From: Nitrospirota bacterium | GTDB taxonomy: Bacteria > Nitrospirota > Thermodesulfovibrionia > UBA6902 | Length of the DNA: 64,000 bases | Reading direction: 5' to 3' | Assembly (NCBI GenBank): GCA_016234115.1 | Contig: JACRHD010000060.1 | Coordinates: forward strand, 41,135-105,134 | In this document: positions 1 to 64,000 of the stretch, one piece after another | Numbering within the stretch: position 1 is the stretch's first letter | How the letters are laid out: the number at the start of each line of letters is the position of its first letter | Notes under the pieces: generated by a model | Databases searched by the model: none | Told to the model about the DNA's origin: nothing | What the model saw: the letters and a program-made list of their open reading frames with translations, nothing else | Position numbers and translations under genes: made by a program

Positions 1-19
1 TTGACAGCCAAGGTATTTA

Positions 20-463
20 ATGTCTATGTTCATAACACGTAAAACAGATTACGCCATACGATGTATTCTTTACCTTTCAAAGGACCTTGACCGCATTGCC
101 ACTGTTGAAGAGATATCGAAAGCAGTTCATGTCCCGAAGACGTTCATGGCAAAGATACTTCAGCAACTGATGAAGGCCGGGATCGCGGGCTCTGTCCGGG
201 GTATAAAGGGAGGGTTTCAGCTTGCAAGAAATCCGGAGGACATCAACCTCCTTGAGGTCATTGAAGCCATTCAGGGTCCTTCGGCAGCCAATATATGCGC
301 TCTCGACAAGAAGGCGTGCAGTCTCAGCGGGACATGCGCCGTCCACACGGTATGGGTCGAGCTGCGCGAAGAGGTCAACAGTCGCCTGAAAAGCTGGGAT
401 TTCGGGAAACTGACGGATAGAGAAAACAGATTGTCACATAGGGCAAAATGTGATAAAAGGTAA
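20..463 (+). CDS. Rrf2-family (IscR/NsrR-like) Fe-S transcriptional regulator
   Basis: The N-terminal winged HTH reads 'TDYAIRCILYL...ISKAVHVPKTFMAKILQQLMKAGI...GGFQLAR', typical of Rrf2 proteins. Three C-terminal Cys (CALDKKACSLSGTC) are spaced like IscR/NsrR cluster ligands. It lies immediately upstream of ccoN. Confidence 0.8.
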   Translation: MSMFITRKTDYAIRCILYLSKDLDRIATVEEISKAVHVPKTFMAKILQQLMKAGIAGSVRGIKGGFQLARNPEDINLLEVIEAIQGPSAANICALDKKACSLSGTCAVHTVWVELREEVNSRLKSWDFGKLTDRENRLSHRAKCDKR

Positions 464-502
464 ATATGACATGTCTTTAACCTTTTTAAGAGGAGGCGCA
501 TC

Positions 503-1912
503 ATGAATGATTATCAATACGATAATCTGACGGTCAAAGGATTCATCACCTCCTCCATCTTCTGGGGTGTAGTAGGCATCCTCGCCGGAATCTGGATCTC
601 CATCCAGATGTGGAGTCCGTCATTGAATGTCCCCCCCTACTTCACATTCGGAAGATTGAGGGTGGTGCATACCAATATCCTGGCGTTCGGGCTCGTCCTG
701 GGATCTCTGATGGGAACATTCTACTACATCACAATGAGGCTGACCAGGAGACCTCTTCTCTTACCGAAGCTCGCAAGACTTACCTTGTATTTGTTCAACG
801 CCGCCATAGCGCTGGCCACGGTGACCCTGCTTCTTGGAATGACCCAGTCCCTTGAATACGCCGAGCTTGAATGGCCGCTCGACGTCGGGGTCGTTATTTT
901 ATGGGTGCTTTTTTCAGTCAATATTCTCGGCACTGTCATTAAAAGGAAAGAGGAACAGATGTACATCTCGCTCTGGTATATCATCGCCACGCTGATAACA
1001 ATTGCGGTGATCTACATTATCAATAACCTTTCCATCCCGGCGGGCCTCTTCAAGTCCTACCATCTTTTCGCTGGCGTCAACAGCGCCAACATCGAATGGT
1101 GGTACGGCCACAACGCGGTCGGGTCCGAACTCACAATGGCGGTCCTGGCAATATTCTATTACTTCCTGCCCAAATCCACGGGCATGCCGATATACAGCCA
1201 CAGGCTGTCGATAATCGCCTTCTGGTCGCTCGTATTCACATATCTCTGGACAGGCGCCCACCACCTTGTTTATACGCCTTTGCCGGACTGGATACAGACA
1301 CTCGGTATCGCCTTTACCGTGTTTCTCATTGCGCCGTCCTGGGGCTCGGTGGTAAACGGGTTCTATACCGTGGGCGCGGACTGGTCAAAGATGAGGACCC
1401 ATTATCTTACAAAATTCTTCATTCTCGGCATCACGTTCTACGGACTCCAGACCGTCCAGGGACCGACCCAGGGGCTCAGGGTGGTAAGCCAGTTGATCCA
1501 TTACACCGACTGGGTGCCCGGGCATGTGCATATGGGCACTATGGGATGGGACGCGCTGGTAATCGTCGCGGCCATTTACTATATCATCCCGCAGATATAT
1601 AAGACGGAGATATACAGCATAAAGATCGCAAATACCCATTTCTACCTCGTTTTGATCGGGCAACTGATCTTCTCGGTAACAATGTGGTTCACCGGGATCC
1701 AGCAAGGGGCCATGTGGAAGGCTTTAAACCCGGACGGAACGCTTAAGTACACGTTCATGGAGACCCTCGTGAAGAATTATCCCTTCTGGAAGATGAGGAC
1801 CCTTGGCGGAATTATATTCACTGTCGGGATGCTCTTTTTTATCTATAACATATACATGACGATCCGCAGGGGCAAGGAGCTGATTGCGTCAGGGGCGCAG
1901 GAGGTGGCATGA
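503..1912 (+). CDS. ccoN: cbb3-type cytochrome c oxidase subunit I (CcoN)
   Basis: 469-aa polytopic haem-copper oxidase with the conserved His ligands. It is followed by a CcoO-signature gene and a ccoGHIS-like set. An RBS (aggagg) precedes the ATG. Confidence 0.85.
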   Translation: MNDYQYDNLTVKGFITSSIFWGVVGILAGIWISIQMWSPSLNVPPYFTFGRLRVVHTNILAFGLVLGSLMGTFYYITMRLTRRPLLLPKLARLTLYLFNAAIALATVTLLLGMTQSLEYAELEWPLDVGVVILWVLFSVNILGTVIKRKEEQMYISLWYIIATLITIAVIYIINNLSIPAGLFKSYHLFAGVNSANIEWWYGHNAVGSELTMAVLAIFYYFLPKSTGMPIYSHRLSIIAFWSLVFTYLWTGAHHLVYTPLPDWIQTLGIAFTVFLIAPSWGSVVNGFYTVGADWSKMRTHYLTKFFILGITFYGLQTVQGPTQGLRVVSQLIHYTDWVPGHVHMGTMGWDALVIVAAIYYIIPQIYKTEIYSIKIANTHFYLVLIGQLIFSVTMWFTGIQQGAMWKALNPDGTLKYTFMETLVKNYPFWKMRTLGGIIFTVGMLFFIYNIYMTIRRGKELIASGAQEVA

Positions 1913-2853
1913 TGAAAGGCGAACTTTATAGAAGGCCCATACTGTTTGCTATTGTAGCTACTCTGGCCGTTCTTGTTGGAAGTATTGTTACTGCTATATA
2001 CCCGATATTTACCGAGCAGATGCATCCGAAGCTTGAAGCGCTTAAGCCCTTTACCGCCTTACAGCTTGCGGGAAGGGACATCTACCAGAGAGAAGGATGT
2101 GTTAATTGCCACACCCAGACCGTCAGGCCGCTTAAGACCGAAGTGCAGAGGTATGGCGAATACTCAAAGGCCGGGGAGTTCGCATACGACCATCCGTTTC
2201 TGTGGGGCTCCAAGAGGACCGGTCCCGACCTTGCGAGGATAGGAGGTAAATACCCCGATGCATGGCACTACAGGCATTTTGAAGATCCCGCGTCGTTCTT
2301 TGCGGAATCAAATATGCCCGCCTATGCATGGCTGAAGGACGAAAGGCTTGTTCCTTCCTCAGTGGAAGCCCACATGAAGGCGCTGAGTTTCCCGTATAAG
2401 AATGAAGAAATAGCCGCTCTTTCCGTCAAGTCGGAGCTTGACGCGCTTGTTTCTTATATGCAGGTAATAGGTACTTCCGTGGCAAAGAGACCCGTGGCAG
2501 CGACAACACATGTTGAAGTAGCAGAAGAGTCTCATCTTCAAAATCCCTTCGCAGGCGACGCGCAGGCTATAGCTTCCGGGAAAATGATCTACGCCGACAA
2601 CTGCGCAGTCTGCCATGATGATGATGCCGAAGGCGACATCGGCCCCGATCTGACCGATGATGTATTCCTTTATGCGGAAGGGGATTTACCGGATAATGAT
2701 TACTTTGAGATCATCAACAACGGCACGACGGCCGGGATAGTCGAGGAAGGACGCCGGGCAAAAGGCGGGATGCCCGCATACAAAGATGTATTAAGCAAAG
2801 ATGCGATATGGTCGGTAATCGCTTATATACGATCACTTCAGGAGAAGAAATAG
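1909..2853 (+). CDS. ccoO: cbb3 oxidase dihaem cytochrome c subunit (CcoO fused to a CcoP-like C-terminal haem domain)
   Basis: The N-terminal transmembrane segment is followed by CVNCH and the CcoO signature 'WGSKRTGPDLARIGGKY...WH..HF..P...S.MPAYAWL'. A second haem motif, CAVCHDDDAEGDIGPDL, lies in the C-terminal roughly 110 aa. The start overlaps the ccoN stop (ATGA). Confidence 0.8.
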   Translation: MMKGELYRRPILFAIVATLAVLVGSIVTAIYPIFTEQMHPKLEALKPFTALQLAGRDIYQREGCVNCHTQTVRPLKTEVQRYGEYSKAGEFAYDHPFLWGSKRTGPDLARIGGKYPDAWHYRHFEDPASFFAESNMPAYAWLKDERLVPSSVEAHMKALSFPYKNEEIAALSVKSELDALVSYMQVIGTSVAKRPVAATTHVEVAEESHLQNPFAGDAQAIASGKMIYADNCAVCHDDDAEGDIGPDLTDDVFLYAEGDLPDNDYFEIINNGTTAGIVEEGRRAKGGMPAYKDVLSKDAIWSVIAYIRSLQEKK

Positions 2854-2860
2854 AATTGTA

Positions 2861-2883
2861 GGGGCGAGGCGGCGCCTCGCCCT
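2861..2883 (+). terminator. GC-rich hairpin downstream of ccoO
   Basis: gggcgaggc-ggc-gcctcgccc is a perfect 9-bp stem located 8 nt after the stop. No U-tract follows, so this may be a stability element rather than an intrinsic terminator. Confidence 0.3.
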
Positions 2884-2963
2884 GAAGGGAGATTCACCGA
2901 ATCGCCCCTACGGGATTTCGGGTCTGACCGGAATCCGGACGAATAAAAGGAGGATGTAACTAT

Positions 2964-3413
2964 ATGTGCATGGATTACAAGAAGGAATGTTGCTGCGGCA
3001 GTAAGGTCGCCGGCTTTAATTTGAGGGACGGGGTAATGCCTGTCGGCGTTGTAAGCAGGCTTTATTGCCCCGAGTGTTCAAAGGATGTTGCTCATGACCC
3101 GGAGACTATGGTCCACGACAACGGCTGGATCATAGAATACGACATGGATGCCGCAAGGTTTATGGGCAAACAAATCTCTGTAACGAAAATTACGCCGGAT
3201 TTTCTTTTTGATGAAGGATACTGCACCTGGCGGGGAACATACCCAACGGACCACATAGATTCCGTGAGGGAGCGCGAAGAGATAATAAAACTTGCAAAGA
3301 CGGACCCTAAGAGATATTTCGCGGAAATCAGAAGATGGGGAACAGAAAGAATGGACCGCCTTGCCGCAGCCGGATGGAGGAAGGCGAATGAGCGTGAACA
3401 GTCAAAAGTTTAA
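2964..3413 (+). CDS. hypothetical Cys-rich protein
   Basis: 149-aa ORF with RBS aaggagg. It contains 'CCCGSK...CPEC' motifs. I could not recognise the family. Confidence 0.4.
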   Translation: MCMDYKKECCCGSKVAGFNLRDGVMPVGVVSRLYCPECSKDVAHDPETMVHDNGWIIEYDMDAARFMGKQISVTKITPDFLFDEGYCTWRGTYPTDHIDSVREREEIIKLAKTDPKRYFAEIRRWGTERMDRLAAAGWRKANEREQSKV

Positions 3414-3564
3414 TGGAAAGCCCGCGTGCGCGGAAAAGCCCGTGGCTTTTCCCGCGGAAATGACGTGCCCTCACTGCGGAGCGCTCGTTGAAATCTGGAA
3501 CGACGAGTACGAGGCCTCGTGCCCTCTTTGCAGAAAGACAGTGTACAGGGAGGAGTCATGGTAA
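3388..3564 (+). CDS. small zinc-ribbon protein (CxxC...CxxC)
   Basis: The ATG at 3388 is preceded by ggaggaagg. The protein reads 'MSVNSQKF...CPHCGALVEIWNDEYEASCPLCRK'. The start overlaps the stop of the upstream ORF. Confidence 0.4.
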   Translation: MSVNSQKFNGKPACAEKPVAFPAEMTCPHCGALVEIWNDEYEASCPLCRKTVYREESW

Positions 3565-3743
3565 ATGAATACGACAACTTGGAAGAGTTTGAAGCTGAAG
3601 AAACAAAAAACAAACTGCCCGCCGGCTGGCTGATACTTTTCTGGGGACTGATACTCTGGGGCATTTACTATTATGCCGCCTATAGTCCCGCCGTCAGCGG
3701 CTGGACACAGGAAAAGGCGTACGAGGAAACGTTGAAAAAATAA
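3558..3743 (+). CDS. small membrane protein resembling the CcoP N-terminus or CcoQ ('EYDN...LP.WW' plus one TM)
   Basis: RBS aggagg is followed by 'MVNEYDNLEEF...KLPAGWLILFWGLILWGIYYYAAYSP'. This pattern matches the N-terminal anchor region of CcoP, split off as a separate small subunit. Confidence 0.45.
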   Translation: MVNEYDNLEEFEAEETKNKLPAGWLILFWGLILWGIYYYAAYSPAVSGWTQEKAYEETLKK

Positions 3744-3835
3744 AGAAACCCGTTCCAACCGCTTGAGCCGCTCGAACCGCTTGAGCCGTGTAAACAGTTC
3801 AAGCGGTTCAAGCGTTAATAAAAGGAGGCTTAACC

Positions 3836-4456
3836 ATGTCAGACACATGCAGTTGTTTAGGATGCAATGTAGGCGAAACAGTACCGGACTTCAGGCTTGA
3901 GACTTACGAGCCGGCCAAGGGCGACTTCGGAGAGATCAGCCTTGAGACACTGAGGAATAATGGGAAGTGGACGATACTGTTTTTCTACCCTGCGGATTTC
4001 ACATTTGTCTGAGCTACCGAATTTGCTGCTCTGGCAGAGCAGTACGACAAGTTCAAAATGATGGACGCGGAGATCATTACAGTCAGCTCGGACACAAAGT
4101 TCGTGCACCTCGCGTGGCAGAGGGATGAAATGGAGCTGAAGGGGGTAAAATTCCCGATGGGCTCGGACACCACCGGCAAACTTGCGAGGATGTTCGGCGT
4201 TTATGATGAGAATACCGGCCTTTCATTAAGAGGCACCTTCATCATAAGTCCGGAAGGAAAGCTCATGAACTCGGAAGTCAATTTCTATAACCTCGGCAGG
4301 AACATTGACGAGCTGCTGAGAAAATTCAGGGCCAACCGCCATCTTGCGGAATACACTGCGGAGGCATGCCCTGCCCAATGGAGAAGCAACGGCGACCTGA
4401 CCCTGAAGCCTTCCGCCAAAATGGTCGGAAAGGTGCATGAAGCAATGGGGAAGTGA
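3836..4456 (+). CDS. selenocysteine-containing 2-Cys peroxiredoxin (in-frame UGA at 4010..4012 replaces the peroxidatic Cys)
   Basis: The ATG at 3836 (RBS aaggagg) opens a frame that reads ...FYPADFTFV-[TGA]-ATEFAA... and continues into ORF 4058..4456 in the same frame. The canonical peroxiredoxin motif is FTFVCPTE, so the TGA sits exactly at the peroxidatic-Cys position. The rest aligns to the AhpC/Prx fold ('VSSDTKFVHLAW', 'RGTFIISPEGKL...GRNIDELLR'). Confidence 0.75.
4026..4042 (+). promoter_or_regulatory. putative bacterial SECIS hairpin 13 nt downstream of the UGA
   Basis: ctgctct-ggc-agagcag forms a 7-bp stem with a small loop. It starts 13 nt 3' of the in-frame TGA, which is the spacing expected for a bacterial SECIS. 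Confidence 0.5.
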
Positions 4457-4520
4457 CAAGTGACGAGTAACAGGTGACAGGTGCCTTTTTACATGTTACT
4501 TGTCACTTGTTACTTGTTAC
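4453..4520. repeat. heptad-built inverted-repeat hairpin (GTGACAA GTGACGA GTAACAG GTGACAG / loop / GTTACTT GTCACTT GTTACTT)
   Basis: Four tandem GTRACRR heptads, a 14-nt spacer, then inverted copies. The first heptad contains the prx stop codon. Confidence 0.7.
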
Positions 4521-4534
4521 TATTTGGAGGATTC

Positions 4535-4630
4535 ATGGACATATCGGTCATCGCAACAATAGGTTTCACCACAATCGCAGCGCTGGGGATAGTGTTTATA
4601 TTATTAACTTCAGCCAGGAAGAGAAAATAA
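4535..4630 (+). CDS. small single-TM membrane protein (31 aa)
   Basis: RBS ggagg, then MDISVIATIGFTTIAALGIVFILLTSARKRK. It is bracketed by heptad repeats. Confidence 0.35.
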   Translation: MDISVIATIGFTTIAALGIVFILLTSARKRK

Positions 4631-4633
4631 AAT

Positions 4634-4798
4634 ATGACGTCTCAGCAGACAGCATATTTCGTCTTCGGACTCACGCTCGTTGTCATATTCACGGTAATAA
4701 TCATCTTTTACTCTTCAAAAAAGAGACACAAAGAGGTGGAGGGGCCGAAGTATAAAATGCTCGAGGATGAAGACAGAGAAGTGACGAGTGACAAGTAA
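4634..4798 (+). CDS. CcoS-like small membrane protein (divergent paralog)
   Basis: 54 aa with one TM and the tail 'EGPKYKMLEDEDRE'. The bona fide CcoS at 10202 ends 'AEKPKYRMLDDEDRQ'. The 3' end and stop of this gene lie inside a heptad repeat. Confidence 0.45.
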   Translation: MTSQQTAYFVFGLTLVVIFTVIIIFYSSKKRHKEVEGPKYKMLEDEDREVTSDK

Positions 4799-4866
4799 CA
4801 AGTGATCGGCAATTTACAAAAATCCCTCTAACTCGTTACCCGTTACTTGTTACCCGTTACTTGTTA
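4781..4866. repeat. heptad-built inverted-repeat element
   Basis: gtgacgagtgacaagtaacaagtga ... ctcgttacccgttacttgttacccgttacttgttac, running up to the ccoG start. Confidence 0.7.
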
Positions 4867-4869
4867 CTA

Positions 4870-6069
4870 ATGAAATTAAGGATACACACGTGGAGGCGTC
4901 TTGCCGGGATTGTCCAGGCGGTCATTATTATCGGTCTCCCTTTTCTCAGGACAGGCGGCGAGAGCGCGTTGCGGTTTGATATTCCGTCGCTGACGCTCCA
5001 CTTCTTCGGCGCCGGCATATGGATGGAAGATTTTTTTATCGTCCTGGTTGCCGTAATGTTCGTGACGCTTCTGCTTGCATTTATCACATTGATGTTCGGA
5101 AGGATATGGTGCGGATGGGCGTGTCCCCAGACGGTGCTCATCGATTTCACGCCCTTCGCGGACAAGATGAAATCCGGAGGCATTATATTCAAATCAGGGG
5201 CCTATGCCCTGATCTTTTTTATAAGCGTAATAGTCTCTGCAAATCTCATATGGTATTTCGTCTCGCCGTATGAATTCATAGGGAAGCTGACAGAGGGAGG
5301 TCCTGGAAATGTTACTCTTGGATTCTGGGTGGTCATGAGCGGAATCCTGTTTCTGAATTTTGCCATGCTCAGACACACCTTCTGCGCGACGGTCTGCCCT
5401 TATGCGAAACTGCAGAGCGTCCTGTTCGACGATAAGACGCTCGTTATATCCTTTGATCCGCGCAGAAAGCAAGAGTGCATGAAGTGCATGGCCTGCGTAA
5501 GGACATGTCCCGTCGGAATTGATATCAGGGAAGGGTCAAACGCCGCGTGTATAAGCTGCGCGCAGTGCATCGACGCATGCACAAACATCATGGAGCGCAG
5601 TCATAAGAAGTCCCTGATAGGATATTTCTTCGGTCTTCCGGGCACTGAGGGAAGGTTACTCCGCCGGAGCGCGGCAATCACGGGTTCGGCCTCTCTGGCG
5701 TTTCTGATTTTTTTTATATACCTTGTGCTGACACACGTTCCTCTCGACATGACCATTCTTCCCAACTACTCGTACCCTCCGCGCATCACGGCCGATGGCG
5801 GTGTCATCAACTCGTATATCCTTTCCCTTAAAAACAGGGGGAGGTCGGACGCGGAAATAGACATCACGGCAGCAGGGAAAGAAGGTGTTATCAAGTTGAC
5901 TCCCGACAGCGTACACCTCTCTGCGGGGGGACTGAAGAAATTACCTGTCTATGTACAGATTGACAATATACCAGGGAAAGAAACCCCGGTAAGCATCGAT
6001 ATATCTATAAGGTCAAAAGATTCAGGAGGCGACGCAGTCGTCAAAAAAGCAAATTTCATTATTCCGTAG
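4870..6069 (+). CDS. ccoG: cbb3 oxidase accessory 4Fe-4S membrane protein CcoG/FixG
   Basis: Carries the CcoG signature 'RIWCGWACPQT' and two ferredoxin motifs (CMKCMACVRTCP, CISCAQCIDAC). The C-terminal half is predicted periplasmic. Confidence 0.8.
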   Translation: MKLRIHTWRRLAGIVQAVIIIGLPFLRTGGESALRFDIPSLTLHFFGAGIWMEDFFIVLVAVMFVTLLLAFITLMFGRIWCGWACPQTVLIDFTPFADKMKSGGIIFKSGAYALIFFISVIVSANLIWYFVSPYEFIGKLTEGGPGNVTLGFWVVMSGILFLNFAMLRHTFCATVCPYAKLQSVLFDDKTLVISFDPRRKQECMKCMACVRTCPVGIDIREGSNAACISCAQCIDACTNIMERSHKKSLIGYFFGLPGTEGRLLRRSAAITGSASLAFLIFFIYLVLTHVPLDMTILPNYSYPPRITADGGVINSYILSLKNRGRSDAEIDITAAGKEGVIKLTPDSVHLSAGGLKKLPVYVQIDNIPGKETPVSIDISIRSKDSGGDAVVKKANFIIP

Positions 6070-6079
6070 GAAAACTAAA

Positions 6080-6137
6080 GTAACGGGTAACAAGTAACGA
6101 GTGACGAATAATTATTTAGTCACCCGTCACTTGTCAC
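6080..6137. repeat. heptad-built inverted-repeat element
   Basis: gtaacgggtaacaagtaacgagtgacga / ataattatttag / tcacccgtcacttgtcac. Confidence 0.7.
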
Positions 6138-6152
6138 TAAATGGAGTTACAT

Positions 6153-6635
6153 ATGAAAACGTTAATCATCACAGTATCAATATTCGCCCTTTCCGCTGTA
6201 GTCGGCGCCATTGTCGTCGGAGTCAATGTCTTTGACGGGGTCGTGGTTGAAAAGCCGTATGAGACGGGACTGGAATGGGACAGGATACAGAATGAACAGG
6301 CCGATTCGGGAGCGCTCAACGATAAGGGCCTCCACGCGGTTTTCGACATCAACCCGAAGCCCGTGAGGGCCATGTCCGAGCTCGTTTTCAGCATGTATCT
6401 TGAAGAATCCGGCAGACCTGTCACTGACGCTGATATTACTCTGGACCTGACGATGCCGGGAATGTTTATGGGTATCAACAGACCCGTACTTAAACACGTC
6501 AAAGACGGCAGATATGAAGGCAAGGGAGTTATCCCCGCATGTCCGCACGGGGGAAAGCAGTGGAAGGCGGAGGTGAACATTGAACGGGGCGGCAAAGTTG
6601 AGACTGCAAGTTATACTTTTGAGGTGAATCAATGA
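6153..6635 (+). CDS. FixH/CcoH-like membrane-anchored protein
   Basis: About 160 aa with an N-terminal TM. It sits between ccoG and ccoI, as fixH does. RBS ggag. Confidence 0.5.
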   Translation: MKTLIITVSIFALSAVVGAIVVGVNVFDGVVVEKPYETGLEWDRIQNEQADSGALNDKGLHAVFDINPKPVRAMSELVFSMYLEESGRPVTDADITLDLTMPGMFMGINRPVLKHVKDGRYEGKGVIPACPHGGKQWKAEVNIERGGKVETASYTFEVNQ

Positions 6636-6716
6636 CAGACAGAAAAAGGGGCAAGGGTTAAGAAAGAACCGGTCCGGGTTTTTACCCTTGACCCCTGACC
6701 CTTGACCCTCAATACT

Positions 6717-7382
6717 ATGGAACTAAGTTACACCCTCGCATTTACAACAGGCTTTCTCGGAGGCTTCGGACATTGCATAGGTATGTGCGGACCTATTATT
6801 ACAGCATATACTTTTCACAGCACTCCTGCCGGATTTTATCCGTCACCTGTCAGGAACGTTCTTCCCCACCTCTTCTACAACACAGGGCGCATTACTACGT
6901 ACATGTTCGCGGGCGCGGTAATGGGATTGACAGGTTCATTTGTGAACACGGCAGGCCGCTTAACTGGGTTTCAAAATTCAGTAGCGCTTATTGCCGGGCT
7001 CCTGATGTTAATAATGGGTATACGAATTTCAGGCATTACAGGCGGAATAACATGGCTCGAAAAACGTAACGGCCTCATTATCCGGGCAGGGAAAGGTCTG
7101 GCAGGCGGCGAAACCTTATGGATGTATTATCCCCTCGGGGCGTTATTCGGCTTTCTGCCGTGCGGCCTTTCCTATTCAGCGTTCCTGGCCGCAGCGGGAA
7201 GCGGCAGCATGCTGTCCGGCATGCTTACAACGTTCTTCTTCGGGCTCGGCACACTTCCCGCGTTACTGTTGTTCGGGCTTGCCGCCGGGTATCTGAGTAA
7301 TAAATTAAAAGGGCTGCTGTACAGATTGTCAGGAGTGATCGTCATTTTGACGGGGGGGTATTTTATTGTCAGAGCATTATAA
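6717..7382 (+). CDS. DsbD_2/UreH-like polytopic membrane protein with an HCxxMCGP motif (probable metal or thiol handling)
   Basis: Has 'GGFGHCIGMCGPII' and about six TM helices. It is located inside the ccoGHIS maturation cluster. Confidence 0.5.
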   Translation: MELSYTLAFTTGFLGGFGHCIGMCGPIITAYTFHSTPAGFYPSPVRNVLPHLFYNTGRITTYMFAGAVMGLTGSFVNTAGRLTGFQNSVALIAGLLMLIMGIRISGITGGITWLEKRNGLIIRAGKGLAGGETLWMYYPLGALFGFLPCGLSYSAFLAAAGSGSMLSGMLTTFFFGLGTLPALLLFGLAAGYLSNKLKGLLYRLSGVIVILTGGYFIVRAL

Positions 7383-7385
7383 TTC

Positions 7386-7645
7386 AAAAAAATCCCCCTT
7401 AATCCCCCTTTTTCAAAGGGGGACTTTTAGAATTCCCCTCTTTGGAAAAGACCAACAGTAGGTGCCTTAAGCAGGGGTCAGGGGGAGATTTTGTCAAAAC
7501 AAAGGTGAGTACAATGTATCCATTCAGTTATAGGGTGTATCTTTGTGCCGGAAAGAAACCCACCCCCCTCCCAGGAGGGGACCTTGTCTTTAGTCCCCTC
7601 TTGAGAGGGGTGCAGGGGTGTGTTATAACTTGTAACTGAATGGAT
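7386..7645. repeat. composite intergenic repeat (element B 7386-7425, element A 7434-7492, IR-flanked element C 7519-7645)
   Basis: B = aaaaatcccccttaatcccccttttcaaagggggactttt. A = cccctctttggaaaagaccaacagtaggtgccttaagcaggggtcaggggagatttt. C is flanked by gtatccattcagttat / aactgaatggatac and contains the palindromes cccctcttgagagggg and cccctcccaggagggg. Copies occur at 16686, 53571, 58581 and 62967. Confidence 0.75.
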
Positions 7646-7655
7646 ACAAATTCTT

Positions 7656-10097
7656 ATGCAAACATGTGACCACTGCTTACTTCAATTCCCGGACAGAGAA
7701 GCAGTCTACGGGGAAATCAAAGGCCGGAGACAGGTCTTCTGCTGTCACGGATGTATGGGTATTTTCAGTCTGATTAATGATGAGGGACTCGAAGAGTTTT
7801 ATGAGAAACGAGACTCATGGCTGCCCGGCCCCGCTTCCGACAAGCCGTGGAACGCAGCGGCCTTTACGGAACACGTGCGACAGGCCGGGAATGAACTCGA
7901 AACCGAAGTGGTCCTCGACGGCATAAGATGCGCCTCCTGCGTCTGGCTGAATGAGAAGGTCCTGGACAGGACAAAGGGAGTGACATTCGTCAGCGTCAAT
8001 TATGCCACTCATCGGGCAAGGATACGCTGGAGACCTGAAGACACCGGCCTTGATACAATCCTCAGAAGGATTGCGTCAATCGGATATACGCCTAAACCTC
8101 CTGTTGCAGCGGCATATGAAGAAGACTTGAAGGCCGGTCAGAAAGACCTTCTGATACGCCTTGGGACAGCCTCATTTTTTTCAATGCAGCTTATGCTGTA
8201 TTCCACTGCCCTTTACGCGGGATATTTCCAGGGGATTGATGAACGCACAAAAGACATTTTCCATCTCATCTCGCTGATGCTTACAACCCCCGTGCTTTTT
8301 TATTCCGGCTTTCCTTTCATAAATGGAGCGGCAAGGGGATTGCGAAACCGGGTATTCAATATGGACCTGCTTATTGTTACAGGGGCGGGCTCCGCATACC
8401 TGTACAGCATGTTCCAGATGTTTTCAGGCGGGAAGGTATATTTCGACACTGCCGCCATGATAATAACCCTCATCCTTTTAGGCAGATATATAGAGGCCGG
8501 GGCAAAGAGTAAGGCTTCACAAACAATAATCAGGCTCCTGTCTTTAAGTCCGAAGGAAGCGAAGAAAATAAAGGGGCAAGGGGCAAGGAGCAAGGGTCAA
8601 GGGTGGGGAGACACAGATTTCGAAACAGTCCTGATATCTTCTATAAAGCCGGGCGAATTGATTCAGGTGGCCCCGGGCGAGAAGATACCGCTTGACGGCA
8701 TTATGGTATCAGGATCATCAGAGGTCGATGAATCCATGCTTACAGGTGAATCAAGGCCTGTATCGAAGACAGAGGGCGCTGAGGTTTTCTGTGGTACGCA
8801 AAACTTATACGGTAACATCATTTTCGAAGTCAACAGGACCTCCGCGGACACTGTTCTTTCACAGATCATAAAGGTCGTCGGAGATGCGCAGGCGCGGCGC
8901 GCTCCGTTTCAAATGTTTGCGGACAGGGTTGTCGGCTTCTTTGTGCCGTCTGTCCTTCTTCTGAGTATCATGACATTTGCGTACCGCTTTTTAAACGGCA
9001 GCCCGGCCACCGAGGCACTGATGATTTCCATCTCCGTCCTCGTGATAGCCTGCCCGTGCGCCTTAGGTCTTGCAACGCCCCTTGCCGTACTCGCGGGCAC
9101 AACACGCGCCGCGTCAAAAGGCATATTGATCAAAGGCGGTGACGTAATAGAAATAGCAAAGAATATAGACCTTGCAGTCCTGGACAAGACAGGCACCATA
9201 ACAGAAGGCCGCCCCCTCCCCGGCCCGTTCATGACCAGAGGTCTTTCAGAAACAGAAGCCCTCAGCATCGCAGCGTCGCTTGAACGCCATTCCGAGCATT
9301 CGATAGGAAAGGCGATAGCCGGCGCGGCAAAGGGCCTTGAATTGCATGAAGTAACAGGCTTTACTGCGCATCCCGGCAAAGGAGTAAAGGGAGAGGTAAA
9401 CGGGAAGATAGCCCTCATTGGCAACAGGAGCTTCCTGGAATCTGAGGGAATCGATCTCAACCCGGACCATAGTATTCTCTCTGAATCCGTATCCCTCGAA
9501 TCAGCCGGAGCTACTGTTGTTTATTTATCTTATGACGGAGAATTCGCCGGGATATTTTCGGTGTCGGACGCCGTGCGGAAAGAAGCTGCGGAAGCAGTCC
9601 GGCTATTGCAACAGGAAGGTCTTGATGTGGAGATGATAACAGGAGATAATGGTATAACAGCATCGGCGGCGGCAAAGGATGCCTGGATAAATGAAGTAAA
9701 GGCCCGGATGTCTCCTGTTGAAAAGGCCGGTGAGATCAAAAGGATGCAGGATGTAGGAAGGCATGTGATGATGGTAGGTGACGGAATCAACGACGCTCCT
9801 GCGCTGGTGCAGGCCGACATAGGTATCGCGATGGGCAAGGGCACAGACATTGCCCTTGAAAGCTCCGACATGGTGCTGATGAGAGACGACCTCCGTCTTC
9901 TTCCCGAAGCCCTAAGCATTGCGAAAAAGACCTTCTCCGTGATCAGGCAGAATATCTTCTGGGCCTTCTTCTATAACGTGCTCGCGATTCCTCTTGCGAT
10001 AACAGGCGTCCTTCACCCTATTGCCGCAGCCGGCGCCATGGCGTTCAGCTCGTTGAGCGTGGTGGGGAATTCGTTGAGATTGTTGAGGATAAAATAA
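7656..10097 (+). CDS. ccoI: copper-translocating P1B-type ATPase CcoI/FixI
   Basis: Has the N-terminal CDHC...CCHGC motifs and an HMA-like 'GIRCASCV' motif. It also has the CPC motif (IACPCALGLATP), DKTGT, and the GDGINDAP hinge. 813 aa. Confidence 0.85.
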   Translation: MQTCDHCLLQFPDREAVYGEIKGRRQVFCCHGCMGIFSLINDEGLEEFYEKRDSWLPGPASDKPWNAAAFTEHVRQAGNELETEVVLDGIRCASCVWLNEKVLDRTKGVTFVSVNYATHRARIRWRPEDTGLDTILRRIASIGYTPKPPVAAAYEEDLKAGQKDLLIRLGTASFFSMQLMLYSTALYAGYFQGIDERTKDIFHLISLMLTTPVLFYSGFPFINGAARGLRNRVFNMDLLIVTGAGSAYLYSMFQMFSGGKVYFDTAAMIITLILLGRYIEAGAKSKASQTIIRLLSLSPKEAKKIKGQGARSKGQGWGDTDFETVLISSIKPGELIQVAPGEKIPLDGIMVSGSSEVDESMLTGESRPVSKTEGAEVFCGTQNLYGNIIFEVNRTSADTVLSQIIKVVGDAQARRAPFQMFADRVVGFFVPSVLLLSIMTFAYRFLNGSPATEALMISISVLVIACPCALGLATPLAVLAGTTRAASKGILIKGGDVIEIAKNIDLAVLDKTGTITEGRPLPGPFMTRGLSETEALSIAASLERHSEHSIGKAIAGAAKGLELHEVTGFTAHPGKGVKGEVNGKIALIGNRSFLESEGIDLNPDHSILSESVSLESAGATVVYLSYDGEFAGIFSVSDAVRKEAAEAVRLLQQEGLDVEMITGDNGITASAAAKDAWINEVKARMSPVEKAGEIKRMQDVGRHVMMVGDGINDAPALVQADIGIAMGKGTDIALESSDMVLMRDDLRLLPEALSIAKKTFSVIRQNIFWAFFYNVLAIPLAITGVLHPIAAAGAMAFSSLSVVGNSLRLLRIK

Positions 10098-10126
10098 TTA
10101 ACCACAGAGGACACAGAGAACAAAAG

Positions 10127-10191
10127 TGACAAGTGACGAGTAACAGGAGCTCAAAGAGCCCACCAGTCACTCGTTACTTGTCACTTGTTAC
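10127..10191. repeat. heptad-built inverted-repeat hairpin
   Basis: gtgacaagtgacgagtaacag / loop / gtcactcgttacttgtcacttgttac. Confidence 0.7.
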
Positions 10192-10201
10192 TTTTTATAT
10201 T

Positions 10202-10348
10202 ATGTGGAGCATACTTCTTTTAATATTTCTCACATTGTGCGCGGGGCTTGCCGCATGGCTGTTTTTCCTGTGGGCGGTCAAGAGCGGCCAGTATGATGAT
10301 GCGGAGAAGCCGAAGTATCGGATGCTTGATGATGAGGACAGACAGTGA
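10202..10348 (+). CDS. ccoS: cbb3 oxidase maturation protein CcoS/FixS
   Basis: 'MWSILLLIFLTLCAGLAAWLFFLWAVKSGQYDDAEKPKYRMLDDEDRQ' matches the CcoS consensus W..AVKSGQ(F/Y)DD.E.P. Its stop TGA is the first heptad of another half-repeat (10345-10373). Confidence 0.7.
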   Translation: MWSILLLIFLTLCAGLAAWLFFLWAVKSGQYDDAEKPKYRMLDDEDRQ

Positions 10349-10404
10349 CAAGTGACGAGTAACATGTAACAAGTTTTGCGCTTGACAACCGGAGTCCTTC
10401 GGTG

Positions 10405-10743
10405 TTAGATACCGATTATTTCATTCAACCCCTCAACTGCCAGTGCCAACTCTTCTGGAGATACCCTTCCAAGCTTCTTTCCAATTCTCTCAACAGAAAG
10501 AGTTCTAATCTGACTGATCTTAACCCAAGACCGTTTGGGTAAATATTCAAATTTTAATTCTAACGTCAAAGGAAAACCCGCATGTTGTGGCTGACTGGTA
10601 AGAGCCATAGCGATTACTGTTCCTGAACGCTCATTAAAGATATCATGACTCAAGATTAAGACAGGTCTCATGCCTGCTTGCTCATGACCACGCGTTGGAT
10701 TTAAATCAGCCCATCGAATCTCTCCCCTTAATATTTTGGCCAT
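10405..10743 (-). CDS. type II toxin, PemK/MazF-family endoribonuclease
   Basis: 'RGEIRWADLNPTRGHEQAGMRPVLILSHDIFNERSGTVIAMALTS' matches the MazF/PemK fold. It overlaps the upstream RHH gene by 16 nt. Confidence 0.8.
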   Translation of the reverse strand: MAKILRGEIRWADLNPTRGHEQAGMRPVLILSHDIFNERSGTVIAMALTSQPQHAGFPLTLELKFEYLPKRSWVKISQIRTLSVERIGKKLGRVSPEELALAVEGLNEIIGI

Positions 10744-10970
10744 TCACTTAAATCCTCGCATAATCCTTCCTCAGCCATCGCCCTCTCAAATGTTGGATCC
10801 AATTTGGCACATTCCTTTGCTAAACGATTGCGCTCCAATCTCTCTATTTTTTCATCAACCGCTTCCTGAATTGCCTGACTACGATTTGAAAAGATTTGTT
10901 CATGAACAAGATGGTCCAGGCGTTTGATAGAATCTTGTTCCAAAGTTATAGCAATTTTTGCTTTACTCAT
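10728..10970 (-). CDS. ribbon-helix-helix antitoxin (CopG/MazE-like)
   Basis: 'MSKAKIAITLEQDSIKRLDHLV...SNRSQAIQEAV' reads as an RHH motif. RBS gggaggtg. Confidence 0.7.
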   Translation of the reverse strand: MSKAKIAITLEQDSIKRLDHLVHEQIFSNRSQAIQEAVDEKIERLERNRLAKECAKLDPTFERAMAEEGLCEDLSEWPKY

Positions 10971-11492
10971 ATATTCACCTCCCGGTATTACCATATATCA
11001 TACCGAATACCGGAAATACGTTCAAGCTGCTATCATTCCACCCGTAACGGTCTTGCCATCGTGTCCCCCACCTTCAAACGATAAATTAAATTAAACAACA
11101 GTGCCGTTTCGAGTCAATGCATTTCGCTTTTAAAATATTTTTTCAAGGGCTGACCCCTTGCCGTTCTGATTTCAAGCCCCGACCCATTTGCTGCTCTTTA
11201 AAAGAGCAAAATGAAAGACTTGACCCTCATCCTTGACTCACTGTGGCACTCGTTCAACTCCATCACAAATGACAACTGTTTGTTTTTTAGAGACTTGAAA
11301 AACTGATATTCGCAATTCATCATATTACGCAGATAATACGCCCTTCGTAATATCCGGGCTCAATTACATTATGGTGGGACAAGATGCATAGGGACGCTTT
11401 ACCGTGTCATGAATTTCCGCTTGCCCACGCCTTGTTGATGAAAAGTATATTCCATCCTGGCTTCATGGTCAAGCAAATTCTTGGCAGCGGCC

Positions 11493-12509
11493 TCACAGCG
11501 TCTTCATAAACCCCTCAAGCGCCCCTATCTGTTTCCGGAGTCTTTCGAATTCCCTGAAATTCAGGGACTGGGGTCCGTCTGAAAGCGCGTGTTCCGGGTC
11601 CGGGTGCACCTCGATCATCGCGCCGTGAGCGCCCGCAGCGACAGAGGCTAAGGCCATTGACGGGACCAGGTTTCTCTTCCCGGTCGCATGACTCGGGTCG
11701 AAGATAACAGGCAGGTGAGAAATAGCCTTTACGAGAGTAATGACGGAAAGGTCTGCCGTATTGCGGGTGGCTGTCTCGAATGTCCTTATCCCCCGCTCGC
11801 AGAGAACAACTTCCGGGTTGCCCTCGAGGAGGATATATTCCGCGGAGGCTAACCATTCTTCCACGGTTGCTGAAAGCCCCCTCTTCAACAAGACCGGCTT
11901 GCGCGTCTTGCCGACTTCTTTAAGGAGGTCATAATTCTGCATATTGCGGGCGCCTATCTGGAGGACATCGACATGCTCCGAAACGAGCCCAACGTGTTCT
12001 GGGCTCATGACTTCAGTGATGGTAAGTATTCCGACCTCTTCCCCTACAGATGAAAGTATCTCAAGCCCCTCCTCCCTCAGGCCCTGGAAACTGTGAGGGC
12101 TTGTCCTCGGCTTATAGGCCCCTCCCCTCAGGACAGGGACACCGATCTTTTTGAGGAAGCGCGCCGTCCTGAAAGTCTGCTTCCTGTCCTCGACAGCGCA
12201 GGGTCCTGCAATCAGCAGGAAGGGAGACTTTCCGCCCACCTTTGTCTTTCCGCCGATTTTGACCACGGTGTCTGCGGGATGGAAGTCCCTGCTCACTAAT
12301 TTATAAGGCTTGGTAACGTGGATTATCTCTAATATCCCCTTCATGCCCCTGAAAGGAGTATCGTCCACCCATCCCTGGTTTCCTATCACTCCGATGGCAG
12401 TCCTCTCAGCGCCTGGAATCGCAACGGCCTTAAATCCAATAGAGGAGATTGTCTTTTTTACCTTCTCAACATCCTTCCCCAAAGCCGAATGGTGCATCAC
12501 TATGAGCAT
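11493..12509 (-). CDS. 3-deoxy-7-phosphoheptulonate (DAHP) synthase, class I-beta with an N-terminal regulatory (ferredoxin-like/ACT) domain
   Basis: 'LLIAGPCAVEDR', 'GGAYKPRTSPHSFQGLREEGL' and 'VIFDPSHATG' form the DAHPS/KDO8PS TIM-barrel core. Confidence 0.8.
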   Translation of the reverse strand: MLIVMHHSALGKDVEKVKKTISSIGFKAVAIPGAERTAIGVIGNQGWVDDTPFRGMKGILEIIHVTKPYKLVSRDFHPADTVVKIGGKTKVGGKSPFLLIAGPCAVEDRKQTFRTARFLKKIGVPVLRGGAYKPRTSPHSFQGLREEGLEILSSVGEEVGILTITEVMSPEHVGLVSEHVDVLQIGARNMQNYDLLKEVGKTRKPVLLKRGLSATVEEWLASAEYILLEGNPEVVLCERGIRTFETATRNTADLSVITLVKAISHLPVIFDPSHATGKRNLVPSMALASVAAGAHGAMIEVHPDPEHALSDGPQSLNFREFERLRKQIGALEGFMKTL

Positions 12510-12713
12510 GACCGACTCCTTCCCTCTTTCTTAATGCAGGCGTCCTCTAAAGAACAAAGATTTATTGTTCGCTGAGAAAAGATGGTTTATTCTAAATTCA
12601 CTGGTAGGAAATATCAAGATAATTTCGACTCTCGAAGTAACCGCTCATGCAGGGACATAGACTCCTTCCTGCCGCCCCAGGCAACTATAGTCTGTGGCAA
12701 AATGACAATCGCC

Positions 12714-13391
12714 CTAAACCGGCCTCCCAATCCTCTGATAGTTGGCCATGGATTTATTGCATATGTAACATGGCGCCAAAGGCTGTTCGGCAAGGGTAGA
12801 GCCGCAGACTTTGCATACGTAAAAATCAAACTTCATTTCTTCAATTCTGCCGACTATTACGGATAGAAAGAACCTGGCGTATTTGTTTAATTGGCCTATC
12901 AGCTCCTGGTGCTGCTGATGGGATTTCCACGAATACATGCAACAACTGACGGCCTCGTCATATGCATCGGTTTCCAGTTTCTTCAGGATATCGGGATAGA
13001 TTATTTCTATTTTTCGCATTTCTATTTGCGCGGCCTCTTTCAGGTTTTTCTTGGTATCTTTCATGTTGATTTCTATATGAATGTCCTGCACCTTTTCCCC
13101 GGAGGCTTCCAGGACAGCCTTATAATTGTCCGCGTGTATCTCCTCCGAAACAGCAAAAGCCCCAAACAGGTATGCAATATTGGGATAATTCTCCTGCAAG
13201 GCCTTGTCTTTAAAACTCTCGTAATGCTCATAAGCCGACATTTCAGCTAAATAGGCATCATGCAAGGCCGATACTGTTACGGGGCATTCCCTTAATGTCT
13301 TATGACATTCTTTTTCGCCCTGAGCGGGCAACGCATAGATAAGAGATGAAGCCATTGCAAGATGCAGAAACTGTCTTCTTGATAAATCCAT
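12714..13391 (-). CDS. rubrerythrin-family diiron protein with a twin-arginine (Tat) signal peptide and a C-terminal rubredoxin-like Cys4 domain
   Basis: N-terminus 'MDLSRRQFLHLAMASSLIYALPAQG'. Ferritin-like ExxH motifs (EEIH, KSHQQH). C-terminus CKVCG...CYIC. Confidence 0.55.
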   Translation of the reverse strand: MDLSRRQFLHLAMASSLIYALPAQGEKECHKTLRECPVTVSALHDAYLAEMSAYEHYESFKDKALQENYPNIAYLFGAFAVSEEIHADNYKAVLEASGEKVQDIHIEINMKDTKKNLKEAAQIEMRKIEIIYPDILKKLETDAYDEAVSCCMYSWKSHQQHQELIGQLNKYARFFLSVIVGRIEEMKFDFYVCKVCGSTLAEQPLAPCYICNKSMANYQRIGRPV

Positions 13392-13500
13392 ACGTCACCT
13401 CATTCAAATTTGGAATGGTTCTTAACTAAATTCTACCACTCCTTCAGGAAATATCAACCCTTGGTCCGGTCGCTACGAATACCCGTTCCGAAGCGACAGG

Positions 13501-14373
13501 CTACCAGATAATGCTCACCGCGTCCTTGACGACATCGACCTTCGCGGGCAAGGTCCCGAAATAATCCCCGTCAACCTGCACGTGGACCGTGCCTTCGGAC
13601 GTTATTTCAAGCCCTGTTGTCCTGAAATAAGAAACGTCTTTAAAAAGAAGGTGCCTTCTCCGCATTACGCCAAAGATAAAGCGCAGAATATCCTTTCTTG
13701 TCTTACCCTTGAAAACACAAACATCAACATACGGTTCAGTAATGCGGGCGTCGGGTGTGACGTAAAAAAATCCGCCGTAATTGCTTGCCTTGCCGACAAT
13801 AACGGTGTATCCCGTCAACTCACTTCCATCATATCTGATCTTAATGAGGGACGGCCCGTATCGGCCGAGGACCCTGAAACCGGACACAATGTGCGCAGCT
13901 TTGCCGGATATTTTTTTTATCATATTATTCCTGACCCCCAGCACCGTCTCCGCGTCAAACCCTATGCCCGCCATTGAAGCAAAGAACCAGCCATTGATTC
14001 TGCCGAGAGATACTCTTCTGGGGTCGCCGGACAAGGCAAGGTCCACGGCCCTGTCGATTCTTTCAGAAACGCGCAGCTCTTTTGCAAGGACATTGGTAGT
14101 GCCGAGAGGGACCAGTGCGAGTGGAATTTCAGTCAGTCTGAGGTTTGAAGAGGAAAGGACACCGTTTATCACTTCATTGAATGTGCCGTCGCCGCCGGCG
14201 GAGATGATACGGTCGACGCCAGAAAGTCCTTTTGCAAAGTTAAACGCGTCTCCTTTTTTCTGTGTAATGAACGTCTTGAGACGAGCGCTTTTTTTTAACA
14301 GGGTCTCGATCCTGTCAATTGCCCTGTATGCCCTATTCCCGGCCGCGGGATTTACGATGAGACTTACGTTCAA
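13501..14373 (-). CDS. diacylglycerol-kinase catalytic-domain lipid kinase (YegS/BmrU family)
   Basis: 'LIVNPAAG...' and 'ISAGGDGTFNEVINGV' form the DAGK_cat signature. Confidence 0.75.
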   Translation of the reverse strand: MNVSLIVNPAAGNRAYRAIDRIETLLKKSARLKTFITQKKGDAFNFAKGLSGVDRIISAGGDGTFNEVINGVLSSSNLRLTEIPLALVPLGTTNVLAKELRVSERIDRAVDLALSGDPRRVSLGRINGWFFASMAGIGFDAETVLGVRNNMIKKISGKAAHIVSGFRVLGRYGPSLIKIRYDGSELTGYTVIVGKASNYGGFFYVTPDARITEPYVDVCVFKGKTRKDILRFIFGVMRRRHLLFKDVSYFRTTGLEITSEGTVHVQVDGDYFGTLPAKVDVVKDAVSIIW

Positions 14374-15154
14374 GGATTTCCTTTAAGGTCAACATCCCTT
14401 CGCAAGGTTTGATTTTATCAATTAATACAGGGGTCATCTGGAGATATTTAATGAGTTCCTTTATCTCTCCGCCCGTGACAAAAAAGGCCCTGCCGCCATA
14501 TGGCACCCCTTTTTTCTTTATGTGCGGGAGCCTGATATACCCGTATGCGCGGCTGGCGATATATCCTGTCGTATAGTTCGGATCATCCGATATACACAGC
14601 TCTCCTAATACCATGGGGTACCTGTGGACCTTGCTGGCCAGTATCAGCGCCTCTTTAACAGTGCTGTTATCGAGAGAGAGCTTTGCCAACTGTTTTGAAA
14701 GCTGTGCCTCAGCGTTCTTTGAGATCCCCATACGGGTAACCCTGACCCCTCGAAGGAGGTCCGGTTCAAGCCTTACCCCTTCGATATCCATAAGCATGGC
14801 GCCCCTCATTGTGATTCCCATTCTGAGGGAGTTAAACGCCTCATCAATGGCCCTGTCGGTTATGCCGATTGATGAAAGTATTTTAAATGCCGCCTTGCGC
14901 ACCGCTTCCGGCCTTGTCGCATTAAGGGTGCAAAGAGGCAGGGATGAAATCCTGCCGGGCTTCTCCTTGAGCTCCTCTATTGCGATATGAATCTCATCCG
15001 CCCTTCCCTTTTCATGCGTCAACGCCCTGCCGGTATATTCCCGTACGACATCGAGAATGTCGCCTTTTTCATAAATGCCTTCGGCCCCCGACATATGAAC
15101 GCTGTTTTCAGCGGCCCTCATTCTGATACTGTAATATAAACGTCCCGACATCAA
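14333..15154 (-). CDS. bioW: 6-carboxyhexanoate--CoA ligase (pimeloyl-CoA synthetase) BioW
   Basis: 'YYSIRMRAAENSVHMSGAE' and 'EALILASKVHRYPMVLGELCISDDPNYTTGYIASRAYGYIRL...GGRAFFV' resemble the B. subtilis BioW as I recall it from memory. It sits directly upstream of bioB. Confidence 0.7.
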   Translation of the reverse strand: MMSGRLYYSIRMRAAENSVHMSGAEGIYEKGDILDVVREYTGRALTHEKGRADEIHIAIEELKEKPGRISSLPLCTLNATRPEAVRKAAFKILSSIGITDRAIDEAFNSLRMGITMRGAMLMDIEGVRLEPDLLRGVRVTRMGISKNAEAQLSKQLAKLSLDNSTVKEALILASKVHRYPMVLGELCISDDPNYTTGYIASRAYGYIRLPHIKKKGVPYGGRAFFVTGGEIKELIKYLQMTPVLIDKIKPCEGMLTLKEILERKSHRKSRGRE

Positions 15155-16131
15155 ATCTCCAGTCCCAAATCTTTAATCATCTGCAGATCGTCCCCTGTGC
15201 GCCGCCCCTGCGTCGTCAGATAATTCCCCGCCAAAAGCCCATCTGCGCCGGCATAAAATATATATGAGTTGAGGTCCCTGAGGGTCGCGGGCCTGCCGCC
15301 GCAAACCCTTATCTGGCGATCAGGGAGGACAAGCCTGTATATTGCTATTATCTTCAGGGCCTCCAGCGGACTCATCGTCTCCCTGCCTTCCAGCGGGGTG
15401 CCGGTCACGGGAGTAAAAAAATTGACCGGCACTGAATCCACCCCGAGTTCTTTCAGGGCAAAGGCCATGTCGATCCGGTCTGCCCATGATTCACCGAGAC
15501 CGAATATCCCGCCGCTGCATACGGAAAGCGCGAGAGACTTCGCGGCTTCAATGGTTTTGACTTTTTCCCGGTAGGTATGAGTAGTGCATATCTCGCTGAA
15601 AAATGCCTCGGAAGTTTCGAGATTATGATGATACCTCCTCAGTCCCGCTTCTTTCAGTTTTTCAAGTTGCCCCTTATCTAACAGTCCCAAAGTAGCGCAG
15701 GGAAGGAGTCCCGTATCCCGGACCCCGGAAATGATGTCACAGATTTTATCCAACTCCTTACCGCCGGTCTTCTTCCCGCTCGTGACTATGCAAAAGCGCC
15801 TGATTCCTGATTCTCTTGCGGACGCCGCAGCCTTAAGGACCACATCACCGTCAAGCAATGGATAGACCGGGGACCCCGTTTTACTACGCGCTGATTGGGC
15901 GCAAAAAGAACAGTCCTCGGGACATGCTCCCGATTTTGCATTAATAATGGAGCAAAGATCGACCTTATTGCCCCGAAACTTCACCCTTGTTCTGTTGGCC
16001 GATGCAAAGAGGTCGAATATTTCCGGACCGTTAATCCGTGACATATCAAGCGCGGTCTGTCTGTCTATCCCCTGGGCCGCATTCCTGGTTCCGACTCCCG
16101 TCTCCTGACCCCTGTTTCGTGTTTTCAGCAT
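15151..16131 (-). CDS. bioB: biotin synthase BioB (radical SAM)
   Basis: 'CPEDCSFCAQS' is the CxxxCxxC motif. 'YHHNLETS' and the usual C-terminal auxiliary-cluster residues are also present. Confidence 0.9.
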   Translation of the reverse strand: MLKTRNRGQETGVGTRNAAQGIDRQTALDMSRINGPEIFDLFASANRTRVKFRGNKVDLCSIINAKSGACPEDCSFCAQSARSKTGSPVYPLLDGDVVLKAAASARESGIRRFCIVTSGKKTGGKELDKICDIISGVRDTGLLPCATLGLLDKGQLEKLKEAGLRRYHHNLETSEAFFSEICTTHTYREKVKTIEAAKSLALSVCSGGIFGLGESWADRIDMAFALKELGVDSVPVNFFTPVTGTPLEGRETMSPLEALKIIAIYRLVLPDRQIRVCGGRPATLRDLNSYIFYAGADGLLAGNYLTTQGRRTGDDLQMIKDLGLEI

Positions 16132-16318
16132 GTGCTATTATCTACACACAAAAAGGCCGTTGTCAATAACGGGAGTGCTTCATATATTGGGGAGGACGGA
16201 TGTTTCCGGCGCAGCGCTTTCCCTGATCAAACAACCTGTTTTGTTTTGTTTTTAAAGGGTTAGGTGGCCTACCATAAAGTTATTCAGCAAGCGTTAAAGG
16301 CGCTATATAGTTTAAAAA

Positions 16319-16603
16319 TCAATATCCGTATCTTATATCAAAACTCTTGTACTCCCCGGTAGGTCCCTGCCATTCCTCCTCGACCTTTAATACCCTTGCG
16401 CCGACGGGACCCCTCTGGCACCATTGAACAGCCTGCATGACTTTTTCCACAGGCCCTTCAAACACCGCTTCAACATTACCGTCATGCAGGTTCCTGACCC
16501 ATCCCGTCAGCCCGAGTCTGAAGGCAGTGTCCCGTGTGCTTGCACGGAAGAAGACCCCCTGGACATATCCTTTAATGATCAGATGTACCCGGCCGTTTTC
16601 CAT
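16319..16603 (-). CDS. acyP: acylphosphatase
   Basis: 'IKGYVQGVFFRASTRDTAFRLGLTGWVRNLHDGNVEAVFEG' is the acylphosphatase signature. Confidence 0.85.
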   Translation of the reverse strand: MENGRVHLIIKGYVQGVFFRASTRDTAFRLGLTGWVRNLHDGNVEAVFEGPVEKVMQAVQWCQRGPVGARVLKVEEEWQGPTGEYKSFDIRYGY

Positions 16604-16685
16604 ATGTTAATAGGTCCTTCACAGGGCCAACGCCTCGCCCTGCCGACTGGGTCTGCGACAAAAAAGTTGGGGCTCTCAACTAATT

Positions 16686-16840
16686 CCCCTCTTTGGAAAA
16701 GACCAACAGTAGGTGCCTTAAGCAGGGGTCAGGGGAGATTTGTTGAAAACGATTATTCCGAAAAATCCCCCTTCATCCCCCTTTGCCAAAGGGGGAATAT
16801 GGCTTTACCAATAAATTTGTCGCACACCCCTGCCAACTCC
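16686..16840. repeat. composite intergenic repeat (element A 16686-16742, element B 16761-16798, truncated C-like segment about 16821-16840)
   Basis: Near-identical to the 7434-7492 and 7386-7425 copies. Confidence 0.75.
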
Positions 16841-16951
16841 TTCACTAACGCTTTATTAGATTATAAGTTATAATATTCATCTCAAATGCCACTTGCAAGC
16901 TTTTTTTTGTACTGGTAGAATTCTCTGTAGACTTAACAGCGGAGGTGTGTT

Positions 16952-18169
16952 GTGAAGTACGTAGAAATAAAGCCGGGTATCTTCTGGGTGGGCGCTATAG
17001 ACTGGGCGGTCAGGGATTTCCACGGCTACGTCACTCCGAAGGGAACGACTTACAACAATTATCTTATCCTGGACGAGCAGATCACCCTTGTCGACACGGT
17101 GAAATACGACTTTTCACACGTTACGATGGACAACATCAGGAACCTCATAGACCCGTCACGAATTGCAAACGTTATAATCAACCACATAGAGCCCGACCAC
17201 GCAAGCAGCATCGACAAGATAATGACTGTTGCGCCCGACGCGACCATTTATATTACCGATAAAGGGAAGAAAGGGCTGGACAGGCACTTTGATACATCGA
17301 AATGGAAATTCAGGATTGTAAAAACAGGAGACACTCTCAATACGGGGCGATACAATCTCGTATTTCTTGAGACCCCGATGCTTCACTGGCCGGATTCAAT
17401 GATGACGTACGTCAGGGAGGCAAAACTTCTTGTTTCGCAGGACGCCTTCGGCCAGCACCTCGCCACGTCCTCGAGGTTCGACGACGAATTTATCGAGTGC
17501 GCCTCTCATGCTGAACTTGAGGATGCCGTAATTGATTATTACGCAAACATCCTCATGCCGTTCGGCCAGTTGATAAAGACGAAAATCGCCGAGGTGCTGA
17601 AACTCGGACTTGATATAGACATGATCGCGCCGGACCACGGCGTTATATGGAGGAGCGGGCCCGGTCATATTATTCAAAAATATCTTGATCTGGCGGACGG
17701 CAAAGCGCACCTGAGCGTGGCCGTTATTTATGACACCATGTGGCACAGCACCGAGCGCATGACATTGCCCATAATGAAGGGCATCAAGGATGAAGGGGTC
17801 GATTGTAATGTGATCAAACTTCGCGCCACGCCGATGAGCGTAGCTGTTAAAGAATTCTGGAAGGCGAGAGGATGTCTTATAGGAAGCCCTACTCTCAACA
17901 ACATACTGTTTCCCACGGTAGCCGAGTTCCTTACTCATCTCCGCGGTCTCAGGCCCAAAAACAGGATAGTCGGCGCCTTCGGCAGTTTCGGCTGGGGCGG
18001 CGGGGCCGTAAAAGAGGCGTACGAAGAATTCGTAAGGATGAAGCTGAAAGTTTTCGAGCCTGGTTTTCAGGTGCTTTACAACCCCTCGGCTGAAGACGAG
18101 GTCAGGTGTTATGAATTTGCGAGGGAATTTGCCCGGAAGGTCAAGGAATATCACGCCGAATTCAAGTAA
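16952..18169 (+). CDS. flavodiiron protein (FprA / rubredoxin:oxygen oxidoreductase type; O2 or NO reductase)
   Basis: GTG start after ggaggtg. The metallo-beta-lactamase domain has 'INHIEPDHASS'. The C-terminal flavodoxin domain has 'IVGAFGSFGWGGGA'. Confidence 0.85.
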   Translation: MKYVEIKPGIFWVGAIDWAVRDFHGYVTPKGTTYNNYLILDEQITLVDTVKYDFSHVTMDNIRNLIDPSRIANVIINHIEPDHASSIDKIMTVAPDATIYITDKGKKGLDRHFDTSKWKFRIVKTGDTLNTGRYNLVFLETPMLHWPDSMMTYVREAKLLVSQDAFGQHLATSSRFDDEFIECASHAELEDAVIDYYANILMPFGQLIKTKIAEVLKLGLDIDMIAPDHGVIWRSGPGHIIQKYLDLADGKAHLSVAVIYDTMWHSTERMTLPIMKGIKDEGVDCNVIKLRATPMSVAVKEFWKARGCLIGSPTLNNILFPTVAEFLTHLRGLRPKNRIVGAFGSFGWGGGAVKEAYEEFVRMKLKVFEPGFQVLYNPSAEDEVRCYEFAREFARKVKEYHAEFK

Positions 18170-18357
18170 TTCAGCCGTCTCCTGACCCTTAATTGTCCGA
18201 AAGACCTTAACTAACTTTCAGATTTTTCTCGATTATTACTATAGGGGAATCCCTGATTTTCAAGCGCTGAAATTTAACTTATAATGTCATTACCTGAAAT
18301 TTTGGATTAATCAGTCTCTTCAAATATTTCATTAATAATTATTTTCGATAAAGCTAT

Positions 18358-18573
18358 ATGATGAATATACAAGAAATTGAAAGAAGAGTTCACGAAGTCC
18401 TCCATAATGTAAATTGGCTTATCGAACCGCATGACAGTTCCGCAGAGCTGATAGCGATAAAGGGCAGGAAGGTAATACTACGGTGCGTGGGACACTGCGC
18501 ATTCTGCGAATCAGACTGCATAAGGGTCGCCTTCAGGGAACGCCTGCCCGAAGTAAAGCTGGTCCTCCAGTAA
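18358..18573 (+). CDS. NifU-like (Nfu) Fe-S cluster assembly domain protein
   Basis: 71 aa with 'LRCVGHCAFCESDCIRVAF', i.e. an Nfu CxxC motif. Confidence 0.6.
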   Translation: MMNIQEIERRVHEVLHNVNWLIEPHDSSAELIAIKGRKVILRCVGHCAFCESDCIRVAFRERLPEVKLVLQ

Positions 18574-18585
18574 TCCGATTTATTT

Positions 18586-19239
18586 GTGCCTCCCCTTAAA
18601 AAAGAAATCATTGCCCTGCTCGAAAATAAGTCGTTCGACGTCCTGGTAGGGCTTTCACTGGCCGATAAAAAAACAATCAGTCTTCTGATTTCTCTCTCAT
18701 ACGATAAGAACGACCGGAAGGCCTGGCGGGCCATGGAAGTGATCGGTCTTGCAACCGGGAAAATCGCCGCATCAAATCCCGAGGCAGTCAGGAATATCGC
18801 CGGGAGGCTGTTGTGGATGATACGCGATGAGTCCGGCGGCATCGGCTGGAGCGCTCCGGAGATATTGGGCGAAATTGTCAGGAACAACCCGGTGCTCTGT
18901 TCGGATTTGGCCCCGATAATCGTATCATTCCATGAAGAGGAGATGCTTTGCTCCGGGGTGCTGCGCGCGATAGGCAGAATAGGACCTATAAATCCTGAAA
19001 CGGTCCGATATGCCGCGCCGATTGTCCGCTCCTACCTGAGCTCGCCTGATGATACACTCCGTGGTTACGCCGCGTGGGCGAGTGGTGAAATAGGAATCAC
19101 GGAATCTTTGAGTGAGCTTGAAGGCATCAAATCAGATAACGGCCATGTCGGATTTTATGAAGAAGGGGAAATCAGGCCAAGGACAGTGGGGGAAATCGCT
19201 TCGGCGGCGCTGGTGAAAATCAGGAGCGGACGGCGTTAA
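18586..19239 (+). CDS. HEAT-repeat protein
   Basis: GTG start. Repeated alpha-helical HEAT-like units. No catalytic motif was recognised. Confidence 0.45.
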   Translation: MPPLKKEIIALLENKSFDVLVGLSLADKKTISLLISLSYDKNDRKAWRAMEVIGLATGKIAASNPEAVRNIAGRLLWMIRDESGGIGWSAPEILGEIVRNNPVLCSDLAPIIVSFHEEEMLCSGVLRAIGRIGPINPETVRYAAPIVRSYLSSPDDTLRGYAAWASGEIGITESLSELEGIKSDNGHVGFYEEGEIRPRTVGEIASAALVKIRSGRR

Positions 19240-19904
19240 TCAATGAATGCGGCCAATTCCTGTACTATGAAATTAAACGCGAGGTATTCATTATTGCAGT
19301 AACCCTCCTCGGATACCATCTCATATGTTTCACACTCGCCCAATTGACACGCCCGGAAGACGTCCGAACAGCCCCTTTCAAATTCACCCATAATCATATA
19401 GACAACACCCCTGTTGTCATAAGGTTTTGCGAGGTCCGGTTCAATATCGATGGCCCTGTTGTAGTCACGGAGCGCCCGTTCGTATTCACCTAATGCAAAA
19501 TATGCGAGGCCCCTGTTGTTGTACGCCTTCGAGTACTCGGGATTATGCCTGATAGCATTATTGAATTCGATTATGGCACGTTCATATTGCTTAATCTGAA
19601 AGTACGCGAACCCGAGATTGCTATATGCCTTGGCATAGCCGGGATCCGAATTGACGGCCTTCCTGTACTCGCTGATGGCAAGTTCATACTGCCCCTTCAT
19701 GAAATAGACGTTCCCCTTGTCATTGTATGCCGCAGCATAATCCGGATCTATTTCGATTGCCCTGTTATATTCGACAATCGCAAGCTCATACTGCCCGTTG
19801 TCTGCATACATAATTCCCTGATTTACAAGTTCCACAGCCCTGTTATTCGAGGTGGATGCGCAGCCCGAAAGAATAAGGACAGTGATAAGGATGAATATTC
19901 TCAT
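19236..19904 (-). CDS. TPR-repeat lipoprotein
   Basis: 'MRIFILITVLILSGC' is a lipobox. At least five 34-aa TPR units follow (AIVEYNRAIEIDPDYAAAYNDKG...). The start is chosen at the Met with an upstream aggaa. The ORF could extend to 19937. Confidence 0.7.
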   Translation of the reverse strand: MRIFILITVLILSGCASTSNNRAVELVNQGIMYADNGQYELAIVEYNRAIEIDPDYAAAYNDKGNVYFMKGQYELAISEYRKAVNSDPGYAKAYSNLGFAYFQIKQYERAIIEFNNAIRHNPEYSKAYNNRGLAYFALGEYERALRDYNRAIDIEPDLAKPYDNRGVVYMIMGEFERGCSDVFRACQLGECETYEMVSEEGYCNNEYLAFNFIVQELAAFID

Positions 19905-20294
19905 CAAGGTTTCTTTCCTCATATATTTTGACGTCACGCAATAAATATACCAATGAAGTATTACGCATTATCTCATTGAATTTAAATGATATAGTCCCGT
20001 AGGGCCTAAGAATATTAAATGTTAAAGTGTAATGCATCCCTACACTATGTAAAATATTCCGTCACATCACCGAATTATTCATAAATATCGCACTCGCTGT
20101 CTGCACGACCTCATAGAACTGTCATGCCCGAAGTTCCCCCGACTAAGACCTTCGAGGGCAGGCTTAATCGGGCATCCATGGACTGTCCAAGGGTGGATTC
20201 CCGCTTACTGACTGAGGAAATGACAGGCTTCGGTAGATATTACATGTACCCACATAACTGAGCGGTTACCTGAAAGAAGGGTCGGCTTGCTGCG

Positions 20295-20340
20295 TCTAAA
20301 AAAAAACACAGGGATTACTAAACTGTAATCTCCTGTGTTT
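20295..20340 (-). terminator. rho-independent terminator of tRNA-Pro
   Basis: On the minus strand, aaacacaggagattacagtttagtaatccctgtgttttttttt forms a hairpin followed by a U-run. It lies immediately 3' of the tRNA. Confidence 0.55.
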
Positions 20341-20355
20341 ATCGGGTAATTTCTA

Positions 20356-20433
<78 letters not shown>

Positions 20434-20481
20434 TGCATGAATGATACCATACTCAGTACATTATTTATCAATTATCGTCCA

Positions 20482-21627
20482 CTAAAAAAAATCCCGGGCG
20501 CCTGCATATTCTGATCTCTTCCGGTCGATGCCGGTGTACCTCTGTTGATCATTGCAGGACTGTTTTGCCTTATATGCAATTAATTTTTCTTTTTGATCTT
20601 TGACGTGCTGATTGATGTTATCACTATTTATAAGCACGCCAAAATCCGCCGGGACCGGGGTCCCGGAGCAATTGGTCATCCTGCATACAATCAAATCGCC
20701 GACTATAGTCCTGTAATGCGATGTCTCATAATAATAATAATTGCTGGTCGTGACGGAGTTGATCCCGCTGAAGTCCCAATAATCGGTAATTTGGGCCAAT
20801 TTTTCCTTGAACAGCAGGAACCGGCACGGATCACTCTGCAAGTAAAACTTATAATGGGTCGGACTTATAAAAAAATACACGTTGAAATTATATGCTTCGG
20901 ACAGCTCTATAATTTCGTCGATATCCCGGATTGTGTCGTTTATCAAGTTCAGATAGTCGCGCTCAGCCTGCCCGCTGAACGGGTCATTGACTTCGTTAAA
21001 ACGTTCGTTATTCAAATGGCCTTCAATATTGCTTTCTATTTTCGCGTCAACTTTTTTCAGGTCCTGCATGCCGTCTTCGGGAATGCCGAATGTTACCAAC
21101 GGTTCATTATTCTTAAACCGCATATATCTGCCGATGCCGATCCGGGGCGCGGCGCACAGATACTTGATCTGGAAAATTATTCTCCTGAAGACCGATTCGT
21201 CGTACGGATGCCTCAATATCTGGCCCCTGTGATCGTCCGGCCTGAATGCATAGGATGTATTGTCCAGTCCGATAATTATGTTCTTTACAGGCAGACCTTC
21301 TTGAAGCATGATCCTGATATCTGCAAGGTGTTCGCCCGGGACGCCTTCCGAATAATTCATATTATAATATTTGCCGCCCGGTATTAAGGCGGGATTAATT
21401 TTCCCTACCCGGGAAGAACCGAATAAAAAAGAATCCCATGCATGTTTATCTTTAATAATATGCCGCATTTTCGCGTAGTGCTGATTAGGCTCATAGCCGG
21501 GCTCATAAGCCAAATCCTCCCCCGTGATCCTGAAAATTCCATACGGATCGGTCAGATAATTGTAGGACGCAACAGATATGATCGTGATCGAGGTCAGGAC
21601 AATTATTTTCAGGTAAATCCGCTTCAT
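20482..21627 (-). CDS. DltD/AlgJ-like (SGNH-type) protein partner of the MBOAT acyltransferase
   Basis: Has an N-terminal signal/anchor (MKRIYLKIIVLTSITIISVA) and a 'LFGSSRV' motif. It sits directly downstream of the MBOAT gene, where dltD and algJ normally lie. The family assignment is tentative. Confidence 0.4.
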   Translation of the reverse strand: MKRIYLKIIVLTSITIISVASYNYLTDPYGIFRITGEDLAYEPGYEPNQHYAKMRHIIKDKHAWDSFLFGSSRVGKINPALIPGGKYYNMNYSEGVPGEHLADIRIMLQEGLPVKNIIIGLDNTSYAFRPDDHRGQILRHPYDESVFRRIIFQIKYLCAAPRIGIGRYMRFKNNEPLVTFGIPEDGMQDLKKVDAKIESNIEGHLNNERFNEVNDPFSGQAERDYLNLINDTIRDIDEIIELSEAYNFNVYFFISPTHYKFYLQSDPCRFLLFKEKLAQITDYWDFSGINSVTTSNYYYYETSHYRTIVGDLIVCRMTNCSGTPVPADFGVLINSDNINQHVKDQKEKLIAYKAKQSCNDQQRYTGIDRKRSEYAGARDFF

Positions 21628-21687
21628 TCTATAATGTTTCAGTTAAAAGGAGGCGGAAACATCATATCCGCCGCCGGGTAATAAAGA

Positions 21688-23208
21688 CTAAAATTGGAAA
21701 TAAATAAATTGCTGCCCGACATCGGAAGCAAAAAAGATCATTATTAAAACAGAGCCGTAATATATCGACCAGCGAACAATAAGCGGTTTTGTCAAAAAAG
21801 CTTTTTCAATATCCGCCCTGCTCTGCGCGAAATGTATAAGCTCCAGCAGACCGATCAGGAACAGGCAGAAGATAAATTCCGAATCCGAAATTCCGAGGCC
21901 TTTGCCGAATATCGCGGCCCGAATGTTTGCCTTCATTACAATCAGCTCGTATATCGTCACGAATGTGCCGGTTATGCCGTGTGATAAAATGTAAACCGCG
22001 TCTGAAAGGCTGTTCGCCCTGAAAAAAATCCAGCCCGCGCAGACTATGCAGAACATGATGAACATGTTTACTGCGTTTCCGAAGGGGTTGTTTTCCACTA
22101 CGAGGTTTCTGATAACGGGGTTTTTGATACTGCGTGAATGCGCATTCGCATATTCCCTGATTTTATTATAGCCAATTATTACCATTCCCCAGTATACGCC
22201 GAAAACCACAAAAGTCCAGTTCGCGCCGTGCCACAGGCCGATCAGGGTCATTGCATAAAAATGCGCCTTATATTTGTTGAACATGCCGCCGGCCTTTCTC
22301 ATGTAATGCATTGCCATAGGAAAATAGAGGTAATCCTGAAACCATCTTGATAAACTGATATGCCACCTCTGCCAGAACTCCACGGGATTTTTTGAGTAAT
22401 AAGGCAAATTAAAATTCATTGTTATGTTGAATCCGATCGTTCTCGCCACTCCCCTGGCTATATCGGAATAACCTGAAAAATCACAGTAGATCTGGACCGC
22501 AAAAAAGAAGGTCGCGATGACCAGGGGGACCCCGGTATAATCGTGCGCGTTGTTGAACACCGTGTCCACAAGCACGGCGACCCTGTCGGCGATTATGACC
22601 TTTTTAAACATACCCCAGGCCGAAAGCCTTAAACCTGAAGCCACCGAATTGTATTCAAAAGTCCTTTTCTTCTTTATCTGCGGAAGCAGGTTTGTGGCCC
22701 TCTCGATGGGTCCGGCCACCAACTGGGGGAAGAACGCGACATAAAGCGCATAGTCGAGAAAATTCTTTTCCGGCTTCAGTTTCTTCCTGTAGATATCAAT
22801 GTAATAACTCATCGACTGAAAGGTATAGAAAGAGATGCCGATCGGCAAAATTATCTTAAGCGTCGATATGTTTTCCCTGAGCCCCAGCATGGACAGCAGG
22901 GCAGAAGCTTCAGCAATGAAAAAGCCGGCGTATTTAAAAAAGCCCAGCATGCCGAGACTCGCAAACAGACCTAACAGTAAAAAACGCTTTTTCCGTTTTT
23001 CATCCGCGCTTTCATCAATGAAAATTCCGCAATAATAATCAATAACGGTGCTGATGATCAACAGAGAAAGAAATTTCCAGTTCCAGCTTCCGTAAAAAAA
23101 ATAGCTCCCGGCAAGAAGAAACCTGTTCTGCAGCTTATGGGGTAGAACCCAGTATATGGCAAAGAAAAAACCGAAAAAGACCAGGAATTCCGTGCTATTG
23201 AACAGCAT
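21688..23208 (-). CDS. MBOAT-family membrane O-acyltransferase (DltB/AlgI-like)
   Basis: 506 aa and polytopic. It starts 'MLFNSTEFLVFF' as MBOATs do and carries the conserved His region (WHISLS..F). Its start overlaps the E2 stop by 1 nt. Confidence 0.85.
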   Translation of the reverse strand: MLFNSTEFLVFFGFFFAIYWVLPHKLQNRFLLAGSYFFYGSWNWKFLSLLIISTVIDYYCGIFIDESADEKRKKRFLLLGLFASLGMLGFFKYAGFFIAEASALLSMLGLRENISTLKIILPIGISFYTFQSMSYYIDIYRKKLKPEKNFLDYALYVAFFPQLVAGPIERATNLLPQIKKKRTFEYNSVASGLRLSAWGMFKKVIIADRVAVLVDTVFNNAHDYTGVPLVIATFFFAVQIYCDFSGYSDIARGVARTIGFNITMNFNLPYYSKNPVEFWQRWHISLSRWFQDYLYFPMAMHYMRKAGGMFNKYKAHFYAMTLIGLWHGANWTFVVFGVYWGMVIIGYNKIREYANAHSRSIKNPVIRNLVVENNPFGNAVNMFIMFCIVCAGWIFFRANSLSDAVYILSHGITGTFVTIYELIVMKANIRAAIFGKGLGISDSEFIFCLFLIGLLELIHFAQSRADIEKAFLTKPLIVRWSIYYGSVLIMIFFASDVGQQFIYFQF

Positions 23209-24290
23209 TATTTTCCCTGAAGCATGGTTGACAGCTCATTAAGCATGTCCGCAGCCATCATGCCATCCGCCATTTGATGATCAAAAGTCAGTATGCATTT
23301 AAAGCAGCCCGTCCCCGGCATTACCGCACAGACGCCGAGGATCGCGGATTGCATATTGTTTATTACAGGTATGAAATCAACGACTCCCCTCGACGAAATG
23401 TCCGTCACGGTAAAAGTCCCCCCAGCAAGATCATTCAATGCAAGTTCTTCCCTGAAATACCTGAGGCTGAGATCTTTTACCGTATTCGAGATGTCCTTCA
23501 CCGACATCTTATCGGCATTCCTGATCACCGGCACCTTCAGCCCCCTGCCCATATTTACGGCAAAACCGACATTGATCTCGCTGTAGACCGCGCAGACGTC
23601 TTTATCATAATAGCCGTTGAAGAGATTGTATTTCTTCAACAAACGGGACACGTTGTATATTATCAGCTCGCCGACGGCGGCCCGTACGCCTTCATTCTGA
23701 GAAATACTCCTGATATTCGCCTCAACCTTTTGAAAATCAATCATGACGCTCACACTGCTCGCTATTACCCGCCGGCTGCTTTCACGAAGTTGTCTTATCT
23801 CATATTTCTTTGCCGGACTTATTTCGACAATGTTTAAAGAAGGACAATTTTTGTCCCTGACGCCGGTCACGCTTTGAGGGCCTTTGGTTTGCAGGCCTTT
23901 TTCCGCGACCTTGGCCTTCACATCCTCGAGTTTGACTCTTACCATGCCCGCAAAGTCTTCATCCCGCAATCCATGTTCCTTCATTAATTTTGCGGCCTTG
24001 GCGGAAATGTCCAGCTTACCGTCGCGCGCCCTGCTCCCGTCGTTCACCCCGGCATCCGTCCTGATTTCGGGCATCCTGTTCTCTTTGCAAATATAAGCAA
24101 TTTCACTTCCGACCCTGACCTCATCCCCTTCCTTCACTTTATAGAAAAAGAAGCCGCTCTCTTCAGCTTCAATTTCAAATACCGCCTTCATGGTCTCCAG
24201 TGTTATTATGACTTCTCCCTTTTTGACCTCTTCCCCCGACGCAATATTCATCCTGACTATGGTTGCCACCTCGTCGTTGGTATTTTCCAT
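23208..24290 (-). CDS. dihydrolipoamide acyltransferase (E2 component of a 2-oxoacid dehydrogenase complex)
   Basis: Lipoyl domain (...LETMKA...), a peripheral-subunit-binding segment, and a catalytic domain ending in 'DHQMADG'. The start is uncertain: a TTG at 24344 would extend the ORF. Confidence 0.8.
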   Translation of the reverse strand: MENTNDEVATIVRMNIASGEEVKKGEVIITLETMKAVFEIEAEESGFFFYKVKEGDEVRVGSEIAYICKENRMPEIRTDAGVNDGSRARDGKLDISAKAAKLMKEHGLRDEDFAGMVRVKLEDVKAKVAEKGLQTKGPQSVTGVRDKNCPSLNIVEISPAKKYEIRQLRESSRRVIASSVSVMIDFQKVEANIRSISQNEGVRAAVGELIIYNVSRLLKKYNLFNGYYDKDVCAVYSEINVGFAVNMGRGLKVPVIRNADKMSVKDISNTVKDLSLRYFREELALNDLAGGTFTVTDISSRGVVDFIPVINNMQSAILGVCAVMPGTGCFKCILTFDHQMADGMMAADMLNELSTMLQGK

Positions 24291-24312
24291 TGGAACAATT
24301 ACGGCAAAACAC

Positions 24313-26277
24313 TCAGACACTGAATATCTCCTTGCAGCAATCAATAATGGTCTCCTTCGACGGCAGACATTCTTTTTCCATAGGGCCGGAACATGGAATC
24401 GGGATTTCCCCCGGGGAGACGCGACGGCTTATAAACGCCCCGGCGTCATCCCATTCTTCATTTATCCTGGCAATGACTTCAGCGCCTAAATTGAAGAACG
24501 AGGTCCCCTCTTCAACAACAATCAACTTGCGGGTCTTCTTTACTGAATCAAATACGGCCGAGATGTTCAACGGGCTCACGCTCAACGGGAATATGAGCTC
24601 AACAAGAATTTCTTCATCCCTGTACAATACTTCAGCGGCCTCTTCGGCAAGCAGCGCCATCCTGCCGAAAGCACAAATCGTAACGTCCGGCTCTCCATCG
24701 GATTTTACAACCGTTGTCGGATATGCCTCATCCGTCTCATAGACCTCAAATTCGTCTGTCGCCTCTCTGTCCCCTTTCACCGCGTATAACACCTTGTTTT
24801 CTATTATGACGGACGGATCTTTTATATTTTTAAACAACTCTGAATAAAACCGCGCTATATCTACCCGATGGTGCAGGATGTAGATATTAAGTCCCGGAAC
24901 GCCTACAATATGTTTCTCAAGGCTTTGGCTGTGAGTCGGCCCATACCCTCGCCCCGCGCCCATGGGGGTCCTGACGATCAGCGGGACAGACACCTGATCG
25001 TTATACATATGCCTGAATTTCGCGGCGTGATTGACAAGCTGATCAAAAGAGAGGGTAATAAAATCACCGAACATTATTTCTATAACCGGCTTATATCCGG
25101 CCAGGGCCAATCCGTTTCCGATGCCGACTATCCCGGCCTCGCTGATCGGCGTGTTCAGGACCCTCCCGGGAAAATCATCGGATAGTCCCTTCGTGACCTT
25201 GAACGCTCCGCCGTACGGCATCCTGATGTCTTCACCGAGAAGAATAATGCGACTGTCCTCCTTCAACCCGTCCGATAAAGCCTTATTGATGGCCTTCAGT
25301 TGAGTGTCGCCGCTTTTTGCCGCCCTTTTCAGAGAGGACAAATCAGGGAACGCCGTTCTTGCCGCATTTAGTCCGGCAAACTCCGACTGCTCCGCTTTTT
25401 CGACCGCATTTTTTATCCTGTCTGCGGCCTGACGGAGTTTCTCCTTTATTGCTTCATCATCTTTGTATTCATTTAAAAAAATATTTAACGGGTCTTTTTC
25501 TTCGTAATCCCTGATCTCGTTTATGTCTCTGTGGTCGTCGCCTTTTGAGTGCGCCCGCAGCCTGTACGTCAAGACCCTGAAAAAGACCGGCTCGCATTCT
25601 TTTCGCACATGGTCCGAGGCCCTTTTCATATCGGCAATAAGCTTCTCATATTCCCAGGTATTGCCTTCAAAGACCTTTATCCCGAAAGCCGACGCCCTGC
25701 CGGCGATTGAACCGGAAAGGGTCTCATGTTGTGATGTGGACTGGGAATAGCCGTTATCTTCCAGAACAATCAGCAAAGGGAGCGCCCATTTTGAGGCCAT
25801 GTTCATGGTTTCATACACTACACCTTGCCCCAGGGTCCCGTCTCCGATGCAAACTACGGTGATTGTGTCTTTTCCATCGAGCTTCTGTCCCAGCGCCATC
25901 CCCGCCGCAACAGGCGCTATCCCCCCCTGCACCCCGTTTGAAAAGAAGTTCCGTCCGCATAAATGCTGGCTGCCGCCTATCCCCCCGCAAATGCCGTTCG
26001 ACTTGCCCATAATCTCAGCCAACAGCCCTTCGATATCATTCGTCTTTGCGATATAATGCCCGTGACATCTGTGGTTTGAGAAAATCACGTCTTCATCATT
26101 TAACGCATTTGCAACGGCAAGCGCGGAAAACTCCTGCCCTACGCAGGTGTGGGTCGTTCCAAAGAGTTTCCCTTTGCGGTAGAGATCCAAAAGGGTCTCC
26201 TCCGTACATCTTATCGTATAGGCCTTTAAAAGAAAATCGTTCAAATCTTCCATGCGCTCGTTACATTCTCTGTTCAA
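24313..26277 (-). CDS. TPP-dependent 2-oxoacid dehydrogenase E1 component, fused alpha+beta subunits
   Basis: The N-terminal half is E1-alpha ('CIGDGTLGQG...LLIVLEDNGYSQST', the TPP GDG...N motif). The C-terminal half is E1-beta ('MPYGGAFKVTKGL...TPISEAGIVGIGNGLALAGYKP'). 654 aa. Confidence 0.8.
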   Translation of the reverse strand: MNRECNERMEDLNDFLLKAYTIRCTEETLLDLYRKGKLFGTTHTCVGQEFSALAVANALNDEDVIFSNHRCHGHYIAKTNDIEGLLAEIMGKSNGICGGIGGSQHLCGRNFFSNGVQGGIAPVAAGMALGQKLDGKDTITVVCIGDGTLGQGVVYETMNMASKWALPLLIVLEDNGYSQSTSQHETLSGSIAGRASAFGIKVFEGNTWEYEKLIADMKRASDHVRKECEPVFFRVLTYRLRAHSKGDDHRDINEIRDYEEKDPLNIFLNEYKDDEAIKEKLRQAADRIKNAVEKAEQSEFAGLNAARTAFPDLSSLKRAAKSGDTQLKAINKALSDGLKEDSRIILLGEDIRMPYGGAFKVTKGLSDDFPGRVLNTPISEAGIVGIGNGLALAGYKPVIEIMFGDFITLSFDQLVNHAAKFRHMYNDQVSVPLIVRTPMGAGRGYGPTHSQSLEKHIVGVPGLNIYILHHRVDIARFYSELFKNIKDPSVIIENKVLYAVKGDREATDEFEVYETDEAYPTTVVKSDGEPDVTICAFGRMALLAEEAAEVLYRDEEILVELIFPLSVSPLNISAVFDSVKKTRKLIVVEEGTSFFNLGAEVIARINEEWDDAGAFISRRVSPGEIPIPCSGPMEKECLPSKETIIDCCKEIFSV

Positions 26278-26482
26278 TTATGGAAATAATTCTGCCGATA
26301 CTGTTCATTTCCGTCGCATCAGAGCCGTCAAACCTTAAATTAAATTCCCTCTCCAGTGCCACGAGGAACTCAATATGCTTCATTGAATCCCATTTGCTCT
26401 CCGTCTCTCTGCTTAATTCACTGTTGAAAGCTATCGCTCCTTTAAAGACGTCCTCGAAAACTCTCCTGATCCGCTCTTGCAC
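26261..26482 (-). CDS. acyl/peptidyl carrier protein (ACP-like)
   Basis: 73 aa with 'DSMKHIEFLVALEREF'; the Ser in this DS(L/M) motif would carry the phosphopantetheine. Its stop overlaps the E1 start by 17 nt. Confidence 0.65.
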   Translation of the reverse strand: MQERIRRVFEDVFKGAIAFNSELSRETESKWDSMKHIEFLVALEREFNLRFDGSDATEMNSIGRIISIIEQRM

Positions 26483-26731
26483 CTGTCATTTACTCCCGGT
26501 CCATTGTGTTATGATGGATATTGAATAATTAATGAAGTTCCCGCGATTATCCATCGCGGTTAAAACGTAGAAATTGCTCCGGCCATTTATTAATTTTAAC
26601 AATAACATCGGGCCAACTGCAAATATCACTTCAGTGTTTCAGAGGCATGACCGCAAGTCCTTCGGCTACTTGAGTCCAAATGCTGTTTTCAGGATGACGG
26701 CAAATACTTATGGCAATAAAACGGGCGTCTC

Positions 26732-28216
26732 TCATACATGCCTGTTTATAATCTCATGGGCAAATGCCATGATAGTCCCCTGTGGGTTCTTTCCGATGCT
26801 GGAAGGCAGCACGCTCGCATCCGTCACTAATATATTGTCCATTTTCCACAGCTTACCGTCGGGATTTACTGCAGACACGGCAGGATCGGTTCCCATAGGA
26901 CATGAAGCCATGATATGGACGGTAACAATCTCGAGATTTTCAGGTCTGACCCGGTCAAGGGTCTGTTCCAGCTCGGGAAGCGATCTGATCTTTCCGGCCC
27001 CGGTGACCGGCATATAGAGCTCAATCGCCCCGGCCTGAAACAGCAGCTTGGCCGTTCTCCTCAGGGCCAGCTTGATCATTGACAGGTCATCAGGATCAAA
27101 CCTGTATGTTACCAACGGCTGATCTCCAAACCGGCTTGAAATATGCGCGACGCTTTTGGGCCGGATCATGGCCGTAAAAATCCCCAGATTTTCATAATTG
27201 CTCAATACCGAATTGATTTCTTCATTAGTATGCTGAGACAGTGTCATGGCTACATAGTGACGTTTAATATTTGAAGCCATAATCAAAAGACCTTCACGGT
27301 CAAACTCCTGCATCTGCACCGTGAACATCGTGCCCTGCTCCGCGTTGAGTCTGTCTTTAAAGCGGGCGACGACTTTAAGGTTCATATGGAACTGAAGATT
27401 ACGACCGGCCAGGCCCGAAATTCCGCTGCGGCGCAGCAAATGGGGGGTCTGGACGGCGCCGCCTGCCACCACCAGGTGATCAAACGATATTTCGATGCGT
27501 TTTGGTCCTCCGCCCATGACACGTACTATAATTTTTCTCGCCTTCCCGCCGGAATGGATAATCCGGACGGCGCGACATCGTGAAAAAATACGGGCGCCGT
27601 TATTCAAGGCCCTCGGAAGGTATGTCACAAGGGCGCTCTGTTTGGCGCCTGATATGCACCCGGTCGGACACGAGTTGCCGTTCTTGCAATCATTGACCGC
27701 TCGCGTGGCCATATCGCATTTCCAGCCCAACTCTTCCGAAGCCTTCAGAAGTTTCATTGAATCGAGATTTCCATTTTCCTCAATTTCATGTCTTACTACA
27801 TGCAGGTCCCTTTCAACCGTCTCGAAATACTTCTTCAGTTCATTCAGACCATACCCTTTTAAACCATAATCATTCTGCCACTCGTCAAGGACCCAGGAAG
27901 GAGTATGACAAATCAGGGCGCCGTTTATAACGGTGCCGCCGCCGACACAACAACCTTCGGCGAGCGCGATGGATGGTTTGCCGAGAAGAGGGAATACTCC
28001 CCGGTTTCTATAAAGTTGCGCCGTCATTGCGCTGATATCGGAGGTGTAGGATTCAGTCGGAAAATATCCGCCTTCTTCCAGGAAAATGACGTCCCGTCCC
28101 CTCTCGGCAAGCAATGCCCCCGCCACGCTTCCCCCTGCGCCGGTCCCGACTATCAGATACTGACAGCGGTAAGCCTTTTCAGTATAGTCTTGTCTGTCCA
28201 GAATCGAGTCTTTCAC
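26732..28216 (-). CDS. GMC-family FAD oxidoreductase (choline/alcohol dehydrogenase-like)
   Basis: Has the N-terminal 'YLIVGTGAGGSVAGALLAE' FAD fold and a C-terminal GMC domain. Confidence 0.8.
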   Translation of the reverse strand: MKDSILDRQDYTEKAYRCQYLIVGTGAGGSVAGALLAERGRDVIFLEEGGYFPTESYTSDISAMTAQLYRNRGVFPLLGKPSIALAEGCCVGGGTVINGALICHTPSWVLDEWQNDYGLKGYGLNELKKYFETVERDLHVVRHEIEENGNLDSMKLLKASEELGWKCDMATRAVNDCKNGNSCPTGCISGAKQSALVTYLPRALNNGARIFSRCRAVRIIHSGGKARKIIVRVMGGGPKRIEISFDHLVVAGGAVQTPHLLRRSGISGLAGRNLQFHMNLKVVARFKDRLNAEQGTMFTVQMQEFDREGLLIMASNIKRHYVAMTLSQHTNEEINSVLSNYENLGIFTAMIRPKSVAHISSRFGDQPLVTYRFDPDDLSMIKLALRRTAKLLFQAGAIELYMPVTGAGKIRSLPELEQTLDRVRPENLEIVTVHIMASCPMGTDPAVSAVNPDGKLWKMDNILVTDASVLPSSIGKNPQGTIMAFAHEIINRHV

Positions 28217-28256
28217 GGTAACTGTTATGGTCCTCTCAATATCGATACACTATATT

Positions 28257-28613
28257 TTAATGGTCCGGCGATAAGGGAAGGCTGTCAAACAGTTTCAAAA
28301 AAGCCATGGAGCGGACTAACTTGTTTAACATGCCGAAAGCAGGAATGAACCGGACGCTTCGCAGAAAGGAAGAGCGTTTTTCAGCCGGCAACAGGTTTAA
28401 TTTGCGTCCCGTAGTAATCAGACAGAGCAGGCCGGTTACAATGGCGAGAATTCTGACGGGTAAATGAAAATACCAGGGAAGGTTTGTTACTACATCGGAG
28501 ACGAACTGAAAGACGCCCTCCGCCGTATTGGAATTCCTTTTCTGCATGATTTGATACTGCCTCAAGGATTCTATGTTTTCCAGGACCATGCCTGCCAGCA
28601 CACTCTTCCACAT
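28257..28613 (-). CDS. hypothetical protein (possibly single TM)
   Basis: ORF-only call in the 435-nt gap between the GMC and aminotransferase genes. No motif recognised. Confidence 0.2.
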   Translation of the reverse strand: MWKSVLAGMVLENIESLRQYQIMQKRNSNTAEGVFQFVSDVVTNLPWYFHLPVRILAIVTGLLCLITTGRKLNLLPAEKRSSFLRSVRFIPAFGMLNKLVRSMAFLKLFDSLPLSPDH

Positions 28614-28652
28614 AAGCTTACCTGTTTGACCTGCGGTCTTAAACTGAATTGA

Positions 28653-30086
28653 TTATTTCTTTAAAACTTTTTGTTTGAGAAAATTCAAAATTAAAGTAAG
28701 CTTGCCGATTGCCAATGTCCTGTCCAGGGCATCGAGAAACGTATCCAATTCTTCATCAGATACAATTAAAGAAGGCGAGATGATAAGAGATATTTCTCTA
28801 TTATCACCAAAGAACGTTAAAACATTATGCGCGCTGAAAAGTTCCGATATAACGGAACCGGTGATTAATTTGGACAGAAATCGTTCATCCTTAAACACCT
28901 TTGCAGGTATTAAACTGATTAAAGACTTGACAAATGAGTTGATATCTTTATTGAAAATGACCCCATGCAATGCCCCGCTGCCTCTTACGTCATTTATCAA
29001 GTCAGGGTATTTACCCTGAAGCCTCTTTAAACCGTTACTCAAACGCAGGTGAATTCTCTTTGACTTGCCGACGTAATCGTCATCAACAATTATATTGATT
29101 GCTTCTATGGCCGTTATGCATTCTTCGCCGAAACCGCTGAAAGTGGTGCTGTGCAACGTTGCTTCATTCAGATTATCATATGCCTTGCGAAATAAAGGAG
29201 TACGCGTCGTGTAACCGGATATTGAAGACTTGCCGCCTCCAAAGGATTTTGAGAAAGTGACAATGTCCGGGATCGCGCCTTTTCCGATGAAATTGAACAG
29301 CTCACCGGTCTTTGCCCAGCCGGTGTATACCTCGTCAAAGATCAGAATAATCCCCTCGCCGCTGCAAATTCCGCGCAGCTCTTTTAAGAAGTCCGCGGAA
29401 CATTCCCGTAGACTGCTAGCGCTGAAGGGCTCAAGGATTATGGCATAGATATCGGATTTCCCGTTGGGCTTACGAATCTTCGCGACAAGATCTTTAATAC
29501 TTTCAATATTGCCGTACTCAAAACATTCTATATTTGGAATGGTGGGGAAATTATATACCAATTCCGGCGAGCCTGTCAGTCCCGCGGCTCCCAATAATTT
29601 GCCGTGAAAGGATATGTCGGCGTGCAAAATATGTTTTCTGTCCCCGTCATGGTATTTATAAGCAAGCTTGACTGCCCCCTCCACTGCTTCAGCTCCGGAA
29701 TTGCAAAAGAAACTTATATTCAGATCTTCCGGCATCAGCCTGGCTATATTGTGACTTAACCCCGCAATATACGGCGACAGAAAATTCTTGTGGACCTCCA
29801 TCTTCTTCTGTTTCTGAAATTCCACTCGCGCGGCAAGTATCCGCGGATGGTTGTGTCCGTGATTAAGCACTCCTATCCCGCCGGTAAAATCGAGAATCTT
29901 CCGGCCGTCCGATGTGTAAATGTACATCCCCTCGGCATGGCTGGCAACCGCCCTGCCGAAACCGAAAGAACCGATCAATTCGACCTGGCTCTTGTTGAAA
30001 TATTCCCTGTACAGCTCCTGGATCTTTTCAATATCAAATTCCGCGCATTCCTGCCATCTGTATAATTTGCCTGTGGGGGGTTGCAT
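28653..30086 (-). CDS. class-III PLP aminotransferase (omega-aminotransferase family)
   Basis: 'GGIGVLNHGHNHP', 'DEVYTGWAKTG' and 'TFSKSFGGG' match the class-III aminotransferase fold. Confidence 0.8.
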   Translation of the reverse strand: MQPPTGKLYRWQECAEFDIEKIQELYREYFNKSQVELIGSFGFGRAVASHAEGMYIYTSDGRKILDFTGGIGVLNHGHNHPRILAARVEFQKQKKMEVHKNFLSPYIAGLSHNIARLMPEDLNISFFCNSGAEAVEGAVKLAYKYHDGDRKHILHADISFHGKLLGAAGLTGSPELVYNFPTIPNIECFEYGNIESIKDLVAKIRKPNGKSDIYAIILEPFSASSLRECSADFLKELRGICSGEGIILIFDEVYTGWAKTGELFNFIGKGAIPDIVTFSKSFGGGKSSISGYTTRTPLFRKAYDNLNEATLHSTTFSGFGEECITAIEAINIIVDDDYVGKSKRIHLRLSNGLKRLQGKYPDLINDVRGSGALHGVIFNKDINSFVKSLISLIPAKVFKDERFLSKLITGSVISELFSAHNVLTFFGDNREISLIISPSLIVSDEELDTFLDALDRTLAIGKLTLILNFLKQKVLKK

Positions 30087-30276
30087 TATTCCGGTTACCT
30101 CATAATTTTAAAGTTTGTATTATTGTCGGGAGCGCTTCTCCGCCGTGAAACTTCGCAGAGATTTTACTTACTTAATCACCGGCCACCCAACTCGTCAATT
30201 ATTATATATTATTTTTTTTACTAATATCAAAATAAACAATCATAGGGGCAAATATAGTCTTATTGCCGGAGCAGGG

Positions 30277-31626
30277 CTAATCCATTCCTATCTGACCGGA
30301 CAGGGATGATCCCAACGGCACCATAGAAGACTTTATGCCGACTTTTCTGCAGGCCCGGGCCGCTGTCCTGATCGCATTATTACAGCTCCTTTCATCAGGA
30401 TAAATATGGCTCATGTTGACGACATACATATTCTTGACCGGGGTCTCACAATTCGGCACTATGCCGGAATAATTGAGTCCGCATATTGTTGCGGCCGTTT
30501 TCGCGCGAAAGACATAAGTATTTTTTATCCATGACTCATTGAACCGCGGGTTGATCCTGTTTAACGGCGCGATCATCCGATGCAGAATTTCACTGTTTGT
30601 CGCCGAGGCAATATCGGCATCACCGGCAAAGTATCTCGAAAGGTACAAAATATGACTGCCGTTATACTTGTCCGGGGATATAAAATTGGTATGCTCAATA
30701 ATTCCGCCGAAAGGGAACCCGGGGTCGGCAATGTTGAGCCAGTATATATGGCTGAGAGGTCGGTCCATCTCCAGGATGGTGCAAACTGCGCTGCTGTATC
30801 TGATTCGGGACAGTTCATCCGCATATTCAGATGCGGTCTCCCTTAATAATGGAGTTAGATGCGTCGCGGCTATCGTCGCAAGGAAAAGCCCGCCGGTATA
30901 CGGGCCTCTTGTTGTTTCCACCGCGCACAGCGTATTGGCCTTTATCACCAATTTTGTCAGCCGCGCGTTCAATATGATCTTTACCCCCAGGTTTGTCAAA
31001 CTTCTTTCGAGGGTGTCCGTCAATATCTGCAGACTTCCTTCAATATACCCGAGCTGCTCTCCTGTTCCCTTGCGGGAATTCATTCTCTGCTTAAGGCGTC
31101 CTACCATCCAGGCAGCAGGCACTTTGTCCGCATGGGAGCCGAACTTTATTTCAAGCAGCGGCCTCCATATCGAATCAGTAACATTCCTTCCGGTATATCT
31201 GTAAAACCATTCCAGGGCTGAAACGCCTTCCCATTTTCTCCAGTCCGTCAGCTTACCGAGATAAATACTGGTAAGAAGGAACCGTATTTTGTCCGCTGCG
31301 CCCAGAGGAGTGAACCCGAGGAGGTCTTTCAGTCCGTTGAAATCGTAGATTTTATTATTTCGGAATATGCCTACCGTTGTTTTTTTGAAATCAATCCTGT
31401 CACTTAAGTTCAATTCCCTTAATAACCACAACAGTTCCGCGTCATTGGTAAAACAGTGATGGTAGTAATGCTCCAACAGGCTGCCGCCGATCTGAAAAGT
31501 ACTCATTAAACCGCCTAACTGCGGGCCGCCTTCCAGCAAGGTCACTTCCCATCCGTCTTTGGCCGCAAGATAAGCAGAGGAAAGCCCTGTTATTCCTCCT
31601 CCGATAATGGTTATTTTCTTCCGCAT
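30277..31626 (-). CDS. FAD-dependent oxidoreductase (amine oxidase / phytoene desaturase superfamily)
   Basis: 'KKITIIGGGITGLSSAYLAAKDGWEVTLLE' is a Rossmann FAD-binding N-terminus. 449 aa. Confidence 0.7.
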   Translation of the reverse strand: MRKKITIIGGGITGLSSAYLAAKDGWEVTLLEGGPQLGGLMSTFQIGGSLLEHYYHHCFTNDAELLWLLRELNLSDRIDFKKTTVGIFRNNKIYDFNGLKDLLGFTPLGAADKIRFLLTSIYLGKLTDWRKWEGVSALEWFYRYTGRNVTDSIWRPLLEIKFGSHADKVPAAWMVGRLKQRMNSRKGTGEQLGYIEGSLQILTDTLERSLTNLGVKIILNARLTKLVIKANTLCAVETTRGPYTGGLFLATIAATHLTPLLRETASEYADELSRIRYSSAVCTILEMDRPLSHIYWLNIADPGFPFGGIIEHTNFISPDKYNGSHILYLSRYFAGDADIASATNSEILHRMIAPLNRINPRFNESWIKNTYVFRAKTAATICGLNYSGIVPNCETPVKNMYVVNMSHIYPDERSCNNAIRTAARACRKVGIKSSMVPLGSSLSGQIGMD

Positions 31627-31696
31627 CCGCTTTATGATTTTTATGTCCGGCCTGAACTGACGGCATAATCACGCAAAGTGATTATGCCCGTTATAC

Positions 31697-32680
31697 TCAT
31701 AACGGGTTAGACGGCGGCTTTGTCGATAAGCCCAGGTGTTGTTTAATGATCCATCGGGGCCGCTGTTTGACTTCATCATAGATTCTTCCGAGATACTGCC
31801 CTATAATCCCCAAAAAGATCAGTTGAACTCCTCCGAGGAAAAGGATCGTGACGTGGGTTGAAAATCCGGGCTTGAGCCCTATCCCCAAAGATTCGAAAAA
31901 GTCCCTGAAAATATATTGCAGCACAAGTAAAATAATGCCGAGAAAAGACAAAGCTGAAGTCCATAAACCGATATTGGTAGCCATTGACAGTGGAAGAGTT
32001 GAAAAAGATATTATGCCGTCCAGGGCCAGACGGCGCAATCTTTTGAAATCATACTTTGACTCTCCGGCAGTCCTTGCGTGCCTTTCATAGGCGAGGCCTG
32101 TTTGCCTGAACCCGGCCCATGCCCTCAATCCCCGTACAAACCTGTTTCTCTCTGGCATGGTATTTAAGATATCGACTATCTTCCGGTCCATGATACAAAA
32201 GTCACCTGAGTCCAGCGGCAGATCAAAATCTATCATTCTCGACAATAACCGGTAGAACGTCCAGTAGCTGATTTTCTTGAGGATCCCTTCTTTCCGGTGC
32301 TCTCTGACTGCGTACACTATGTCGTAACCATCCAGCCACTTTTTTATAAAACGATGGATTTCTTCCGGCGGGTCCTGCAGGTCAGCGTCAATAACAATGA
32401 CCGCGTCCCCTGTCGCATGAAATATGCCGGCTGAAACCGCCGTCTGATGTCCGAAGTTGCGGGAAAAAGAAAGTGCGGACCATCTCGGGTCATTCGCGTG
32501 CTGGGTGCTCAGCAGCGCCCAGGTGTTGTCATGAGAACCGTCGTCGATGCAAATAATTTCCCAATCAACCCCCCAGCCTTCAGCCGCGTCCGTCATTCTC
32601 CGGAAAAGCTCAGGAAGCACATCCTGTTCATTATAACAGGGGATAACAACAGATATTTTATACTTTTCTCTTCCGTTCAT
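31697..32680 (-). CDS. GT2 polyprenyl-phosphate glycosyltransferase (GtrB/ArnC/DPM1-type, C-terminal 2 TM)
   Basis: 'VVIPCYNE', 'IICIDDGSHDNT', 'DADLQDPPE', and a C-terminal hydrophobic pair of helices. Confidence 0.8.
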   Translation of the reverse strand: MNGREKYKISVVIPCYNEQDVLPELFRRMTDAAEGWGVDWEIICIDDGSHDNTWALLSTQHANDPRWSALSFSRNFGHQTAVSAGIFHATGDAVIVIDADLQDPPEEIHRFIKKWLDGYDIVYAVREHRKEGILKKISYWTFYRLLSRMIDFDLPLDSGDFCIMDRKIVDILNTMPERNRFVRGLRAWAGFRQTGLAYERHARTAGESKYDFKRLRRLALDGIISFSTLPLSMATNIGLWTSALSFLGIILLVLQYIFRDFFESLGIGLKPGFSTHVTILFLGGVQLIFLGIIGQYLGRIYDEVKQRPRWIIKQHLGLSTKPPSNPL

Positions 32681-32717
32681 TCTGAAATCAATCTGTCAAA
32701 CAGACGATGCCGTCATT

Positions 32718-33419
32718 CTACACTTTTTTTCGGGAATAAATCTTGATAGGTGTATCCGGATTTTCATAATGCGAATAAACAACAGAGAAATTCTTTTTTG
32801 TTATAATGCCTTCGTTTTGAGGACCAAAATAAATTATGATACAATCAATAAGTTTGAGTTCGTCGAATTTATTCAACAGAATTTCCAGCATTTCATCCTT
32901 AAACGGCGCATACAGAAAAAATATCAGTGAATTCGTTTTCCGGTCCCTGCTGAAATCAGTTATTAAGTTCGGGAAATCGACATCTCTGACATTTTGATTA
33001 ACAATTTTCATTTTGGCATGAGGCGGTAAATATTTTTTGAGGTTTTGACTGCACAGCTCCGCGAGTTTATTGGATTGCTCAATCCCTATTAACCGGTTGA
33101 AGCCGATGGAGAACGAATAATACAGGGCCCTGCCCGGACCACATCCGATGTCAAAAAAGATTGAATCCTGAAAATCGGTTACTATATTTTTCAGTTGATT
33201 CAGGGACTTGGTAAGGATAAAATACGGGGCGGGCACGTAAGGATCGGAGAGCCTGCTGTCTTCATCACTGATATCCAGTTCCTGAGGCTCAACGACAAAA
33301 AAATATTTAAACCCGGGATGTCTTATCAAAAAAAACAGTTCATAAACGGATCCGATGATTAATGGTTTTAATCCCCAATCATTTTTTGTCTTGATGACCT
33401 GTTTTATTATTGAAATCAA
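32718..33419 (-). CDS. class I SAM-dependent methyltransferase
   Basis: 'FFDIGCGPGRALYY' is motif I. The segment is markedly AT-rich. Confidence 0.6.
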   Translation of the reverse strand: MISIIKQVIKTKNDWGLKPLIIGSVYELFFLIRHPGFKYFFVVEPQELDISDEDSRLSDPYVPAPYFILTKSLNQLKNIVTDFQDSIFFDIGCGPGRALYYSFSIGFNRLIGIEQSNKLAELCSQNLKKYLPPHAKMKIVNQNVRDVDFPNLITDFSRDRKTNSLIFFLYAPFKDEMLEILLNKFDELKLIDCIIIYFGPQNEGIITKKNFSVVYSHYENPDTPIKIYSRKKV

Positions 33420-33568
33420 AGTATGATTGATGATGACAAGAAATCGCTTCTCAAGCTATAGTGAATTATAGCAGAAAAATCCGGACACTTGTCAATATTT
33501 CATTAATTTTCTCAATTAATTGCGATTGTATTTTATAGCTCGGGCTTTGTATAATTACAACATCATTC

Positions 33569-35158
33569 ATGAAACCATATAAGACGTATTTTGAAGATAA
33601 ATATGAAATATGCATATATGGCCTACTGTTCATATCAGCCCTCGCGGCCGCCCTCCTTGCAGTAAAAAATATAAGAATATCTCCTGACTCGATGATATAT
33701 GCGCTGATTTCACAGGAGATACGGTCCGGCAATGGAATAACACTGCCGATAATTTATGATCTGAACGACAATTACGCCTTTATCGACGGGGCGGTCCCGT
33801 ATCTCGCTCAGCCCCCCCTTCTGCCGATGCTTTTCGCCTTATTGGGCGGGGTCACACCGCAAAATTTCCTGGCCGCACAGATAATTAATGTGATCAGTCA
33901 TGTGGCTACTGCGTTTTTCAGTTTTCTCTTAATGAAAAAATTATACGATAATAAGGCCGTTGCCCTGCTGACCGGGATACTCGTCTCCGTTTCCCTTCCT
34001 CTGGTGTCTAATGCCCACTCCATGTTGAGTGAATCGTTATTTGTCGCATTAACGACTGCGGCGTTATATTTTATAGTCTTGACGCGACATTCCGGCGGTC
34101 ATCAGTCAATCCGATATTATTTCATTGCGAGTATCTGCGCCGGCGCCGCTATTTCAACAAGGTTTGCCGGAGTGGCCCTGATACCAGTATTTTTGTGGGA
34201 AGTCTTTGTCCTGGTAAGGAACAAAAGCATAAAGTCAAAAGGCGCGGCCGCCGTCTTATCGGCAATGCTGCCTCTGATTGCCATCGGAGCGCTTTTCATT
34301 CGTAACTACTTTGTGTCGGGCACAATAGTAGGCTGGAACCCATATGCTTCCGAGAGGCCTTATACCGAAGCCCTTACAGGCACTTTGAAGATGCTATTTC
34401 TGCAATTTCAATTAGGAGGACATCTTGTTGCGCCGTTCATGGCGGCATCTGTTTTATTTATTCTGTATATTGTCGCGACTACTGATGGAAGAAAAAAAAT
34501 GACAGAGTGCGTTCATTCAGGACTGGACCTGCTTGTAGTTTTCATGCTGAGCTATACGGCGCTGATTACTCATGCACTGGCCAGGGTGCAGCCGCTTTTT
34601 GAAGTGCGATATATTTCTCCTTTGGCGCCTTTCTTATTTATAATTTGTATTCTTGTCATCGTTGTTTTATGGGACGTGATAAGATTTAAAGGGTTCTCCA
34701 AACTATCATTATTCGGAATGATATTGTCTCTCGGCATAATAATATTCGGTAATCTTTATAAGACGTGCTTGAATGCGGAGCCGTTATTTTCCCGTCAGAC
34801 CGGGCATTACCGGATACTGAATTCCCCTACGTACAACTGGATTAAACAGAATTATGATGAAGACGTCGTCATTACGACCAACAGACCGTTTCATCTCAGC
34901 TTTTTCGGGGGATATCCGACGGTAAGATTATCGCACAGGAGATTTAACAGGAATGATTATCTTCCTGATAACATGGAATCATTTCTGCCGGCCCGAATGT
35001 CCAGATTCGGATCGCGGGTGCTTGTCTTGTTTGAAGAAGTAGATGAGCAGAATGAAGGAAGTTATCTTACGGGACTGTTCAATAAGAGAGAAGGCGACGA
35101 CCGCTTTGTATTAATGCAAAAATTACCTGACGGGGTCATATATAATCTCAAGGAATAA
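33569..35158 (+). CDS. GT-C fold membrane glycosyltransferase (ArnT/PMT-like)
   Basis: 529 aa. The N-terminal polytopic region has many TM helices. A periplasmic C-terminal domain follows. The family call comes from topology and context. Confidence 0.5.
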   Translation: MKPYKTYFEDKYEICIYGLLFISALAAALLAVKNIRISPDSMIYALISQEIRSGNGITLPIIYDLNDNYAFIDGAVPYLAQPPLLPMLFALLGGVTPQNFLAAQIINVISHVATAFFSFLLMKKLYDNKAVALLTGILVSVSLPLVSNAHSMLSESLFVALTTAALYFIVLTRHSGGHQSIRYYFIASICAGAAISTRFAGVALIPVFLWEVFVLVRNKSIKSKGAAAVLSAMLPLIAIGALFIRNYFVSGTIVGWNPYASERPYTEALTGTLKMLFLQFQLGGHLVAPFMAASVLFILYIVATTDGRKKMTECVHSGLDLLVVFMLSYTALITHALARVQPLFEVRYISPLAPFLFIICILVIVVLWDVIRFKGFSKLSLFGMILSLGIIIFGNLYKTCLNAEPLFSRQTGHYRILNSPTYNWIKQNYDEDVVITTNRPFHLSFFGGYPTVRLSHRRFNRNDYLPDNMESFLPARMSRFGSRVLVLFEEVDEQNEGSYLTGLFNKREGDDRFVLMQKLPDGVIYNLKE

Positions 35159-35340
35159 TGTTGTCAGTGTGTGGGCCTTAACACTCTGAATTTTGGGCAT
35201 CTTTATCACTTATAAATCTCTATACGGTTTCCGCGTCGTCAAATCGCGGAAGGGCTTTATCCGCCTTCCTTTAAGTTCTTTTGAAAAATAATATATAATA
35301 TATACACTTATATAAAACAGGGGCTGACCTGAGAAGGTTT

Positions 35341-36402
35341 ATGAAAGATTTCTACAAAGGCAAAAACATATTATTGACAGGCGCCGCAGGCACTGTAGGA
35401 AGAGAACTCGTAAGACAACTTATCGCTTTTGGGCCTTCCGAGCTCCGTTTGATGGACAACAATGAAACAGAGATGTTCTTTCTTATGGAAGAATACAGAA
35501 ATGACCATGTGTTCTGTTTTCTCGGCGATATAAGAGACAGGGACAAGCTGGAAAAATTGTCAAAGGACGTGGATATAATCATTCACTCCGCGGCCTTCAA
35601 ACATGTTTATCTGTCCGAATATAATCCATTCGACGTAGTGCAGACAAATATAATCGGAGTTGAAAATATTATAAGAGCGGCGACCTCGGGCAATGTGAAA
35701 CTTCTCCTGTTTACAAGCAGCGACAAAGCTGTAAATCCTACTAATGTTATGGGCACCTCCAAACTTATGGGTGAAAGGCTGATAACCGCCGCGTCCGCCG
35801 TGCGAAATAACAGCAATACCATTTTCAGCAGCACCAGGTTCGGCAATGTTCTCGGGTCAAGAGGTTCCGTAGTTCCTTTATTCATGAAACAGATCAGAAA
35901 AGGCGGTCCCGTGACCATTACGGACAAGAGAATGACCAGATTTGTCATGACCATAGAAGAAGCCGCAAGATTGGTGCTGCAATCAGTCCTGATCGCAAAA
36001 GGGGGTGAAGTTTTCATTACAAAAATGCCGGTCGTAAGAATACCCGACCTTGCCGAAGCAATGATAAAGCTGCTTGCGCCAAAGTATGGTTATAAACCTG
36101 CGGACATTAAAACCGTTGAAATCGGGATGAAGGCCGGTGAAAAGTTATATGAGGAGCTGATGAGCGATCAGGAGGTCCCGCGCTCCATGGAATTAAAAGA
36201 TATGTTTGTGGTGACCCCGGCTTTCAAGGCGCTTTTTCAGTCAATAAAACATGAATATCCCGACACCGTTTCCAATAAAATAGAGAGGTCTTATATATCG
36301 GAGAATGAAACACCATTGAATGTATATGAGATTGAAAAATATCTTATTGAAAACAGGGTGATCGAGAAAGTTGAAGAATTTTCCTACGGCAGCAGTGTTT
36401 GA
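35341..36402 (+). CDS. polysaccharide biosynthesis protein CapD/PseB-like (UDP-GlcNAc 4,6-dehydratase-type SDR)
   Basis: 'KNILLTGAAGTVGREL' plus a characteristic CapD/FlaA1 core ('FTSSDKAVNPTNVMGTSKLMGERL'). Confidence 0.75.
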   Translation: MKDFYKGKNILLTGAAGTVGRELVRQLIAFGPSELRLMDNNETEMFFLMEEYRNDHVFCFLGDIRDRDKLEKLSKDVDIIIHSAAFKHVYLSEYNPFDVVQTNIIGVENIIRAATSGNVKLLLFTSSDKAVNPTNVMGTSKLMGERLITAASAVRNNSNTIFSSTRFGNVLGSRGSVVPLFMKQIRKGGPVTITDKRMTRFVMTIEEAARLVLQSVLIAKGGEVFITKMPVVRIPDLAEAMIKLLAPKYGYKPADIKTVEIGMKAGEKLYEELMSDQEVPRSMELKDMFVVTPAFKALFQSIKHEYPDTVSNKIERSYISENETPLNVYEIEKYLIENRVIEKVEEFSYGSSV

Positions 36403-36518
36403 GTATTTTTATCCGGCCGCGGACGAACGTTCTGCCGGCCTGCATGCAGGCGCCTTCGTCGGCTTATTAGTGGGGAAATAATAATTTATCATCATCAGGT
36501 CAATAACGGAGGTGCTGC

Positions 36519-37667
36519 TTGAAAATTCTGATCTTGGGCGCTGACGGTTATTTAGGCTGGCCCAGTTGTTTATATTTTTCCCGGAGAGACCACGAAGTTA
36601 CCGGAGTTGATAACTACTTCCGCCGCAACGCCGCAACGGAACTCGACTGTGAATCCCTAATACCCGCGCCCAATCTTCTTCAAAGGGCGAATATATGGAA
36701 AGAAGTCACGGGCAGAAGCATCAAAGTGCATATAGGGGACATTACCAATTACGAGTTTCTCCTGTCCTTATTCAGAGAATACAATCCTGACGCGGTCATT
36801 CACTATGCGGAACAGCCTTCCGCTCCTTATTCCATGATGAGCCGGGACAAGGCCGCTTTTACTGTGCAGAACAATCTTATCAGCACTCTTAACATAATGT
36901 ACGCGGTAAAAGAGGTCAATCCGGAATGTCACATCATTAAGCTCGGGACCATGGGAGAATACGGCACGCCGAATATCGATATTGAAGAGGGTTGGCTGGA
37001 AATAGAGCATAACAGCCGCAAAGACAGGTTTCTGTTTCCAAGACAGGCAGGTTCGTTGTATCACACGACAAAGGTCCAGGACACGGACATGATCTGGTTT
37101 TACGTCAGGACATGGGGCCTCGGAGTGACGGACCTGATGCAGGGGCCCGTGTACGGACTTTCCACCGAAGAGACGGACCTCGACCCCCGGCTGACGCCGA
37201 GCTTCCACTACGATGAAATATTCGGGACTGTTTTAAACAGATTCATAGTCCAGGCTGTTGCGGGATATCCCCTTACGGTCTTCGGAAAAGGCAACCAGAC
37301 AAGGGGATTTTTGAACTTAAGAGACACCATGCAGTGCGTTTATTTGTCCGCCTCACGGCCTGCCGCCCGTGGACAGCTCAGGGTCTTCAACCAGTTGACG
37401 GAACAATTTTCAGTTAATCAGCTTGCGGAGAAAGTAAAAATAGTCGGGGACAGGCTTGGTTATAATGTTGTGATCAAGCATATTAATAATCCGAGAGTCG
37501 AGAAAGAAGACCATTACTACAATGTAAAATATACGGGACTCTTTGACCTGGGACTGAAACCTCATTATCTGACGGATGAAATCCTTGAAAGCTTTTTCGC
37601 AGTTACGGACACATATAAGGACCTTATCAACAGGGACGCTTTCTTCAGAGGCGTAAGTTGGAAATAA
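36519..37667 (+). CDS. UDP-sulfoquinovose synthase (SQD1/SqdB-like)
   Basis: 'KLGTMGEYGTPNIDIEEG', 'EQPSAPYSM' and 'YHTTKVQDTDMIWF' closely match the SQD1 signature blocks as I recall them from memory. The N-terminus is GADGYLGWP. Confidence 0.7.
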   Translation: MKILILGADGYLGWPSCLYFSRRDHEVTGVDNYFRRNAATELDCESLIPAPNLLQRANIWKEVTGRSIKVHIGDITNYEFLLSLFREYNPDAVIHYAEQPSAPYSMMSRDKAAFTVQNNLISTLNIMYAVKEVNPECHIIKLGTMGEYGTPNIDIEEGWLEIEHNSRKDRFLFPRQAGSLYHTTKVQDTDMIWFYVRTWGLGVTDLMQGPVYGLSTEETDLDPRLTPSFHYDEIFGTVLNRFIVQAVAGYPLTVFGKGNQTRGFLNLRDTMQCVYLSASRPAARGQLRVFNQLTEQFSVNQLAEKVKIVGDRLGYNVVIKHINNPRVEKEDHYYNVKYTGLFDLGLKPHYLTDEILESFFAVTDTYKDLINRDAFFRGVSWK

Positions 37668-37752
37668 CACTTCTTACTGAATAATTTCGATATGGAACCA
37701 ATAATGAAGCCCCGCTGTATTTTTTTGCCGGGCTTGCCGCATGGGCCGTTAA

Positions 37753-38061
37753 ATGATAAATAACGAAAATATCTTACAGGCCGTTATAGAGACTATCGAT
37801 GAATTAAACGGGCAACTGCCGAAAGAGCAACGATTGGAGAAGTCTGCCGACACGGCCCTTTTCGGCAATGAGGGGCCGCTGGATTCTTTAGGTTTAGTCA
37901 GCCTGATTACGACGTTGGAACAAAAAATCGAAGAGAAGTCAGGGAAGCCGGTAACCATACTTGAGGAATTGGAAGCCCTTGAAAATGAAAATCCCTTTGA
38001 AACGGTCAGGACCCTGGTCGCATATGTCGCTTCCTCTTTAGAGCAAAGGGGACATGAATAA
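37753..38061 (+). CDS. acyl carrier protein
   Basis: 'GPLDSLGLVSLITTLE' is the phosphopantetheine-attachment DSL motif. Its stop overlaps the FkbH-like start. Confidence 0.65.
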   Translation: MINNENILQAVIETIDELNGQLPKEQRLEKSADTALFGNEGPLDSLGLVSLITTLEQKIEEKSGKPVTILEELEALENENPFETVRTLVAYVASSLEQRGHE

Positions 38062-39751
38062 ACAAAAGGTCAGGTGCGTATTAATATCCGATTTCAACCT
38101 GGATATTTTTTCCGGATATTTAAGCAATGATGAAGAGCTTCCTGCCGTCGCTGCCGTCGCCGCTCCCTTCGGCCAGGTAACACAGCTCCTGGTGCAGGAA
38201 GACCCGGAGTACTGGAACGGCAATACCGACTTTGCTTTTATCTGGACCAGACCGGAAGGAGTCATTAAGTCCTTTAATGACCTTCTCGCTTACAACCCGC
38301 ATTCAATAGCGGACATCCTTGATGAAGTCGATCAATTCGCCTCTCTATTGCTGAAGCTTTGCGACAGGGTAAGGTTCGTATTTGTTCCCGCCTGGATTAA
38401 GTCCTTCAACAGGGGGTCCGGCCTGCTTGACATGAAAAAGGACGTCGGCATTGCGAATATTTTAATGCAAATGAACTTGAGACTGTGTGAAATATTCGAG
38501 CAAAGATCCAATATTTACCTGCTTGACTCACAAAACTGGGTAAACGCCGCAGGCAAGTACGCCTTCAATCCGAGGTTATGGTACAGGGGGAAGATCGCCT
38601 TTGGAAACGACGTTTACAAGGCTGCGGTAAGGGACATAAAATCCGCCATAAGGGGCCTGGAAGGACTTTCAAAAAAGGTCCTTGTTCTTGATCTGGACAA
38701 TACCTTGTGGGGTGGGGTTGTCGGCGACCTCGGATGGGAGGGCATTGTATTGGGCGGACATGATCCGATAGGTGAAGCGTTTGCGGACTTTCAGCGCGCT
38801 TTAAAAGCATTGTCGAATCGGGGCGTCCTGCTGGCAATAGTAAGCAAGAATGAAGAACCTGTCGCGCTGGAGGCAATAAATAAACATCCTGAAATGGTCC
38901 TGAGATTGAAAGACTTCGCCGGATGGAGGATCAACTGGCTGGACAAGGCCTCCAATATTGCAGACCTGATCGCGGACCTGAACCTTGGTCTCCAGTCAGT
39001 GGTCTTTATCGATGACAATCCAATGGAACGGGCAAGGGTCAGAGAGACCCTGTCCGAGGTGCTTGTCCCTGAATGGCCCGAAGACATTATGCTGTACACA
39101 AGTACGCTCCTCGGTCTGCGCTGTTTTGACAGTCCTTCACTGAGTAAGGAAGACACTGAAAGAACAAAGATGTATATTTCGGAGAAACAGCGAAAGGAGC
39201 TCAGGAAAAGTCTCGGCTCTTTTGATGAATGGCTGGGCAGCCTGGAGACCAGGACCAGCGTGGAAGAATTGAACAGGGTCAATCTTCAAAGGACTGCGCA
39301 GTTGTTAAACAAGACCAGTCAAATGAACCTCTCAACAAGAAGGCTGTCCGAACGGGAGCTTGCCGACTGGGCGGATGAAGACTACCGGAAACTCTGGACT
39401 TTTCGCGTATCGGACAAACTGGGAGATTCAGGTCTTACCGGCATTATCAGTCTTGAAGTAATAAACAAAACAGGGCGAATCGTGGATTTCGTTCTGAGTT
39501 GCAGGGTCATAGGCCGCAAGGTTGAAGAAGCGATGCTCTTTACCGTTATTGACTACGCGCGCGGCCTGGGTTTAGATGAGCTTGTAGCGGAATTTTTGCC
39601 GACGCAAAAAAACAAACCCTGCCTGGACTTCTGGAAAAGATCAGGTTTTGATTTTGATGTCCGGAGAAATTCCTTTACGTGGGACGTGGAAAGAGATTTT
39701 CAAATGCCGGAACACATTGAAATCCTGACGACTGAACACGTTGACGAGTAA
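38054..39751 (+). CDS. FkbH-like HAD-IIIC protein (glyceryl-S-ACP synthase family)
   Basis: 'VLVLDLDNTLWGGVVGDLGWEGIVLGG...AIVSKNEE' is the HAD-IIIC core. A C-terminal acyltransferase-like domain follows. 565 aa. Confidence 0.8.
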   Translation: MNKQKVRCVLISDFNLDIFSGYLSNDEELPAVAAVAAPFGQVTQLLVQEDPEYWNGNTDFAFIWTRPEGVIKSFNDLLAYNPHSIADILDEVDQFASLLLKLCDRVRFVFVPAWIKSFNRGSGLLDMKKDVGIANILMQMNLRLCEIFEQRSNIYLLDSQNWVNAAGKYAFNPRLWYRGKIAFGNDVYKAAVRDIKSAIRGLEGLSKKVLVLDLDNTLWGGVVGDLGWEGIVLGGHDPIGEAFADFQRALKALSNRGVLLAIVSKNEEPVALEAINKHPEMVLRLKDFAGWRINWLDKASNIADLIADLNLGLQSVVFIDDNPMERARVRETLSEVLVPEWPEDIMLYTSTLLGLRCFDSPSLSKEDTERTKMYISEKQRKELRKSLGSFDEWLGSLETRTSVEELNRVNLQRTAQLLNKTSQMNLSTRRLSERELADWADEDYRKLWTFRVSDKLGDSGLTGIISLEVINKTGRIVDFVLSCRVIGRKVEEAMLFTVIDYARGLGLDELVAEFLPTQKNKPCLDFWKRSGFDFDVRRNSFTWDVERDFQMPEHIEILTTEHVDE

Positions 39752-39843
39752 GCGAGACCGGGCATGGTCTATATCATGCCCTGCAGAGGAACGATGCCTA
39801 TACTGTTGAAAAAAGTTATACTATCTTTCTGGAACAAGCACAC

Positions 39844-41265
39844 ATGAAACATCGCAGATTCACTTCAGATGATCAGCTCGCCTTTGCGGAACTGTCGGGC
39901 GATTATAATCCTTTGCACATAGACGCGATTGCCGCCCGCAGGTCTCTTTTCGGCGCGCAGGTGGTGCATGGAATACATTCTCTGTTATGGGGTCTGGATT
40001 GGTGGCTGGAGGGAAAGACATCATCAATACAATTTCGTTCAGTGAAGACTGTTTTTCCCAAACCGGTCAGGGTCGGCGACCAGGTAAGTCTGTTGATTGA
40101 GAATCATGGCGAAAGGCGCTCTACGATTAAGTTGCAAAGCGGCGGCTCGACGGCATCGATAACGGACATTGAATGGACTGAGGCCGGGGAAGGCAGCAGC
40201 GACTTTATTAAAGCGGGTTTCCCGGACAGGCGGCAGCCGCGCTGCTTATCGGATAATGAAATAGAGACGGCCTCGGGGACTTTGGACCTGTATTTGAATA
40301 TTGAAGCGGCGGGAAAGATATTTCCCAACCTTGTCGGATGCGTCTCTCCATTGCAGATTGCGATTATTTTAAGCACTACCAGATTGGTCGGCGTTGAGTG
40401 TCCGGGGGCGCGTTCAATGTATTCTTCCCTGAATTTGTCCTCAAACGACCTGTCTGACGGCGCAACAATGAAATATGAAGTCACAAAACTCGACAGGCGT
40501 TTCGGGCTGGCATCTATCAGTGTATCGGCCCCCGGCATGGCCGGCGCCATAAAGGCATTTATCCGGCCGTCTCATCAGGACCAGGCCGCCTGCCTGGAGT
40601 TGAAGAAATTCGTTGAGAGTAATGAGTTTAAGGGCCAGCGCGCGCTGGTCATAGGAGGGTCCCGGGGCCTGGGCGAAGTGTCCGCAAAACTCCTGGCTGC
40701 CGGAGGAGCGGACGTGAAAATAACCTATCATCAGGGAATGGATGACGCCCTGCGCGTTGTCGGGGACATCAATTCCAACGGCGGAATTTCCGGAAGCATC
40801 CATGTCAATGTGTTGTCCCCTGAACAGGATTCCCTTCTTTCATCTCTCGACGGCTGGGCCCCTACTCATTTGTACTATTTTGCCACCCGTTTCATATTTT
40901 CAGGAGTTAAAGGAGTATTTTCAGGAGAGTTGTTCACTGACTTCTGCGATTATTATATTTTCGGTTTTATTAATATCGTAGACCGGTTGCGACGCCTGGG
41001 GCTGAGGAATGTTTTCTATCCGTCGACCGTCGCCATTGACGAACTGCCCCCGGACATGGGAGAGTATACGGCAGCCAAGACGGCAGGCGAAGTGCTGTGC
41101 ATGTATTTGAAGAAAGGCAATAAAGACATGACGGTCTACTGCCCCCGGCTCGATAGAATGAGCACTGATCAGACAGTCAGTTTATTACATATCAGGAGCC
41201 ATGATCCTGCGCCGGTCATGCTGGAACATTTGAGAAAATTCAGGGACGCATCAGCTCCAAAATAA
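39844..41265 (+). CDS. MaoC-like hot-dog dehydratase fused to a short-chain dehydrogenase/reductase
   Basis: N-terminus 'FAELSGDYNPLHID...VVHGI' is the MaoC dehydratase. C-terminus 'ALVIGGSRGLGEVSAKLLAAGGADV' is an SDR. Confidence 0.7.
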   Translation: MKHRRFTSDDQLAFAELSGDYNPLHIDAIAARRSLFGAQVVHGIHSLLWGLDWWLEGKTSSIQFRSVKTVFPKPVRVGDQVSLLIENHGERRSTIKLQSGGSTASITDIEWTEAGEGSSDFIKAGFPDRRQPRCLSDNEIETASGTLDLYLNIEAAGKIFPNLVGCVSPLQIAIILSTTRLVGVECPGARSMYSSLNLSSNDLSDGATMKYEVTKLDRRFGLASISVSAPGMAGAIKAFIRPSHQDQAACLELKKFVESNEFKGQRALVIGGSRGLGEVSAKLLAAGGADVKITYHQGMDDALRVVGDINSNGGISGSIHVNVLSPEQDSLLSSLDGWAPTHLYYFATRFIFSGVKGVFSGELFTDFCDYYIFGFINIVDRLRRLGLRNVFYPSTVAIDELPPDMGEYTAAKTAGEVLCMYLKKGNKDMTVYCPRLDRMSTDQTVSLLHIRSHDPAPVMLEHLRKFRDASAPK

Positions 41266-41287
41266 CACTTGATACAATGGACCTAAA

Positions 41288-42364
41288 GTGGTTAAATGCA
41301 TAATTCGGGAAGCCGGCGATGACGACATCGAGGGCATAGCCCGGCTCCGGCTCAGGATCAAAGAGTTTCAGCCGATTGAAACAGAAGAATATACGGCTTT
41401 CTGGAAAAGCTGGATCAAGGACAACCCCCGGTCAGGGCAGAAAGTCTTTGTAGCAGTGGACGACAAAGGCGGGATTGTAGGTCATTACGCCATGGTCGCC
41501 TATGATTTTAGAAGGGACGGTAATACATTAGTGGGTGGATTTGTCGGACAACTGATGGTGGACGAAGACTACAGGAATGCGCTCATATTCCCCAAAATGC
41601 TGTTGAAGCTCCTCAGAGAATATAAAGACGCCGGCGTAGATTTCGTGTACAGCCTGAGCAACAGACAGGAAGTGGTAACGGCGCATCAGTCCTTTGGTTT
41701 TCGTAAAATCGGCGTACTGTCTGTTTATGCAAGACCATACAAATTTACAAAAATAGGCGGCCATCTTATAAAAAACAAGCTGTTGTATTCAACAATGAAA
41801 CCTTTTCTCCTGCTTGCTGAAAAGGTCGTTCCCTTAATCGGTTTCGCGGGCAGCAGTCGGTTGAAGGTAAAAGAGATATCAAAATTCGACGCAAGCGTTG
41901 ATAAGTTTATTGAAGAGGTCCGGCTCTATTTTCCTTATTGTATTGTCCGCAATGCCGCTGTGCTTAATTGGCTGACGCTCGGCTCTCCCGCGAGAAAATA
42001 CAGGGCATTGATTGCTGAAGAAGAGGGAAATTTTTCCGGATATGTAGTGGTCCGTCGTATGAAAATGAAACAGTTTGACGTCCTGGCCATTGTGGACATA
42101 TTATTCTCGCCGGAACGCCCGGACGTAGGGAAGGCGCTCCTGAAGGCCGCCCACGGTATCGCCCGTCAGATGCAGGTCGACATGACGAATTGTCTGCTGA
42201 GTTCCCATGACCCGCTGTACCCGACGCTGAAGAAATGCGGCTATTACAAGACACCGGAATCGATCGCGCTGTTTATTCATGAACAGAAAGGCGCGGTCCC
42301 TCAATTTACGGAAGACTCATTTTTCAGGTGGCACCTGACCTGGCTTGATCATGATTCCGTATAG
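41288..42364 (+). CDS. GNAT-like acyltransferase with a C-terminal extension
   Basis: Weak GNAT motif A region (GGFVGQLMVDEDYRNALIFPKML). 358 aa. Confidence 0.4.
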   Translation: MVKCIIREAGDDDIEGIARLRLRIKEFQPIETEEYTAFWKSWIKDNPRSGQKVFVAVDDKGGIVGHYAMVAYDFRRDGNTLVGGFVGQLMVDEDYRNALIFPKMLLKLLREYKDAGVDFVYSLSNRQEVVTAHQSFGFRKIGVLSVYARPYKFTKIGGHLIKNKLLYSTMKPFLLLAEKVVPLIGFAGSSRLKVKEISKFDASVDKFIEEVRLYFPYCIVRNAAVLNWLTLGSPARKYRALIAEEEGNFSGYVVVRRMKMKQFDVLAIVDILFSPERPDVGKALLKAAHGIARQMQVDMTNCLLSSHDPLYPTLKKCGYYKTPESIALFIHEQKGAVPQFTEDSFFRWHLTWLDHDSV

Positions 42365-42515
42365 GGACCGTCAAATCGGGAAGATGATCAGGATGGAATG
42401 ATTTTATGTTAGTATGTCGGATGAAACTGGCTGAATGTCCGGATCCATTTGCATAGATCGATGTCGCTGTCGCATATTTAATTTATTGGTAATTATAACT
42501 CTTAAATAAATTTAA

Positions 42516-43925
42516 ATGAATAAAATCCTACTTGTTAATCCTCCTTACAATCTGGAAGTTTATAAAGAGAACAAGAATTTTTCCGTCCACCCTCCTGTAG
42601 GGCTGGCTTACCTGGCGAGTTTCATAAAGGGGCACGGATATGACGTCGAACTTATTGACGCCAATGCCCTCAACATGTCCAAAAATGAGCTCATCGATCT
42701 TCTCATTAATCATCCTGCCGGCATTATCGGAATTACAAGCGTGACCGCTACTATTAATCTTGTATGCCGTATCTGTGACAAGGTCAAAGAGAGCTCAGGC
42801 AAGGTATTGATCATAGGCGGACAACATGCGACATTTAAGGCCGAAGAAATATTGGCGGGCTGCAAATCAATTGACTATATAGTGCGCGGCGAAGGGGAGA
42901 TGACCCTGCTTCGCCTGTTGAACAGATTGAAGATCAATAAAACGGCAAGAGGACTAATGGGGATTACTTACTCTGAAGAAAACAGGACAATTTCAAACCC
43001 GCCCCGCCCTCCGATAAAGAACATAAATAAATTGCCGTTCCCCGCCTGGGAACTTTTGCCGAGATCGAGATACCGTCTTAACGGGTTCCAGGACATCGGA
43101 TTCAAGGGTGAACAATTAGGGAAGCTGATTTCCACGAGGGGCTGCCCCAATAAATGCACCTTCTGTTCGTCCGCTCATTTTTGGGGCAAACCGCGCTTTA
43201 GAAATGTTGATAATATTTTCGAGGAATTAGTGTTTCTGACGCAGAAATTAAAGGTCAGGCACATAGATTTTATGGACGACTGCCTGACGATTCCCGTTTC
43301 GAGATTCAGGGAATTATGCAACAGGATCATCGGGAACAATTTGAATTTTAAATGGAGTTGTTACTCAAGGGTCCAGAATATAAACGAAGAGCTTGTCCAA
43401 TTGATGAAAAAGGCGGGATGCTTCATGGTGCTGCTCGGGATTGAAAGCGGCAACCAGGAGATAATAAACAGCATCAGGAAGAATATTACACTGGAACAGG
43501 TCACTAACGCGGTAAAGCTGTTTAAAAAATATGATATCGACTGTCTCGGTTTTTTTATGGTCGGCCTGCCGAAGGACACCAAAGAAACGGTCCGTGAAAC
43601 AGTCGATTTTGCCAGGAAATTAAACCTCGACTTCCCTTTCTTTTCAGTCACGACGCCTTTCCCGGGCACCGAGCTGTATGACTGGTTTATGTCGAGCAAT
43701 CTTTCCCCCGGCAGTTTTCAATGGAGCCAGCTTTCCACACATGGGGCGACTGTTTATCGCACGGAGAATTTGTCTTCCGAAGAAATCAAAAAACTGTATG
43801 ATTACGCCATAAGAAAATGCTATCTCGACCCGGCTTTTATTACAAAGCTGATAATAAAAATGATTAAAAACCCGTACAAGCTTTCGAGGTACTGGAAATT
43901 ATTCAGGACCTTCATAAATGTCTGA
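42516..43925 (+). CDS. B12-binding radical SAM protein (class B radical SAM)
   Basis: The N-terminal B12-binding domain reads ILLVNPPY...VGLAYLASF. The radical-SAM cluster motif is 'STRGCPNKCTFCSS'. Confidence 0.8.
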   Translation: MNKILLVNPPYNLEVYKENKNFSVHPPVGLAYLASFIKGHGYDVELIDANALNMSKNELIDLLINHPAGIIGITSVTATINLVCRICDKVKESSGKVLIIGGQHATFKAEEILAGCKSIDYIVRGEGEMTLLRLLNRLKINKTARGLMGITYSEENRTISNPPRPPIKNINKLPFPAWELLPRSRYRLNGFQDIGFKGEQLGKLISTRGCPNKCTFCSSAHFWGKPRFRNVDNIFEELVFLTQKLKVRHIDFMDDCLTIPVSRFRELCNRIIGNNLNFKWSCYSRVQNINEELVQLMKKAGCFMVLLGIESGNQEIINSIRKNITLEQVTNAVKLFKKYDIDCLGFFMVGLPKDTKETVRETVDFARKLNLDFPFFSVTTPFPGTELYDWFMSSNLSPGSFQWSQLSTHGATVYRTENLSSEEIKKLYDYAIRKCYLDPAFITKLIIKMIKNPYKLSRYWKLFRTFINV

Positions 43926-44005
43926 CGTAATAATTCAACCGGCGATAAAATCCGTCAAATAGAAAGCGTGTCCTGAGCCGCCCGGATGGCGACCCCGCTC
44001 TGCCG

Positions 44006-46654
44006 TCATGTTTTTTCCTGGGGATAAACCTCAAGTTCATCAATGTATAATTTTCCTTCAGGCGCCTCTATCCTTATATATCTGTCAAGCCGGGGCCCTT
44101 CGAAAATGACGCTCAGGGGAGCATTCGGGCTTTTTCCCTGGACAACGGCATTCACCCGCTCCCATTTCAGGCCGTCCTGCGAAAGGTGGATTTCCGGCCG
44201 GGGGCTTATTTCGCCGTACAGTACGATTGACTTAATCGCCTCTTTGTCGTTCAGATCGACAATCACGACCCTATCAAAGCCTGCTGCTCCAAGAGGAATG
44301 CCGGAGCCTTTTCCGGTATCGCCGTCAACAACATTGCTGCTGTGCCACTGCAAATAAGAAAGGCTGGGGAGCGTGTACCCGGAGGTCTGTTTGCCGTATG
44401 CAATATTTACCGGGGCCCCGGGAGGGGCGTAGGTCCACCGGTATCGCGTATGAAGATCGTCTCCGGAATATAAGCTGTTGTACCAGCGAACGGACCCTGC
44501 CGTTGCGAACATTATAACGACAAAAAAACAGATCACCCGCGAATACCCCCCAAAAGCGCGCGAACACGCGTACAGCCCGATTACAATAAAAGTCGCGCAG
44601 GTAAGCAACACCCCCCACAGAAAAGGACCGCTCCAGTACCTGAATTCTATATCGCTCCCGCCGGCGGGGACCTCAACGGCATGGGCCGCTCCGTTTGCTC
44701 TGTATACGTGCGCCCTTTCACCATTCACCCACGCGCGCCAGTGGCCCGTATAGGGATAAGAAAGGCCGAACAACGCAGGCGCCTCTGAACTTACATGGAA
44801 CCGCAGCCGGTTAAAAGAACTGTACGTCAGCTCCACCGAGCCCTGTTTCATATCTTCCGCGCCCTCTGTTAATTTCTCCGCGCTGTTCGAATCAAACTCC
44901 TCGATAAAAATTTGCTGCGGCCGTCTATTCCCCCGCATTCGGACATACGCCTCATCCTGACTTGCTACGGGTATGACCTGCGTAAATATCCTGCCGACAA
45001 AAGGCTCCATGAATGAACGTGAGAGGTGGTCCAATACCACGCGGTGCTGAGTATTGGGACAATCATGAAAACCATATCCGAGGTCCTTTTCCTTTTGGGC
45101 CTTTAACTGCTCAAAAGACGGCATATCTTTCTTCTTTTCTATCCATATCCCATATTGGAGGGTCATCCCGATCTGCAATAGCGCGGTGACGCATAGAATA
45201 ATACCCGTGACACGCGTCAATCGTGAATTTATCTTATAAAAGACGAGCGCTGAAAGCGAAAGCAGTCCAAGGAAGACGGTAGTAATTTCTATCCGGAAGG
45301 GGACATTTCTTATAACGTGGGGCAGGAAATCCCCGAATTTCGGCCTTAATAAAAATAATATCAGTAAATAAAGCGGCAGCAATATTGAAGCGGCTGTTGC
45401 AAGCAGCCTGTAGGGAGGCACTGCCAAAGACAGACCCTTTACGCGAACGGAAAATGGTTCCGCCTTCAGCATCCAGGCCAGGACCATCATTATGATCGAG
45501 GGGGCCAACAGGGAAATTCGTCCCGTGCTTCCCAGAGACGACACAAGGGGTATATACTTGTGCGACCAGACGTATACGGGAGTTCCCGGACCCTGAATAA
45601 AAAAAAGAGAATACAACAATATCCCCCACAGAAGCCATATTGCGCGGGGGATATTCACCCTGAAAAATCGCAGCAGGGGCAATAACAGGGCGATTATTAT
45701 TAATGATGAGCCGCCGAATGAACCGATCAGGTCCGCGAAAAAGGGCATAAAATAATTATTCAACGCGCCGGCCATCGTTTCAGAAGGGTCCAGACCCGGT
45801 CCGATTAAACCGGCGGATTGCGAATACGAAATATTGTTTCTGACAAATTCAAAGTAAAACGGAACAAAATATGCGGACGACAACAATATACCCGCGCCAA
45901 TGAATAATACGACCCTTGCCAGGAAAGTCGAACTGTTCATGGCGGTAAAATCCCTGTCGTGCGCCATGGCCGGAAGAATAAAGGGTATAACGAGCGTAAA
46001 TATCCCCGCCGCGATAAACCCATAAACCATCATAGGCGGGTGGCCGCTGCACGCAAGCATATACGTAACGCCCGTGATACTCAGCGGCCCGCTCCATTTC
46101 GACGGGCTGACGTAGTATCGCCCTATCATCGCGCAGAGCAAAAGATGACCAGTAAACGCCTCCAGAGACGAGCCGTAACGAAACGCCTCCAGCATGCGCA
46201 TGTTATAAACAGTTATCAGTGAAAGTACAAAAGAAAAAAGCGTATTAAGCCGTATTTGTCTCAAAAATAAAAATAACGCCAATTGAGTAAGCCCGAGGCT
46301 CAAAATACGCAGGAACGTATTCCACTCGAGCGCCTTTCCGTTCCAGTAACCGGGGAAAAGCGAAGCTACGCGGGATATCGGATGAAAAATCTGACCTAAG
46401 GTAAGCGCGCTTGTGGAATGTCCCAGATGATAACCGGGCGCGTAAAGCGGATATGAGCCGGTCTTAATGGAAAATAAAAGCTCTACCTGCTCGGTGACCG
46501 GGTGCAGGGGATAGTCTTTTGACAGGGTAAAATCAGAAACAAAAGGCGCCATCCAGAAGAGCATGAGAAAAGGAAGTACTATAATGAAACAACATAAGAA
46601 TATATTTCTCTCGGACAGTGACGCCTTTTCATCTTTATTTCCGGGTGATATCAT
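44006..46654 (-). CDS. large polytopic membrane protein, YfhO/GT-C-like, with a C-terminal beta-rich (carbohydrate-binding-like) domain
   Basis: 882 aa. The first 650 aa or so has at least 15 predicted TM helices. The soluble C-terminus ends '...RYIRIEAPEGKLYIDELEVYPQ'. Size and topology resemble YfhO/GtrC-type transferases. Confidence 0.4.
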   Translation of the reverse strand: MISPGNKDEKASLSERNIFLCCFIIVLPFLMLFWMAPFVSDFTLSKDYPLHPVTEQVELLFSIKTGSYPLYAPGYHLGHSTSALTLGQIFHPISRVASLFPGYWNGKALEWNTFLRILSLGLTQLALFLFLRQIRLNTLFSFVLSLITVYNMRMLEAFRYGSSLEAFTGHLLLCAMIGRYYVSPSKWSGPLSITGVTYMLACSGHPPMMVYGFIAAGIFTLVIPFILPAMAHDRDFTAMNSSTFLARVVLFIGAGILLSSAYFVPFYFEFVRNNISYSQSAGLIGPGLDPSETMAGALNNYFMPFFADLIGSFGGSSLIIIALLLPLLRFFRVNIPRAIWLLWGILLYSLFFIQGPGTPVYVWSHKYIPLVSSLGSTGRISLLAPSIIMMVLAWMLKAEPFSVRVKGLSLAVPPYRLLATAASILLPLYLLILFLLRPKFGDFLPHVIRNVPFRIEITTVFLGLLSLSALVFYKINSRLTRVTGIILCVTALLQIGMTLQYGIWIEKKKDMPSFEQLKAQKEKDLGYGFHDCPNTQHRVVLDHLSRSFMEPFVGRIFTQVIPVASQDEAYVRMRGNRRPQQIFIEEFDSNSAEKLTEGAEDMKQGSVELTYSSFNRLRFHVSSEAPALFGLSYPYTGHWRAWVNGERAHVYRANGAAHAVEVPAGGSDIEFRYWSGPFLWGVLLTCATFIVIGLYACSRAFGGYSRVICFFVVIMFATAGSVRWYNSLYSGDDLHTRYRWTYAPPGAPVNIAYGKQTSGYTLPSLSYLQWHSSNVVDGDTGKGSGIPLGAAGFDRVVIVDLNDKEAIKSIVLYGEISPRPEIHLSQDGLKWERVNAVVQGKSPNAPLSVIFEGPRLDRYIRIEAPEGKLYIDELEVYPQEKT

Positions 46655-46715
46655 TTTTTAAACTTCAGACTGCGCGCCTTGAACGGATCTTTCATGTTCA
46701 GGCGCTGCCGTTTCA

Positions 46716-48137
46716 TCAGATCGCTAAAATAATTATTATTACCACCAATAATACGATAGACTGACTTACCCTGTCTCTCAGGGCGAACATGATCGGATCA
46801 TCAGTCATTTCTCCCCGTCCGGTTTTCAGCCAAAGCCGGCTGATCCAGTGTAAAAGTAAAGGACATATCAACCAGAGCACCTTCGGCCTGGAATAAAGTG
46901 TCGTAACGTCCGGGCTGTTGAGATACAGGGCGACAACAATGATAGAAAGATAACCGCTTGCAATACCCATCGCATGTAAATAGTTCAGATCGGTAACGAT
47001 ATAGTCTCTTCCTTTGGCCCTTTCCCTTCCGGTCTTGTCTATGGTGACGAGCTCTGAACAGCGCTTTACCAGCGCGAGACTATAGAAAATAAAGATTGAA
47101 AATGCGATAAACCAGAAGGAGAGAGCGACATTCATGACCTCCCCGCCTGCAATGACCCGGATGGTATACAATCCGGCCAGCACCAGAACATCGATCAACA
47201 TGTAGGCCTTCAGGCGTATTGTGTACGCCAGCGTCAATATCAGATACGCCGTCAGAACGCCGAAGAACCTCCAATCGAGAATGAATGCAATCGTCAGGCC
47301 CATTAATGGAAGAAGCAGCATAATTACGCTTCCGGATATAATGGAAATATCTCCTGAAGCGAACGGCCGGTTTCTTTTTCTCGGATGATTACGGTCCGAC
47401 GGCAAATCAAAAAAGTCGTTGAACAGGTAGCCCCCCGACGCGCAAAGATTGAAGGCGGCGAAGCCCGCTAACCCTTTCATGATCATTGGCATGTTGTTCC
47501 ATTCATGCGCCGTAAAAAGAGGGACAAAGAGCAGGAGATTTTTCAGCCATTGATAGACCCTGATGGCCCTGAGATACACTATAAAACCGCCGCTCCCGCT
47601 TTTAAAGACCTTATGGACATCCGACGTCTTCCCGGCTTTTCTCAGGACGGCCCCTCCCGGATTCACAAGAATGGCCTTCCGGGCATATGGAAAGATATTC
47701 AGATCGACCCTGGAATTGCCGACATAGTCAAAACCCTTGCTGCCGTACTTCTGAAGAAATATTTCAAGTTTCCGTTTTGCGGTAATATTGACGTCCCTGT
47801 CGCTCGCCAGCACAGCGGAGAAAATTCCGAGATGGTTCGCGACACCCGTCGCCAGATTTATCGATGATCCCGTTGCCAGTATCAATTCCCGTCCCTTATG
47901 ACGCTCGCCGCGCAGGAAATCCAGGAAATCATTATTGAACGGCAACAGACCGAAGTCTATATCCACGCGCGCCGCTATCTGGTATTTCAGATAAGATTTC
48001 CCTTTCCAGAGCCAATATGGAATGATAAAAATAAAGAGGGGGTTGCGCTTCAATAAGGCATAACAGCTCTCATACAACAAATCACTTTTGATTAATGTCC
48101 CGTCAAGGTCGACAATAAGTGGTGTTGCCTGACTCAT
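46716..48137 (-). CDS. HAD-IB hydrolase fused to a UbiA-family prenyltransferase (decaprenyl-phosphate phosphoribosyltransferase-like)
   Basis: N-terminus 'LIVDLDGTLIKSD' is the HAD. C-terminal polytopic UbiA domain with the Asp-rich 'NDFFDLPSDRNHPRKRNRP' motif. Confidence 0.7.
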   Translation of the reverse strand: MSQATPLIVDLDGTLIKSDLLYESCYALLKRNPLFIFIIPYWLWKGKSYLKYQIAARVDIDFGLLPFNNDFLDFLRGERHKGRELILATGSSINLATGVANHLGIFSAVLASDRDVNITAKRKLEIFLQKYGSKGFDYVGNSRVDLNIFPYARKAILVNPGGAVLRKAGKTSDVHKVFKSGSGGFIVYLRAIRVYQWLKNLLLFVPLFTAHEWNNMPMIMKGLAGFAAFNLCASGGYLFNDFFDLPSDRNHPRKRNRPFASGDISIISGSVIMLLLPLMGLTIAFILDWRFFGVLTAYLILTLAYTIRLKAYMLIDVLVLAGLYTIRVIAGGEVMNVALSFWFIAFSIFIFYSLALVKRCSELVTIDKTGRERAKGRDYIVTDLNYLHAMGIASGYLSIIVVALYLNSPDVTTLYSRPKVLWLICPLLLHWISRLWLKTGRGEMTDDPIMFALRDRVSQSIVLLVVIIIILAI

Positions 48138-48164
48138 ATCACGTATAGCTAAGTCCTATTTCAT

Positions 48165-48893
48165 TCATGCGCCCGGTCCTGTCTGTTTGAATATCTTTTT
48201 ATAGACCCTGAACATGTCCTTAATGCTGTTGGTAATATGTCTCCTTGACATAACACTTGATTCCCCGAAGGTCCTCGGATAAGTTTGAATGCCCGCCTCT
48301 CCTATCGGGTATCCTCTCACCATTGCATTAATGATTATTTCAGCGCCGATAAATGCGCTGTTGGATATCAGCTTCATATCTTTCACGACGCTTGAGCGGA
48401 TTACTTTCAGGCCGCAATTATGATCACGTAAATGCGACTTAAATAACGTCCTGATAATGCAATTATATACGAAAGATATAAATGTCCGTAACGTGCCGTA
48501 TATTTTGGAATAACGAAACGTTACAATCAGGTCATAATGATGGAACAATTTCGACAGATGGTACAATTCGTTCACGTCATACTGGTTGTCCCCGTCGGTA
48601 AAACAGATCCATTCATACTCAAGCGAATATTTAAAGCCGGTCTGAAGCGCGGCGCCGTATCCGAGGTTCTTCTCATGATGCACTGATATGATATCGGGAT
48701 ATTTCTTTGCTAATTCATCCGCTATCGCCCCTGACCTGTCGGGGCTCGCATCGTCAACGATGATCACTTTGTAACGCGCCGCTACATCGGACAGGACCTT
48801 GAGCGACTTCATGGCGACTGTTTCAACTGTCCCCTCGTCGCGATAAACGGGGAAAAAAATCGCTATGGAAGGTTTTTCAGAAATATTATTCAA
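48165..48893 (-). CDS. GT2 glycosyltransferase (DPM1/GtrB-like catalytic domain, no C-terminal TM)
   Basis: 'IAIFFPVYRDEGTV' and 'IIVDDASPDRS' place it in the GT2 family. Confidence 0.75.
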   Translation of the reverse strand: MNNISEKPSIAIFFPVYRDEGTVETVAMKSLKVLSDVAARYKVIIVDDASPDRSGAIADELAKKYPDIISVHHEKNLGYGAALQTGFKYSLEYEWICFTDGDNQYDVNELYHLSKLFHHYDLIVTFRYSKIYGTLRTFISFVYNCIIRTLFKSHLRDHNCGLKVIRSSVVKDMKLISNSAFIGAEIIINAMVRGYPIGEAGIQTYPRTFGESSVMSRRHITNSIKDMFRVYKKIFKQTGPGA

Positions 48894-49026
48894 TTAATTT
48901 TCCCGCAAACATGTTAGAAACAGTAAGACAAGCATTTTACTATTATATACCGCTCTTGAATTACGGCCGCTGAAGCCTGCACATAATCCATATTCTGAAT
49001 GTTGACTGCGTCTGGTAAGGGACCGG

Positions 49027-50484
49027 CTAATGACTGAGCTGGTTCTTTGCTTCAAAATATTTTCTTTTTATAAATAGTGTTGATAAAAGACCATACATGC
49101 CCTTAGCCATAATTATGATAAACCTGGCCCCGGTCATTCGCTTCAGGTAAGACAGTATGATTCGCGGCCTGAAATAAAATCTTCTGTAGGTGGACTGATT
49201 AATCCTGATGAGCTCTTCACGGGTAAAGCCCTCGGCCACAAAAGTCGCGTTCAGCGTCGTCATCGCGTCCCAATCCTCTGCGAAGGTCCCAAACCGGTGT
49301 ATGTCCCTGTACGCGGGAGAGCCCGGGTAAGGAGTAAAAATGGTGAAAGCCATATCGTCCAGGGGAAGCTCCAGAGCAAGGTCGATGGTCTTTTTAAGGG
49401 TTTCATGCGTCTCCCGGGGCATCCCCATCATGAAATAGCCCTTCATGCCGATGCCGGCCTTCTTTGTCATTTCCGTCGTCTTATAGACCTGCTCCAGTTT
49501 GATCGATTTCAATAATGAATCGAGTATTGCCTGATCACCGCTTTCAATTCCGTAGCATATTTGCCAACACCCCGCTTGCTTCATCAGCTCGAGCATCTCG
49601 GGCGTAACACCGGTGACGCGAGAGAGACAACTCCAGGTCAGGTCGATTTTTTCATCTATCAGCCTTTGACAAAACGCCATCACGCGCTTTCGATTGACGG
49701 TAAAGGTGTCATCGTTGATCTGAAATTCCTTGATGCCGTATTTCTTCGTCAACAAATAAATATATTCGAATAAATAATCGAGGGAATATTGACGGATTAC
49801 CCTCCCATGAATCTCGTTTGTACAAAAAGTACATTGTCCGGGACACCCGCGGGTCGTCATGACGGTAACGGCGGGCGTGCGCTTGACGCTGAAATACGGC
49901 GGTATATATGAGGATTTCAAATCCGGGAACAAATCAACGGCCGGCAGAGGCAGCCAATCAAGGTCTTTAATAAGCTCTCGCCGTTGGGAAAGAGAGACCT
50001 CATTGCCTTTTTTCCAGATCAAACCGTTTATTTCAGCAAACCGGTCTTTTGAGGGGTTGGAAAGATGCAATAATTCAAGCATGGTAATTTCACCCTCTCC
50101 GATTACGCCGACGTCAAATTCCGAATATCGCTTTATGGTGGCCTCAGGCGCGCATGAAATATGCGGGCCCCCTATTACAGTGAGCACGCCCGGCAGAGTT
50201 CGCTTTGCTATCCCGGCGACCCTGGCGGCATCGGAAATCGCAATAGTCGGCGCCGTCAAGCCGACAATTCTGGGCCTGCAGTCGTCAAGGTATTTGCCCA
50301 GTTCATCATCGTTGAGGTCCGTGACTCCCATGTCGAGAATCCTGACCTTAAAACCGTCACGTCTCGCCACGGCAGCAATGCAGGCCAGCCCCGTCTGGAA
50401 AGATTTGCCCCCGCATATTGCGAAATGGCCATATCGTTTTGTCATGCTCAGTGGTGGATCGATCAGAAGAAGGTCGATAGACAT
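49027..50484 (-). CDS. B12-binding radical SAM protein
   Basis: N-terminal B12 domain (LLLIDPP...) plus the cluster motif 'TTRGCPGQCTFCTNE'. Confidence 0.8.
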   Translation of the reverse strand: MSIDLLLIDPPLSMTKRYGHFAICGGKSFQTGLACIAAVARRDGFKVRILDMGVTDLNDDELGKYLDDCRPRIVGLTAPTIAISDAARVAGIAKRTLPGVLTVIGGPHISCAPEATIKRYSEFDVGVIGEGEITMLELLHLSNPSKDRFAEINGLIWKKGNEVSLSQRRELIKDLDWLPLPAVDLFPDLKSSYIPPYFSVKRTPAVTVMTTRGCPGQCTFCTNEIHGRVIRQYSLDYLFEYIYLLTKKYGIKEFQINDDTFTVNRKRVMAFCQRLIDEKIDLTWSCLSRVTGVTPEMLELMKQAGCWQICYGIESGDQAILDSLLKSIKLEQVYKTTEMTKKAGIGMKGYFMMGMPRETHETLKKTIDLALELPLDDMAFTIFTPYPGSPAYRDIHRFGTFAEDWDAMTTLNATFVAEGFTREELIRINQSTYRRFYFRPRIILSYLKRMTGARFIIIMAKGMYGLLSTLFIKRKYFEAKNQLSH

Positions 50485-50656
50485 AGTTGTAGCATCCTTT
50501 TTACTGTTTTAGTGTGTGTAATATTTTAATATATACATTGTTTTTAAAGCAAAGTTTCATATTACCTGTGTCATATTACCTGTAATATGATTACACTCTG
50601 AAAAAAACATGAGATTGATCGACATGCCGGCATTTGATCAATAAACATGTCCCGGT

Positions 50657-52381
50657 TTATTTTTTTTCAATCCAGTAGTTGTTAAGAACAAGAACATCAA
50701 GCCCATTAGTAAAAAAACAGGCAATAGCGTCTCTCGGCCTGGCAATCATCGGCTGGCCCCTGAGGTTAAAAGAGGTATTCATCACTACAGGATGACCTGT
50801 AAGGGATTTTAGTTCATTCAGCATCTCCCAGTACCTGGGATTGGCCTCTCTTTCAACGGTCTGCGGTCTTACACTATTGTCGACATGAACGACTGAAGGA
50901 ACCAAGTCTTTCATCCCGGGCCTGGCCTGATAAGCGACAATCATGAACTCGGCGTCTTCGGCGTCTTCAAGATAGTCCTGCTTGTGCTCCGTCATAAGTG
51001 ACGGGCAAAAAGGCCTCCACGGCTCGCGGAATTTGACCCTTATATTGACCTTGTCTTTCATCTCGGGATCACACGGATTTGCAAGTATCGACCGGTGTCC
51101 CAGGGCCCGGGCGCCGAATTCCAGCGCGCCGTCGAAGTGGGCGACGATTTTACCTTCACTGATCGCTTCGGCAATCTTTCTCGCCATATTGTCCGGACTG
51201 GAATATTTTACCCCGGCAATTTCAAGTTCCTTCCTGATTTCCTCATCAGTCGAAGAAGGGCCGTAATAAACATTTTTCAATTTATGGGGCCTCCATTCCC
51301 CGAGTTTGTGAGACAGCGCTATTGCGGCCCCCAGCGCGGACCCGGCGTCACTCGACGCGGGTTGTGCGAAAATTTTATCAACATAGGGCGAATGCCTGAT
51401 GACCCCGTTCATCTTACAGTTCAGGCCGACCCCGCCGGCTACGCACACATTTCTGATCTTTCCGTTGCCGGTCGCCGTCCTGACTATATTCAGCACGGCT
51501 TTTTCGAGGGTGTCCTGGACAGTAAAGGCAATATCTTTAATTTTTTGATTCAACGGCTCCCCGTAATATCTCGGGGGACCAAAGAGCGCTGCGAGTTTAT
51601 CCGAGTAATGCTTGCCCGCGTCGTGAGTCCCCAATAACAGATACGAAGGGTCTATTTCGTAACCGTCGGAAGATATCCTGATTACCTTTGCTATTTTTTC
51701 TTCCCATTCGGCGACCCTGTTGCCGTAAGGGGCGAGACCCATTACCTTGCCTTCGTCGCGATACGGAACAAATCCCAGGTAATCGGTCATTCCAGCATAG
51801 AACCAGCCGAGAGAATGCGGGATGTCGATTGATTTGATTAATCTGTAATTGCCGCCTTTTGCATGCCATACGCTTGTGCTCAAGTGCTCGCCGGAGCCGT
51901 CGATAATTATAACGGCCGCTTCGTCAAACCCGGACAACAAATAGGTTGAAGCGACGTGTGATTCATGGTGCTCGATAAACTCGATCCTCGGTATCTTTCC
52001 TTTCAGTCCCACCCGCCTCAAACCTTCCCTGGTCTTTGCCGTGATCGTGCCGGGTAGATAATCTAAAATCTGGTATACCCCCTCACGGACGCCCCCGTCA
52101 CTCTTGCCCGATAAGCCGTATTTTAAAAACTGTTTTCCGAAAAATAACGGCATCCTGATTCTATAAGCCGTGCTGTCCCAGCCCCACGCAATATAATCGA
52201 TATCGTCCAGCGTGAGTTTTGCTTTTTCCAGACACCACCTGGCAGCCATACCGGGGAACATGAAATGGGCCCCCTTGAAGTTGATCATGCGCTCTTCTTC
52301 AACGAAGCCCACGAGTTGACCGTCAACTACCAGAGCGGCAGCCGGGTTATATCCGAAACCTAACAACCCCAGTATCTTCAA
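50657..52381 (-). CDS. carbamoyltransferase (NodU/CmcH family)
   Basis: 'MKILGLLGFGYNPAAALVVDGQLVGFVEEER' is the N-terminal Kae1/YgjD-like domain. A C-terminal carbamoyltransferase domain follows. 574 aa. Confidence 0.8.
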   Translation of the reverse strand: MKILGLLGFGYNPAAALVVDGQLVGFVEEERMINFKGAHFMFPGMAARWCLEKAKLTLDDIDYIAWGWDSTAYRIRMPLFFGKQFLKYGLSGKSDGGVREGVYQILDYLPGTITAKTREGLRRVGLKGKIPRIEFIEHHESHVASTYLLSGFDEAAVIIIDGSGEHLSTSVWHAKGGNYRLIKSIDIPHSLGWFYAGMTDYLGFVPYRDEGKVMGLAPYGNRVAEWEEKIAKVIRISSDGYEIDPSYLLLGTHDAGKHYSDKLAALFGPPRYYGEPLNQKIKDIAFTVQDTLEKAVLNIVRTATGNGKIRNVCVAGGVGLNCKMNGVIRHSPYVDKIFAQPASSDAGSALGAAIALSHKLGEWRPHKLKNVYYGPSSTDEEIRKELEIAGVKYSSPDNMARKIAEAISEGKIVAHFDGALEFGARALGHRSILANPCDPEMKDKVNIRVKFREPWRPFCPSLMTEHKQDYLEDAEDAEFMIVAYQARPGMKDLVPSVVHVDNSVRPQTVEREANPRYWEMLNELKSLTGHPVVMNTSFNLRGQPMIARPRDAIACFFTNGLDVLVLNNYWIEKK

Positions 52382-52469
52382 ATTATTTCTCCTTCATCCG
52401 TCCAGTCTTATATTAGCACATTATTTTTTAACGTATCAAAAACCGGCAAAGGCATCGACCTTGGGCCGG

Positions 52470-53249
52470 CTATCTCTTGTGCATATCATATATTTCCGAC
52501 ATATAGCAGAATCTGTAACCCTTCCTGACGACGCCCTCCAGAAAGTTCATGCACAAATCAATCCCGCTATATTTGTTCCGGCTGTAGATGAGCTTCCAGA
52601 TAAGGGGCAGTTTGTCAAAAGATTTTTCGTTGATAATGAAATCATGTAAATGTGAGCCGAAACATGCGACCTCGGGGAGGGAGAGTCTATTATAAAAATC
52701 AAGCCCCAGCAATTTGATATATGAAATTGAAAGAGTAAGCCTGAAAGGAGGCAGCGATGTAAAGGGGATCTCCATGATTCCGGAATTATCATAGTAATGA
52801 ATATTTTTGTTTCTGAGAAGATATTTAAACGGATTGGGGAAATAGGACGGGATTAAACTCGAGTCATAAGAAAAGCCGTGCCTTTCAAGCGCTTTTATCC
52901 CTGAATCGGAAATCTTGCCGCGGGGAGCGCGATACCCTCTGGGCTGCCTTTTGAAATAATCAAGATAAACCGCCTTTGCCCTCGCGATTTCATCCTCTGA
53001 ATCCGGGACGTCAAAATTATGAGAGTAACTGTGCGGTTCAATTTCACAAGCATATTTTTCAAACAATTTAACGACGTTCGGAAATAATTCAAATATTTCG
53101 CCCACGGTAAATACCGTCATCTTTACATCAAGAGAACTCAATGCCGACAATATCTCTTCTACCTTGCCCAGGTCTTTGAAAATTTCATATCCGCCCACCA
53201 CTCCGGCGTAATCAGCCTCAAGGTCCATGGTAAACGAGAAAAGTTTCAA
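52470..53249 (-). CDS. polysaccharide deacetylase (CE4; ArnD-like)
   Basis: 'FTMDLEADY' and 'HSYSHNF' are CE4 motifs. Confidence 0.75.
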   Translation of the reverse strand: MKLFSFTMDLEADYAGVVGGYEIFKDLGKVEEILSALSSLDVKMTVFTVGEIFELFPNVVKLFEKYACEIEPHSYSHNFDVPDSEDEIARAKAVYLDYFKRQPRGYRAPRGKISDSGIKALERHGFSYDSSLIPSYFPNPFKYLLRNKNIHYYDNSGIMEIPFTSLPPFRLTLSISYIKLLGLDFYNRLSLPEVACFGSHLHDFIINEKSFDKLPLIWKLIYSRNKYSGIDLCMNFLEGVVRKGYRFCYMSEIYDMHKR

Positions 53250-53570
53250 ACCCTACCCTCCCGCAGTTCGCGCGGGCCCATTTGTTTCGGATTTGCTCCG
53301 GGACGAGACGGACCCATGGACCAGCGGCATTCTCTGTCGACTTTATGGACAGGATCAATATTGTTCATCACCGGGCAATCCCCTGTTTTTCTCACGGCCG
53401 ACGATCGGTTCCTTTGAAGGACTCATAGACAATATTACGTAATGTTTTATTATATCCTTTAATTCGCCGGTATATAAAGCCGGGGACGTTTTTCCATCCG
53501 GCATTTATTCAAAGCAGGAACCTATGACCCCCTTATTAATACAAACGCAAAATGTATAGTTACATTTTAA

Positions 53571-53668
53571 AAAATCTCCCATGACCCCTGCTTAAGGCGC
53601 CTACTGTCGGTCTTTTCCAAAGAGGGGATTAGTCTCCCCCTTTGAAAAAGGGATGAAGGGGGATTTTA
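53571..53668. repeat. composite intergenic repeat, reverse orientation (element A 53571-53632, element B 53633-53668)
   Basis: Reverse complements match the 7434-7492 and 16761-16798 copies. Confidence 0.75.
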
Positions 53669-53677
53669 TAACTTTAC

Positions 53678-55204
53678 TTATTGCGTTTGTATTAGTATTT
53701 CATAAATACCGAATGTCCTCTCCAGCGCATAGTTAGTCGAAATGTAATTATCAAGCAAATCTATTTTCGTGTCGATGCTGCTGAGATTAGGCTCATGCCG
53801 CAAGCGGGCGGCCAGAACAACAAGCCGGGGGGGACTTGCTTCAAATTCCCTGATCACTTCCTCCTGTACCTCTGCTGAAGTATGGACCCCCGGATTAAGC
53901 ACATGGTATCTTGAAGCGCAGTTCCTCTGCGCAAGAAAGTAAATTATTACGTCGTTGAAAACAAACTGATCGTGATTTGTCACTCCGACATATATTTTGT
54001 CGTCTTTTACGGTGTTGCTCTTTATGTATAATACGGCATCCCTGAGGTCCGAATCTATTACTGAATATCTCGCCCTCTCAATGTCGGGATTGACGGCCTC
54101 CACAACGTAACCGTTCGTGCGAGACAGGAGCATCATGATGACACTGACCGGTTTGGACAAGGTAATGCCGAAGACAACGACAAACAGCATATAGACCAAT
54201 CTGTTATAACCCGCGCTCAGCGACAGTCCTCTCGTCAATATATGGAGTAAAAGCGGGGCCAGTAAAATGCCGCTCAGCGCAACCGGAAGCAGGTGTACGA
54301 CGTCCGACCTGGTCCTTGCCTGATTAAAACAGAATATGCCGATGAGGGAGATAATAAGCAACGAATATGCCGTTGCATCATCTCTTTTGCGTTTTATCAT
54401 GCCGACAGACATAACAGCGCCCGTCACAAGGACTGACGGAAATATAAAGAAAGGAAGGTTCCACCTTGAAAAAGAAGGATAAGGAAGCGCCTGTTTCTCA
54501 AGAAAAGCTAACGGGATAAGGACCAGATCGTTAAACAATTCCCCTGCAGCAGAGTTCATGACAAAATAGACCAGCACAGGCAGCCCTGTCATGAGTCCGC
54601 CTGATATGAATGTGATCGGCGCAGCCCATGAACGTCTCTCAATTATGCTTCTGATTATCAGTACAATAGAAATCGCGATAGAAGCGTATCCTCCCAGATC
54701 ATGCCGAAACAGGACGGCGCAGGCGATAGAGACCGCGCTCAGGATTACATAGTAATTCTTTTGCTCCATCATATACCGCGTCAGCAAATAAACGCTTACA
54801 AATATAAACAGCATGGCGGGATACACCGGGTACGCGGGGAAACTGCTGTGCTGCAGCCAGACAAGCGACATAATCCAGCCTGGCAGCGCAATCTTCTCCG
54901 AAGCTATGAGGTTGATAATAAGAAAAATAGTCATCGAAAGGAGCGCCTTTATCACAAGGTCATATACTCTTTCAGTGAAGACCGATACCCCGAAGACTTT
55001 AAAGAGAGCGGCCAGGGCATAAAGCTGTCCCACCGGGTATTCCGAGGAAAAATCCTTATGCGGGACCTGTCCCTCCAATATCCTCTCCGCCCCGACCAGT
55101 ATTACCGCTTCATCATATGGGGCCAGGGGCAAATTGATTACGGGGAGATAATAAATGATGGCAATAACAAACAGAATTGCCGGGAACAGATATTTTTTGC
55201 GCAT
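53678..55204 (-). CDS. GT-C fold membrane glycosyltransferase (ArnT-like)
   Basis: Polytopic, about 510 aa, with an N-terminal 'LAPYDEAV' loop region typical of ArnT/PMT. The start could be at 55249 in the longer ORF. Confidence 0.5.
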   Translation of the reverse strand: MRKKYLFPAILFVIAIIYYLPVINLPLAPYDEAVILVGAERILEGQVPHKDFSSEYPVGQLYALAALFKVFGVSVFTERVYDLVIKALLSMTIFLIINLIASEKIALPGWIMSLVWLQHSSFPAYPVYPAMLFIFVSVYLLTRYMMEQKNYYVILSAVSIACAVLFRHDLGGYASIAISIVLIIRSIIERRSWAAPITFISGGLMTGLPVLVYFVMNSAAGELFNDLVLIPLAFLEKQALPYPSFSRWNLPFFIFPSVLVTGAVMSVGMIKRKRDDATAYSLLIISLIGIFCFNQARTRSDVVHLLPVALSGILLAPLLLHILTRGLSLSAGYNRLVYMLFVVVFGITLSKPVSVIMMLLSRTNGYVVEAVNPDIERARYSVIDSDLRDAVLYIKSNTVKDDKIYVGVTNHDQFVFNDVIIYFLAQRNCASRYHVLNPGVHTSAEVQEEVIREFEASPPRLVVLAARLRHEPNLSSIDTKIDLLDNYISTNYALERTFGIYEILIQTQ

Positions 55205-55211
55205 ATTGCGT

Positions 55212-56321
55212 TTAATCAATATCGTCCAGAATCTCCTGCAGCGCGGCAATGACTATTCCCTGTTCTTCATCGGAGAAGGAAGGATACATCGGCAAATTGA
55301 AGATCTCACCGGCGGCCTTTTCCGTATGGGGCAGGTCTCCCGTCCGGTAGCCCAGATACCTGTAACCCGTCATGGAATGAATGGGCCACGGATAGTTTAT
55401 GTTGACGAAAATATCTTTTGATTGAAGCCGGGACATGATCCCGTCCCTCCGGGGATGACGACAAACGTACAAATGATAAACATGCTCATTGCCCGGCATG
55501 GTCTCAGGCAGAGAGAGGCTTGTCATTGCTAAAGATTGATCATATTTATGCGCAATTTCTCTTCTGCGCGCAATATATTCATCGAGGTGAGACAACTTGC
55601 GCAAAAGGATTTCAGCGTGCAGTTCATCAAGCCGTGAATTATAGCCGCTTTCTTCCGAATAATACGTTTTCTCCATGCCGTAGAAGCGAAGGCGTCGCAT
55701 TTTGCTGTAGAGATTTTCATCGTTTGTCAATATCATGCCGCCGTCGCCGAAGCCGCCCAACACCTTGGTAGGGTAAAATGAAAAAGCGGCAAGGTCCGAC
55801 ATGGAGCCCGCCTTAATGCCGTTGAACGACGCCCCGTGACACTGGGCGCAATCTTCAATAACTCTTAAACCGTGGGCGCGGGCGATATCATTCACGCCTT
55901 TCATATCGACGCATTGGCCGTAGAGATGGACCGGCAGGATGCATTTTGTATTCTCCGTAATTGCCTTCTCAATCAAAGAAGTGTCCATAAGGTATGTCTC
56001 GGGGTCGATGTCGACAAAGACAGGCCTGGCCCCTGCTGCGACAATAGCTGAAACAGTCGGGACCGCCGTATTTGCGACCGTGATTACCTCATCGCCGGCG
56101 CCTATTCCCAGGGCCTTAAGACCGAGAAAGAGCGCGTCCGTGCCGCTGTTGACTCCCACGCCGAAATTCACTCCGCAGTACGCGGCAAAAGCTTCTTCAA
56201 AATTCTTTACGCTGTCTCCCAGGATCAGGCGCCCTGAACTCAACACCTTCTCGATAGCAGCGTGAATCTCTTCCTTTTCTTTCTCGTATTCCCTGAGATA
56301 GTCCCACACTCTTATGGTCAT
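55212..56321 (-). CDS. DegT/DnrJ/EryC1/StrS-family PLP sugar aminotransferase (ArnB-like)
   Basis: 'NSGTDALFLGLKAL', 'YGQCVDMKGV' and 'FSFYPTKVLG' match the fold type I sugar aminotransferase. Confidence 0.85.
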   Translation of the reverse strand: MTIRVWDYLREYEKEKEEIHAAIEKVLSSGRLILGDSVKNFEEAFAAYCGVNFGVGVNSGTDALFLGLKALGIGAGDEVITVANTAVPTVSAIVAAGARPVFVDIDPETYLMDTSLIEKAITENTKCILPVHLYGQCVDMKGVNDIARAHGLRVIEDCAQCHGASFNGIKAGSMSDLAAFSFYPTKVLGGFGDGGMILTNDENLYSKMRRLRFYGMEKTYYSEESGYNSRLDELHAEILLRKLSHLDEYIARRREIAHKYDQSLAMTSLSLPETMPGNEHVYHLYVCRHPRRDGIMSRLQSKDIFVNINYPWPIHSMTGYRYLGYRTGDLPHTEKAAGEIFNLPMYPSFSDEEQGIVIAALQEILDDID

Positions 56322-56429
56322 TTTCTTCTCACATGAAACAGTTTAAATGCGGTTAGTTGTTGCCCCGAATCTTTCATGGCCCCGGTCAAATCGTAATTTA
56401 TTTAAAAAATATCTTATGAAGCCCGGATT

Positions 56430-57446
56430 TCAATAGTCCCAGTAGTGGCTGCCGTACTTCCTGTAATATTCCAGAGAAGCGGCCAGTCCGTCTTCAATTG
56501 ATGTCCCGGGCTCCCATCCCAGCAGCGACCGGATTTTTCCGTAGTCTCCGTAATAATCCCCTATATCTATCTGCTTCCGTTCAGGCGGGAAAGGAACAAT
56601 GGAATACGACCCGGCCTTGTTGATTTTTATCAGCAGGGCCGCCAGGTCCTTCAGATTAATATGGTCATTGCAACCCGTATTGAAAATCTGACCATACGCT
56701 TCCTCTCTTATCGCCGACATCAAAAAGGCATCTACGATGTCCTCTACAAAATTAAAGTCGCGTAATTGTCTTCCATCGCCGAACACCTTGATTTCTTCCC
56801 CGGAGATAAGCTGCTTTATCCAGATACCCAGAAAAGTCTGTCTGGCGTCCTTCACGCGCATGCGCGGACCATAGGTGTTGGTCAAACGCAGTGAACAGGA
56901 CCTGATCCCATAAACATTATTGTAAAGGATGTGATACCATTCCCCGGCCATTTTGTTTATACCGTTGACGTCCGTAGGATGAAGCAAATGACGCTCGTCA
57001 ACAGGCAGGTAATCGGGCACTCCATACATTTGCCGGGTGCTGGCAAAGACAATTTTTATGGAAGGATTATAGTGGCGGCATGTCTCTAATATGGACAACT
57101 GCGCCCGGCAATTGATCTCCAGGTCCGTGTAAGGATCGACCATCGAGTCGGCATGGGCCGTCTGTCCCGCTAAATTGAACAGATAGTCTTTCCCCTTTAT
57201 AAGATATCGCATGCTGTATATGTCCCTTACATCGGCTATATTTACTTCAACCTCTTTTTCAATGTCCCTGATATTAAATAAATTGCCCCCGTATTCCGGA
57301 ATAAGCGAATCCACTAATAAAACCTGGGCGCCGTACTCAACCAGGCGGTGGGCCAGGTTTGAACCTATAAAACCCAGTCCGCCGGTAATAATGACCTTCT
57401 TGTTCCTGAATTTCTCAAGTCCCGTTGCTTTATTCATGAGCCTCAT
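56430..57446 (-). CDS. NAD-dependent epimerase/dehydratase (UDP-glucuronate decarboxylase / ArnA C-terminal-domain-like)
   Basis: 'VIITGGLGFIGSNL' and the 'YxxxK' motif mark an extended SDR. It is embedded in Arn-like gene context. Confidence 0.75.
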   Translation of the reverse strand: MRLMNKATGLEKFRNKKVIITGGLGFIGSNLAHRLVEYGAQVLLVDSLIPEYGGNLFNIRDIEKEVEVNIADVRDIYSMRYLIKGKDYLFNLAGQTAHADSMVDPYTDLEINCRAQLSILETCRHYNPSIKIVFASTRQMYGVPDYLPVDERHLLHPTDVNGINKMAGEWYHILYNNVYGIRSCSLRLTNTYGPRMRVKDARQTFLGIWIKQLISGEEIKVFGDGRQLRDFNFVEDIVDAFLMSAIREEAYGQIFNTGCNDHINLKDLAALLIKINKAGSYSIVPFPPERKQIDIGDYYGDYGKIRSLLGWEPGTSIEDGLAASLEYYRKYGSHYWDY

Positions 57447-58380
57447 ATGCTTTTCTGATCGTATATTGGGGCTTTTTATTGAGAGACAGAAAAATCCTTC
57501 CGATATATTCTCCGACCATTCCGAGCATTACCAACTGTATTCCGCCGAAAATGGAGATTGAAACAAAGAGGCTCGCGAAACCTACCGGGATATCGGGACT
57601 CAGGAGTTTTTCAATAGCAGTATAAATGCCCAACAGCAATCCGACGGAAGCAAATATAAGACCCAGGAAAATGGAAATCCTCAACGGCAGGACGGAAAAA
57701 TTTGTAAACATATTCAGCCACAGCGAAACCAGTTTTTTGATCGTATAGCCTGAGCGCCCCTCCCGCCGCTCGCCATGCTCCACCCTCACCGTCCCGATCT
57801 TGTCGGTAGTCTGTAATACTAATCCGTCTATGTACGGAAAGGGGGCCTGATACTTGATGATTTCCCTTACGAGGAATTTATTCAGGACCTTGAAACTCGA
57901 AAGGTACAGACCGGCCGGTTTATGCAGCATAAGGCCCGCGACCTTGTTATGAAACCAGCTCCCCCAGTTCCTGAACAGCGAATGTTTCTTCTTGTCATAA
58001 TATGAGTAAACCACGTCATACTCGCCGTCTAACGCCTTATCGACAAGTTTAACGACCTCGCTTATCGGGTTCTGAAAATCATCATCCATGATGACGACAT
58101 AGTCCCCCGTGACCTTATTTAATCCGGCCATCACCCCATTATGTTCTCCGACGTTTTTTGATAATGAATAAAACCGTACTGTCTCTCTGTATTTTTCAAA
58201 CAGGGCGACGCACGCCTCTTCCGAACGGTCGGCCGAATTGTCGTTTACGAGCACAACTTCGAGCTTGTAAAGAGGCCCCAAATCCCTGATAAGTCCTTCA
58301 ACCAGGCTCCCGATAGTATTTTCAGAGTTGTAGACCGGAATTAAAATGGATAATGCAATTGAGGGGTCTTTTTTGTTCAT
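57430..58380 (-). CDS. GT2 polyprenyl-phosphate amino-sugar transferase (ArnC-like)
   Basis: 'LSILIPVYNSE', 'VVLVNDNSADRS' and 'DDDFQNP' are GT2 motifs. Two C-terminal TM helices are present. 316 aa. Confidence 0.8.
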   Translation of the reverse strand: MNKKDPSIALSILIPVYNSENTIGSLVEGLIRDLGPLYKLEVVLVNDNSADRSEEACVALFEKYRETVRFYSLSKNVGEHNGVMAGLNKVTGDYVVIMDDDFQNPISEVVKLVDKALDGEYDVVYSYYDKKKHSLFRNWGSWFHNKVAGLMLHKPAGLYLSSFKVLNKFLVREIIKYQAPFPYIDGLVLQTTDKIGTVRVEHGERREGRSGYTIKKLVSLWLNMFTNFSVLPLRISIFLGLIFASVGLLLGIYTAIEKLLSPDIPVGFASLFVSISIFGGIQLVMLGMVGEYIGRIFLSLNKKPQYTIRKAYEAHE

Positions 58381-58580
58381 TAATCCGGTTTCGATAAGAT
58401 ATTCTCAATTCATCAAAAAATCTGAACCATCTCTGTTCTGCAAACAGGTCTCTTAATGATTTCGTCTCAACGACGTCATACCATTTGTTTCTTTGAAGAA
58501 ATCTTCTACGGATTTAATGTCTTAAATACAATTCAATAACTTATAAAGTATAGCAAATAACACAAAGTAAAAAATAGGTA

Positions 58581-58725
58581 TTCCCTGTAACCCTCAGTTA
58601 CGAGTTATAACACACCCCTGCGCCCCTCTCAAGAGGGGAATAAAGACAAGTCCCCTCCTGGGAGGGGTAAGGGGTGGTTTTCTTTCCGGCACACATATCC
58701 ACCACGTAACTGAAGGGGTCACGTA
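58581..58725. repeat. IR-flanked element C, reverse orientation
   Basis: Reverse complement of 7546-7640, including cccctctcaagagggg and cccctcctgggagggg. Flanked by ccctcagttacg / cgtaactgaagggg. Confidence 0.75.
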
Positions 58726-58802
58726 GCGGAATGACTTATATTTCCTAAAATATTATAATAAGAAAAGTTTATTTTCTATCATCCGGTGAAAAATAGCTGA
58801 TA

Positions 58803-60251
58803 ATGCCCCGAGCACTGACAAGCCTGAACGCCAAAGAGGTGAAATTCCTTCGGTCCGCCCTGACCGAGGAAAACGCCTTCATGACGACCCGTGATTGTCT
58901 TCAGTGGCTTGAGCATCGGAGAAAGCAGACCCATGTTCAAATTGAGCAGATACCGTTTGCCAAATTGCGTAAATGGTATTTTGATAAAGATACCGGTAAC
59001 TTACGCCATGAAAGCGGGCGTTTCTTTTCCATTGAAGGAGCTCATGTAAAGACGAACTATGGTTTTGTGTCTGAATGGTCGCAGCCTATTATAAATCAGC
59101 CTGAAATAGGCATTCTTGGAATTATTACCAGAGAGATCAACGGCATCCTTTATTTCCTCATGCAGGCAAAGATCGAGCCGGGGAATATAAATTACGTCCA
59201 GCTTTCTCCGACACTGCAGGCCACAAAAAGCAACTATACCAAAATACATAAAGGGGCGTCCCCCGAATATCTCGAATATTTCACGGACAGCTCAAAGAGC
59301 AGGGTCCTTTCAGACCAGTTACAATCCGAACAGGGCGCCAGGTTCCTGAAAAAGAGGAACAGGAACATCATAGTCGAGATCGACGATAATATACTTTTAA
59401 AAGATAACTTCTGCTGGCTGACCCTTGGACAGATCATCAGATTGATGGAATACGATAATGTGGTAAACATGGACACCCGGACAGTGATCTCCGGAATTCA
59501 GTTCGGCTCCCTCTGCCCGGAGCAGATAGAGCTGTACATTAAAAGCGACTTTCACCGAAAGGAACATACCATGTTTCAGCCGGATATTTTGACGTCGATG
59601 TTTGATAATACAAGTGCCCGGAACACCATAGACGACATTATATCCTGGATAACGGGACTGAAAACAAGATATGAATTGAACGTGGAAAATGTCCCCCTGA
59701 ACAGCGTCCGGGAATGGCAGAAAGACGATTATGCGATCCACCACAAGACAAAAAACTTTTTTTCAGTCATCGCAGTTCTGGTAGAAATAGAAAACCGCGA
59801 AGTCGCTTCATGGACACAGCCGCTAATCAGGGCCGCGCAGGAAGGTATAATATCGTTCCTCATGAAGAAATTCAGCGGGGTATCTCATTTCCTTGTTCAG
59901 GCCAAACTGGAGGCAGGCAATTTCGACATCCTCGAAATGGCCCCGACGGTCCAGTGCATTACCGGCAATTACCGTAATGCCCCTTCCGATAAGCGCCCTC
60001 CCTTTCTGGATTATGTGTTAAATGCGAGAGAAGATCAAATAAAGTATTCAACTTATCAATCCGAGGAAGGCGGCAGGTTTTACCGTGAACAAAACAGGAA
60101 TCTTATCATTGAAGTCGATGATTCCTTTCCGGCGGCCGTTCCCGACAATTATATCTGGATGACATTGAACCAGTTAAAGCAGTTTATCAAGTATAATAAT
60201 TACCTGAATATTCAGGCGCGCACGCTGCTGTCTGCGATTGGTCTCAAGTAA
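58803..60251 (+). CDS. NDP-hexose 2,3-dehydratase (EvaA/TylX3 family, tandem Nudix-like halves)
   Basis: Two homologous halves ('ILGIITREINGILYFLMQAKIEPGN' and 'ISFLMKKFSGVSHFLVQAKLEAGNF'). About 480 aa. Confidence 0.8.
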   Translation: MPRALTSLNAKEVKFLRSALTEENAFMTTRDCLQWLEHRRKQTHVQIEQIPFAKLRKWYFDKDTGNLRHESGRFFSIEGAHVKTNYGFVSEWSQPIINQPEIGILGIITREINGILYFLMQAKIEPGNINYVQLSPTLQATKSNYTKIHKGASPEYLEYFTDSSKSRVLSDQLQSEQGARFLKKRNRNIIVEIDDNILLKDNFCWLTLGQIIRLMEYDNVVNMDTRTVISGIQFGSLCPEQIELYIKSDFHRKEHTMFQPDILTSMFDNTSARNTIDDIISWITGLKTRYELNVENVPLNSVREWQKDDYAIHHKTKNFFSVIAVLVEIENREVASWTQPLIRAAQEGIISFLMKKFSGVSHFLVQAKLEAGNFDILEMAPTVQCITGNYRNAPSDKRPPFLDYVLNAREDQIKYSTYQSEEGGRFYREQNRNLIIEVDDSFPAAVPDNYIWMTLNQLKQFIKYNNYLNIQARTLLSAIGLK

Positions 60252-60260
60252 CACAACAAG

Positions 60261-61235
60261 TTGATGAAAAAAATAAATATCGGCGTCATCGGATGCGCAA
60301 ACGTAGCTGAAAGATGCATGCTGCCGGCCATAAAGGCGGCGAATGAATTTGAATTGATTGCCGTCGCCAGTCGTAACAGGGAAAAAGCCGCAAACCTTGC
60401 CGCAAAATTCTCATGTGAGGCAATCGAGGGTTACGCGGACATATTGAACAGGGACGATATCGACGCCGTATATGTGCCGTTGCCCACCGGATTGCATGAA
60501 GAATGGCTCATAAAAGCGCTTAGGAAAGGCAAGCACGTGCTGTCCGAGAAATCTCTGACAACGGATTACGCGTCGGCAAAAAAAGTAATCGACGAGGCCG
60601 AAATCAGGCAGTTACTGGTAATGGAGGATTTCATGTTTCCGTATCATCGCCAGCATGCCTTTGTCAAAAAGCTGCTCCTGGACGGCGAAATCGGAGATGT
60701 GTACTTCTTTAAAAGCTCCTTTGGGTTTCCTCCGAGGGGCAAGGATGATATCCGTTATGACAGGAAACTGGGCGGCGGCGCGCTTTTGGACGCAGGCGCT
60801 TATGTCGTAAAGGCGACCCAGATGTTTCTCGGACGAGATCTCACACTGCTCGGCGCCTTCCTGAAATACGACGGACGACTTGACGTGGACATTTACGGCG
60901 GGGCGATGTTTACGAACAATAAGGACCAAATCTCCCACGTCAGCTTCAGTTTTGATAATTATTACCAGTGCAGCTATGAAATATGGGGGAGCAAGGGCAA
61001 GATAACAGCGGACAGGGCATTTACCCCCCCGCCGAATTTCGCCCCGACAATCGTGCTGGAAAAACAGGACCACAGGCAGGAATTCGTCATAGCGCCGGAC
61101 AATCACTTCGTTAACATCCTGAAAGAATTTCACAGGGCGATACGGGAGAACGATTTCCGCCGCCACTGGGATGAAGCATTAACGCAGGCAAAATTACTCG
61201 ATCAGATAAGGGAGAACCATGCAAGATCAGATTAG
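60261..61235 (+). CDS. Gfo/Idh/MocA-family oxidoreductase (NDP-hexose 3-ketoreductase-like)
   Basis: 'INIGVIGCANVAERCMLPAI' is a Rossmann N-terminus. Its position after the 2,3-dehydratase is typical of a 3-ketoreductase. Confidence 0.7.
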   Translation: MMKKINIGVIGCANVAERCMLPAIKAANEFELIAVASRNREKAANLAAKFSCEAIEGYADILNRDDIDAVYVPLPTGLHEEWLIKALRKGKHVLSEKSLTTDYASAKKVIDEAEIRQLLVMEDFMFPYHRQHAFVKKLLLDGEIGDVYFFKSSFGFPPRGKDDIRYDRKLGGGALLDAGAYVVKATQMFLGRDLTLLGAFLKYDGRLDVDIYGGAMFTNNKDQISHVSFSFDNYYQCSYEIWGSKGKITADRAFTPPPNFAPTIVLEKQDHRQEFVIAPDNHFVNILKEFHRAIRENDFRRHWDEALTQAKLLDQIRENHARSD

Positions 61236-62322
61236 GAAACCGATATATGTTACGCAGCCGTCGCTGCCCCCCCTGGACGAATATACGCGTATCCTTGAAG
61301 GTGTCTGGGAAAGAGGCATACTGACTCATAACGGTCCAATGGTCCAGCTCCTGGAAAAAGAACTTATCGACTATCTACATGTGCCGAACCTCGTTGCTGT
61401 TACAAACGGGACCATTGCAATACAATTAGCCATTCGCGCCCTGAATTTAGAGGGAGAAATAATTACGACCCCGTTTACCTGGATAGCCACGGCCAGCGCG
61501 ATCATGTGGGAAAAATGCAGGCCTGTTTTTGCGGACGTTCAGCCGGACACATTTAACATAGACCCTCAGAGGATCGAAGAGAAGATCACCGACAGGACGT
61601 CCGCGATAATACCCGTTCATGTATTCAGCAATCCCTGTGACGTGGAGGCCATACAAAAAATCGCCGATAAGCACAATTTGAAGGTCATATACGACGCCGC
61701 CCATGCCATGTGCGTCGACTACAACGGGAAATCCCTGCTTGAATACGGGGACATTACTGCGACCAGTTTTCATGCCACCAAGATTTTTCAGTCAGGCGAA
61801 GGGGGCGCCTGTATTACAAAAGACAGGGAATTATTCGAGCGTCTCCGGAGACTCCGCTTTTTCGGTCACGACGAGAAGAAGGACATTGTCGACGAGGGGC
61901 TGAACGGAAAAATGACGGAGGTCCATGCCGCCCTTGGACTGGCAAGCCTGAAGTGGCTGGACAAGGTTTTGCATGACAGAAGAGAAAAATATGAATTATA
62001 CATGTCCCTTTTGGAGAACTGCGGCTTCATCGAATTTCAGAATTTTCCGCCGGATTCATATAACTACAGCTATATGCCTGTTCTGCTGGAAAACGAAGAG
62101 CAGTTACTTGCGCTTACGGAGCATTTGAACGGACACAACATTTATCCAAGGAGATATTTTCATCCTTCCTTAAATACTGTTGATGTCGTCTCATCAAAGG
62201 AGCATTTTCCGGTCGCGGAGGACCTGGCATCGAGGATATTGTGCCTGCCTCTGTTTTATACTCTGAAGAAGACGGACATTGAATATATTTGCGGTTTAAT
62301 CATCAACTGCCGGCGCCGATAA
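61219..62322 (+). CDS. DegT-family PLP sugar aminotransferase (C-3 aminotransferase-like)
   Basis: 'VAVTNGTIAIQLAIRAL', 'FHATKIF' and 'GEGGA' mark fold type I. Confidence 0.85.
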   Translation: MQDQIRKPIYVTQPSLPPLDEYTRILEGVWERGILTHNGPMVQLLEKELIDYLHVPNLVAVTNGTIAIQLAIRALNLEGEIITTPFTWIATASAIMWEKCRPVFADVQPDTFNIDPQRIEEKITDRTSAIIPVHVFSNPCDVEAIQKIADKHNLKVIYDAAHAMCVDYNGKSLLEYGDITATSFHATKIFQSGEGGACITKDRELFERLRRLRFFGHDEKKDIVDEGLNGKMTEVHAALGLASLKWLDKVLHDRREKYELYMSLLENCGFIEFQNFPPDSYNYSYMPVLLENEEQLLALTEHLNGHNIYPRRYFHPSLNTVDVVSSKEHFPVAEDLASRILCLPLFYTLKKTDIEYICGLIINCRRR

Positions 62323-62333
62323 AATAAGGAGCC

Positions 62334-62894
62334 TTGATTTTGAATAAATATGGCATTCCATACGTACGAATTTTTGAGCCTGCGGTCATCATTAATATCG
62401 AAAACATAGAGTTCGGCAAGTACGTCATGATCGACAGTTTCGTCCTTATCCAGGCCAAAAGGAAGATTAAAATAGGGGACCATGTTCATATCCCCTCTTT
62501 TTCATCAATCACGGGAGGCGGCAAGCTTGTAATGGAGGATTATTCCGGTTTGTCCTCAGGGGTAAGGATATTTACGGGGAGCGATGACTTTAAAGATTGG
62601 GGGTTCGGTAACCCGACTATAGATGAAAGGTTCAGGAATGTCAAAATCGGCGAGGTGATCATCAGGAAATTTGCTATCGTCGGGGCCAACAGTGTGGTGC
62701 TCCCGGATGTTGAAATCGGGGAAGGGGCTGCTGTCGGCGCGGGCTCTGTGGTGACTAAAAACCTGGAGCCGTGGGGGATATATATCGGGAACAGGAAAAT
62801 CGGAGAGCGTAACAGGAAAGACGTGCTGAAGAACTTTGAAAACTTTCTGACGACCAGCGAACCGGAAAGGACAGGGCCATTTTTCAGACAATAA
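62334..62894 (+). CDS. left-handed beta-helix (hexapeptide-repeat) sugar N-acetyltransferase
   Basis: Hexapeptide repeats 'IGDHVHI...VRIFTG...VKIGEVIIRKFAIVGANSVVLPDVEIGEGAAVGAGSVV'. Probable TTG start (62334 or 62340) after aaggag. Confidence 0.65.
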   Translation: MILNKYGIPYVRIFEPAVIINIENIEFGKYVMIDSFVLIQAKRKIKIGDHVHIPSFSSITGGGKLVMEDYSGLSSGVRIFTGSDDFKDWGFGNPTIDERFRNVKIGEVIIRKFAIVGANSVVLPDVEIGEGAAVGAGSVVTKNLEPWGIYIGNRKIGERNRKDVLKNFENFLTTSEPERTGPFFRQ

Positions 62895-62966
62895 GCAATT
62901 TATTTTCCGGATCATCGTGGAAAAGCGCGGGTAAAAACCCCTGAATTTGGATATGATTAATTGTAT

Positions 62967-62995
62967 CCCCCCTTTTTCAAAGGGGGAGACGGCAC
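62967..62995. repeat. element-B fragment (cccccctttttcaaagggggagacggcac)
   Basis: Shares the palindrome with the B copies at 7386, 16761 and 53633. Confidence 0.6.
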
Positions 62996-63024
62996 AGGTT
63001 ATACAATGATTTGAGCATCGCAAC

Positions 63025-63963
63025 ATGAACGACATAGATTATTCAATAATAATTCCTGTTTATTACAATGAAGGTTCAATAGAAAAGACTTTCAATATTT
63101 TACATGAGAAAGTGATTTCGATAAATAAAGGGTTGAACTGCGAATTGATATTCATCGACGACGGGTCAAGAGATAATTCGTTTAATGAAATATCGGGACT
63201 GAAGGAAAAATATCCGGACTTGATAAGGGTGATCAAGTTTACGCGTAATTTCGGCCAGGTAGCGGCAATTTATGCCGGATATCAATATGCCAGGGGCAAA
63301 TGCCTGATCAATATTTCGGCCGATTTACAGGACCCGCCGGAGCTTATTAATGAAATGATCGACTGCCATTTAAAGGACAAATATGAAATTGTCATTTGCA
63401 CCCGTGAAGCGAGAGAAGACTCCTATTTTCAGAGAAAGACCTCCGGCATTTTTTACAAGCTGATAAGAAAACTCTCCTTTCCCGATATGCCGTCGGGCGG
63501 CTTTGATTTTGTATTGATAAGCGACAAGGTGAAAGACATCATATTGGAGAAAAGAGAAGCAAACCCTTTCTGGCAGGGACACCTGCTGTGGACGGGCCAT
63601 CGGACCAGATTTATTCCATATAAAAGAAGCGAAAGAGAAATCGGAACATCCAGATGGACCTTTTCAAAAAAGATCAAATACCTGATAGACGGCGTAACGA
63701 GCTACTCCTATTTCCCCCTGAGACTGATGTCCGTGGTCGGCGGCCTGGTGGCGTTAGTGGGTTTTCTGTACGCCGTCTTCATAATATTCGCACGAATCTT
63801 CGGCGACGTCGTTCCGTTCGGCTGGGCGCCGATAATGGTAGTTGTGCTGCTTCTTTCCGGCATTCAAATGTTGATGCTGGGGATCGTGGGGGAATACCTC
63901 TGGCGGGTATTGGACCAGGTCAGAAACAGGCAGCCGTATATTATTGAGAACATCTGGTATTGA
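63025..63963 (+). CDS. GT2 polyprenyl-phosphate glycosyltransferase (GtrB/ArnC-type, C-terminal 2 TM)
   Basis: 'IIIPVYYNE', 'LIFIDDGSRDNS' and 'ADLQDPPE' are GT2 motifs. C-terminal hydrophobic helices are present. Confidence 0.8.
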   Translation: MNDIDYSIIIPVYYNEGSIEKTFNILHEKVISINKGLNCELIFIDDGSRDNSFNEISGLKEKYPDLIRVIKFTRNFGQVAAIYAGYQYARGKCLINISADLQDPPELINEMIDCHLKDKYEIVICTREAREDSYFQRKTSGIFYKLIRKLSFPDMPSGGFDFVLISDKVKDIILEKREANPFWQGHLLWTGHRTRFIPYKRSEREIGTSRWTFSKKIKYLIDGVTSYSYFPLRLMSVVGGLVALVGFLYAVFIIFARIFGDVVPFGWAPIMVVVLLLSGIQMLMLGIVGEYLWRVLDQVRNRQPYIIENIWY

Positions 63964-64000
63964 AAATTGAGGGTCGCTAACTCATCTTAACATTAAAATA

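Follow-up and report, generated by a model that had tools for sequence, protein, structure and literature searches.

A probable stack of separable polyprenyl-phosphate-dependent glycosylation modules in an uncultured Nitrospirae bacterium

The region described here probably comprises (probability of roughly 0.55) several stacked, separable modules for polyprenyl-phosphate-dependent glycosylation outside the cytoplasm rather than one pathway, with an amino sugar handled by module A and a ribofuranose by module B. It lies in a surface-glycan island of at least ~43 kb in a metagenome-assembled genome (MAG) of an uncultured member of the Nitrospirae, and was analysed within a 64-kb stretch of DNA, hereafter the window. 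The coordinates and domains that a first-pass annotation had given for ten minus-strand genes agreed with the ORF list and with Pfam and NCBIfam models:

57430-58380, minus strand: GT2, 316 aa (module A, gene 1)
56430-57446, minus strand: extended SDR (module A, gene 2; 17-nt overlap with the GT2 gene)
55212-56321, minus strand: DegT-family PLP sugar aminotransferase (module A, gene 3)
53678-55204, minus strand: GT-C, 508 aa (module A, gene 4)
53525-53705, minus strand: structured element at the 3' end of the 508-aa GT-C gene
52470-53249, minus strand: CE4 (polysaccharide deacetylase-type), accessory tailoring gene
50657-52381, minus strand: NodU/CmcH/TobZ-family carbamoyltransferase
49027-50484, minus strand: class B (cobalamin-binding) radical-SAM enzyme
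48165-48893, minus strand: short soluble GT2, 242 aa
46716-48137, minus strand: HAD-UbiA fusion (module B, gene 1)
44006-46654, minus strand: YfhO-family GT-C, 882 aa (module B, gene 2)

For this region, the analysis established which domains, folds, and catalytic motifs are present and how the genes are arranged in relatives. The gene arrangement recurs, with orthologues at 60-93% amino-acid identity in five or more further metagenome contigs, and is thus not due to chance. Module A recurs as a block (60-87% identity) in the relative loci L001, L090, L091, and L092, the L091 copy comprising only the GT2 and part of the SDR.

The GT2 of module A, with a Pfam Glycos_transf_2 match of 92.5 bits and two C-terminal TM helices (233-251 and 268-286), is predicted to be a polyprenyl-phosphate sugar synthase of the ArnC/GtrB/PgfS class; it scored 153 bits against the ArnC model (cut-off 529) and 147 bits against the PgfS model (cut-off 500), and orthologues with 75-80% identity occupy the same block position in all four loci. 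In the conserved subfamily to which the SDR belongs, Asn replaces the catalytic Tyr (N161-x3-K165) and the motif S-T-R-Q-x-Y-G is present. When the window SDR was aligned with 107 cluster representatives (n = 108), Asn occupied the catalytic-Tyr position in 89 out of 108 sequences and R138 was present in 105 out of 108. This absence of the usual general base counts against the proposed keto-substrate route to the aminotransferase. The closest solved relative was the Thermotoga GalE 4zrm (147 bits), whose catalytic Tyr is aligned with the Asn. SDR-DegT fusion proteins were also found (P0345, P0443, P0381, and P0362), which argues that the two enzymes act together.

The DegT aminotransferase (Pfam DegT, 384 bits) has orthologues with 78-84% identity in the relative loci. 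Its PDB matches included 7b0d (382 bits), QdtB (311 bits), DesV (300 bits), WbpE (270 bits), and ArnB (178 bits); ArnB ranked about twentieth, the nearest being the C-3 aminotransferases QdtB, DesV, and WbpE. The start of the 508-aa GT-C was confirmed by an identical 508-aa database protein (P0229), and its Pfam PMT_2 match reached only 19 bits, under the cut-off. Its AF2 model (pLDDT 91), with about ten TM helices and a soluble C-terminal domain, points to a GT-C_A fold glycosyltransferase, and Foldseek matched it to STT3 (1e-7) and ArnT 5f15 (1.6e-6), as well as to PglB, AglB, AftA, and Pmt4. Of the two acidic residues that follow TM1, E32 did not vary among 46 homologues and D31 was conserved in at least 90% of them. 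Orthologues with 60-68% identity come after the DegT gene in L001, L090, and L092.

Downstream of module A, a gap of 428 bp (53250-53677) contains a strongly structured element and a promoter-like site. The element is formed by the 29-nt arms of inverted repeat I1 (53534-53562 and 53669-53697; 86% complementary), with an inner G+C hairpin between them; the arm occurs once in the window. Its predicted RNA fold has an MFE of -61.4 kcal/mol (z = -5.45), which none of 200 shuffles equalled, and a comparison with Rfam returned no match. The promoter-like sequence, TTTATA-18-TATAAT, matches 10 out of 12 positions and lies at 53478-53449. This structure probably terminates transcription or marks a processing site where module A gives way to the genes downstream and, together with the promoter-like site, makes at least two transcription units likely. 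The ten genes had been described as one operon: they are indeed co-directional, but the run is split at this gap.

Among the genes downstream of the gap, the CE4 protein (Pfam Polysacc_deac_1, 44 bits) has an intact H-S-Y-S-H metal motif and, by hydropathy, no TM helix. Its PDB matches were only weak and of PgdA type, with none to ArnD, and no counterpart was found in the six relative loci compared (including L001, L090, L091, and L092). The carbamoyltransferase (Carbam_trans_N, 170 bits; Carbam_trans_C, 216 bits) matched TobZ (338 bits), NovN (270 bits), GdmN (269 bits), and one unnamed carbamoyltransferase in the PDB. TobZ, NovN, and GdmN act as O-carbamoyltransferases, and the window enzyme is most likely one as well. 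In the six relative loci compared, it does not consistently accompany the aminotransferase block, and the only paralogues that relatives have, 28-38% identical, lie elsewhere, mostly alongside SxtJ and a B12 radical-SAM gene. The radical-SAM enzyme of the window (B12-binding, 74 bits; Radical_SAM, 75 bits; CxxxCxxC present as CPGQCTFC) is probably a methyltransferase, its best NCBIfam model, HpnJ, scoring 202 bits, far under the cut-off. It had been called a second B12 radical-SAM, and another copy, 31% identical, does lie at 42516-43925. The gene travels with module A in L001, the sole relative showing it, where a truncated gene lying downstream of module A, at the left edge of the locus, shares 73% identity with it over 119 aa. 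The short GT2 (Glycos_transf_2, 76 bits) has no TM helices; it aligned with ArnC over residues 8-218 (48 bits) and with DPMS 5mlz (33 bits) in the PDB, and scored 40-44 bits against PpgS and dolichyl-P-hexose transferase models. Its ArnC/DPMS/PpgS-like catalytic domain suggests a polyprenyl-phosphate sugar synthase, and orthologues with 82-93% identity were found in L001, L002/3, L092, and L094.

The HAD-UbiA protein of module B scored 609 bits against NF006088 (cut-off 351), 114-148 bits against DPPR synthase models, and at most 55 bits against aromatic prenyltransferase models. The only solved relatives were 8j8j (E = 2e-25) and 8j8k, both of the DPPR synthase Rv3806c. The resemblance to decaprenyl-phosphate phosphoribosyltransferase noted in the first-pass annotation is therefore real and of Rv3806c type, although Rv3806c is UbiA/DPPRS and was misnamed "DprA" there; from such an enzyme a polyprenyl-phosphate-linked pentose, as that annotation had implied, is to be expected. 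The motifs DLDGT (10-14), NDFFDLPSD (240-248), and RCSE (359-362) align collinearly, always shifted by 7 positions, with N247, D248, D251, D255, R366, and E369 of Citrobacter youngae ORF15, and these catalytic positions were invariant in 13 homologues. ORF15 shares the HAD-UbiA architecture, and biochemical work demonstrated that it makes polyprenyl-P-ribofuranose (Kelly et al. 2024, PMC11127046). The window protein matches this enzyme and appears to be a polyprenyl-phosphoribofuranose synthase (PPPRS), composed of a HAD phosphoribose-phosphatase (PRP) and a UbiA-fold phosphoribosyltransferase. In other genomes, DprE1-like genes were found downstream of HAD-UbiA in 43 out of 74 loci and DprE2-like genes in 31 out of 74, as were GtrA/EamA transporters and polytopic proteins; on a Vibrio alfacsensis plasmid, an EamA transporter comes directly after HAD-UbiA. 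No homologues of DprE1/E2, GtrA, EamA, or LPG_synthase_TM were found within the 64-kb window, which thus differs from the canonical three-component system in having no flippase gene; epimerases may be encoded elsewhere in the genome.

The 882-aa protein, previously described as a YfhO-like polytopic protein with a C-terminal extracytoplasmic domain, proved to be a YfhO-family GT-C glycosyltransferase with an extracytoplasmic sugar-binding domain. Of its ~12 TM helices, about ten are followed by a periplasmic alpha/beta domain, the last two, and a C-terminal CBM32/F-type-lectin domain; the C-terminal region of YfhO was also recognized. Its top full-length structural matches were the pentofuranosyl transferases AftD and Emb, and its CBM32 mirrors the CBM carried by ORF12 of C. 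youngae (Kelly et al. 2024). HAD-UbiA lies directly upstream in five out of five close contigs (the window, L001, L002/3, L090, and L091), and in L002/L003 this cassette stands alone, with a transposase adjacent. Among 74 HAD-UbiA loci from different phyla, 13 have a large polytopic protein starting at most 500 bp downstream, and 43 have one within 8 kb. Elsewhere in the 882-aa family, the immediate upstream neighbour is usually a GtrB-like GT2 (at least 14 loci), and HAD-UbiA is missing from all loci outside the window's subclade; within that subclade, HAD-UbiA holds the donor-synthase position. This pairing suggests that the 882-aa GT-C may use a ribofuranose donor from HAD-UbiA; the pairing of the wider family with GtrB-like GT2 proteins counts against it.

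A possible but doubtful alternative is that the short GT2 supplies the 882-aa GT-C with a polyprenyl-P-hexose or -HexNAc, perhaps de-N-acetylated by the CE4 enzyme, polyprenyl-P-ribose then going to another GT-C (the 508-aa protein, or a 529-aa PMT_2 protein at 33569-35158) or being epimerised by enzymes encoded elsewhere. Such a system would be likened to CsbB/YfhO of Bacillus, PpgS/Rv3779 of mycobacteria, and LgmABC of Bordetella. In three-component systems that depend on a GT2, YfhO serves as the GT-C; the more remote members of the 882-aa family adjoin GT2 genes rather than HAD-UbiA, and the catalytic domain of the short GT2 aligns with those of ArnC, DPMS, and PpgS-type synthases. The short GT2 is found with the 882-aa GT-C in L001, L002/3, L092, and L094, the last two of which have no HAD-UbiA, and in L092 the 882-aa gene adjoins the module A block; the stand-alone cassette consequently has two candidate donor synthases for one GT-C. 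However, the neighbouring GT2 of the wider family is a membrane-anchored, GtrB-like protein homologous to 31697-32680 of the window and not to the short GT2, which itself never takes the place of HAD-UbiA immediately upstream in the five close contigs. Moreover, no short GT2 lies within 10 kb of the L091 pair, L002/L003 have no second GT-C within 10 kb to use a ribose donor, and CE4 is missing from the close relatives compared.

The first-pass annotation had placed all ten genes in one expanded Arn-type pathway, in which an amino-pentose on polyprenyl phosphate may be N-carbamoylated instead of N-formylated, C-methylated, and transferred in the periplasm. Its general logic is retained here, namely polyprenyl phosphate loaded with sugars and GT-C transfer outside the cytoplasm. 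The shared gene direction, the broad family matches to ArnC, ArnA (C-terminal), ArnB, ArnT, and ArnD, and the presence of these families on the same contigs in several MAGs also favour it, as does the lack of an N-formyltransferase, since no formyltransferase domain was found in the large window ORFs scanned (most ORFs of at least 150 aa). As a single pathway it is nevertheless improbable. Every Arn model fell far under its cut-off (ArnC, 153 versus 529; ArnB, 223 versus 631; ArnA, 47 versus 777), S-T-R-Q and NxxxK replace the TSE and YxxxK of ArnA/UXS-type SDRs, so that decarboxylase residues and catalytic Tyr are both missing, and the DegT protein is closer to C-3 aminotransferases than to ArnB; the sugar is thus not Ara4N. 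Substitution of carbamoyl for formyl is at odds with the O-carbamoyltransferase relatives and with the lack of conservation beside the aminotransferase block, where CE4 is missing too in the relatives compared. Module A and the HAD-UbiA/GT-C unit are on opposite strands in L001, L090, and L091, the latter unit stands alone in L002/L003, and in L092 the 882-aa GT-C adjoins the block with no HAD-UbiA present. The structured boundary and promoter-like site divide the run, and PRPP-derived ribose and a nucleotide amino sugar reach the lipid carrier by chemically distinct routes. Hardly credible is a third reading, of HAD-UbiA as an aromatic/quinone-type prenyltransferase without a glycan role and with an incidental GT-C neighbour. 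The NCBI family name is merely "UbiA family prenyltransferase", JGI calls homologues "4-hydroxybenzoate polyprenyltransferase", and the NDxxDxxxD motif is found throughout the UbiA superfamily. Against this stand the model scores, the two Rv3806c entries as sole solved relatives, the DprE1-like, DprE2-like, GtrA/EamA, and polytopic-protein genes that follow HAD-UbiA in other genomes, and the proven activity of the same architecture (PMC11127046).

In the preferred reading of stacked modules, for which we infer substrates, acceptor, and the pairing of donor synthase with GT-C, the Asn-variant SDR and DegT enzymes of module A (58380-53678) would turn a nucleotide sugar into an amino sugar, its amino group more likely at C-3 than at C-4. 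The membrane-anchored GT2 would load this sugar onto polyprenyl phosphate and, after flipping, the 508-aa GT-C would pass it to a periplasmic acceptor. In module B (48137-44006), the UbiA domain would move ribose-5-phosphate from PRPP to polyprenyl phosphate and the fused HAD domain would strip the 5-phosphate, giving polyprenyl-P-ribofuranose. With no linked gene for a DprE1/E2 or SDR epimerase, ribofuranose is most likely the final form of the sugar. A flippase encoded outside the window would turn it across the membrane, and the 882-aa GT-C, whose CBM32/F-lectin domain would hold the acceptor, would add it as a side chain to a surface glycan. The short GT2, CE4, O-carbamoyltransferase, and B12 radical-SAM enzymes, whose placement varies between relatives, would serve in tailoring or donor supply. 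Module B would be a variant of the ribofuranose-adding system described in 2024 for C. youngae (Kelly et al.). Ten contigs are apparently common to the match lists of the 508-aa and 882-aa GT-Cs; given this co-occurrence, the modules may act on a single glycan and may be more interdependent than the word "separable" implies.

Ten minus-strand ORFs, which the first-pass annotation had joined into one expanded Arn pathway with carbamoylation in place of formylation, were found where it had placed them, and its family assignments hold. They comprise a quartet (module A, 58380-53678) encoding a GT2, an SDR, a DegT aminotransferase and a 508-aa GT-C; three putative tailoring genes, for a CE4 deacetylase (52470-53249), a carbamoyltransferase (50657-52381) and a B12 radical-SAM enzyme (49027-50484); and a trio in which a short GT2 (48165-48893) precedes the two genes of module B, a HAD-UbiA fusion (46716-48137) and an 882-aa YfhO-family GT-C (44006-46654). 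The lipid-carrier logic of that interpretation and its polyprenyl-phosphate-linked pentose stand, whereas orthology to Arn, a single pathway and a carbamoyl group standing in for formyl are not supported.

Gene neighbourhoods show that the ten genes are not one pathway, since in relatives from other metagenome contigs the modules are separable. Close relatives of the HAD-UbiA protein share 72-76% identity with it. In one relative locus (L001), the trio (short GT2, HAD-UbiA and an 870-aa GT-C) and the GT2-SDR-DegT-GT-C quartet are on opposite strands; in another (L002/L003, 9207-16354), the trio stands alone among unrelated (regulatory) genes. The HAD-UbiA/GT-C pair recurs in L090 and L091, with the quartet nearby in the other orientation (only the GT2 and part of the SDR in L091). 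The quartet is conserved as a block, with 60-87% identity, and is followed in L001 by an orthologue of the window B12 radical-SAM enzyme (73% identical over the visible part). No counterpart of the CE4 gene was found in the close relatives compared, and the window carbamoyltransferase is matched in relatives only by paralogues of 28-38% identity, usually located in a block with SxtJ, a B12 radical-SAM enzyme and a GT-C-like gene. Ten contigs are apparently common to the match lists of the 508-aa and 882-aa GT-C families, and modules A and B therefore probably decorate the same envelope glycan. In L002/L003, an rve-family transposase gene is found some 800 bp away from the trio, separated from it by a single 241-aa ORF, and the locus suggests that the cassette can move as a unit.

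The gap of 428 bp between the quartet GT-C and the CE4 gene contains one structured feature:

53525-53705, minus strand, structured element with an inverted repeat, directly after the GT-C stop codon

The inverted-repeat arms are 29 nt long (53534-53562 and 53669-53697) and flank a G+C hairpin; the arm is unique within the window. The 181-nt RNA fold of the element was computed at -61.4 kcal/mol (z -5.45), and an Rfam scan of 43000-59500 returned no match. It may act as a terminator or processing site, or may be the scar of a rearrangement. Because this structured boundary is accompanied by a promoter-like site (10 of 12 positions) in the same gap, two transcription units are likely. A pseudogene was also considered and rejected: in relatives the GT-C is followed by a gene encoding 383-433 aa, of which no trace was found in the gap.

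The HAD-UbiA protein scored 609 bits against the NCBIfam equivalog NF006088 (cut-off 351), and the only solved relatives found were two entries for M. tuberculosis Rv3806c. Its motifs DLDGT (10-14), N240-D241-x2-D244-x3-D248 (NDFFDLPSD, 240-248) and R359-x2-E362 (RCSE, 359-362) are invariant across the family alignment. When compared by residue position rather than by direct alignment, the last two have the same spacing as N247, D248, D251, D255, R366 and E369 of ORF15 from Citrobacter youngae, at a constant offset of 7. A role as an aromatic prenyltransferase was rejected, since models of that class scored at most 55 bits, versus 114-148 bits for DPPR synthase models.

ORF15 is a HAD(PRP)-UbiA fusion, shown to convert PRPP into polyprenyl-P-ribofuranose in the three-component pentofuranose side-chain system of C. 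youngae O1/O2 (Kelly et al., PNAS 2024; PMC11127046). A small flippase, ORF14, and ORF12, a GT-C with a C-terminal CBM that is the founding member of GT136, then place α-ribofuranose side chains on the O antigen, and Xylf or Araf is made by optional epimerases (PMC11127046). With its GT136 transferase, this is the one prototype of the route characterised biochemically in that paper (PMC11127046). The window locus resembles it in the PRP(HAD)-PPPRS(UbiA) fusion with collinear catalytic residues, in a GT-C directly downstream that ends in a β-rich, extracytoplasmic carbohydrate-binding module, in having no epimerase (which makes ribofuranose the expected sugar, as for serotype O1) and in its surface-glycan setting. 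It differs in that its GT-C is an 882-aa YfhO-family protein with a CBM32, no small 4-TM (EmrE/ArnE-like) flippase is linked to it in the window, an extra soluble GT2 stands ahead of the synthase, and the host is a member of the Nitrospirota, with no Wzm/Wzt or Wzx/Wzy genes in view at the window.

HAD-UbiA neighbourhoods were surveyed using one genome per species; 80 loci were kept, and most counts were made over 74 loci. HAD-UbiA is followed by a gene for a DprE1-like FAD enzyme in 43 of 74 other loci and by one for a DprE2-like SDR in 31 of 74; small transporters of the GtrA or EamA type occur at 14 HAD-UbiA loci. In 43 of 74 loci the gene of a large polytopic protein is no more than 8 kb away, and in 13 it starts less than 500 bp downstream; these neighbours are diverse in sequence, and none in the 74 loci was detectably similar to the 882-aa GT-C. 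Intermediate HAD-UbiA relatives (57-58% identity) are located in Wzm/Wzt O-antigen-type clusters, and in an EPS locus on a Vibrio plasmid HAD-UbiA is directly followed by an EamA transporter, which is the canonical layout. We also observed proteins of about 320 aa consisting only of an LPG_synthase_TM (MprF-type) domain. In 9 of 74 loci their gene immediately precedes HAD-UbiA, and in L084 and L090 it adjoins a YfhO-like GT-C; L021 and eight more HAD-UbiA loci also have such a protein. These may be flippases of HAD-UbiA systems.

Within the 64-kb window, tblastn with a DprE1-like neighbour of other HAD-UbiA genes gave no match, and a DprE2-like neighbour matched only marginally (31 bits), within an unrelated SDR; ribofuranose is therefore the expected sugar. 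The mycobacterial decaprenyl-P-arabinose pathway (Rv3806c, Rv3807c, DprE1/DprE2 and the Emb/Aft GT-Cs) and pilin arabinosylation in Pseudomonas aeruginosa likewise start from an Rv3806c-type phosphoribosyltransferase, and most HAD-UbiA homologues are followed by DprE1/DprE2-like genes. Unlike the mycobacterial pathway, the window system is expected to use ribose rather than arabinose, has its phosphatase as a fused HAD domain instead of Rv3807c, and has one transferase and no polymerising set. GtrA, EamA and LPG_synthase_TM queries gave no convincing tblastn match in the 64-kb window, a hydropathy screen of all 70-200-aa window ORFs for small multi-TM proteins returned only one spurious antisense ORF, and the polytopic proteins within the glycan island are limited to three GT-Cs, HAD-UbiA and one MBOAT. 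As the window holds no flippase candidate, the flippase would therefore be encoded elsewhere.

An amine-oxidase-family flavoprotein (30277-31626) lies about 15 kb from HAD-UbiA in the window. Its homologues (25-29% identity) were found within about 7 kb of HAD-UbiA at 16 of 83 loci by tblastn and at 14 of 74 loci by clustering, mostly 4-7 kb downstream and often with a GtrA-family protein (L008, L018, L026, L029, L082 and others). A functional tie to the polyprenyl-P-ribose route is possible.

The 882-aa protein combines a GT-C fold with a CBM32, and its gene starts 61 nt downstream of HAD-UbiA. It matched Pfam YfhO (PF09586) at 33.6 bits (cut-off 28.5), over profile positions 739-835 only, and its homologues bear the NCBI name 'YfhO family protein'. 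Its best full-length structural matches were AftD and EmbB/C, which are pentofuranosyl transferases. As Pfam assigns it to YfhO and it does not resemble the polytopic proteins encoded beside HAD-UbiA elsewhere, its membership of CAZy family GT136 is unlikely.

The donor of this GT-C is the main point of doubt, and the pairing with ribofuranose is proposed. Scanning metagenomes with the family alignment yielded 61 loci, among which the window's subclade was defined by at least 60% identity. The HAD-UbiA gene is absent from all family loci outside this subclade; there, at least 14 loci have, no more than about 2.3 kb from the GT-C, a GtrB-like GT2 homologous to that at 31697-32680, frequently accompanied by a methyltransferase. 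Homologues of this window GT2 (29-47% identical) are the usual direct neighbours of the GT-C family in other metagenome contigs. L092 (GT-C 54% identical) has no HAD-UbiA, and its GT-C comes after an Arn-like quartet encoded on the same strand. We also weighed a second donor, the product of the short GT2, used as in CsbB/YfhO, and give this explanation substantial weight. The short GT2 gene is the second one upstream of the GT-C; it is present in four relatives and is retained in L092 and L094 (82-84% identical), paired with a methyltransferase. The protein lacks TM helices, and the GT2 usually adjoining the 882-aa family is of another type. The CsbB/GtcA/YfhO, GtrA/GtrB/GtrV and PgfS/PgfE/PgfM systems do place a YfhO-family GT-C by a GT2 polyprenyl-P sugar synthase, and a GtrB-like gene still adjoins the GT-C in distant members of the 882-aa family. 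The window departs from them in having no GtcA/GtrA flippase, in a match to the C-terminal YfhO profile alone, in the CBM32, and in an adjoining slot occupied, in its subclade, by a PRPP-dependent UbiA enzyme. HAD-UbiA was immediately upstream of the GT-C in all five distinct close contigs. Because this slot always holds the PRPP-dependent synthase in the subclade, and because the structural matches are also pentofuranosyl transferases, we read the locus as a donor-synthase swap, with the PRPP-dependent enzyme now upstream of the GT-C.

Module A shares the logic of Arn: an SDR and a DegT enzyme for an amino sugar, a GT2 with two TM helices for loading and an ArnT-like GT-C_A, with a CE4 gene nearby. 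However, no Arn model reached its equivalog cut-off in the window. The GT2 (57430-58380), whose two TM helices are C-terminal, scored 153 bits against ArnC (cut-off 529) and almost equally against PgfS; ArnB gave 223 bits (cut-off 631) for the DegT protein (55212-56321), and ArnA gave 47 bits (cut-off 777) for the SDR (56430-57446). The DegT protein is nearer to 7b0d, QdtB and DesV (300-382 bits) and to WbpE (270 bits) than to ArnB (178 bits), and its matches of known function (QdtB, DesV and WbpE) are C-3 aminotransferases. The 508-aa GT-C (53678-55204) reached only 19 bits against Pfam PMT_2 (cut-off 26.1); its AlphaFold model (pLDDT 91) matches STT3, ArnT, PglB, AglB and AftA, with E=1.6e-6 and a TM-score of 0.52 to ArnT by Foldseek, and D31-E32 after TM1 is conserved. 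The Formyl_trans domain was missing from the large window ORFs scanned, in agreement with the first-pass annotation, and the window also has no ArnE/F (no small 3-4-TM ORF).

The closest solved relatives of the SDR were 4-epimerases, followed by decarboxylases/dehydratases. A residue-level alignment placed Asn at the catalytic Tyr of YxxxK and S-T-R-Q at the acid positions of dehydratases/decarboxylases, which argues that the protein is not a UDP-GlcA decarboxylase. Among 108 aligned sequences (the window SDR and 107 representatives from a library of 1.8 billion proteins), 89 have Asn at the Tyr position, so that the variant is no sequencing quirk, and Arg138 is present in 105. The extended-SDR subfamily formed by the window protein and database proteins P0314-P0463 combines NxxxK with a conserved S/G-T-R-Q-x-Y-G. 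Fusion partners of some members are DegT, a second, canonical SDR or a methyltransferase; the SDR-DegT fusions indicate that the SDR and aminotransferase act together, although they are unlike ArnA and ArnB. No characterised Asn-variant SDR was found in the literature on Tyr-less extended SDRs or on 7B0D, and NCBIfam scans of the SDR-SDR and SDR-DegT fusion proteins were uninformative.

Among the tailoring genes, the carbamoyltransferase scored far above cut-offs for Carbam_trans_N (170 bits) and Carbam_trans_C (216 bits), and its solved relatives are TobZ (338 bits), NovN and GdmN. It has the two-domain, Kae1/YrdC-like architecture of the TobZ/NodU/CmcH enzymes and is, from its sequence, most likely an O-carbamoyltransferase; unlike them, it lies in a glycan island beside a B12 radical-SAM gene, with the paralogues in relatives located in SxtJ blocks. 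The B12 radical-SAM protein has an N-terminal B12-binding domain and a radical-SAM core, both above Pfam cut-offs, with CxxxCxxC present as CPGQCTFC; it reached no equivalog model and is probably a methylase. The second such enzyme noticed in the first pass was confirmed at 42516-43925 (31% identical). As the carbamoyltransferase/B12 radical-SAM pairing recurs across paralogues, including window 52381-49027, it suggests that the two enzymes share one substrate. In L001 (16343-21422) and L091 (14640-20070), we observed a carbamoyltransferase, a small SxtJ-family protein, a 474-aa B12 radical-SAM enzyme and a 545-548-aa GT-C-like protein, and in L094 (5-1529) only the carbamoyltransferase and SxtJ of that block; a search of the window found no SxtJ. 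The CE4 protein has an intact HxxxH motif and no TM helices. Its equivalence to ArnD was rejected, as neither NCBIfam nor the PDB gave an ArnD match for it and it is not conserved with the block.

In other respects the region is ordinary, a surface-glycan island of mosaic make-up in an uncultured bacterium, starting near 20-21 kb of the window. Unrelated housekeeping genes make up the left end (503-10097). Those for cbb3-type cytochrome oxidase subunits (CcoN and a FixO/CcoO protein extended by cytochrome c domains), a FixG-like ferredoxin and a heavy-metal P-type ATPase come first, and after them those for DAHP synthase, rubrerythrin, a lipid kinase and BioB. The rest of the island (21688-43925) has unusual tailoring genes, which encode an MBOAT, E2 and fused E1 of a 2-oxoacid dehydrogenase, a GMC oxidoreductase, a class III aminotransferase, the amine-oxidase-like flavoprotein, a PseB/CapD-type dehydratase, an FkbH-like protein, a MaoC dehydratase, a GNAT and another B12 radical-SAM enzyme. 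A GtrB-like GT2 with two TM helices and a methyltransferase (31697-33419) are divergent from a 529-aa PMT_2 GT-C (33569-35158). Divergent from the ten-gene set, the plus-strand run at 58803-63963 encodes an NDP-hexose 2,3-dehydratase (537 bits), a GFO/IDH/MocA oxidoreductase, a second DegT, a hexapeptide acetyltransferase and a GT2, and resembles a pathway for making a 3-acetamido-2,3,6-trideoxyhexose. Such trideoxyhexose chemistry is more familiar in the antibiotics of actinomycetes than in Gram-negative surface glycans.

In the proposed mechanism, module A would convert a nucleotide sugar into a keto sugar, by an uncertain route given the Asn-variant SDR; DegT would then form the amino sugar, which the GT2 would load onto polyprenyl phosphate and which, once flipped across the membrane, the 508-aa GT-C would pass to an acceptor. 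In module B, PRPP and polyprenyl phosphate would yield polyprenyl-P-ribose-5-P, the HAD domain would remove the 5-phosphate, and the resulting polyprenyl-P-ribofuranose would be flipped and its ribofuranose added by the 882-aa GT-C to a CBM32-held glycan. The O-carbamoyltransferase, B12 radical-SAM enzyme, CE4 protein and soluble GT2 would form the tailoring set.

Overall, we give a probability of roughly one in five to the following reading. In a Nitrospirota/Omnitrophota subclade, a YfhO GT-C whose ancestral donor was polyprenyl-P-hexose made by GtrB was re-partnered with a PRPP-dependent polyprenyl-P-ribofuranose synthase, forming a mobile, flippase-less cassette of short GT2, PPPRS and CBM32-bearing GT-C whose ribose may be O-carbamoylated and/or C-methylated, and module A is a formyl-independent analogue of Arn that works through an Asn-for-Tyr SDR and yields a free, non-acylated amino sugar. 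If true, the pentofuranose cassette would be of a previously undescribed type. If the pairing is right, the ribofuranose route would extend to YfhO with CBM32, as a second GT-C family unrelated to the first, and to deep-branching environmental phyla, and donor synthases would be swappable ahead of a GT-C. Moreover, the Asn-for-Tyr SDR subfamily is an uncharacterised group that merits biochemical study, and 'Arn-like' gene sets in environmental bacteria need not mean Ara4N or polymyxin-type modification of lipid A.

Follow-up and report, generated by a model that had tools for sequence, protein, structure and literature searches.

The biosynthesis of TDP-D-forosamine in Saccharopolyspora spinosa employs a 2,3-dehydratase (SpnO), a 3-ketoreductase (SpnN), a 3-dehydrase (SpnQ), a 4-aminotransferase (SpnR) and an N-methylase (SpnS). 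This pathway and the related kedarosamine route share with the locus described here a 2,3-dehydratase, a Gfo/Idh/MocA 3-ketoreductase and, as predicted for the locus, C-4 amination of a dTDP-2,6-dideoxy-4-ketohexose. The present host, however, is an uncultured, Gram-negative-type Nitrospirota bacterium, and its operon lacks an SpnQ-type 3-dehydrase, so the C-3 hydroxyl would be retained. Moreover, forosamine is N,N-dimethylated and transferred to a polyketide via a GT1 enzyme, whereas the amine is predicted to be N-acylated here and the product to be passed to a polyprenyl-phosphate carrier. The routes to epivancosamine and daunosamine (EvaA-E, DnmJ/DnrJ) also combine an EvaA-family 2,3-dehydratase with a DegT-family aminotransferase, but there the diketo intermediate itself is aminated at C-3, no Gfo/Idh/MocA 3-ketoreductase takes part, and the later steps use SDR 4-ketoreductases plus epimerases or C-methyltransferases, none of which is present in the operon. 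In the pathways to anthrose (AntA-D) and viosamine-type 4-acylamido-4,6-dideoxyhexoses, a sugar derived from dTDP-4-keto-6-deoxyglucose is aminated at C-4 by a DesI/VioA-like enzyme and N-acylated by a left-handed beta-helix (LbH) enzyme of the AntD type (41% identical to the one found here). Anthrose, however, retains the C-2 oxygen, is made without a 2,3-dehydratase or 3-ketoreductase, and enters the BclA glycan via soluble glycosyltransferases.

The delivery part of the locus resembles two other systems. In the Arn system (PmrHFIJKLM), which places L-Ara4N on lipid A, the amine introduced by a DegT C-4 aminotransferase (ArnB) is N-acylated by the ArnA formyltransferase, ArnC, a GT2 whose C terminus forms a transmembrane (TM) hairpin, puts the N-acyl aminosugar on undecaprenyl phosphate, and a PMT-family GT-C (ArnT) completes the transfer; PMT_2 GT-Cs likewise flank the cassette in relatives. 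The Arn sugar is a pentose from UDP-GlcA, whereas a 2,6-dideoxyhexose from dTDP-glucose is predicted here; a hexapeptide LbH acyltransferase stands in place of the formyltransferase, and neither an ArnD-type deacylase nor ArnE/F is encoded in the operon. The GtrA/GtrB/GtrC O-antigen glucosylation system and the CsbB/YfhO and GacI-type systems also rely on a single lipid-carried sugar and subsequent periplasmic GT-C transfer. The GT2 of the cassette is most similar to GtrB, and GtrA is found 3' of the GT2 in one relative (L068). Gtr systems draw on the housekeeping donor UDP-glucose, unlike the present locus, in which a dedicated four-enzyme rare-sugar pathway is joined to the GtrB-like gene.

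Organization of the cassette

The five-gene cassette is real. Within the window (the whole 64-kb stretch of DNA that was analyzed), five plus-strand open reading frames occupy 58803-63963, exactly as originally predicted, and the Pfam domains of each gene, with matches far beyond chance, confirmed all five enzyme families in the stated order. The reductase and aminotransferase genes do overlap by 17 nt, and the remaining spacings are 9 nt between dehydratase and reductase, 11 nt between aminotransferase and acyltransferase and 130 nt before the GT2. The shared strand, the 17-nt overlap and the gaps of 9-130 nt are signs of an operon, in which the aminotransferase is translationally coupled to the reductase. 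By its coordinates, a divergent intergenic region of 422 nt (58381..58802) separates the cassette from a minus-strand GtrB/ArnC-like GT2 and is presumed to be the promoter region of the cassette. A sigma-70-like site was located at 58731-58759 (plus strand), 44 nt 5' of the start codon; as the scan overall performed no better than on shuffled sequence, it can only be proposed as a candidate. The identical five-gene order was found in loci of relatives (L082/L083, L087, L065 and L068), and in close relatives the dehydratase/reductase/aminotransferase core and the GT2 are kept while the N-acylation module is swapped, with a PMT_2 (ArnT-like) GT-C alongside.

Dehydratase and predicted C-3 ketoreductase

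The first gene (58803..60251, plus strand) encodes an NDP-hexose (dTDP-4-keto-6-deoxyglucose) 2,3-dehydratase of the EvaA family with a length of 482 aa. The protein matched PF03559 (Hexose_dehydrat, E 2e-162) in two stretches and both Nudix-like halves are therefore present; in the PDB search both halves aligned to EvaA (4J7G, E 1.9e-124), with 51.6% identity in the N-terminal half. Residues E125 and E176 correspond to the catalytic E139 and E190 of EvaA and are invariant in 120/120 dehydratase homologues. With this pair kept, the protein is a genuine EvaA-type dehydratase, as had been proposed, and its activity is predicted from this relationship.

KijD10 is a biochemically proven C-3 reductase acting on a 3,4-diketo intermediate, and the second gene (60261..61235, plus strand, 324 aa; true start probably the ATG at 60264) encodes a predicted NDP-3,4-diketo-2,6-dideoxyhexose C-3 ketoreductase of this type. 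It carries the N- and C-terminal GFO_IDH_MocA domains (Pfam) and aligned to KijD10 (3RBV) with an E-value of 2.4e-84 and 43% identity over 315 aa, the second PDB match reaching only 2e-30. Y181 presumably corresponds to Tyr186 of KijD10, with a consistent 18-residue offset. K97 aligns with Lys102, the catalytic lysine of KijD10 (PMC11167396). The reductase gene adjoins the dehydratase gene in 64 of 86 loci.

Aminotransferase and acyltransferase

The third gene (61219..62322, plus strand) encodes a PLP-dependent NDP-sugar aminotransferase of the DegT family (367 aa; PF01041, DegT_DnrJ_EryC1, E 2e-93), for which a C-4 keto substrate is predicted. Its PLP lysine, K188 within the motif SFHATK, is invariant in 20 orthologues. 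Among characterized family members, DesI is a C-4 aminotransferase, and QdtB and DesV are C-3 enzymes. The top NCBIfam model was DesI (273 bits, runner-up 199 bits), and DesI (2PO3) was also ahead of QdtB in the PDB, both with the single sequence (193 versus 166 bits) and with a profile of the 20 orthologues (255 versus 198 bits), with 7B0M and 7B0D as intermediate matches; the margin of DesI over QdtB is moderate. For the other DegT protein of the window (55212-56321) the C-3 enzymes were far ahead (QdtB 311 and DesV 300 bits versus 128 bits for DesI).

AntD acylates the C-4 amine of dTDP-4-amino-4,6-dideoxyglucose with a 3-hydroxy-3-methylbutyryl donor, and PglD acetylates a C-4 amine. The fourth gene (62334..62894, plus strand) encodes a 186-aa left-handed beta-helix (hexapeptide; PF00132, Hexapep) protein, predicted to be an AntD-like acyl-CoA N-acyltransferase. 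It matched the AntD entries 3VBI-3VBP with an E-value of 1.3e-28 and 41% identity over 152 aa, followed by QdtC as the second-best PDB match (6.6e-10). Since this closest characterized relative uses a 3-hydroxy-3-methylbutyryl donor, the acetyl identity that had been assigned to the acyl group is not supported. Alternatively, the protein could be an O-acetyltransferase of the WcaF/WbbJ/LacA type that modifies the C-3 hydroxyl or the finished glycan and leaves the 4-amino group free, in line with below-cutoff NCBIfam matches to WcaF, WbbJ and Vat (E 1e-13 to 1e-10) and with the label 'galactoside O-acetyltransferase' of the top-matching PDB entries. These entries, 3VBN among them, are nevertheless AntD, an N-acyltransferase (PMC6031040). 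The score of AntD was 103 bits, whereas true O-acetyltransferases did not exceed 34 bits. Furthermore, orthologues hold the equivalent position in L082/L083, L087, L065 and L068, and relatives otherwise fill this slot with PglD-like N-acetyltransferases, an ATP-grasp ligase or an ACP/AMP-ligase set, all of which are amine-acylating solutions. We therefore consider O-acetylation very unlikely and retain N-acylation.

Position of amination

The original prediction placed the amine at C-3. In such a scheme the aminotransferase would use the C-3 keto group of the 3,4-diketo compound, the Gfo/Idh/MocA enzyme would then reduce C-4, and a 3-acetamido-2,3,6-trideoxyhexose of the N-acetyl acosamine/ristosamine class would be loaded onto polyprenyl phosphate. 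The number of enzymes is unchanged in this scheme, the C-3 and C-4 enzymes of the DegT family are related to each other, with QdtB (C-3) a strong match (166-198 bits), and QdtC, the runner-up of the acyltransferase search, is a C-3-amine N-acetyltransferase. To place a 3-aminotransferase after a 3-ketoreductase is, however, chemically inconsistent, because the reductase removes the C-3 keto group needed for 3-amination, and to our knowledge the textbook 3-amino-2,3,6-trideoxyhexose route (EvaA then EvaB) contains no Gfo/Idh/MocA 3-ketoreductase.

Four lines of evidence favor C-4. Over its full length the reductase shares 43% identity with KijD10, which has been proven to reduce C-3 of the same intermediate, and it keeps the catalytic Lys; C-4 would then be the only keto group left. 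DesI is the closest characterized relative of the aminotransferase by single sequence and by profile, and exceeded QdtB in all three comparisons. With E-values 19 orders of magnitude apart, AntD, acting on a C-4 amine, is far nearer to the acyltransferase than QdtC is, and the PglD-type replacements in relatives are also C-4 enzymes. Finally, among 53 dehydratase-plus-reductase loci with enough context, which are not phylogenetically independent, 20 contained the aminotransferase only, 26 an SDR only, 7 neither and none both (Fisher p = 5.5e-9, kinship ignored), as expected if the C-4 keto group is either aminated by the aminotransferase or reduced by the SDR 4-ketoreductase. Under C-3 amination, the loci pairing reductase orthologues with an SDR would contain two 4-ketoreductases and no 3-ketoreductase, and the 4-ketoreductases of deoxysugar pathways known to us are SDRs. 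Amination thus probably occurs at C-4 and the C-3 scheme appears unlikely.

Predicted loading of the lipid carrier

The last gene (63025..63963, plus strand) encodes a 312-aa GT2 (PF00535, Glycos_transf_2) of the GtrB/ArnC/PgfS type. It aligned end-to-end with GtrB sll0501 (5EKP, E 5.8e-60, 35% identity over 304 aa) and ArnC (E 2e-39), and matched the NCBIfam models PgfS and ArnC over its full length, below cutoff. DDG at residue 45 and DLQDPPE at residue 100 are its motifs, and two hydrophobic C-terminal TM helices span residues 237-255 and 270-288. The full-length alignments and the TM hairpin agree with the predicted polyprenyl-phosphate transferase with a C-terminal membrane anchor, and the GtrB-type enzyme would here accept a dTDP-sugar.

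In 10 loci from three phyla, the cassette is accompanied by an orthologue of the GT2 (44-86% identity). In L068, a Verrucomicrobiota relative, GtrA lies directly 3' of the GT2, and PMT_2 GT-Cs lie at most three genes from the cassette in L081, L082/L083, L084 and L085, in keeping with the proposal that a lipid carrier brings the sugar to an envelope acceptor by a periplasmic route. No PMT_2 was found within 6 kb downstream in L087 (84%, one of the two closest relatives), and neither a flippase nor an orthologue of the cassette-linked GT-Cs is encoded in the 64-kb window.

The GT2 might instead produce ordinary polyprenyl-P-glucose or -GlcNAc, as GtrB and GacI do, while a soluble glycosyltransferase uses the NDP-aminosugar for an O-antigen, capsule or S-layer glycan of a Wzx/Wzy or ABC pathway. 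The dehydratase/reductase/aminotransferase trio of Bacteroides cellulosilyticus and other Bacteroidia lies in Wza/Wzz/Wzx capsule loci without a GtrB-like GT2; such a GT2 is nearby in only 8 of the 20 aminotransferase-positive loci, and the largest gap of the operon (130 nt) precedes it. Against this, the 44-86%-identical orthologues form a clade apart from the approximately 30%-identical GT2 of loci that lack the aminotransferase. In Nitrospirota-like, Verrucomicrobiota, Bdellovibrionales and Saprospiraceae loci they come after the N-acylation module and keep this place when that module is exchanged, and the operon encodes no other glycosyltransferase. We consider this alternative doubtful and the GT2 the likelier consumer of the sugar. 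Since the Wzx/Wzy-type capsule loci of Bacteroides use the trio but have no GtrB-like GT2, sugar synthesis and delivery are separable modules.

Precursor supply and distribution

No nucleotidylyltransferase or RmlB-type 4,6-dehydratase was detected by Pfam among all ORFs of at least 150 aa in the 64-kb window, and tblastn with RmlA/B/C/D of relatives found no rml gene there either, in agreement with their reported absence. The requirement for dTDP-glucose enzymes was also upheld, with rmlA/rmlC/rmlB or rmlD/B/A/C directly flanking the cassette in L066, L068 and L011, and the nucleotide carrier of the sugar is presumably dTDP. The suggestion that rmlA/rmlB lie just downstream found no support: in the seven closest relatives whose sequence continues beyond the GT2, this gene is followed by radical-SAM, MBOAT/DUF1574, PMT_2 GT-C or sulfatase-family genes, and never by rml.

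Dehydratases of this family had been regarded as uncommon outside secondary-metabolite clusters. This view was not supported, with at least 8000 homologues at 90% clustering and the best 80 loci (GTDB species representatives) lying in envelope or capsule contexts in Bacteroidota, Verrucomicrobiota, Ignavibacteria, Desulfobacterales, Clostridia and others. The family is widely distributed beyond the actinomycetes, Bacteroides capsule loci included. That the cassette itself belongs to a cluster for a glycosylated natural product, in actinomycete fashion, is highly improbable. All characterized members of the dehydratase family come from antibiotic pathways, and FkbH-like, MaoC, GNAT and B12-radical-SAM genes also occur in the window; yet PKS, NRPS and GT1-type natural-product glycosyltransferases are all missing from the window, genes for membrane GT2, GT-C, MBOAT, deacetylase and UbiA proteins predominate in the 40 kb around the cassette, and relatives have capsule or rml contexts.

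Proposed pathway

Most likely, the cassette makes a rare 2-deoxy, 4-acylamino sugar and loads it onto a membrane lipid carrier for decoration of the cell envelope. RmlA/RmlB, encoded elsewhere in the genome, would supply dTDP-4-keto-6-deoxyglucose, which the EvaA-type enzyme would dehydrate across C-2/C-3 to a 3,4-diketo-2,6-dideoxy intermediate. The KijD10-type reductase would then reduce the C-3 keto group, the DegT enzyme aminate the remaining C-4 keto group and the AntD-like enzyme N-acylate the resulting amine. The predicted product is a dTDP-4-acylamido-2,4,6-trideoxyhexose of the N-acyl '2-deoxy-viosamine' type, which the GT2 would move to polyprenyl (undecaprenyl) phosphate on the cytoplasmic side of the membrane. 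Once flipped, the sugar would be attached to an envelope acceptor by a PMT_2/ArnT-like GT-C, whose gene probably lies a short way past the end of the window. Candidate acceptors are a protein, lipid A or core, and another glycan. Judged from sequence comparisons, we consider this explanation as a whole, from C-4 amination and N-acylation to GT2 loading and envelope transfer, reasonably probable. If true, the logic of the Gtr and Arn systems would here be fed by deoxysugar chemistry of the forosamine/kedarosamine branch.

Organization of the cassette

The last five genes of the window formed a plus-strand cassette at exactly the coordinates originally predicted. It comprised, by Pfam, a 2,3-dehydratase (58803-60251, PF03559), a Gfo/Idh/MocA reductase (60261-61235), a DegT/DnrJ/EryC1 aminotransferase (61219-62322, PF01041, E 2e-93), a hexapeptide transferase (62334-62894, PF00132) and a GT2 (63025-63963). 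The predicted 17-nt overlap of the reductase and aminotransferase genes was confirmed, and the remaining gaps were 9, 11 and 130 nt. In a promoter and terminator scan of 58300-64000 the site counts equalled the shuffled expectation.

Predicted 2,3-dehydratase and 3-ketoreductase

The dehydratase (MBI5741727.1, from a 142-kb contig of a Nitrospirae/Nitrospirota MAG) matched PF03559 in two stretches with E 2e-162, covering both halves of the family, and aligned with EvaA (4J7G, E 1.9e-124) at residues 17-241 and 278-480, i.e., in both domains. By these alignments two tandem Nudix-like domains span its full length. A loss of the catalytic glutamates would have spoken against a 2,3-dehydratase, and both were retained: E125 and E176 aligned with E139 and E190 in pocket A of EvaA and were invariant in 120 of 120 homologues. 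Mutation of either E139 or E190 abolishes EvaA activity (PMC8987622). The first enzyme of the cassette is accordingly predicted to be an EvaA-type 2,3-dehydratase converting dTDP-4-keto-6-deoxyglucose into a 3,4-diketo-2,6-dideoxy sugar.

The reductase was closest to KijD10 (3RBV; E 2.4e-84, 43% identity over 315 residues), with the next PDB family, at 2e-30, more than 50 orders of magnitude poorer in E-value. Its K97, in the motif SEKS, aligned with Lys102 in the EKP motif of KijD10, and its Y181, in DAGAY, with Tyr186, which we take to be a catalytic-site residue. KijD10 uses Lys102 to reduce the C-3 keto group of TDP-3,4-diketo-2,6-dideoxyglucose (PMC11167396). This strong and specific similarity points to a sugar C-3 ketoreductase of the Gfo/Idh/MocA family and of the KijD10/TylC1/OleW/SpnN type. 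The homologous dehydratase loci collected from other genomes are designated by L numbers. Of 86 such loci, 64 had an orthologue of the reductase as the next gene after the dehydratase; most of the others were truncated contigs.

Origin of the sugar nucleotide

Neither a nucleotidylyltransferase nor an RmlB-type dehydratase was present within the 64-kb window. The minus-strand SDR at 56430-57446 was considered as the missing 4,6-dehydratase and rejected: its best structural match was UDP-glucose 4-epimerase (4ZRM), it was 25% identical to RmlB and it carried STRQMYG in place of the catalytic TDE. By analogy with other loci, a dTDP-glucose origin of the cassette sugar is nevertheless well supported, since rml genes immediately flank the cassette in Vallitalea (L066; rmlA, rmlC and rmlB), in a Verrucomicrobiota locus (L068; rmlD, rmlB, rmlA and rmlC) and in Saprospiraceae (L011; rmlB, rmlC and rmlA). 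The expectation that such genes would follow just downstream of the window is unlikely to hold, because in the closest relatives the GT2 is followed by radical-SAM, DUF1574/MBOAT, PMT_2 or sulfatase-family genes.

Site of amination

The aminotransferase carried its Schiff-base PLP lysine, K188, in the motif SFHATK, and this residue was invariant in 20 orthologues; 3-dehydrases carry a histidine where DegT aminotransferases have the PLP lysine. Its best NCBIfam model was DesI (273 bits; next 199), although at 273 bits against the TIGR04427 cutoff of 650 it is not a DesI equivalog. DesI was also the best solved relative, with 193 bits against 166 for QdtB when the single sequence was used and 255 against 198 bits with a profile of the 20 orthologues, all 20 of which ranked DesI first. 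Two further PDB entries, 7B0M and 7B0D, ranked between DesI and QdtB, and a literature search found no paper describing them. DesI is a C-4 aminotransferase, whereas QdtB acts at C-3. As an internal control, the other DegT protein of the window (55212-56321, minus strand) gave the opposite ranking, with C-3 aminotransferases first (QdtB 311, DesV 300 and DesI 128 bits).

The gene content of the homologous loci was examined for the 53 that had the dehydratase-reductase pair and enough flanking sequence. The orthologous aminotransferase without an SDR was found in 20 and a conserved SDR without the aminotransferase in 26, while none had both and 7 had neither (Fisher p = 5.5e-9; the loci lack phylogenetic independence). 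Most simply, the shared 3-ketoreductase would leave a keto group at C-4 that is then either reduced by the SDR or aminated by the DegT enzyme.

The original prediction had assigned the cassette to the 3-amino-2,3,6-trideoxyhexoses, the daunosamine, acosamine, ristosamine and vancosamine class, by way of a 3-ketoreductase and a 3-aminotransferase. As chemistry this pairing is self-defeating, since the reductase would destroy the keto group that the aminotransferase needs. To our knowledge, routes of the daunosamine and vancosamine class (Eva, Dnm) aminate the 3,4-diketo intermediate directly and have no Gfo/Idh/MocA 3-ketoreductase. Routes to 3-amino-2,3,6-trideoxyhexoses finish with a 4-ketoreductase of the SDR type, to which an epimerase or C-methyltransferase may be added. 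The cassette, on the other hand, couples a KijD10-type 3-ketoreductase to its aminotransferase and lacks an SDR, an epimerase and a methyltransferase, and both its aminotransferase and its acyltransferase rank C-4 enzymes first, so the 3-amino assignment is considered unlikely. A closer parallel is the forosamine pathway, whose listed enzymes include SpnO, SpnN and SpnR (PMC8588249). In the SpnO/SpnN/.../SpnR branch the order of dehydratase, 3-ketoreductase and aminotransferase is that of the cassette, and in forosamine the amine is on C-4.

N-Acylation and the predicted product

The best structural matches of the hexapeptide protein were the entries 3VBI-3VBP (E 1.3e-28, 41% identity), followed by QdtC at 6.6e-10. 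These entries are AntD, the N-acyltransferase of the anthrose pathway (PMC6031040). The protein is predicted to be an AntD-type LbH N-acyltransferase built from left-handed beta-helix repeats (PF00132). AntD reportedly acylates the C-4 amine of dTDP-4-amino-4,6-dideoxyglucose, a result ascribed to Kubiak and Holden in 2012, and PglD also acylates a C-4 amine. Because AntD itself uses 3-hydroxy-3-methylbutyryl-CoA as donor and not acetyl-CoA, the acyl group was left general and was not set as acetyl.

Relatives with a 77-84% identical dehydratase retained the dehydratase, reductase and aminotransferase genes as a core, after which came an N-acylation module that varied. This module was an AntD-like hexapeptide enzyme in L082/L083 and L087 and a PglD-like LbH enzyme in L084 (7894-8568). 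It comprised an ATP-grasp protein, an SDR and a metallophosphatase in L081 (13530-16642), and a PglD-like enzyme with ACP, AMP-ligase, LuxE, LuxC, a methyltransferase and an SDR in L086 (4291-10709). L085 and L088 had the same three-gene core on contigs that stop at or just past the aminotransferase gene. The exchange of modules suggests lineage-specific acyl decorations of one amino sugar.

Taken together, amination at C-4 is favored because the reductase specifically resembles a proven C-3 reductase, the aminotransferase ranks the C-4 enzyme DesI first, the acyltransferase is AntD-like and is swapped for PglD-like enzymes in relatives, and aminotransferase and SDR exclude each other across the 53 loci. 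The product of the cassette is likely an NDP-4-acylamido-2,4,6-trideoxyhexose; confidence in this assignment is limited by the moderate margin of DesI over the C-3 enzymes and by the intermediate rank of 7B0M and 7B0D.

Proposed lipid-carrier delivery

The GT2 aligned over its full length with GtrB (sll0501, E 5.8e-60) and with ArnC (E 2e-39). It had a GT-A catalytic domain with the motifs DDG at 45 and DLQDPPE at 100, and C-terminal transmembrane helices at 237-255 and 270-288, a two-helix anchor common to all three GtrB-like GT2s of the window. Its predicted function is that of a polyisoprenyl-phosphate glycosyltransferase of the GtrB/ArnC/DPMS-like type. An orthologous GtrB-like GT2, 66-86% identical to that of the window, lay downstream of the acylation module in all six of L081-L084, L086 and L087, and the identical five-gene order was also found in the Verrucomicrobiota loci L065 and L068.

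A PMT_2 (ArnT/PMT-family) GT-C of 620-666 aa was located at most three genes from the cassette in L081, L082/L083, L084 and L085, while in L087 there was none within 6 kb downstream; in L068 a GtrA-family protein (PF04138) directly followed the GT2. The Gtr and Arn systems share this layout, with a flippase and a GT-C encoded near the GT2. By this likeness, the sugar would be transferred to polyprenyl phosphate, flipped and then attached by a GT-C on the membrane's outer face. Within the 64-kb window neither a partner flippase (GtrA or ArnE/F) nor an orthologue of the cassette-linked PMT_2 was present. Three GT-Cs of the window were considered as partners of the GT2 (the PMT_2 protein at 33569-35158, the YfhO-like protein at 44006-46654 and the protein at 53678-55249), and none was orthologous to the cassette-linked PMT_2 of the relatives. 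As the window ends 37 nt past the GT2 gene and lacks such an orthologue, the last delivery steps are inferred from the relatives.

A sulfatase-superfamily protein (PF00884) of 650-667 aa adjoined the cassette in L082 (19962-21467), L085 (1137-3098), L087 (10196-11702) and L088 (3783-5783); in L088 its gene immediately precedes the cassette in the same orientation. Membrane transferases of the LtaS, EptA or OpgB type are of this size. The window showed no counterpart.

Other modules in the window

The cassette closes a series of several modules of similar kind. A second set of genes (49027-58380, minus strand) diverges from it across 422 nt. It encoded an ArnC-like GT2 (57430-58380), the epimerase-like SDR (56430-57446), the C-3-type DegT protein (55212-56321), a 523-aa multi-pass membrane protein without a Pfam match of its own (53678-55249), a polysaccharide deacetylase (52470-53249), a carbamoyltransferase (50657-52381) and a B12-binding radical-SAM enzyme (49027-50484), all on the minus strand. 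It reads as a second polyprenyl-P aminosugar module and resembles an Arn-type set that includes a deacetylase and has carbamoyl decoration. PF13231 (PMT_2) was detected in 14 of 70 homologues of the membrane protein, and by BLASTP this protein weakly resembled the PMT_2 proteins linked to the cassette (E 1e-3); from both observations the protein was assigned as a divergent GT-C. Since its homologues are about 508 aa long, its translation probably begins at the Met that lies 15 codons after the mechanical TTG start. This GT-C and the deacetylase are members of the neighboring minus-strand module and not of the cassette. Homologues of the GT-C sit on contigs of 123,533, 124,175 and 15,512 bp, the same sizes as the contigs of close dehydratase relatives.

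The third GtrB-like GT2 (31697-32680, minus strand) faces the PMT_2/PMT GT-C at 33569-35158 (plus strand) with a methyltransferase in between, and by its gene content 31697-35158 is classed as another lipid-carrier sugar module. A further minus-strand group (44006-48893) consisted of a YfhO-like GT-C of 882 aa with a C-terminal F5/8 type C (discoidin) domain (44006-46654), an adjoining UbiA prenyltransferase-HAD phosphatase fusion (46716-48137) and a short GT2 (48165-48893). The pairing of UbiA and phosphatase presumably recalls mycobacterial decaprenyl-phosphoribose synthesis.

Two additional groups of genes, unusual accessories within this glycan island, may serve to make or modify substituents, acyl groups among them: one at 21688-31626 (minus strand) with an MBOAT, a 2-oxoacid dehydrogenase E2, a fused E1 alpha/beta, a GMC oxidoreductase, a class-III aminotransferase and an amine oxidase, and one at 38054-43925 (plus strand) with an FkbH-like protein, a MaoC dehydratase, a GNAT and a second B12-radical-SAM enzyme. 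Housekeeping genes occupied 503-10097, among them cbb3-type cytochrome oxidase subunits (503-2853), a FixG-like ferredoxin and a P-type metal ATPase (7656-10097); DAHP synthase, BioW and BioB were found in the same housekeeping context, as was a tRNA-Pro(CGG) at 20357-20433 (minus strand). A secondary-metabolite cluster was rejected as the setting, as the window contained no PKS, NRPS or GT1 genes. The density of lipid-carrier modules argues that the window serves envelope remodelling and not natural-product glycosylation.

Distribution outside actinomycetes

The PF03559-type dehydratase family was of modest size, with 757 clusters (50% identity, E <= 1e-30) among 1.84 billion representatives, and a word-indexed search returned at least 8000 homologues. 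The best 80 loci among GTDB species representatives came from Bacteroidota, Ignavibacteria, Verrucomicrobiota, Bdellovibrionales, Desulfobacterales, Clostridia, Gammaproteobacteria and one CPR bacterium, in a sample biased to the query's own clade because the query itself supplied the search patterns. The family is not confined to actinomycete secondary metabolism, contrary to the original prediction that 2,3-dehydratases are uncommon outside such clusters.

In Bacteroides cellulosilyticus DSM 14838 (L077, 4694-21132) the dehydratase, reductase and aminotransferase genes lay inside a Wza/Wzz/Wzx capsule locus, together with a PglD-like acyltransferase, two FabG-like SDRs and an AMP-ligase. This cultured gut bacterium is a tractable organism in which to seek the predicted 2-deoxy amino sugar.

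A sister cassette without an aminotransferase was found in L013 (9986-17309) and in some 25 further Flavobacteriales/Bacteroidota loci, such as L004, L008, L010, L017, L031 and L054. Its order was 2,3-dehydratase, 3-ketoreductase, SAM methyltransferase, a GtrB-like GT2 (about 30% identity to that of the window) and a conserved SDR. The predicted product is a polyprenyl-P-linked, possibly methylated, 2,6-dideoxyhexose, and the cassette appears to be undescribed. Cultured Flaviaesturariibacter and Adhaeribacter carried the dehydratase-reductase pair with the SDR close by, and the flanking sequence retrieved for them showed no GtrB-like GT2.

Discussion

2-Deoxy sugars are held to be hallmarks of actinomycete antibiotics. 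Our literature search, from which most subscription journals were absent, found no report of a 2,3-dehydratase pathway that feeds a bacterial envelope glycan. For a 4-amino-2,4,6-trideoxyhexose in a bacterial polysaccharide, the same search gave only 2,4-diamino-2,4,6-trideoxy sugars (bacillosamine, AAT) and unrelated work. The family of each cassette component is already known, and no new fold or mechanism is involved. The novelty would lie in joining antibiotic-type 2-deoxy amino-sugar chemistry to polyprenyl-phosphate/GT-C delivery in non-actinomycete envelopes, with a swappable N-acyl module.

We tentatively propose, as a possibility that we hold well below the product assignment, that the cassette represents an undescribed and phylogenetically widespread Arn/Gtr-like class of envelope decoration. 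Such a system would modify lipid A, LPS or another surface polymer with a 2-deoxy-4-acylamino sugar that is labile to acid. Its N-acyl module would be interchangeable (AntD-like, PglD-like, ATP-grasp or ACP/AMP-ligase/LuxCE), and the Flavobacteriales sister cassette (dehydratase, reductase, methyltransferase, GT2 and SDR) would send a neutral 2,6-dideoxyhexose the same way. In the present genome it would be one of at least four parallel polyprenyl-P-sugar/GT-C modules within 35 kb.

If the prediction for the cassette is right, many non-actinomycete phyla make surface 2-deoxy amino sugars, including those encoded in gut Bacteroides capsule loci, and some lineages deliver them via the lipid-carrier/GT-C route of lipid A and O-antigen modification. 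The acid lability of the sugar would let it escape standard glycan analysis, which could explain possible blind spots of composition analysis based on acid hydrolysis. The enzymes would offer a natural set with a swappable N-acyl module for glycoengineering, and the known chemical repertoire of cell-envelope glycans would be wider.
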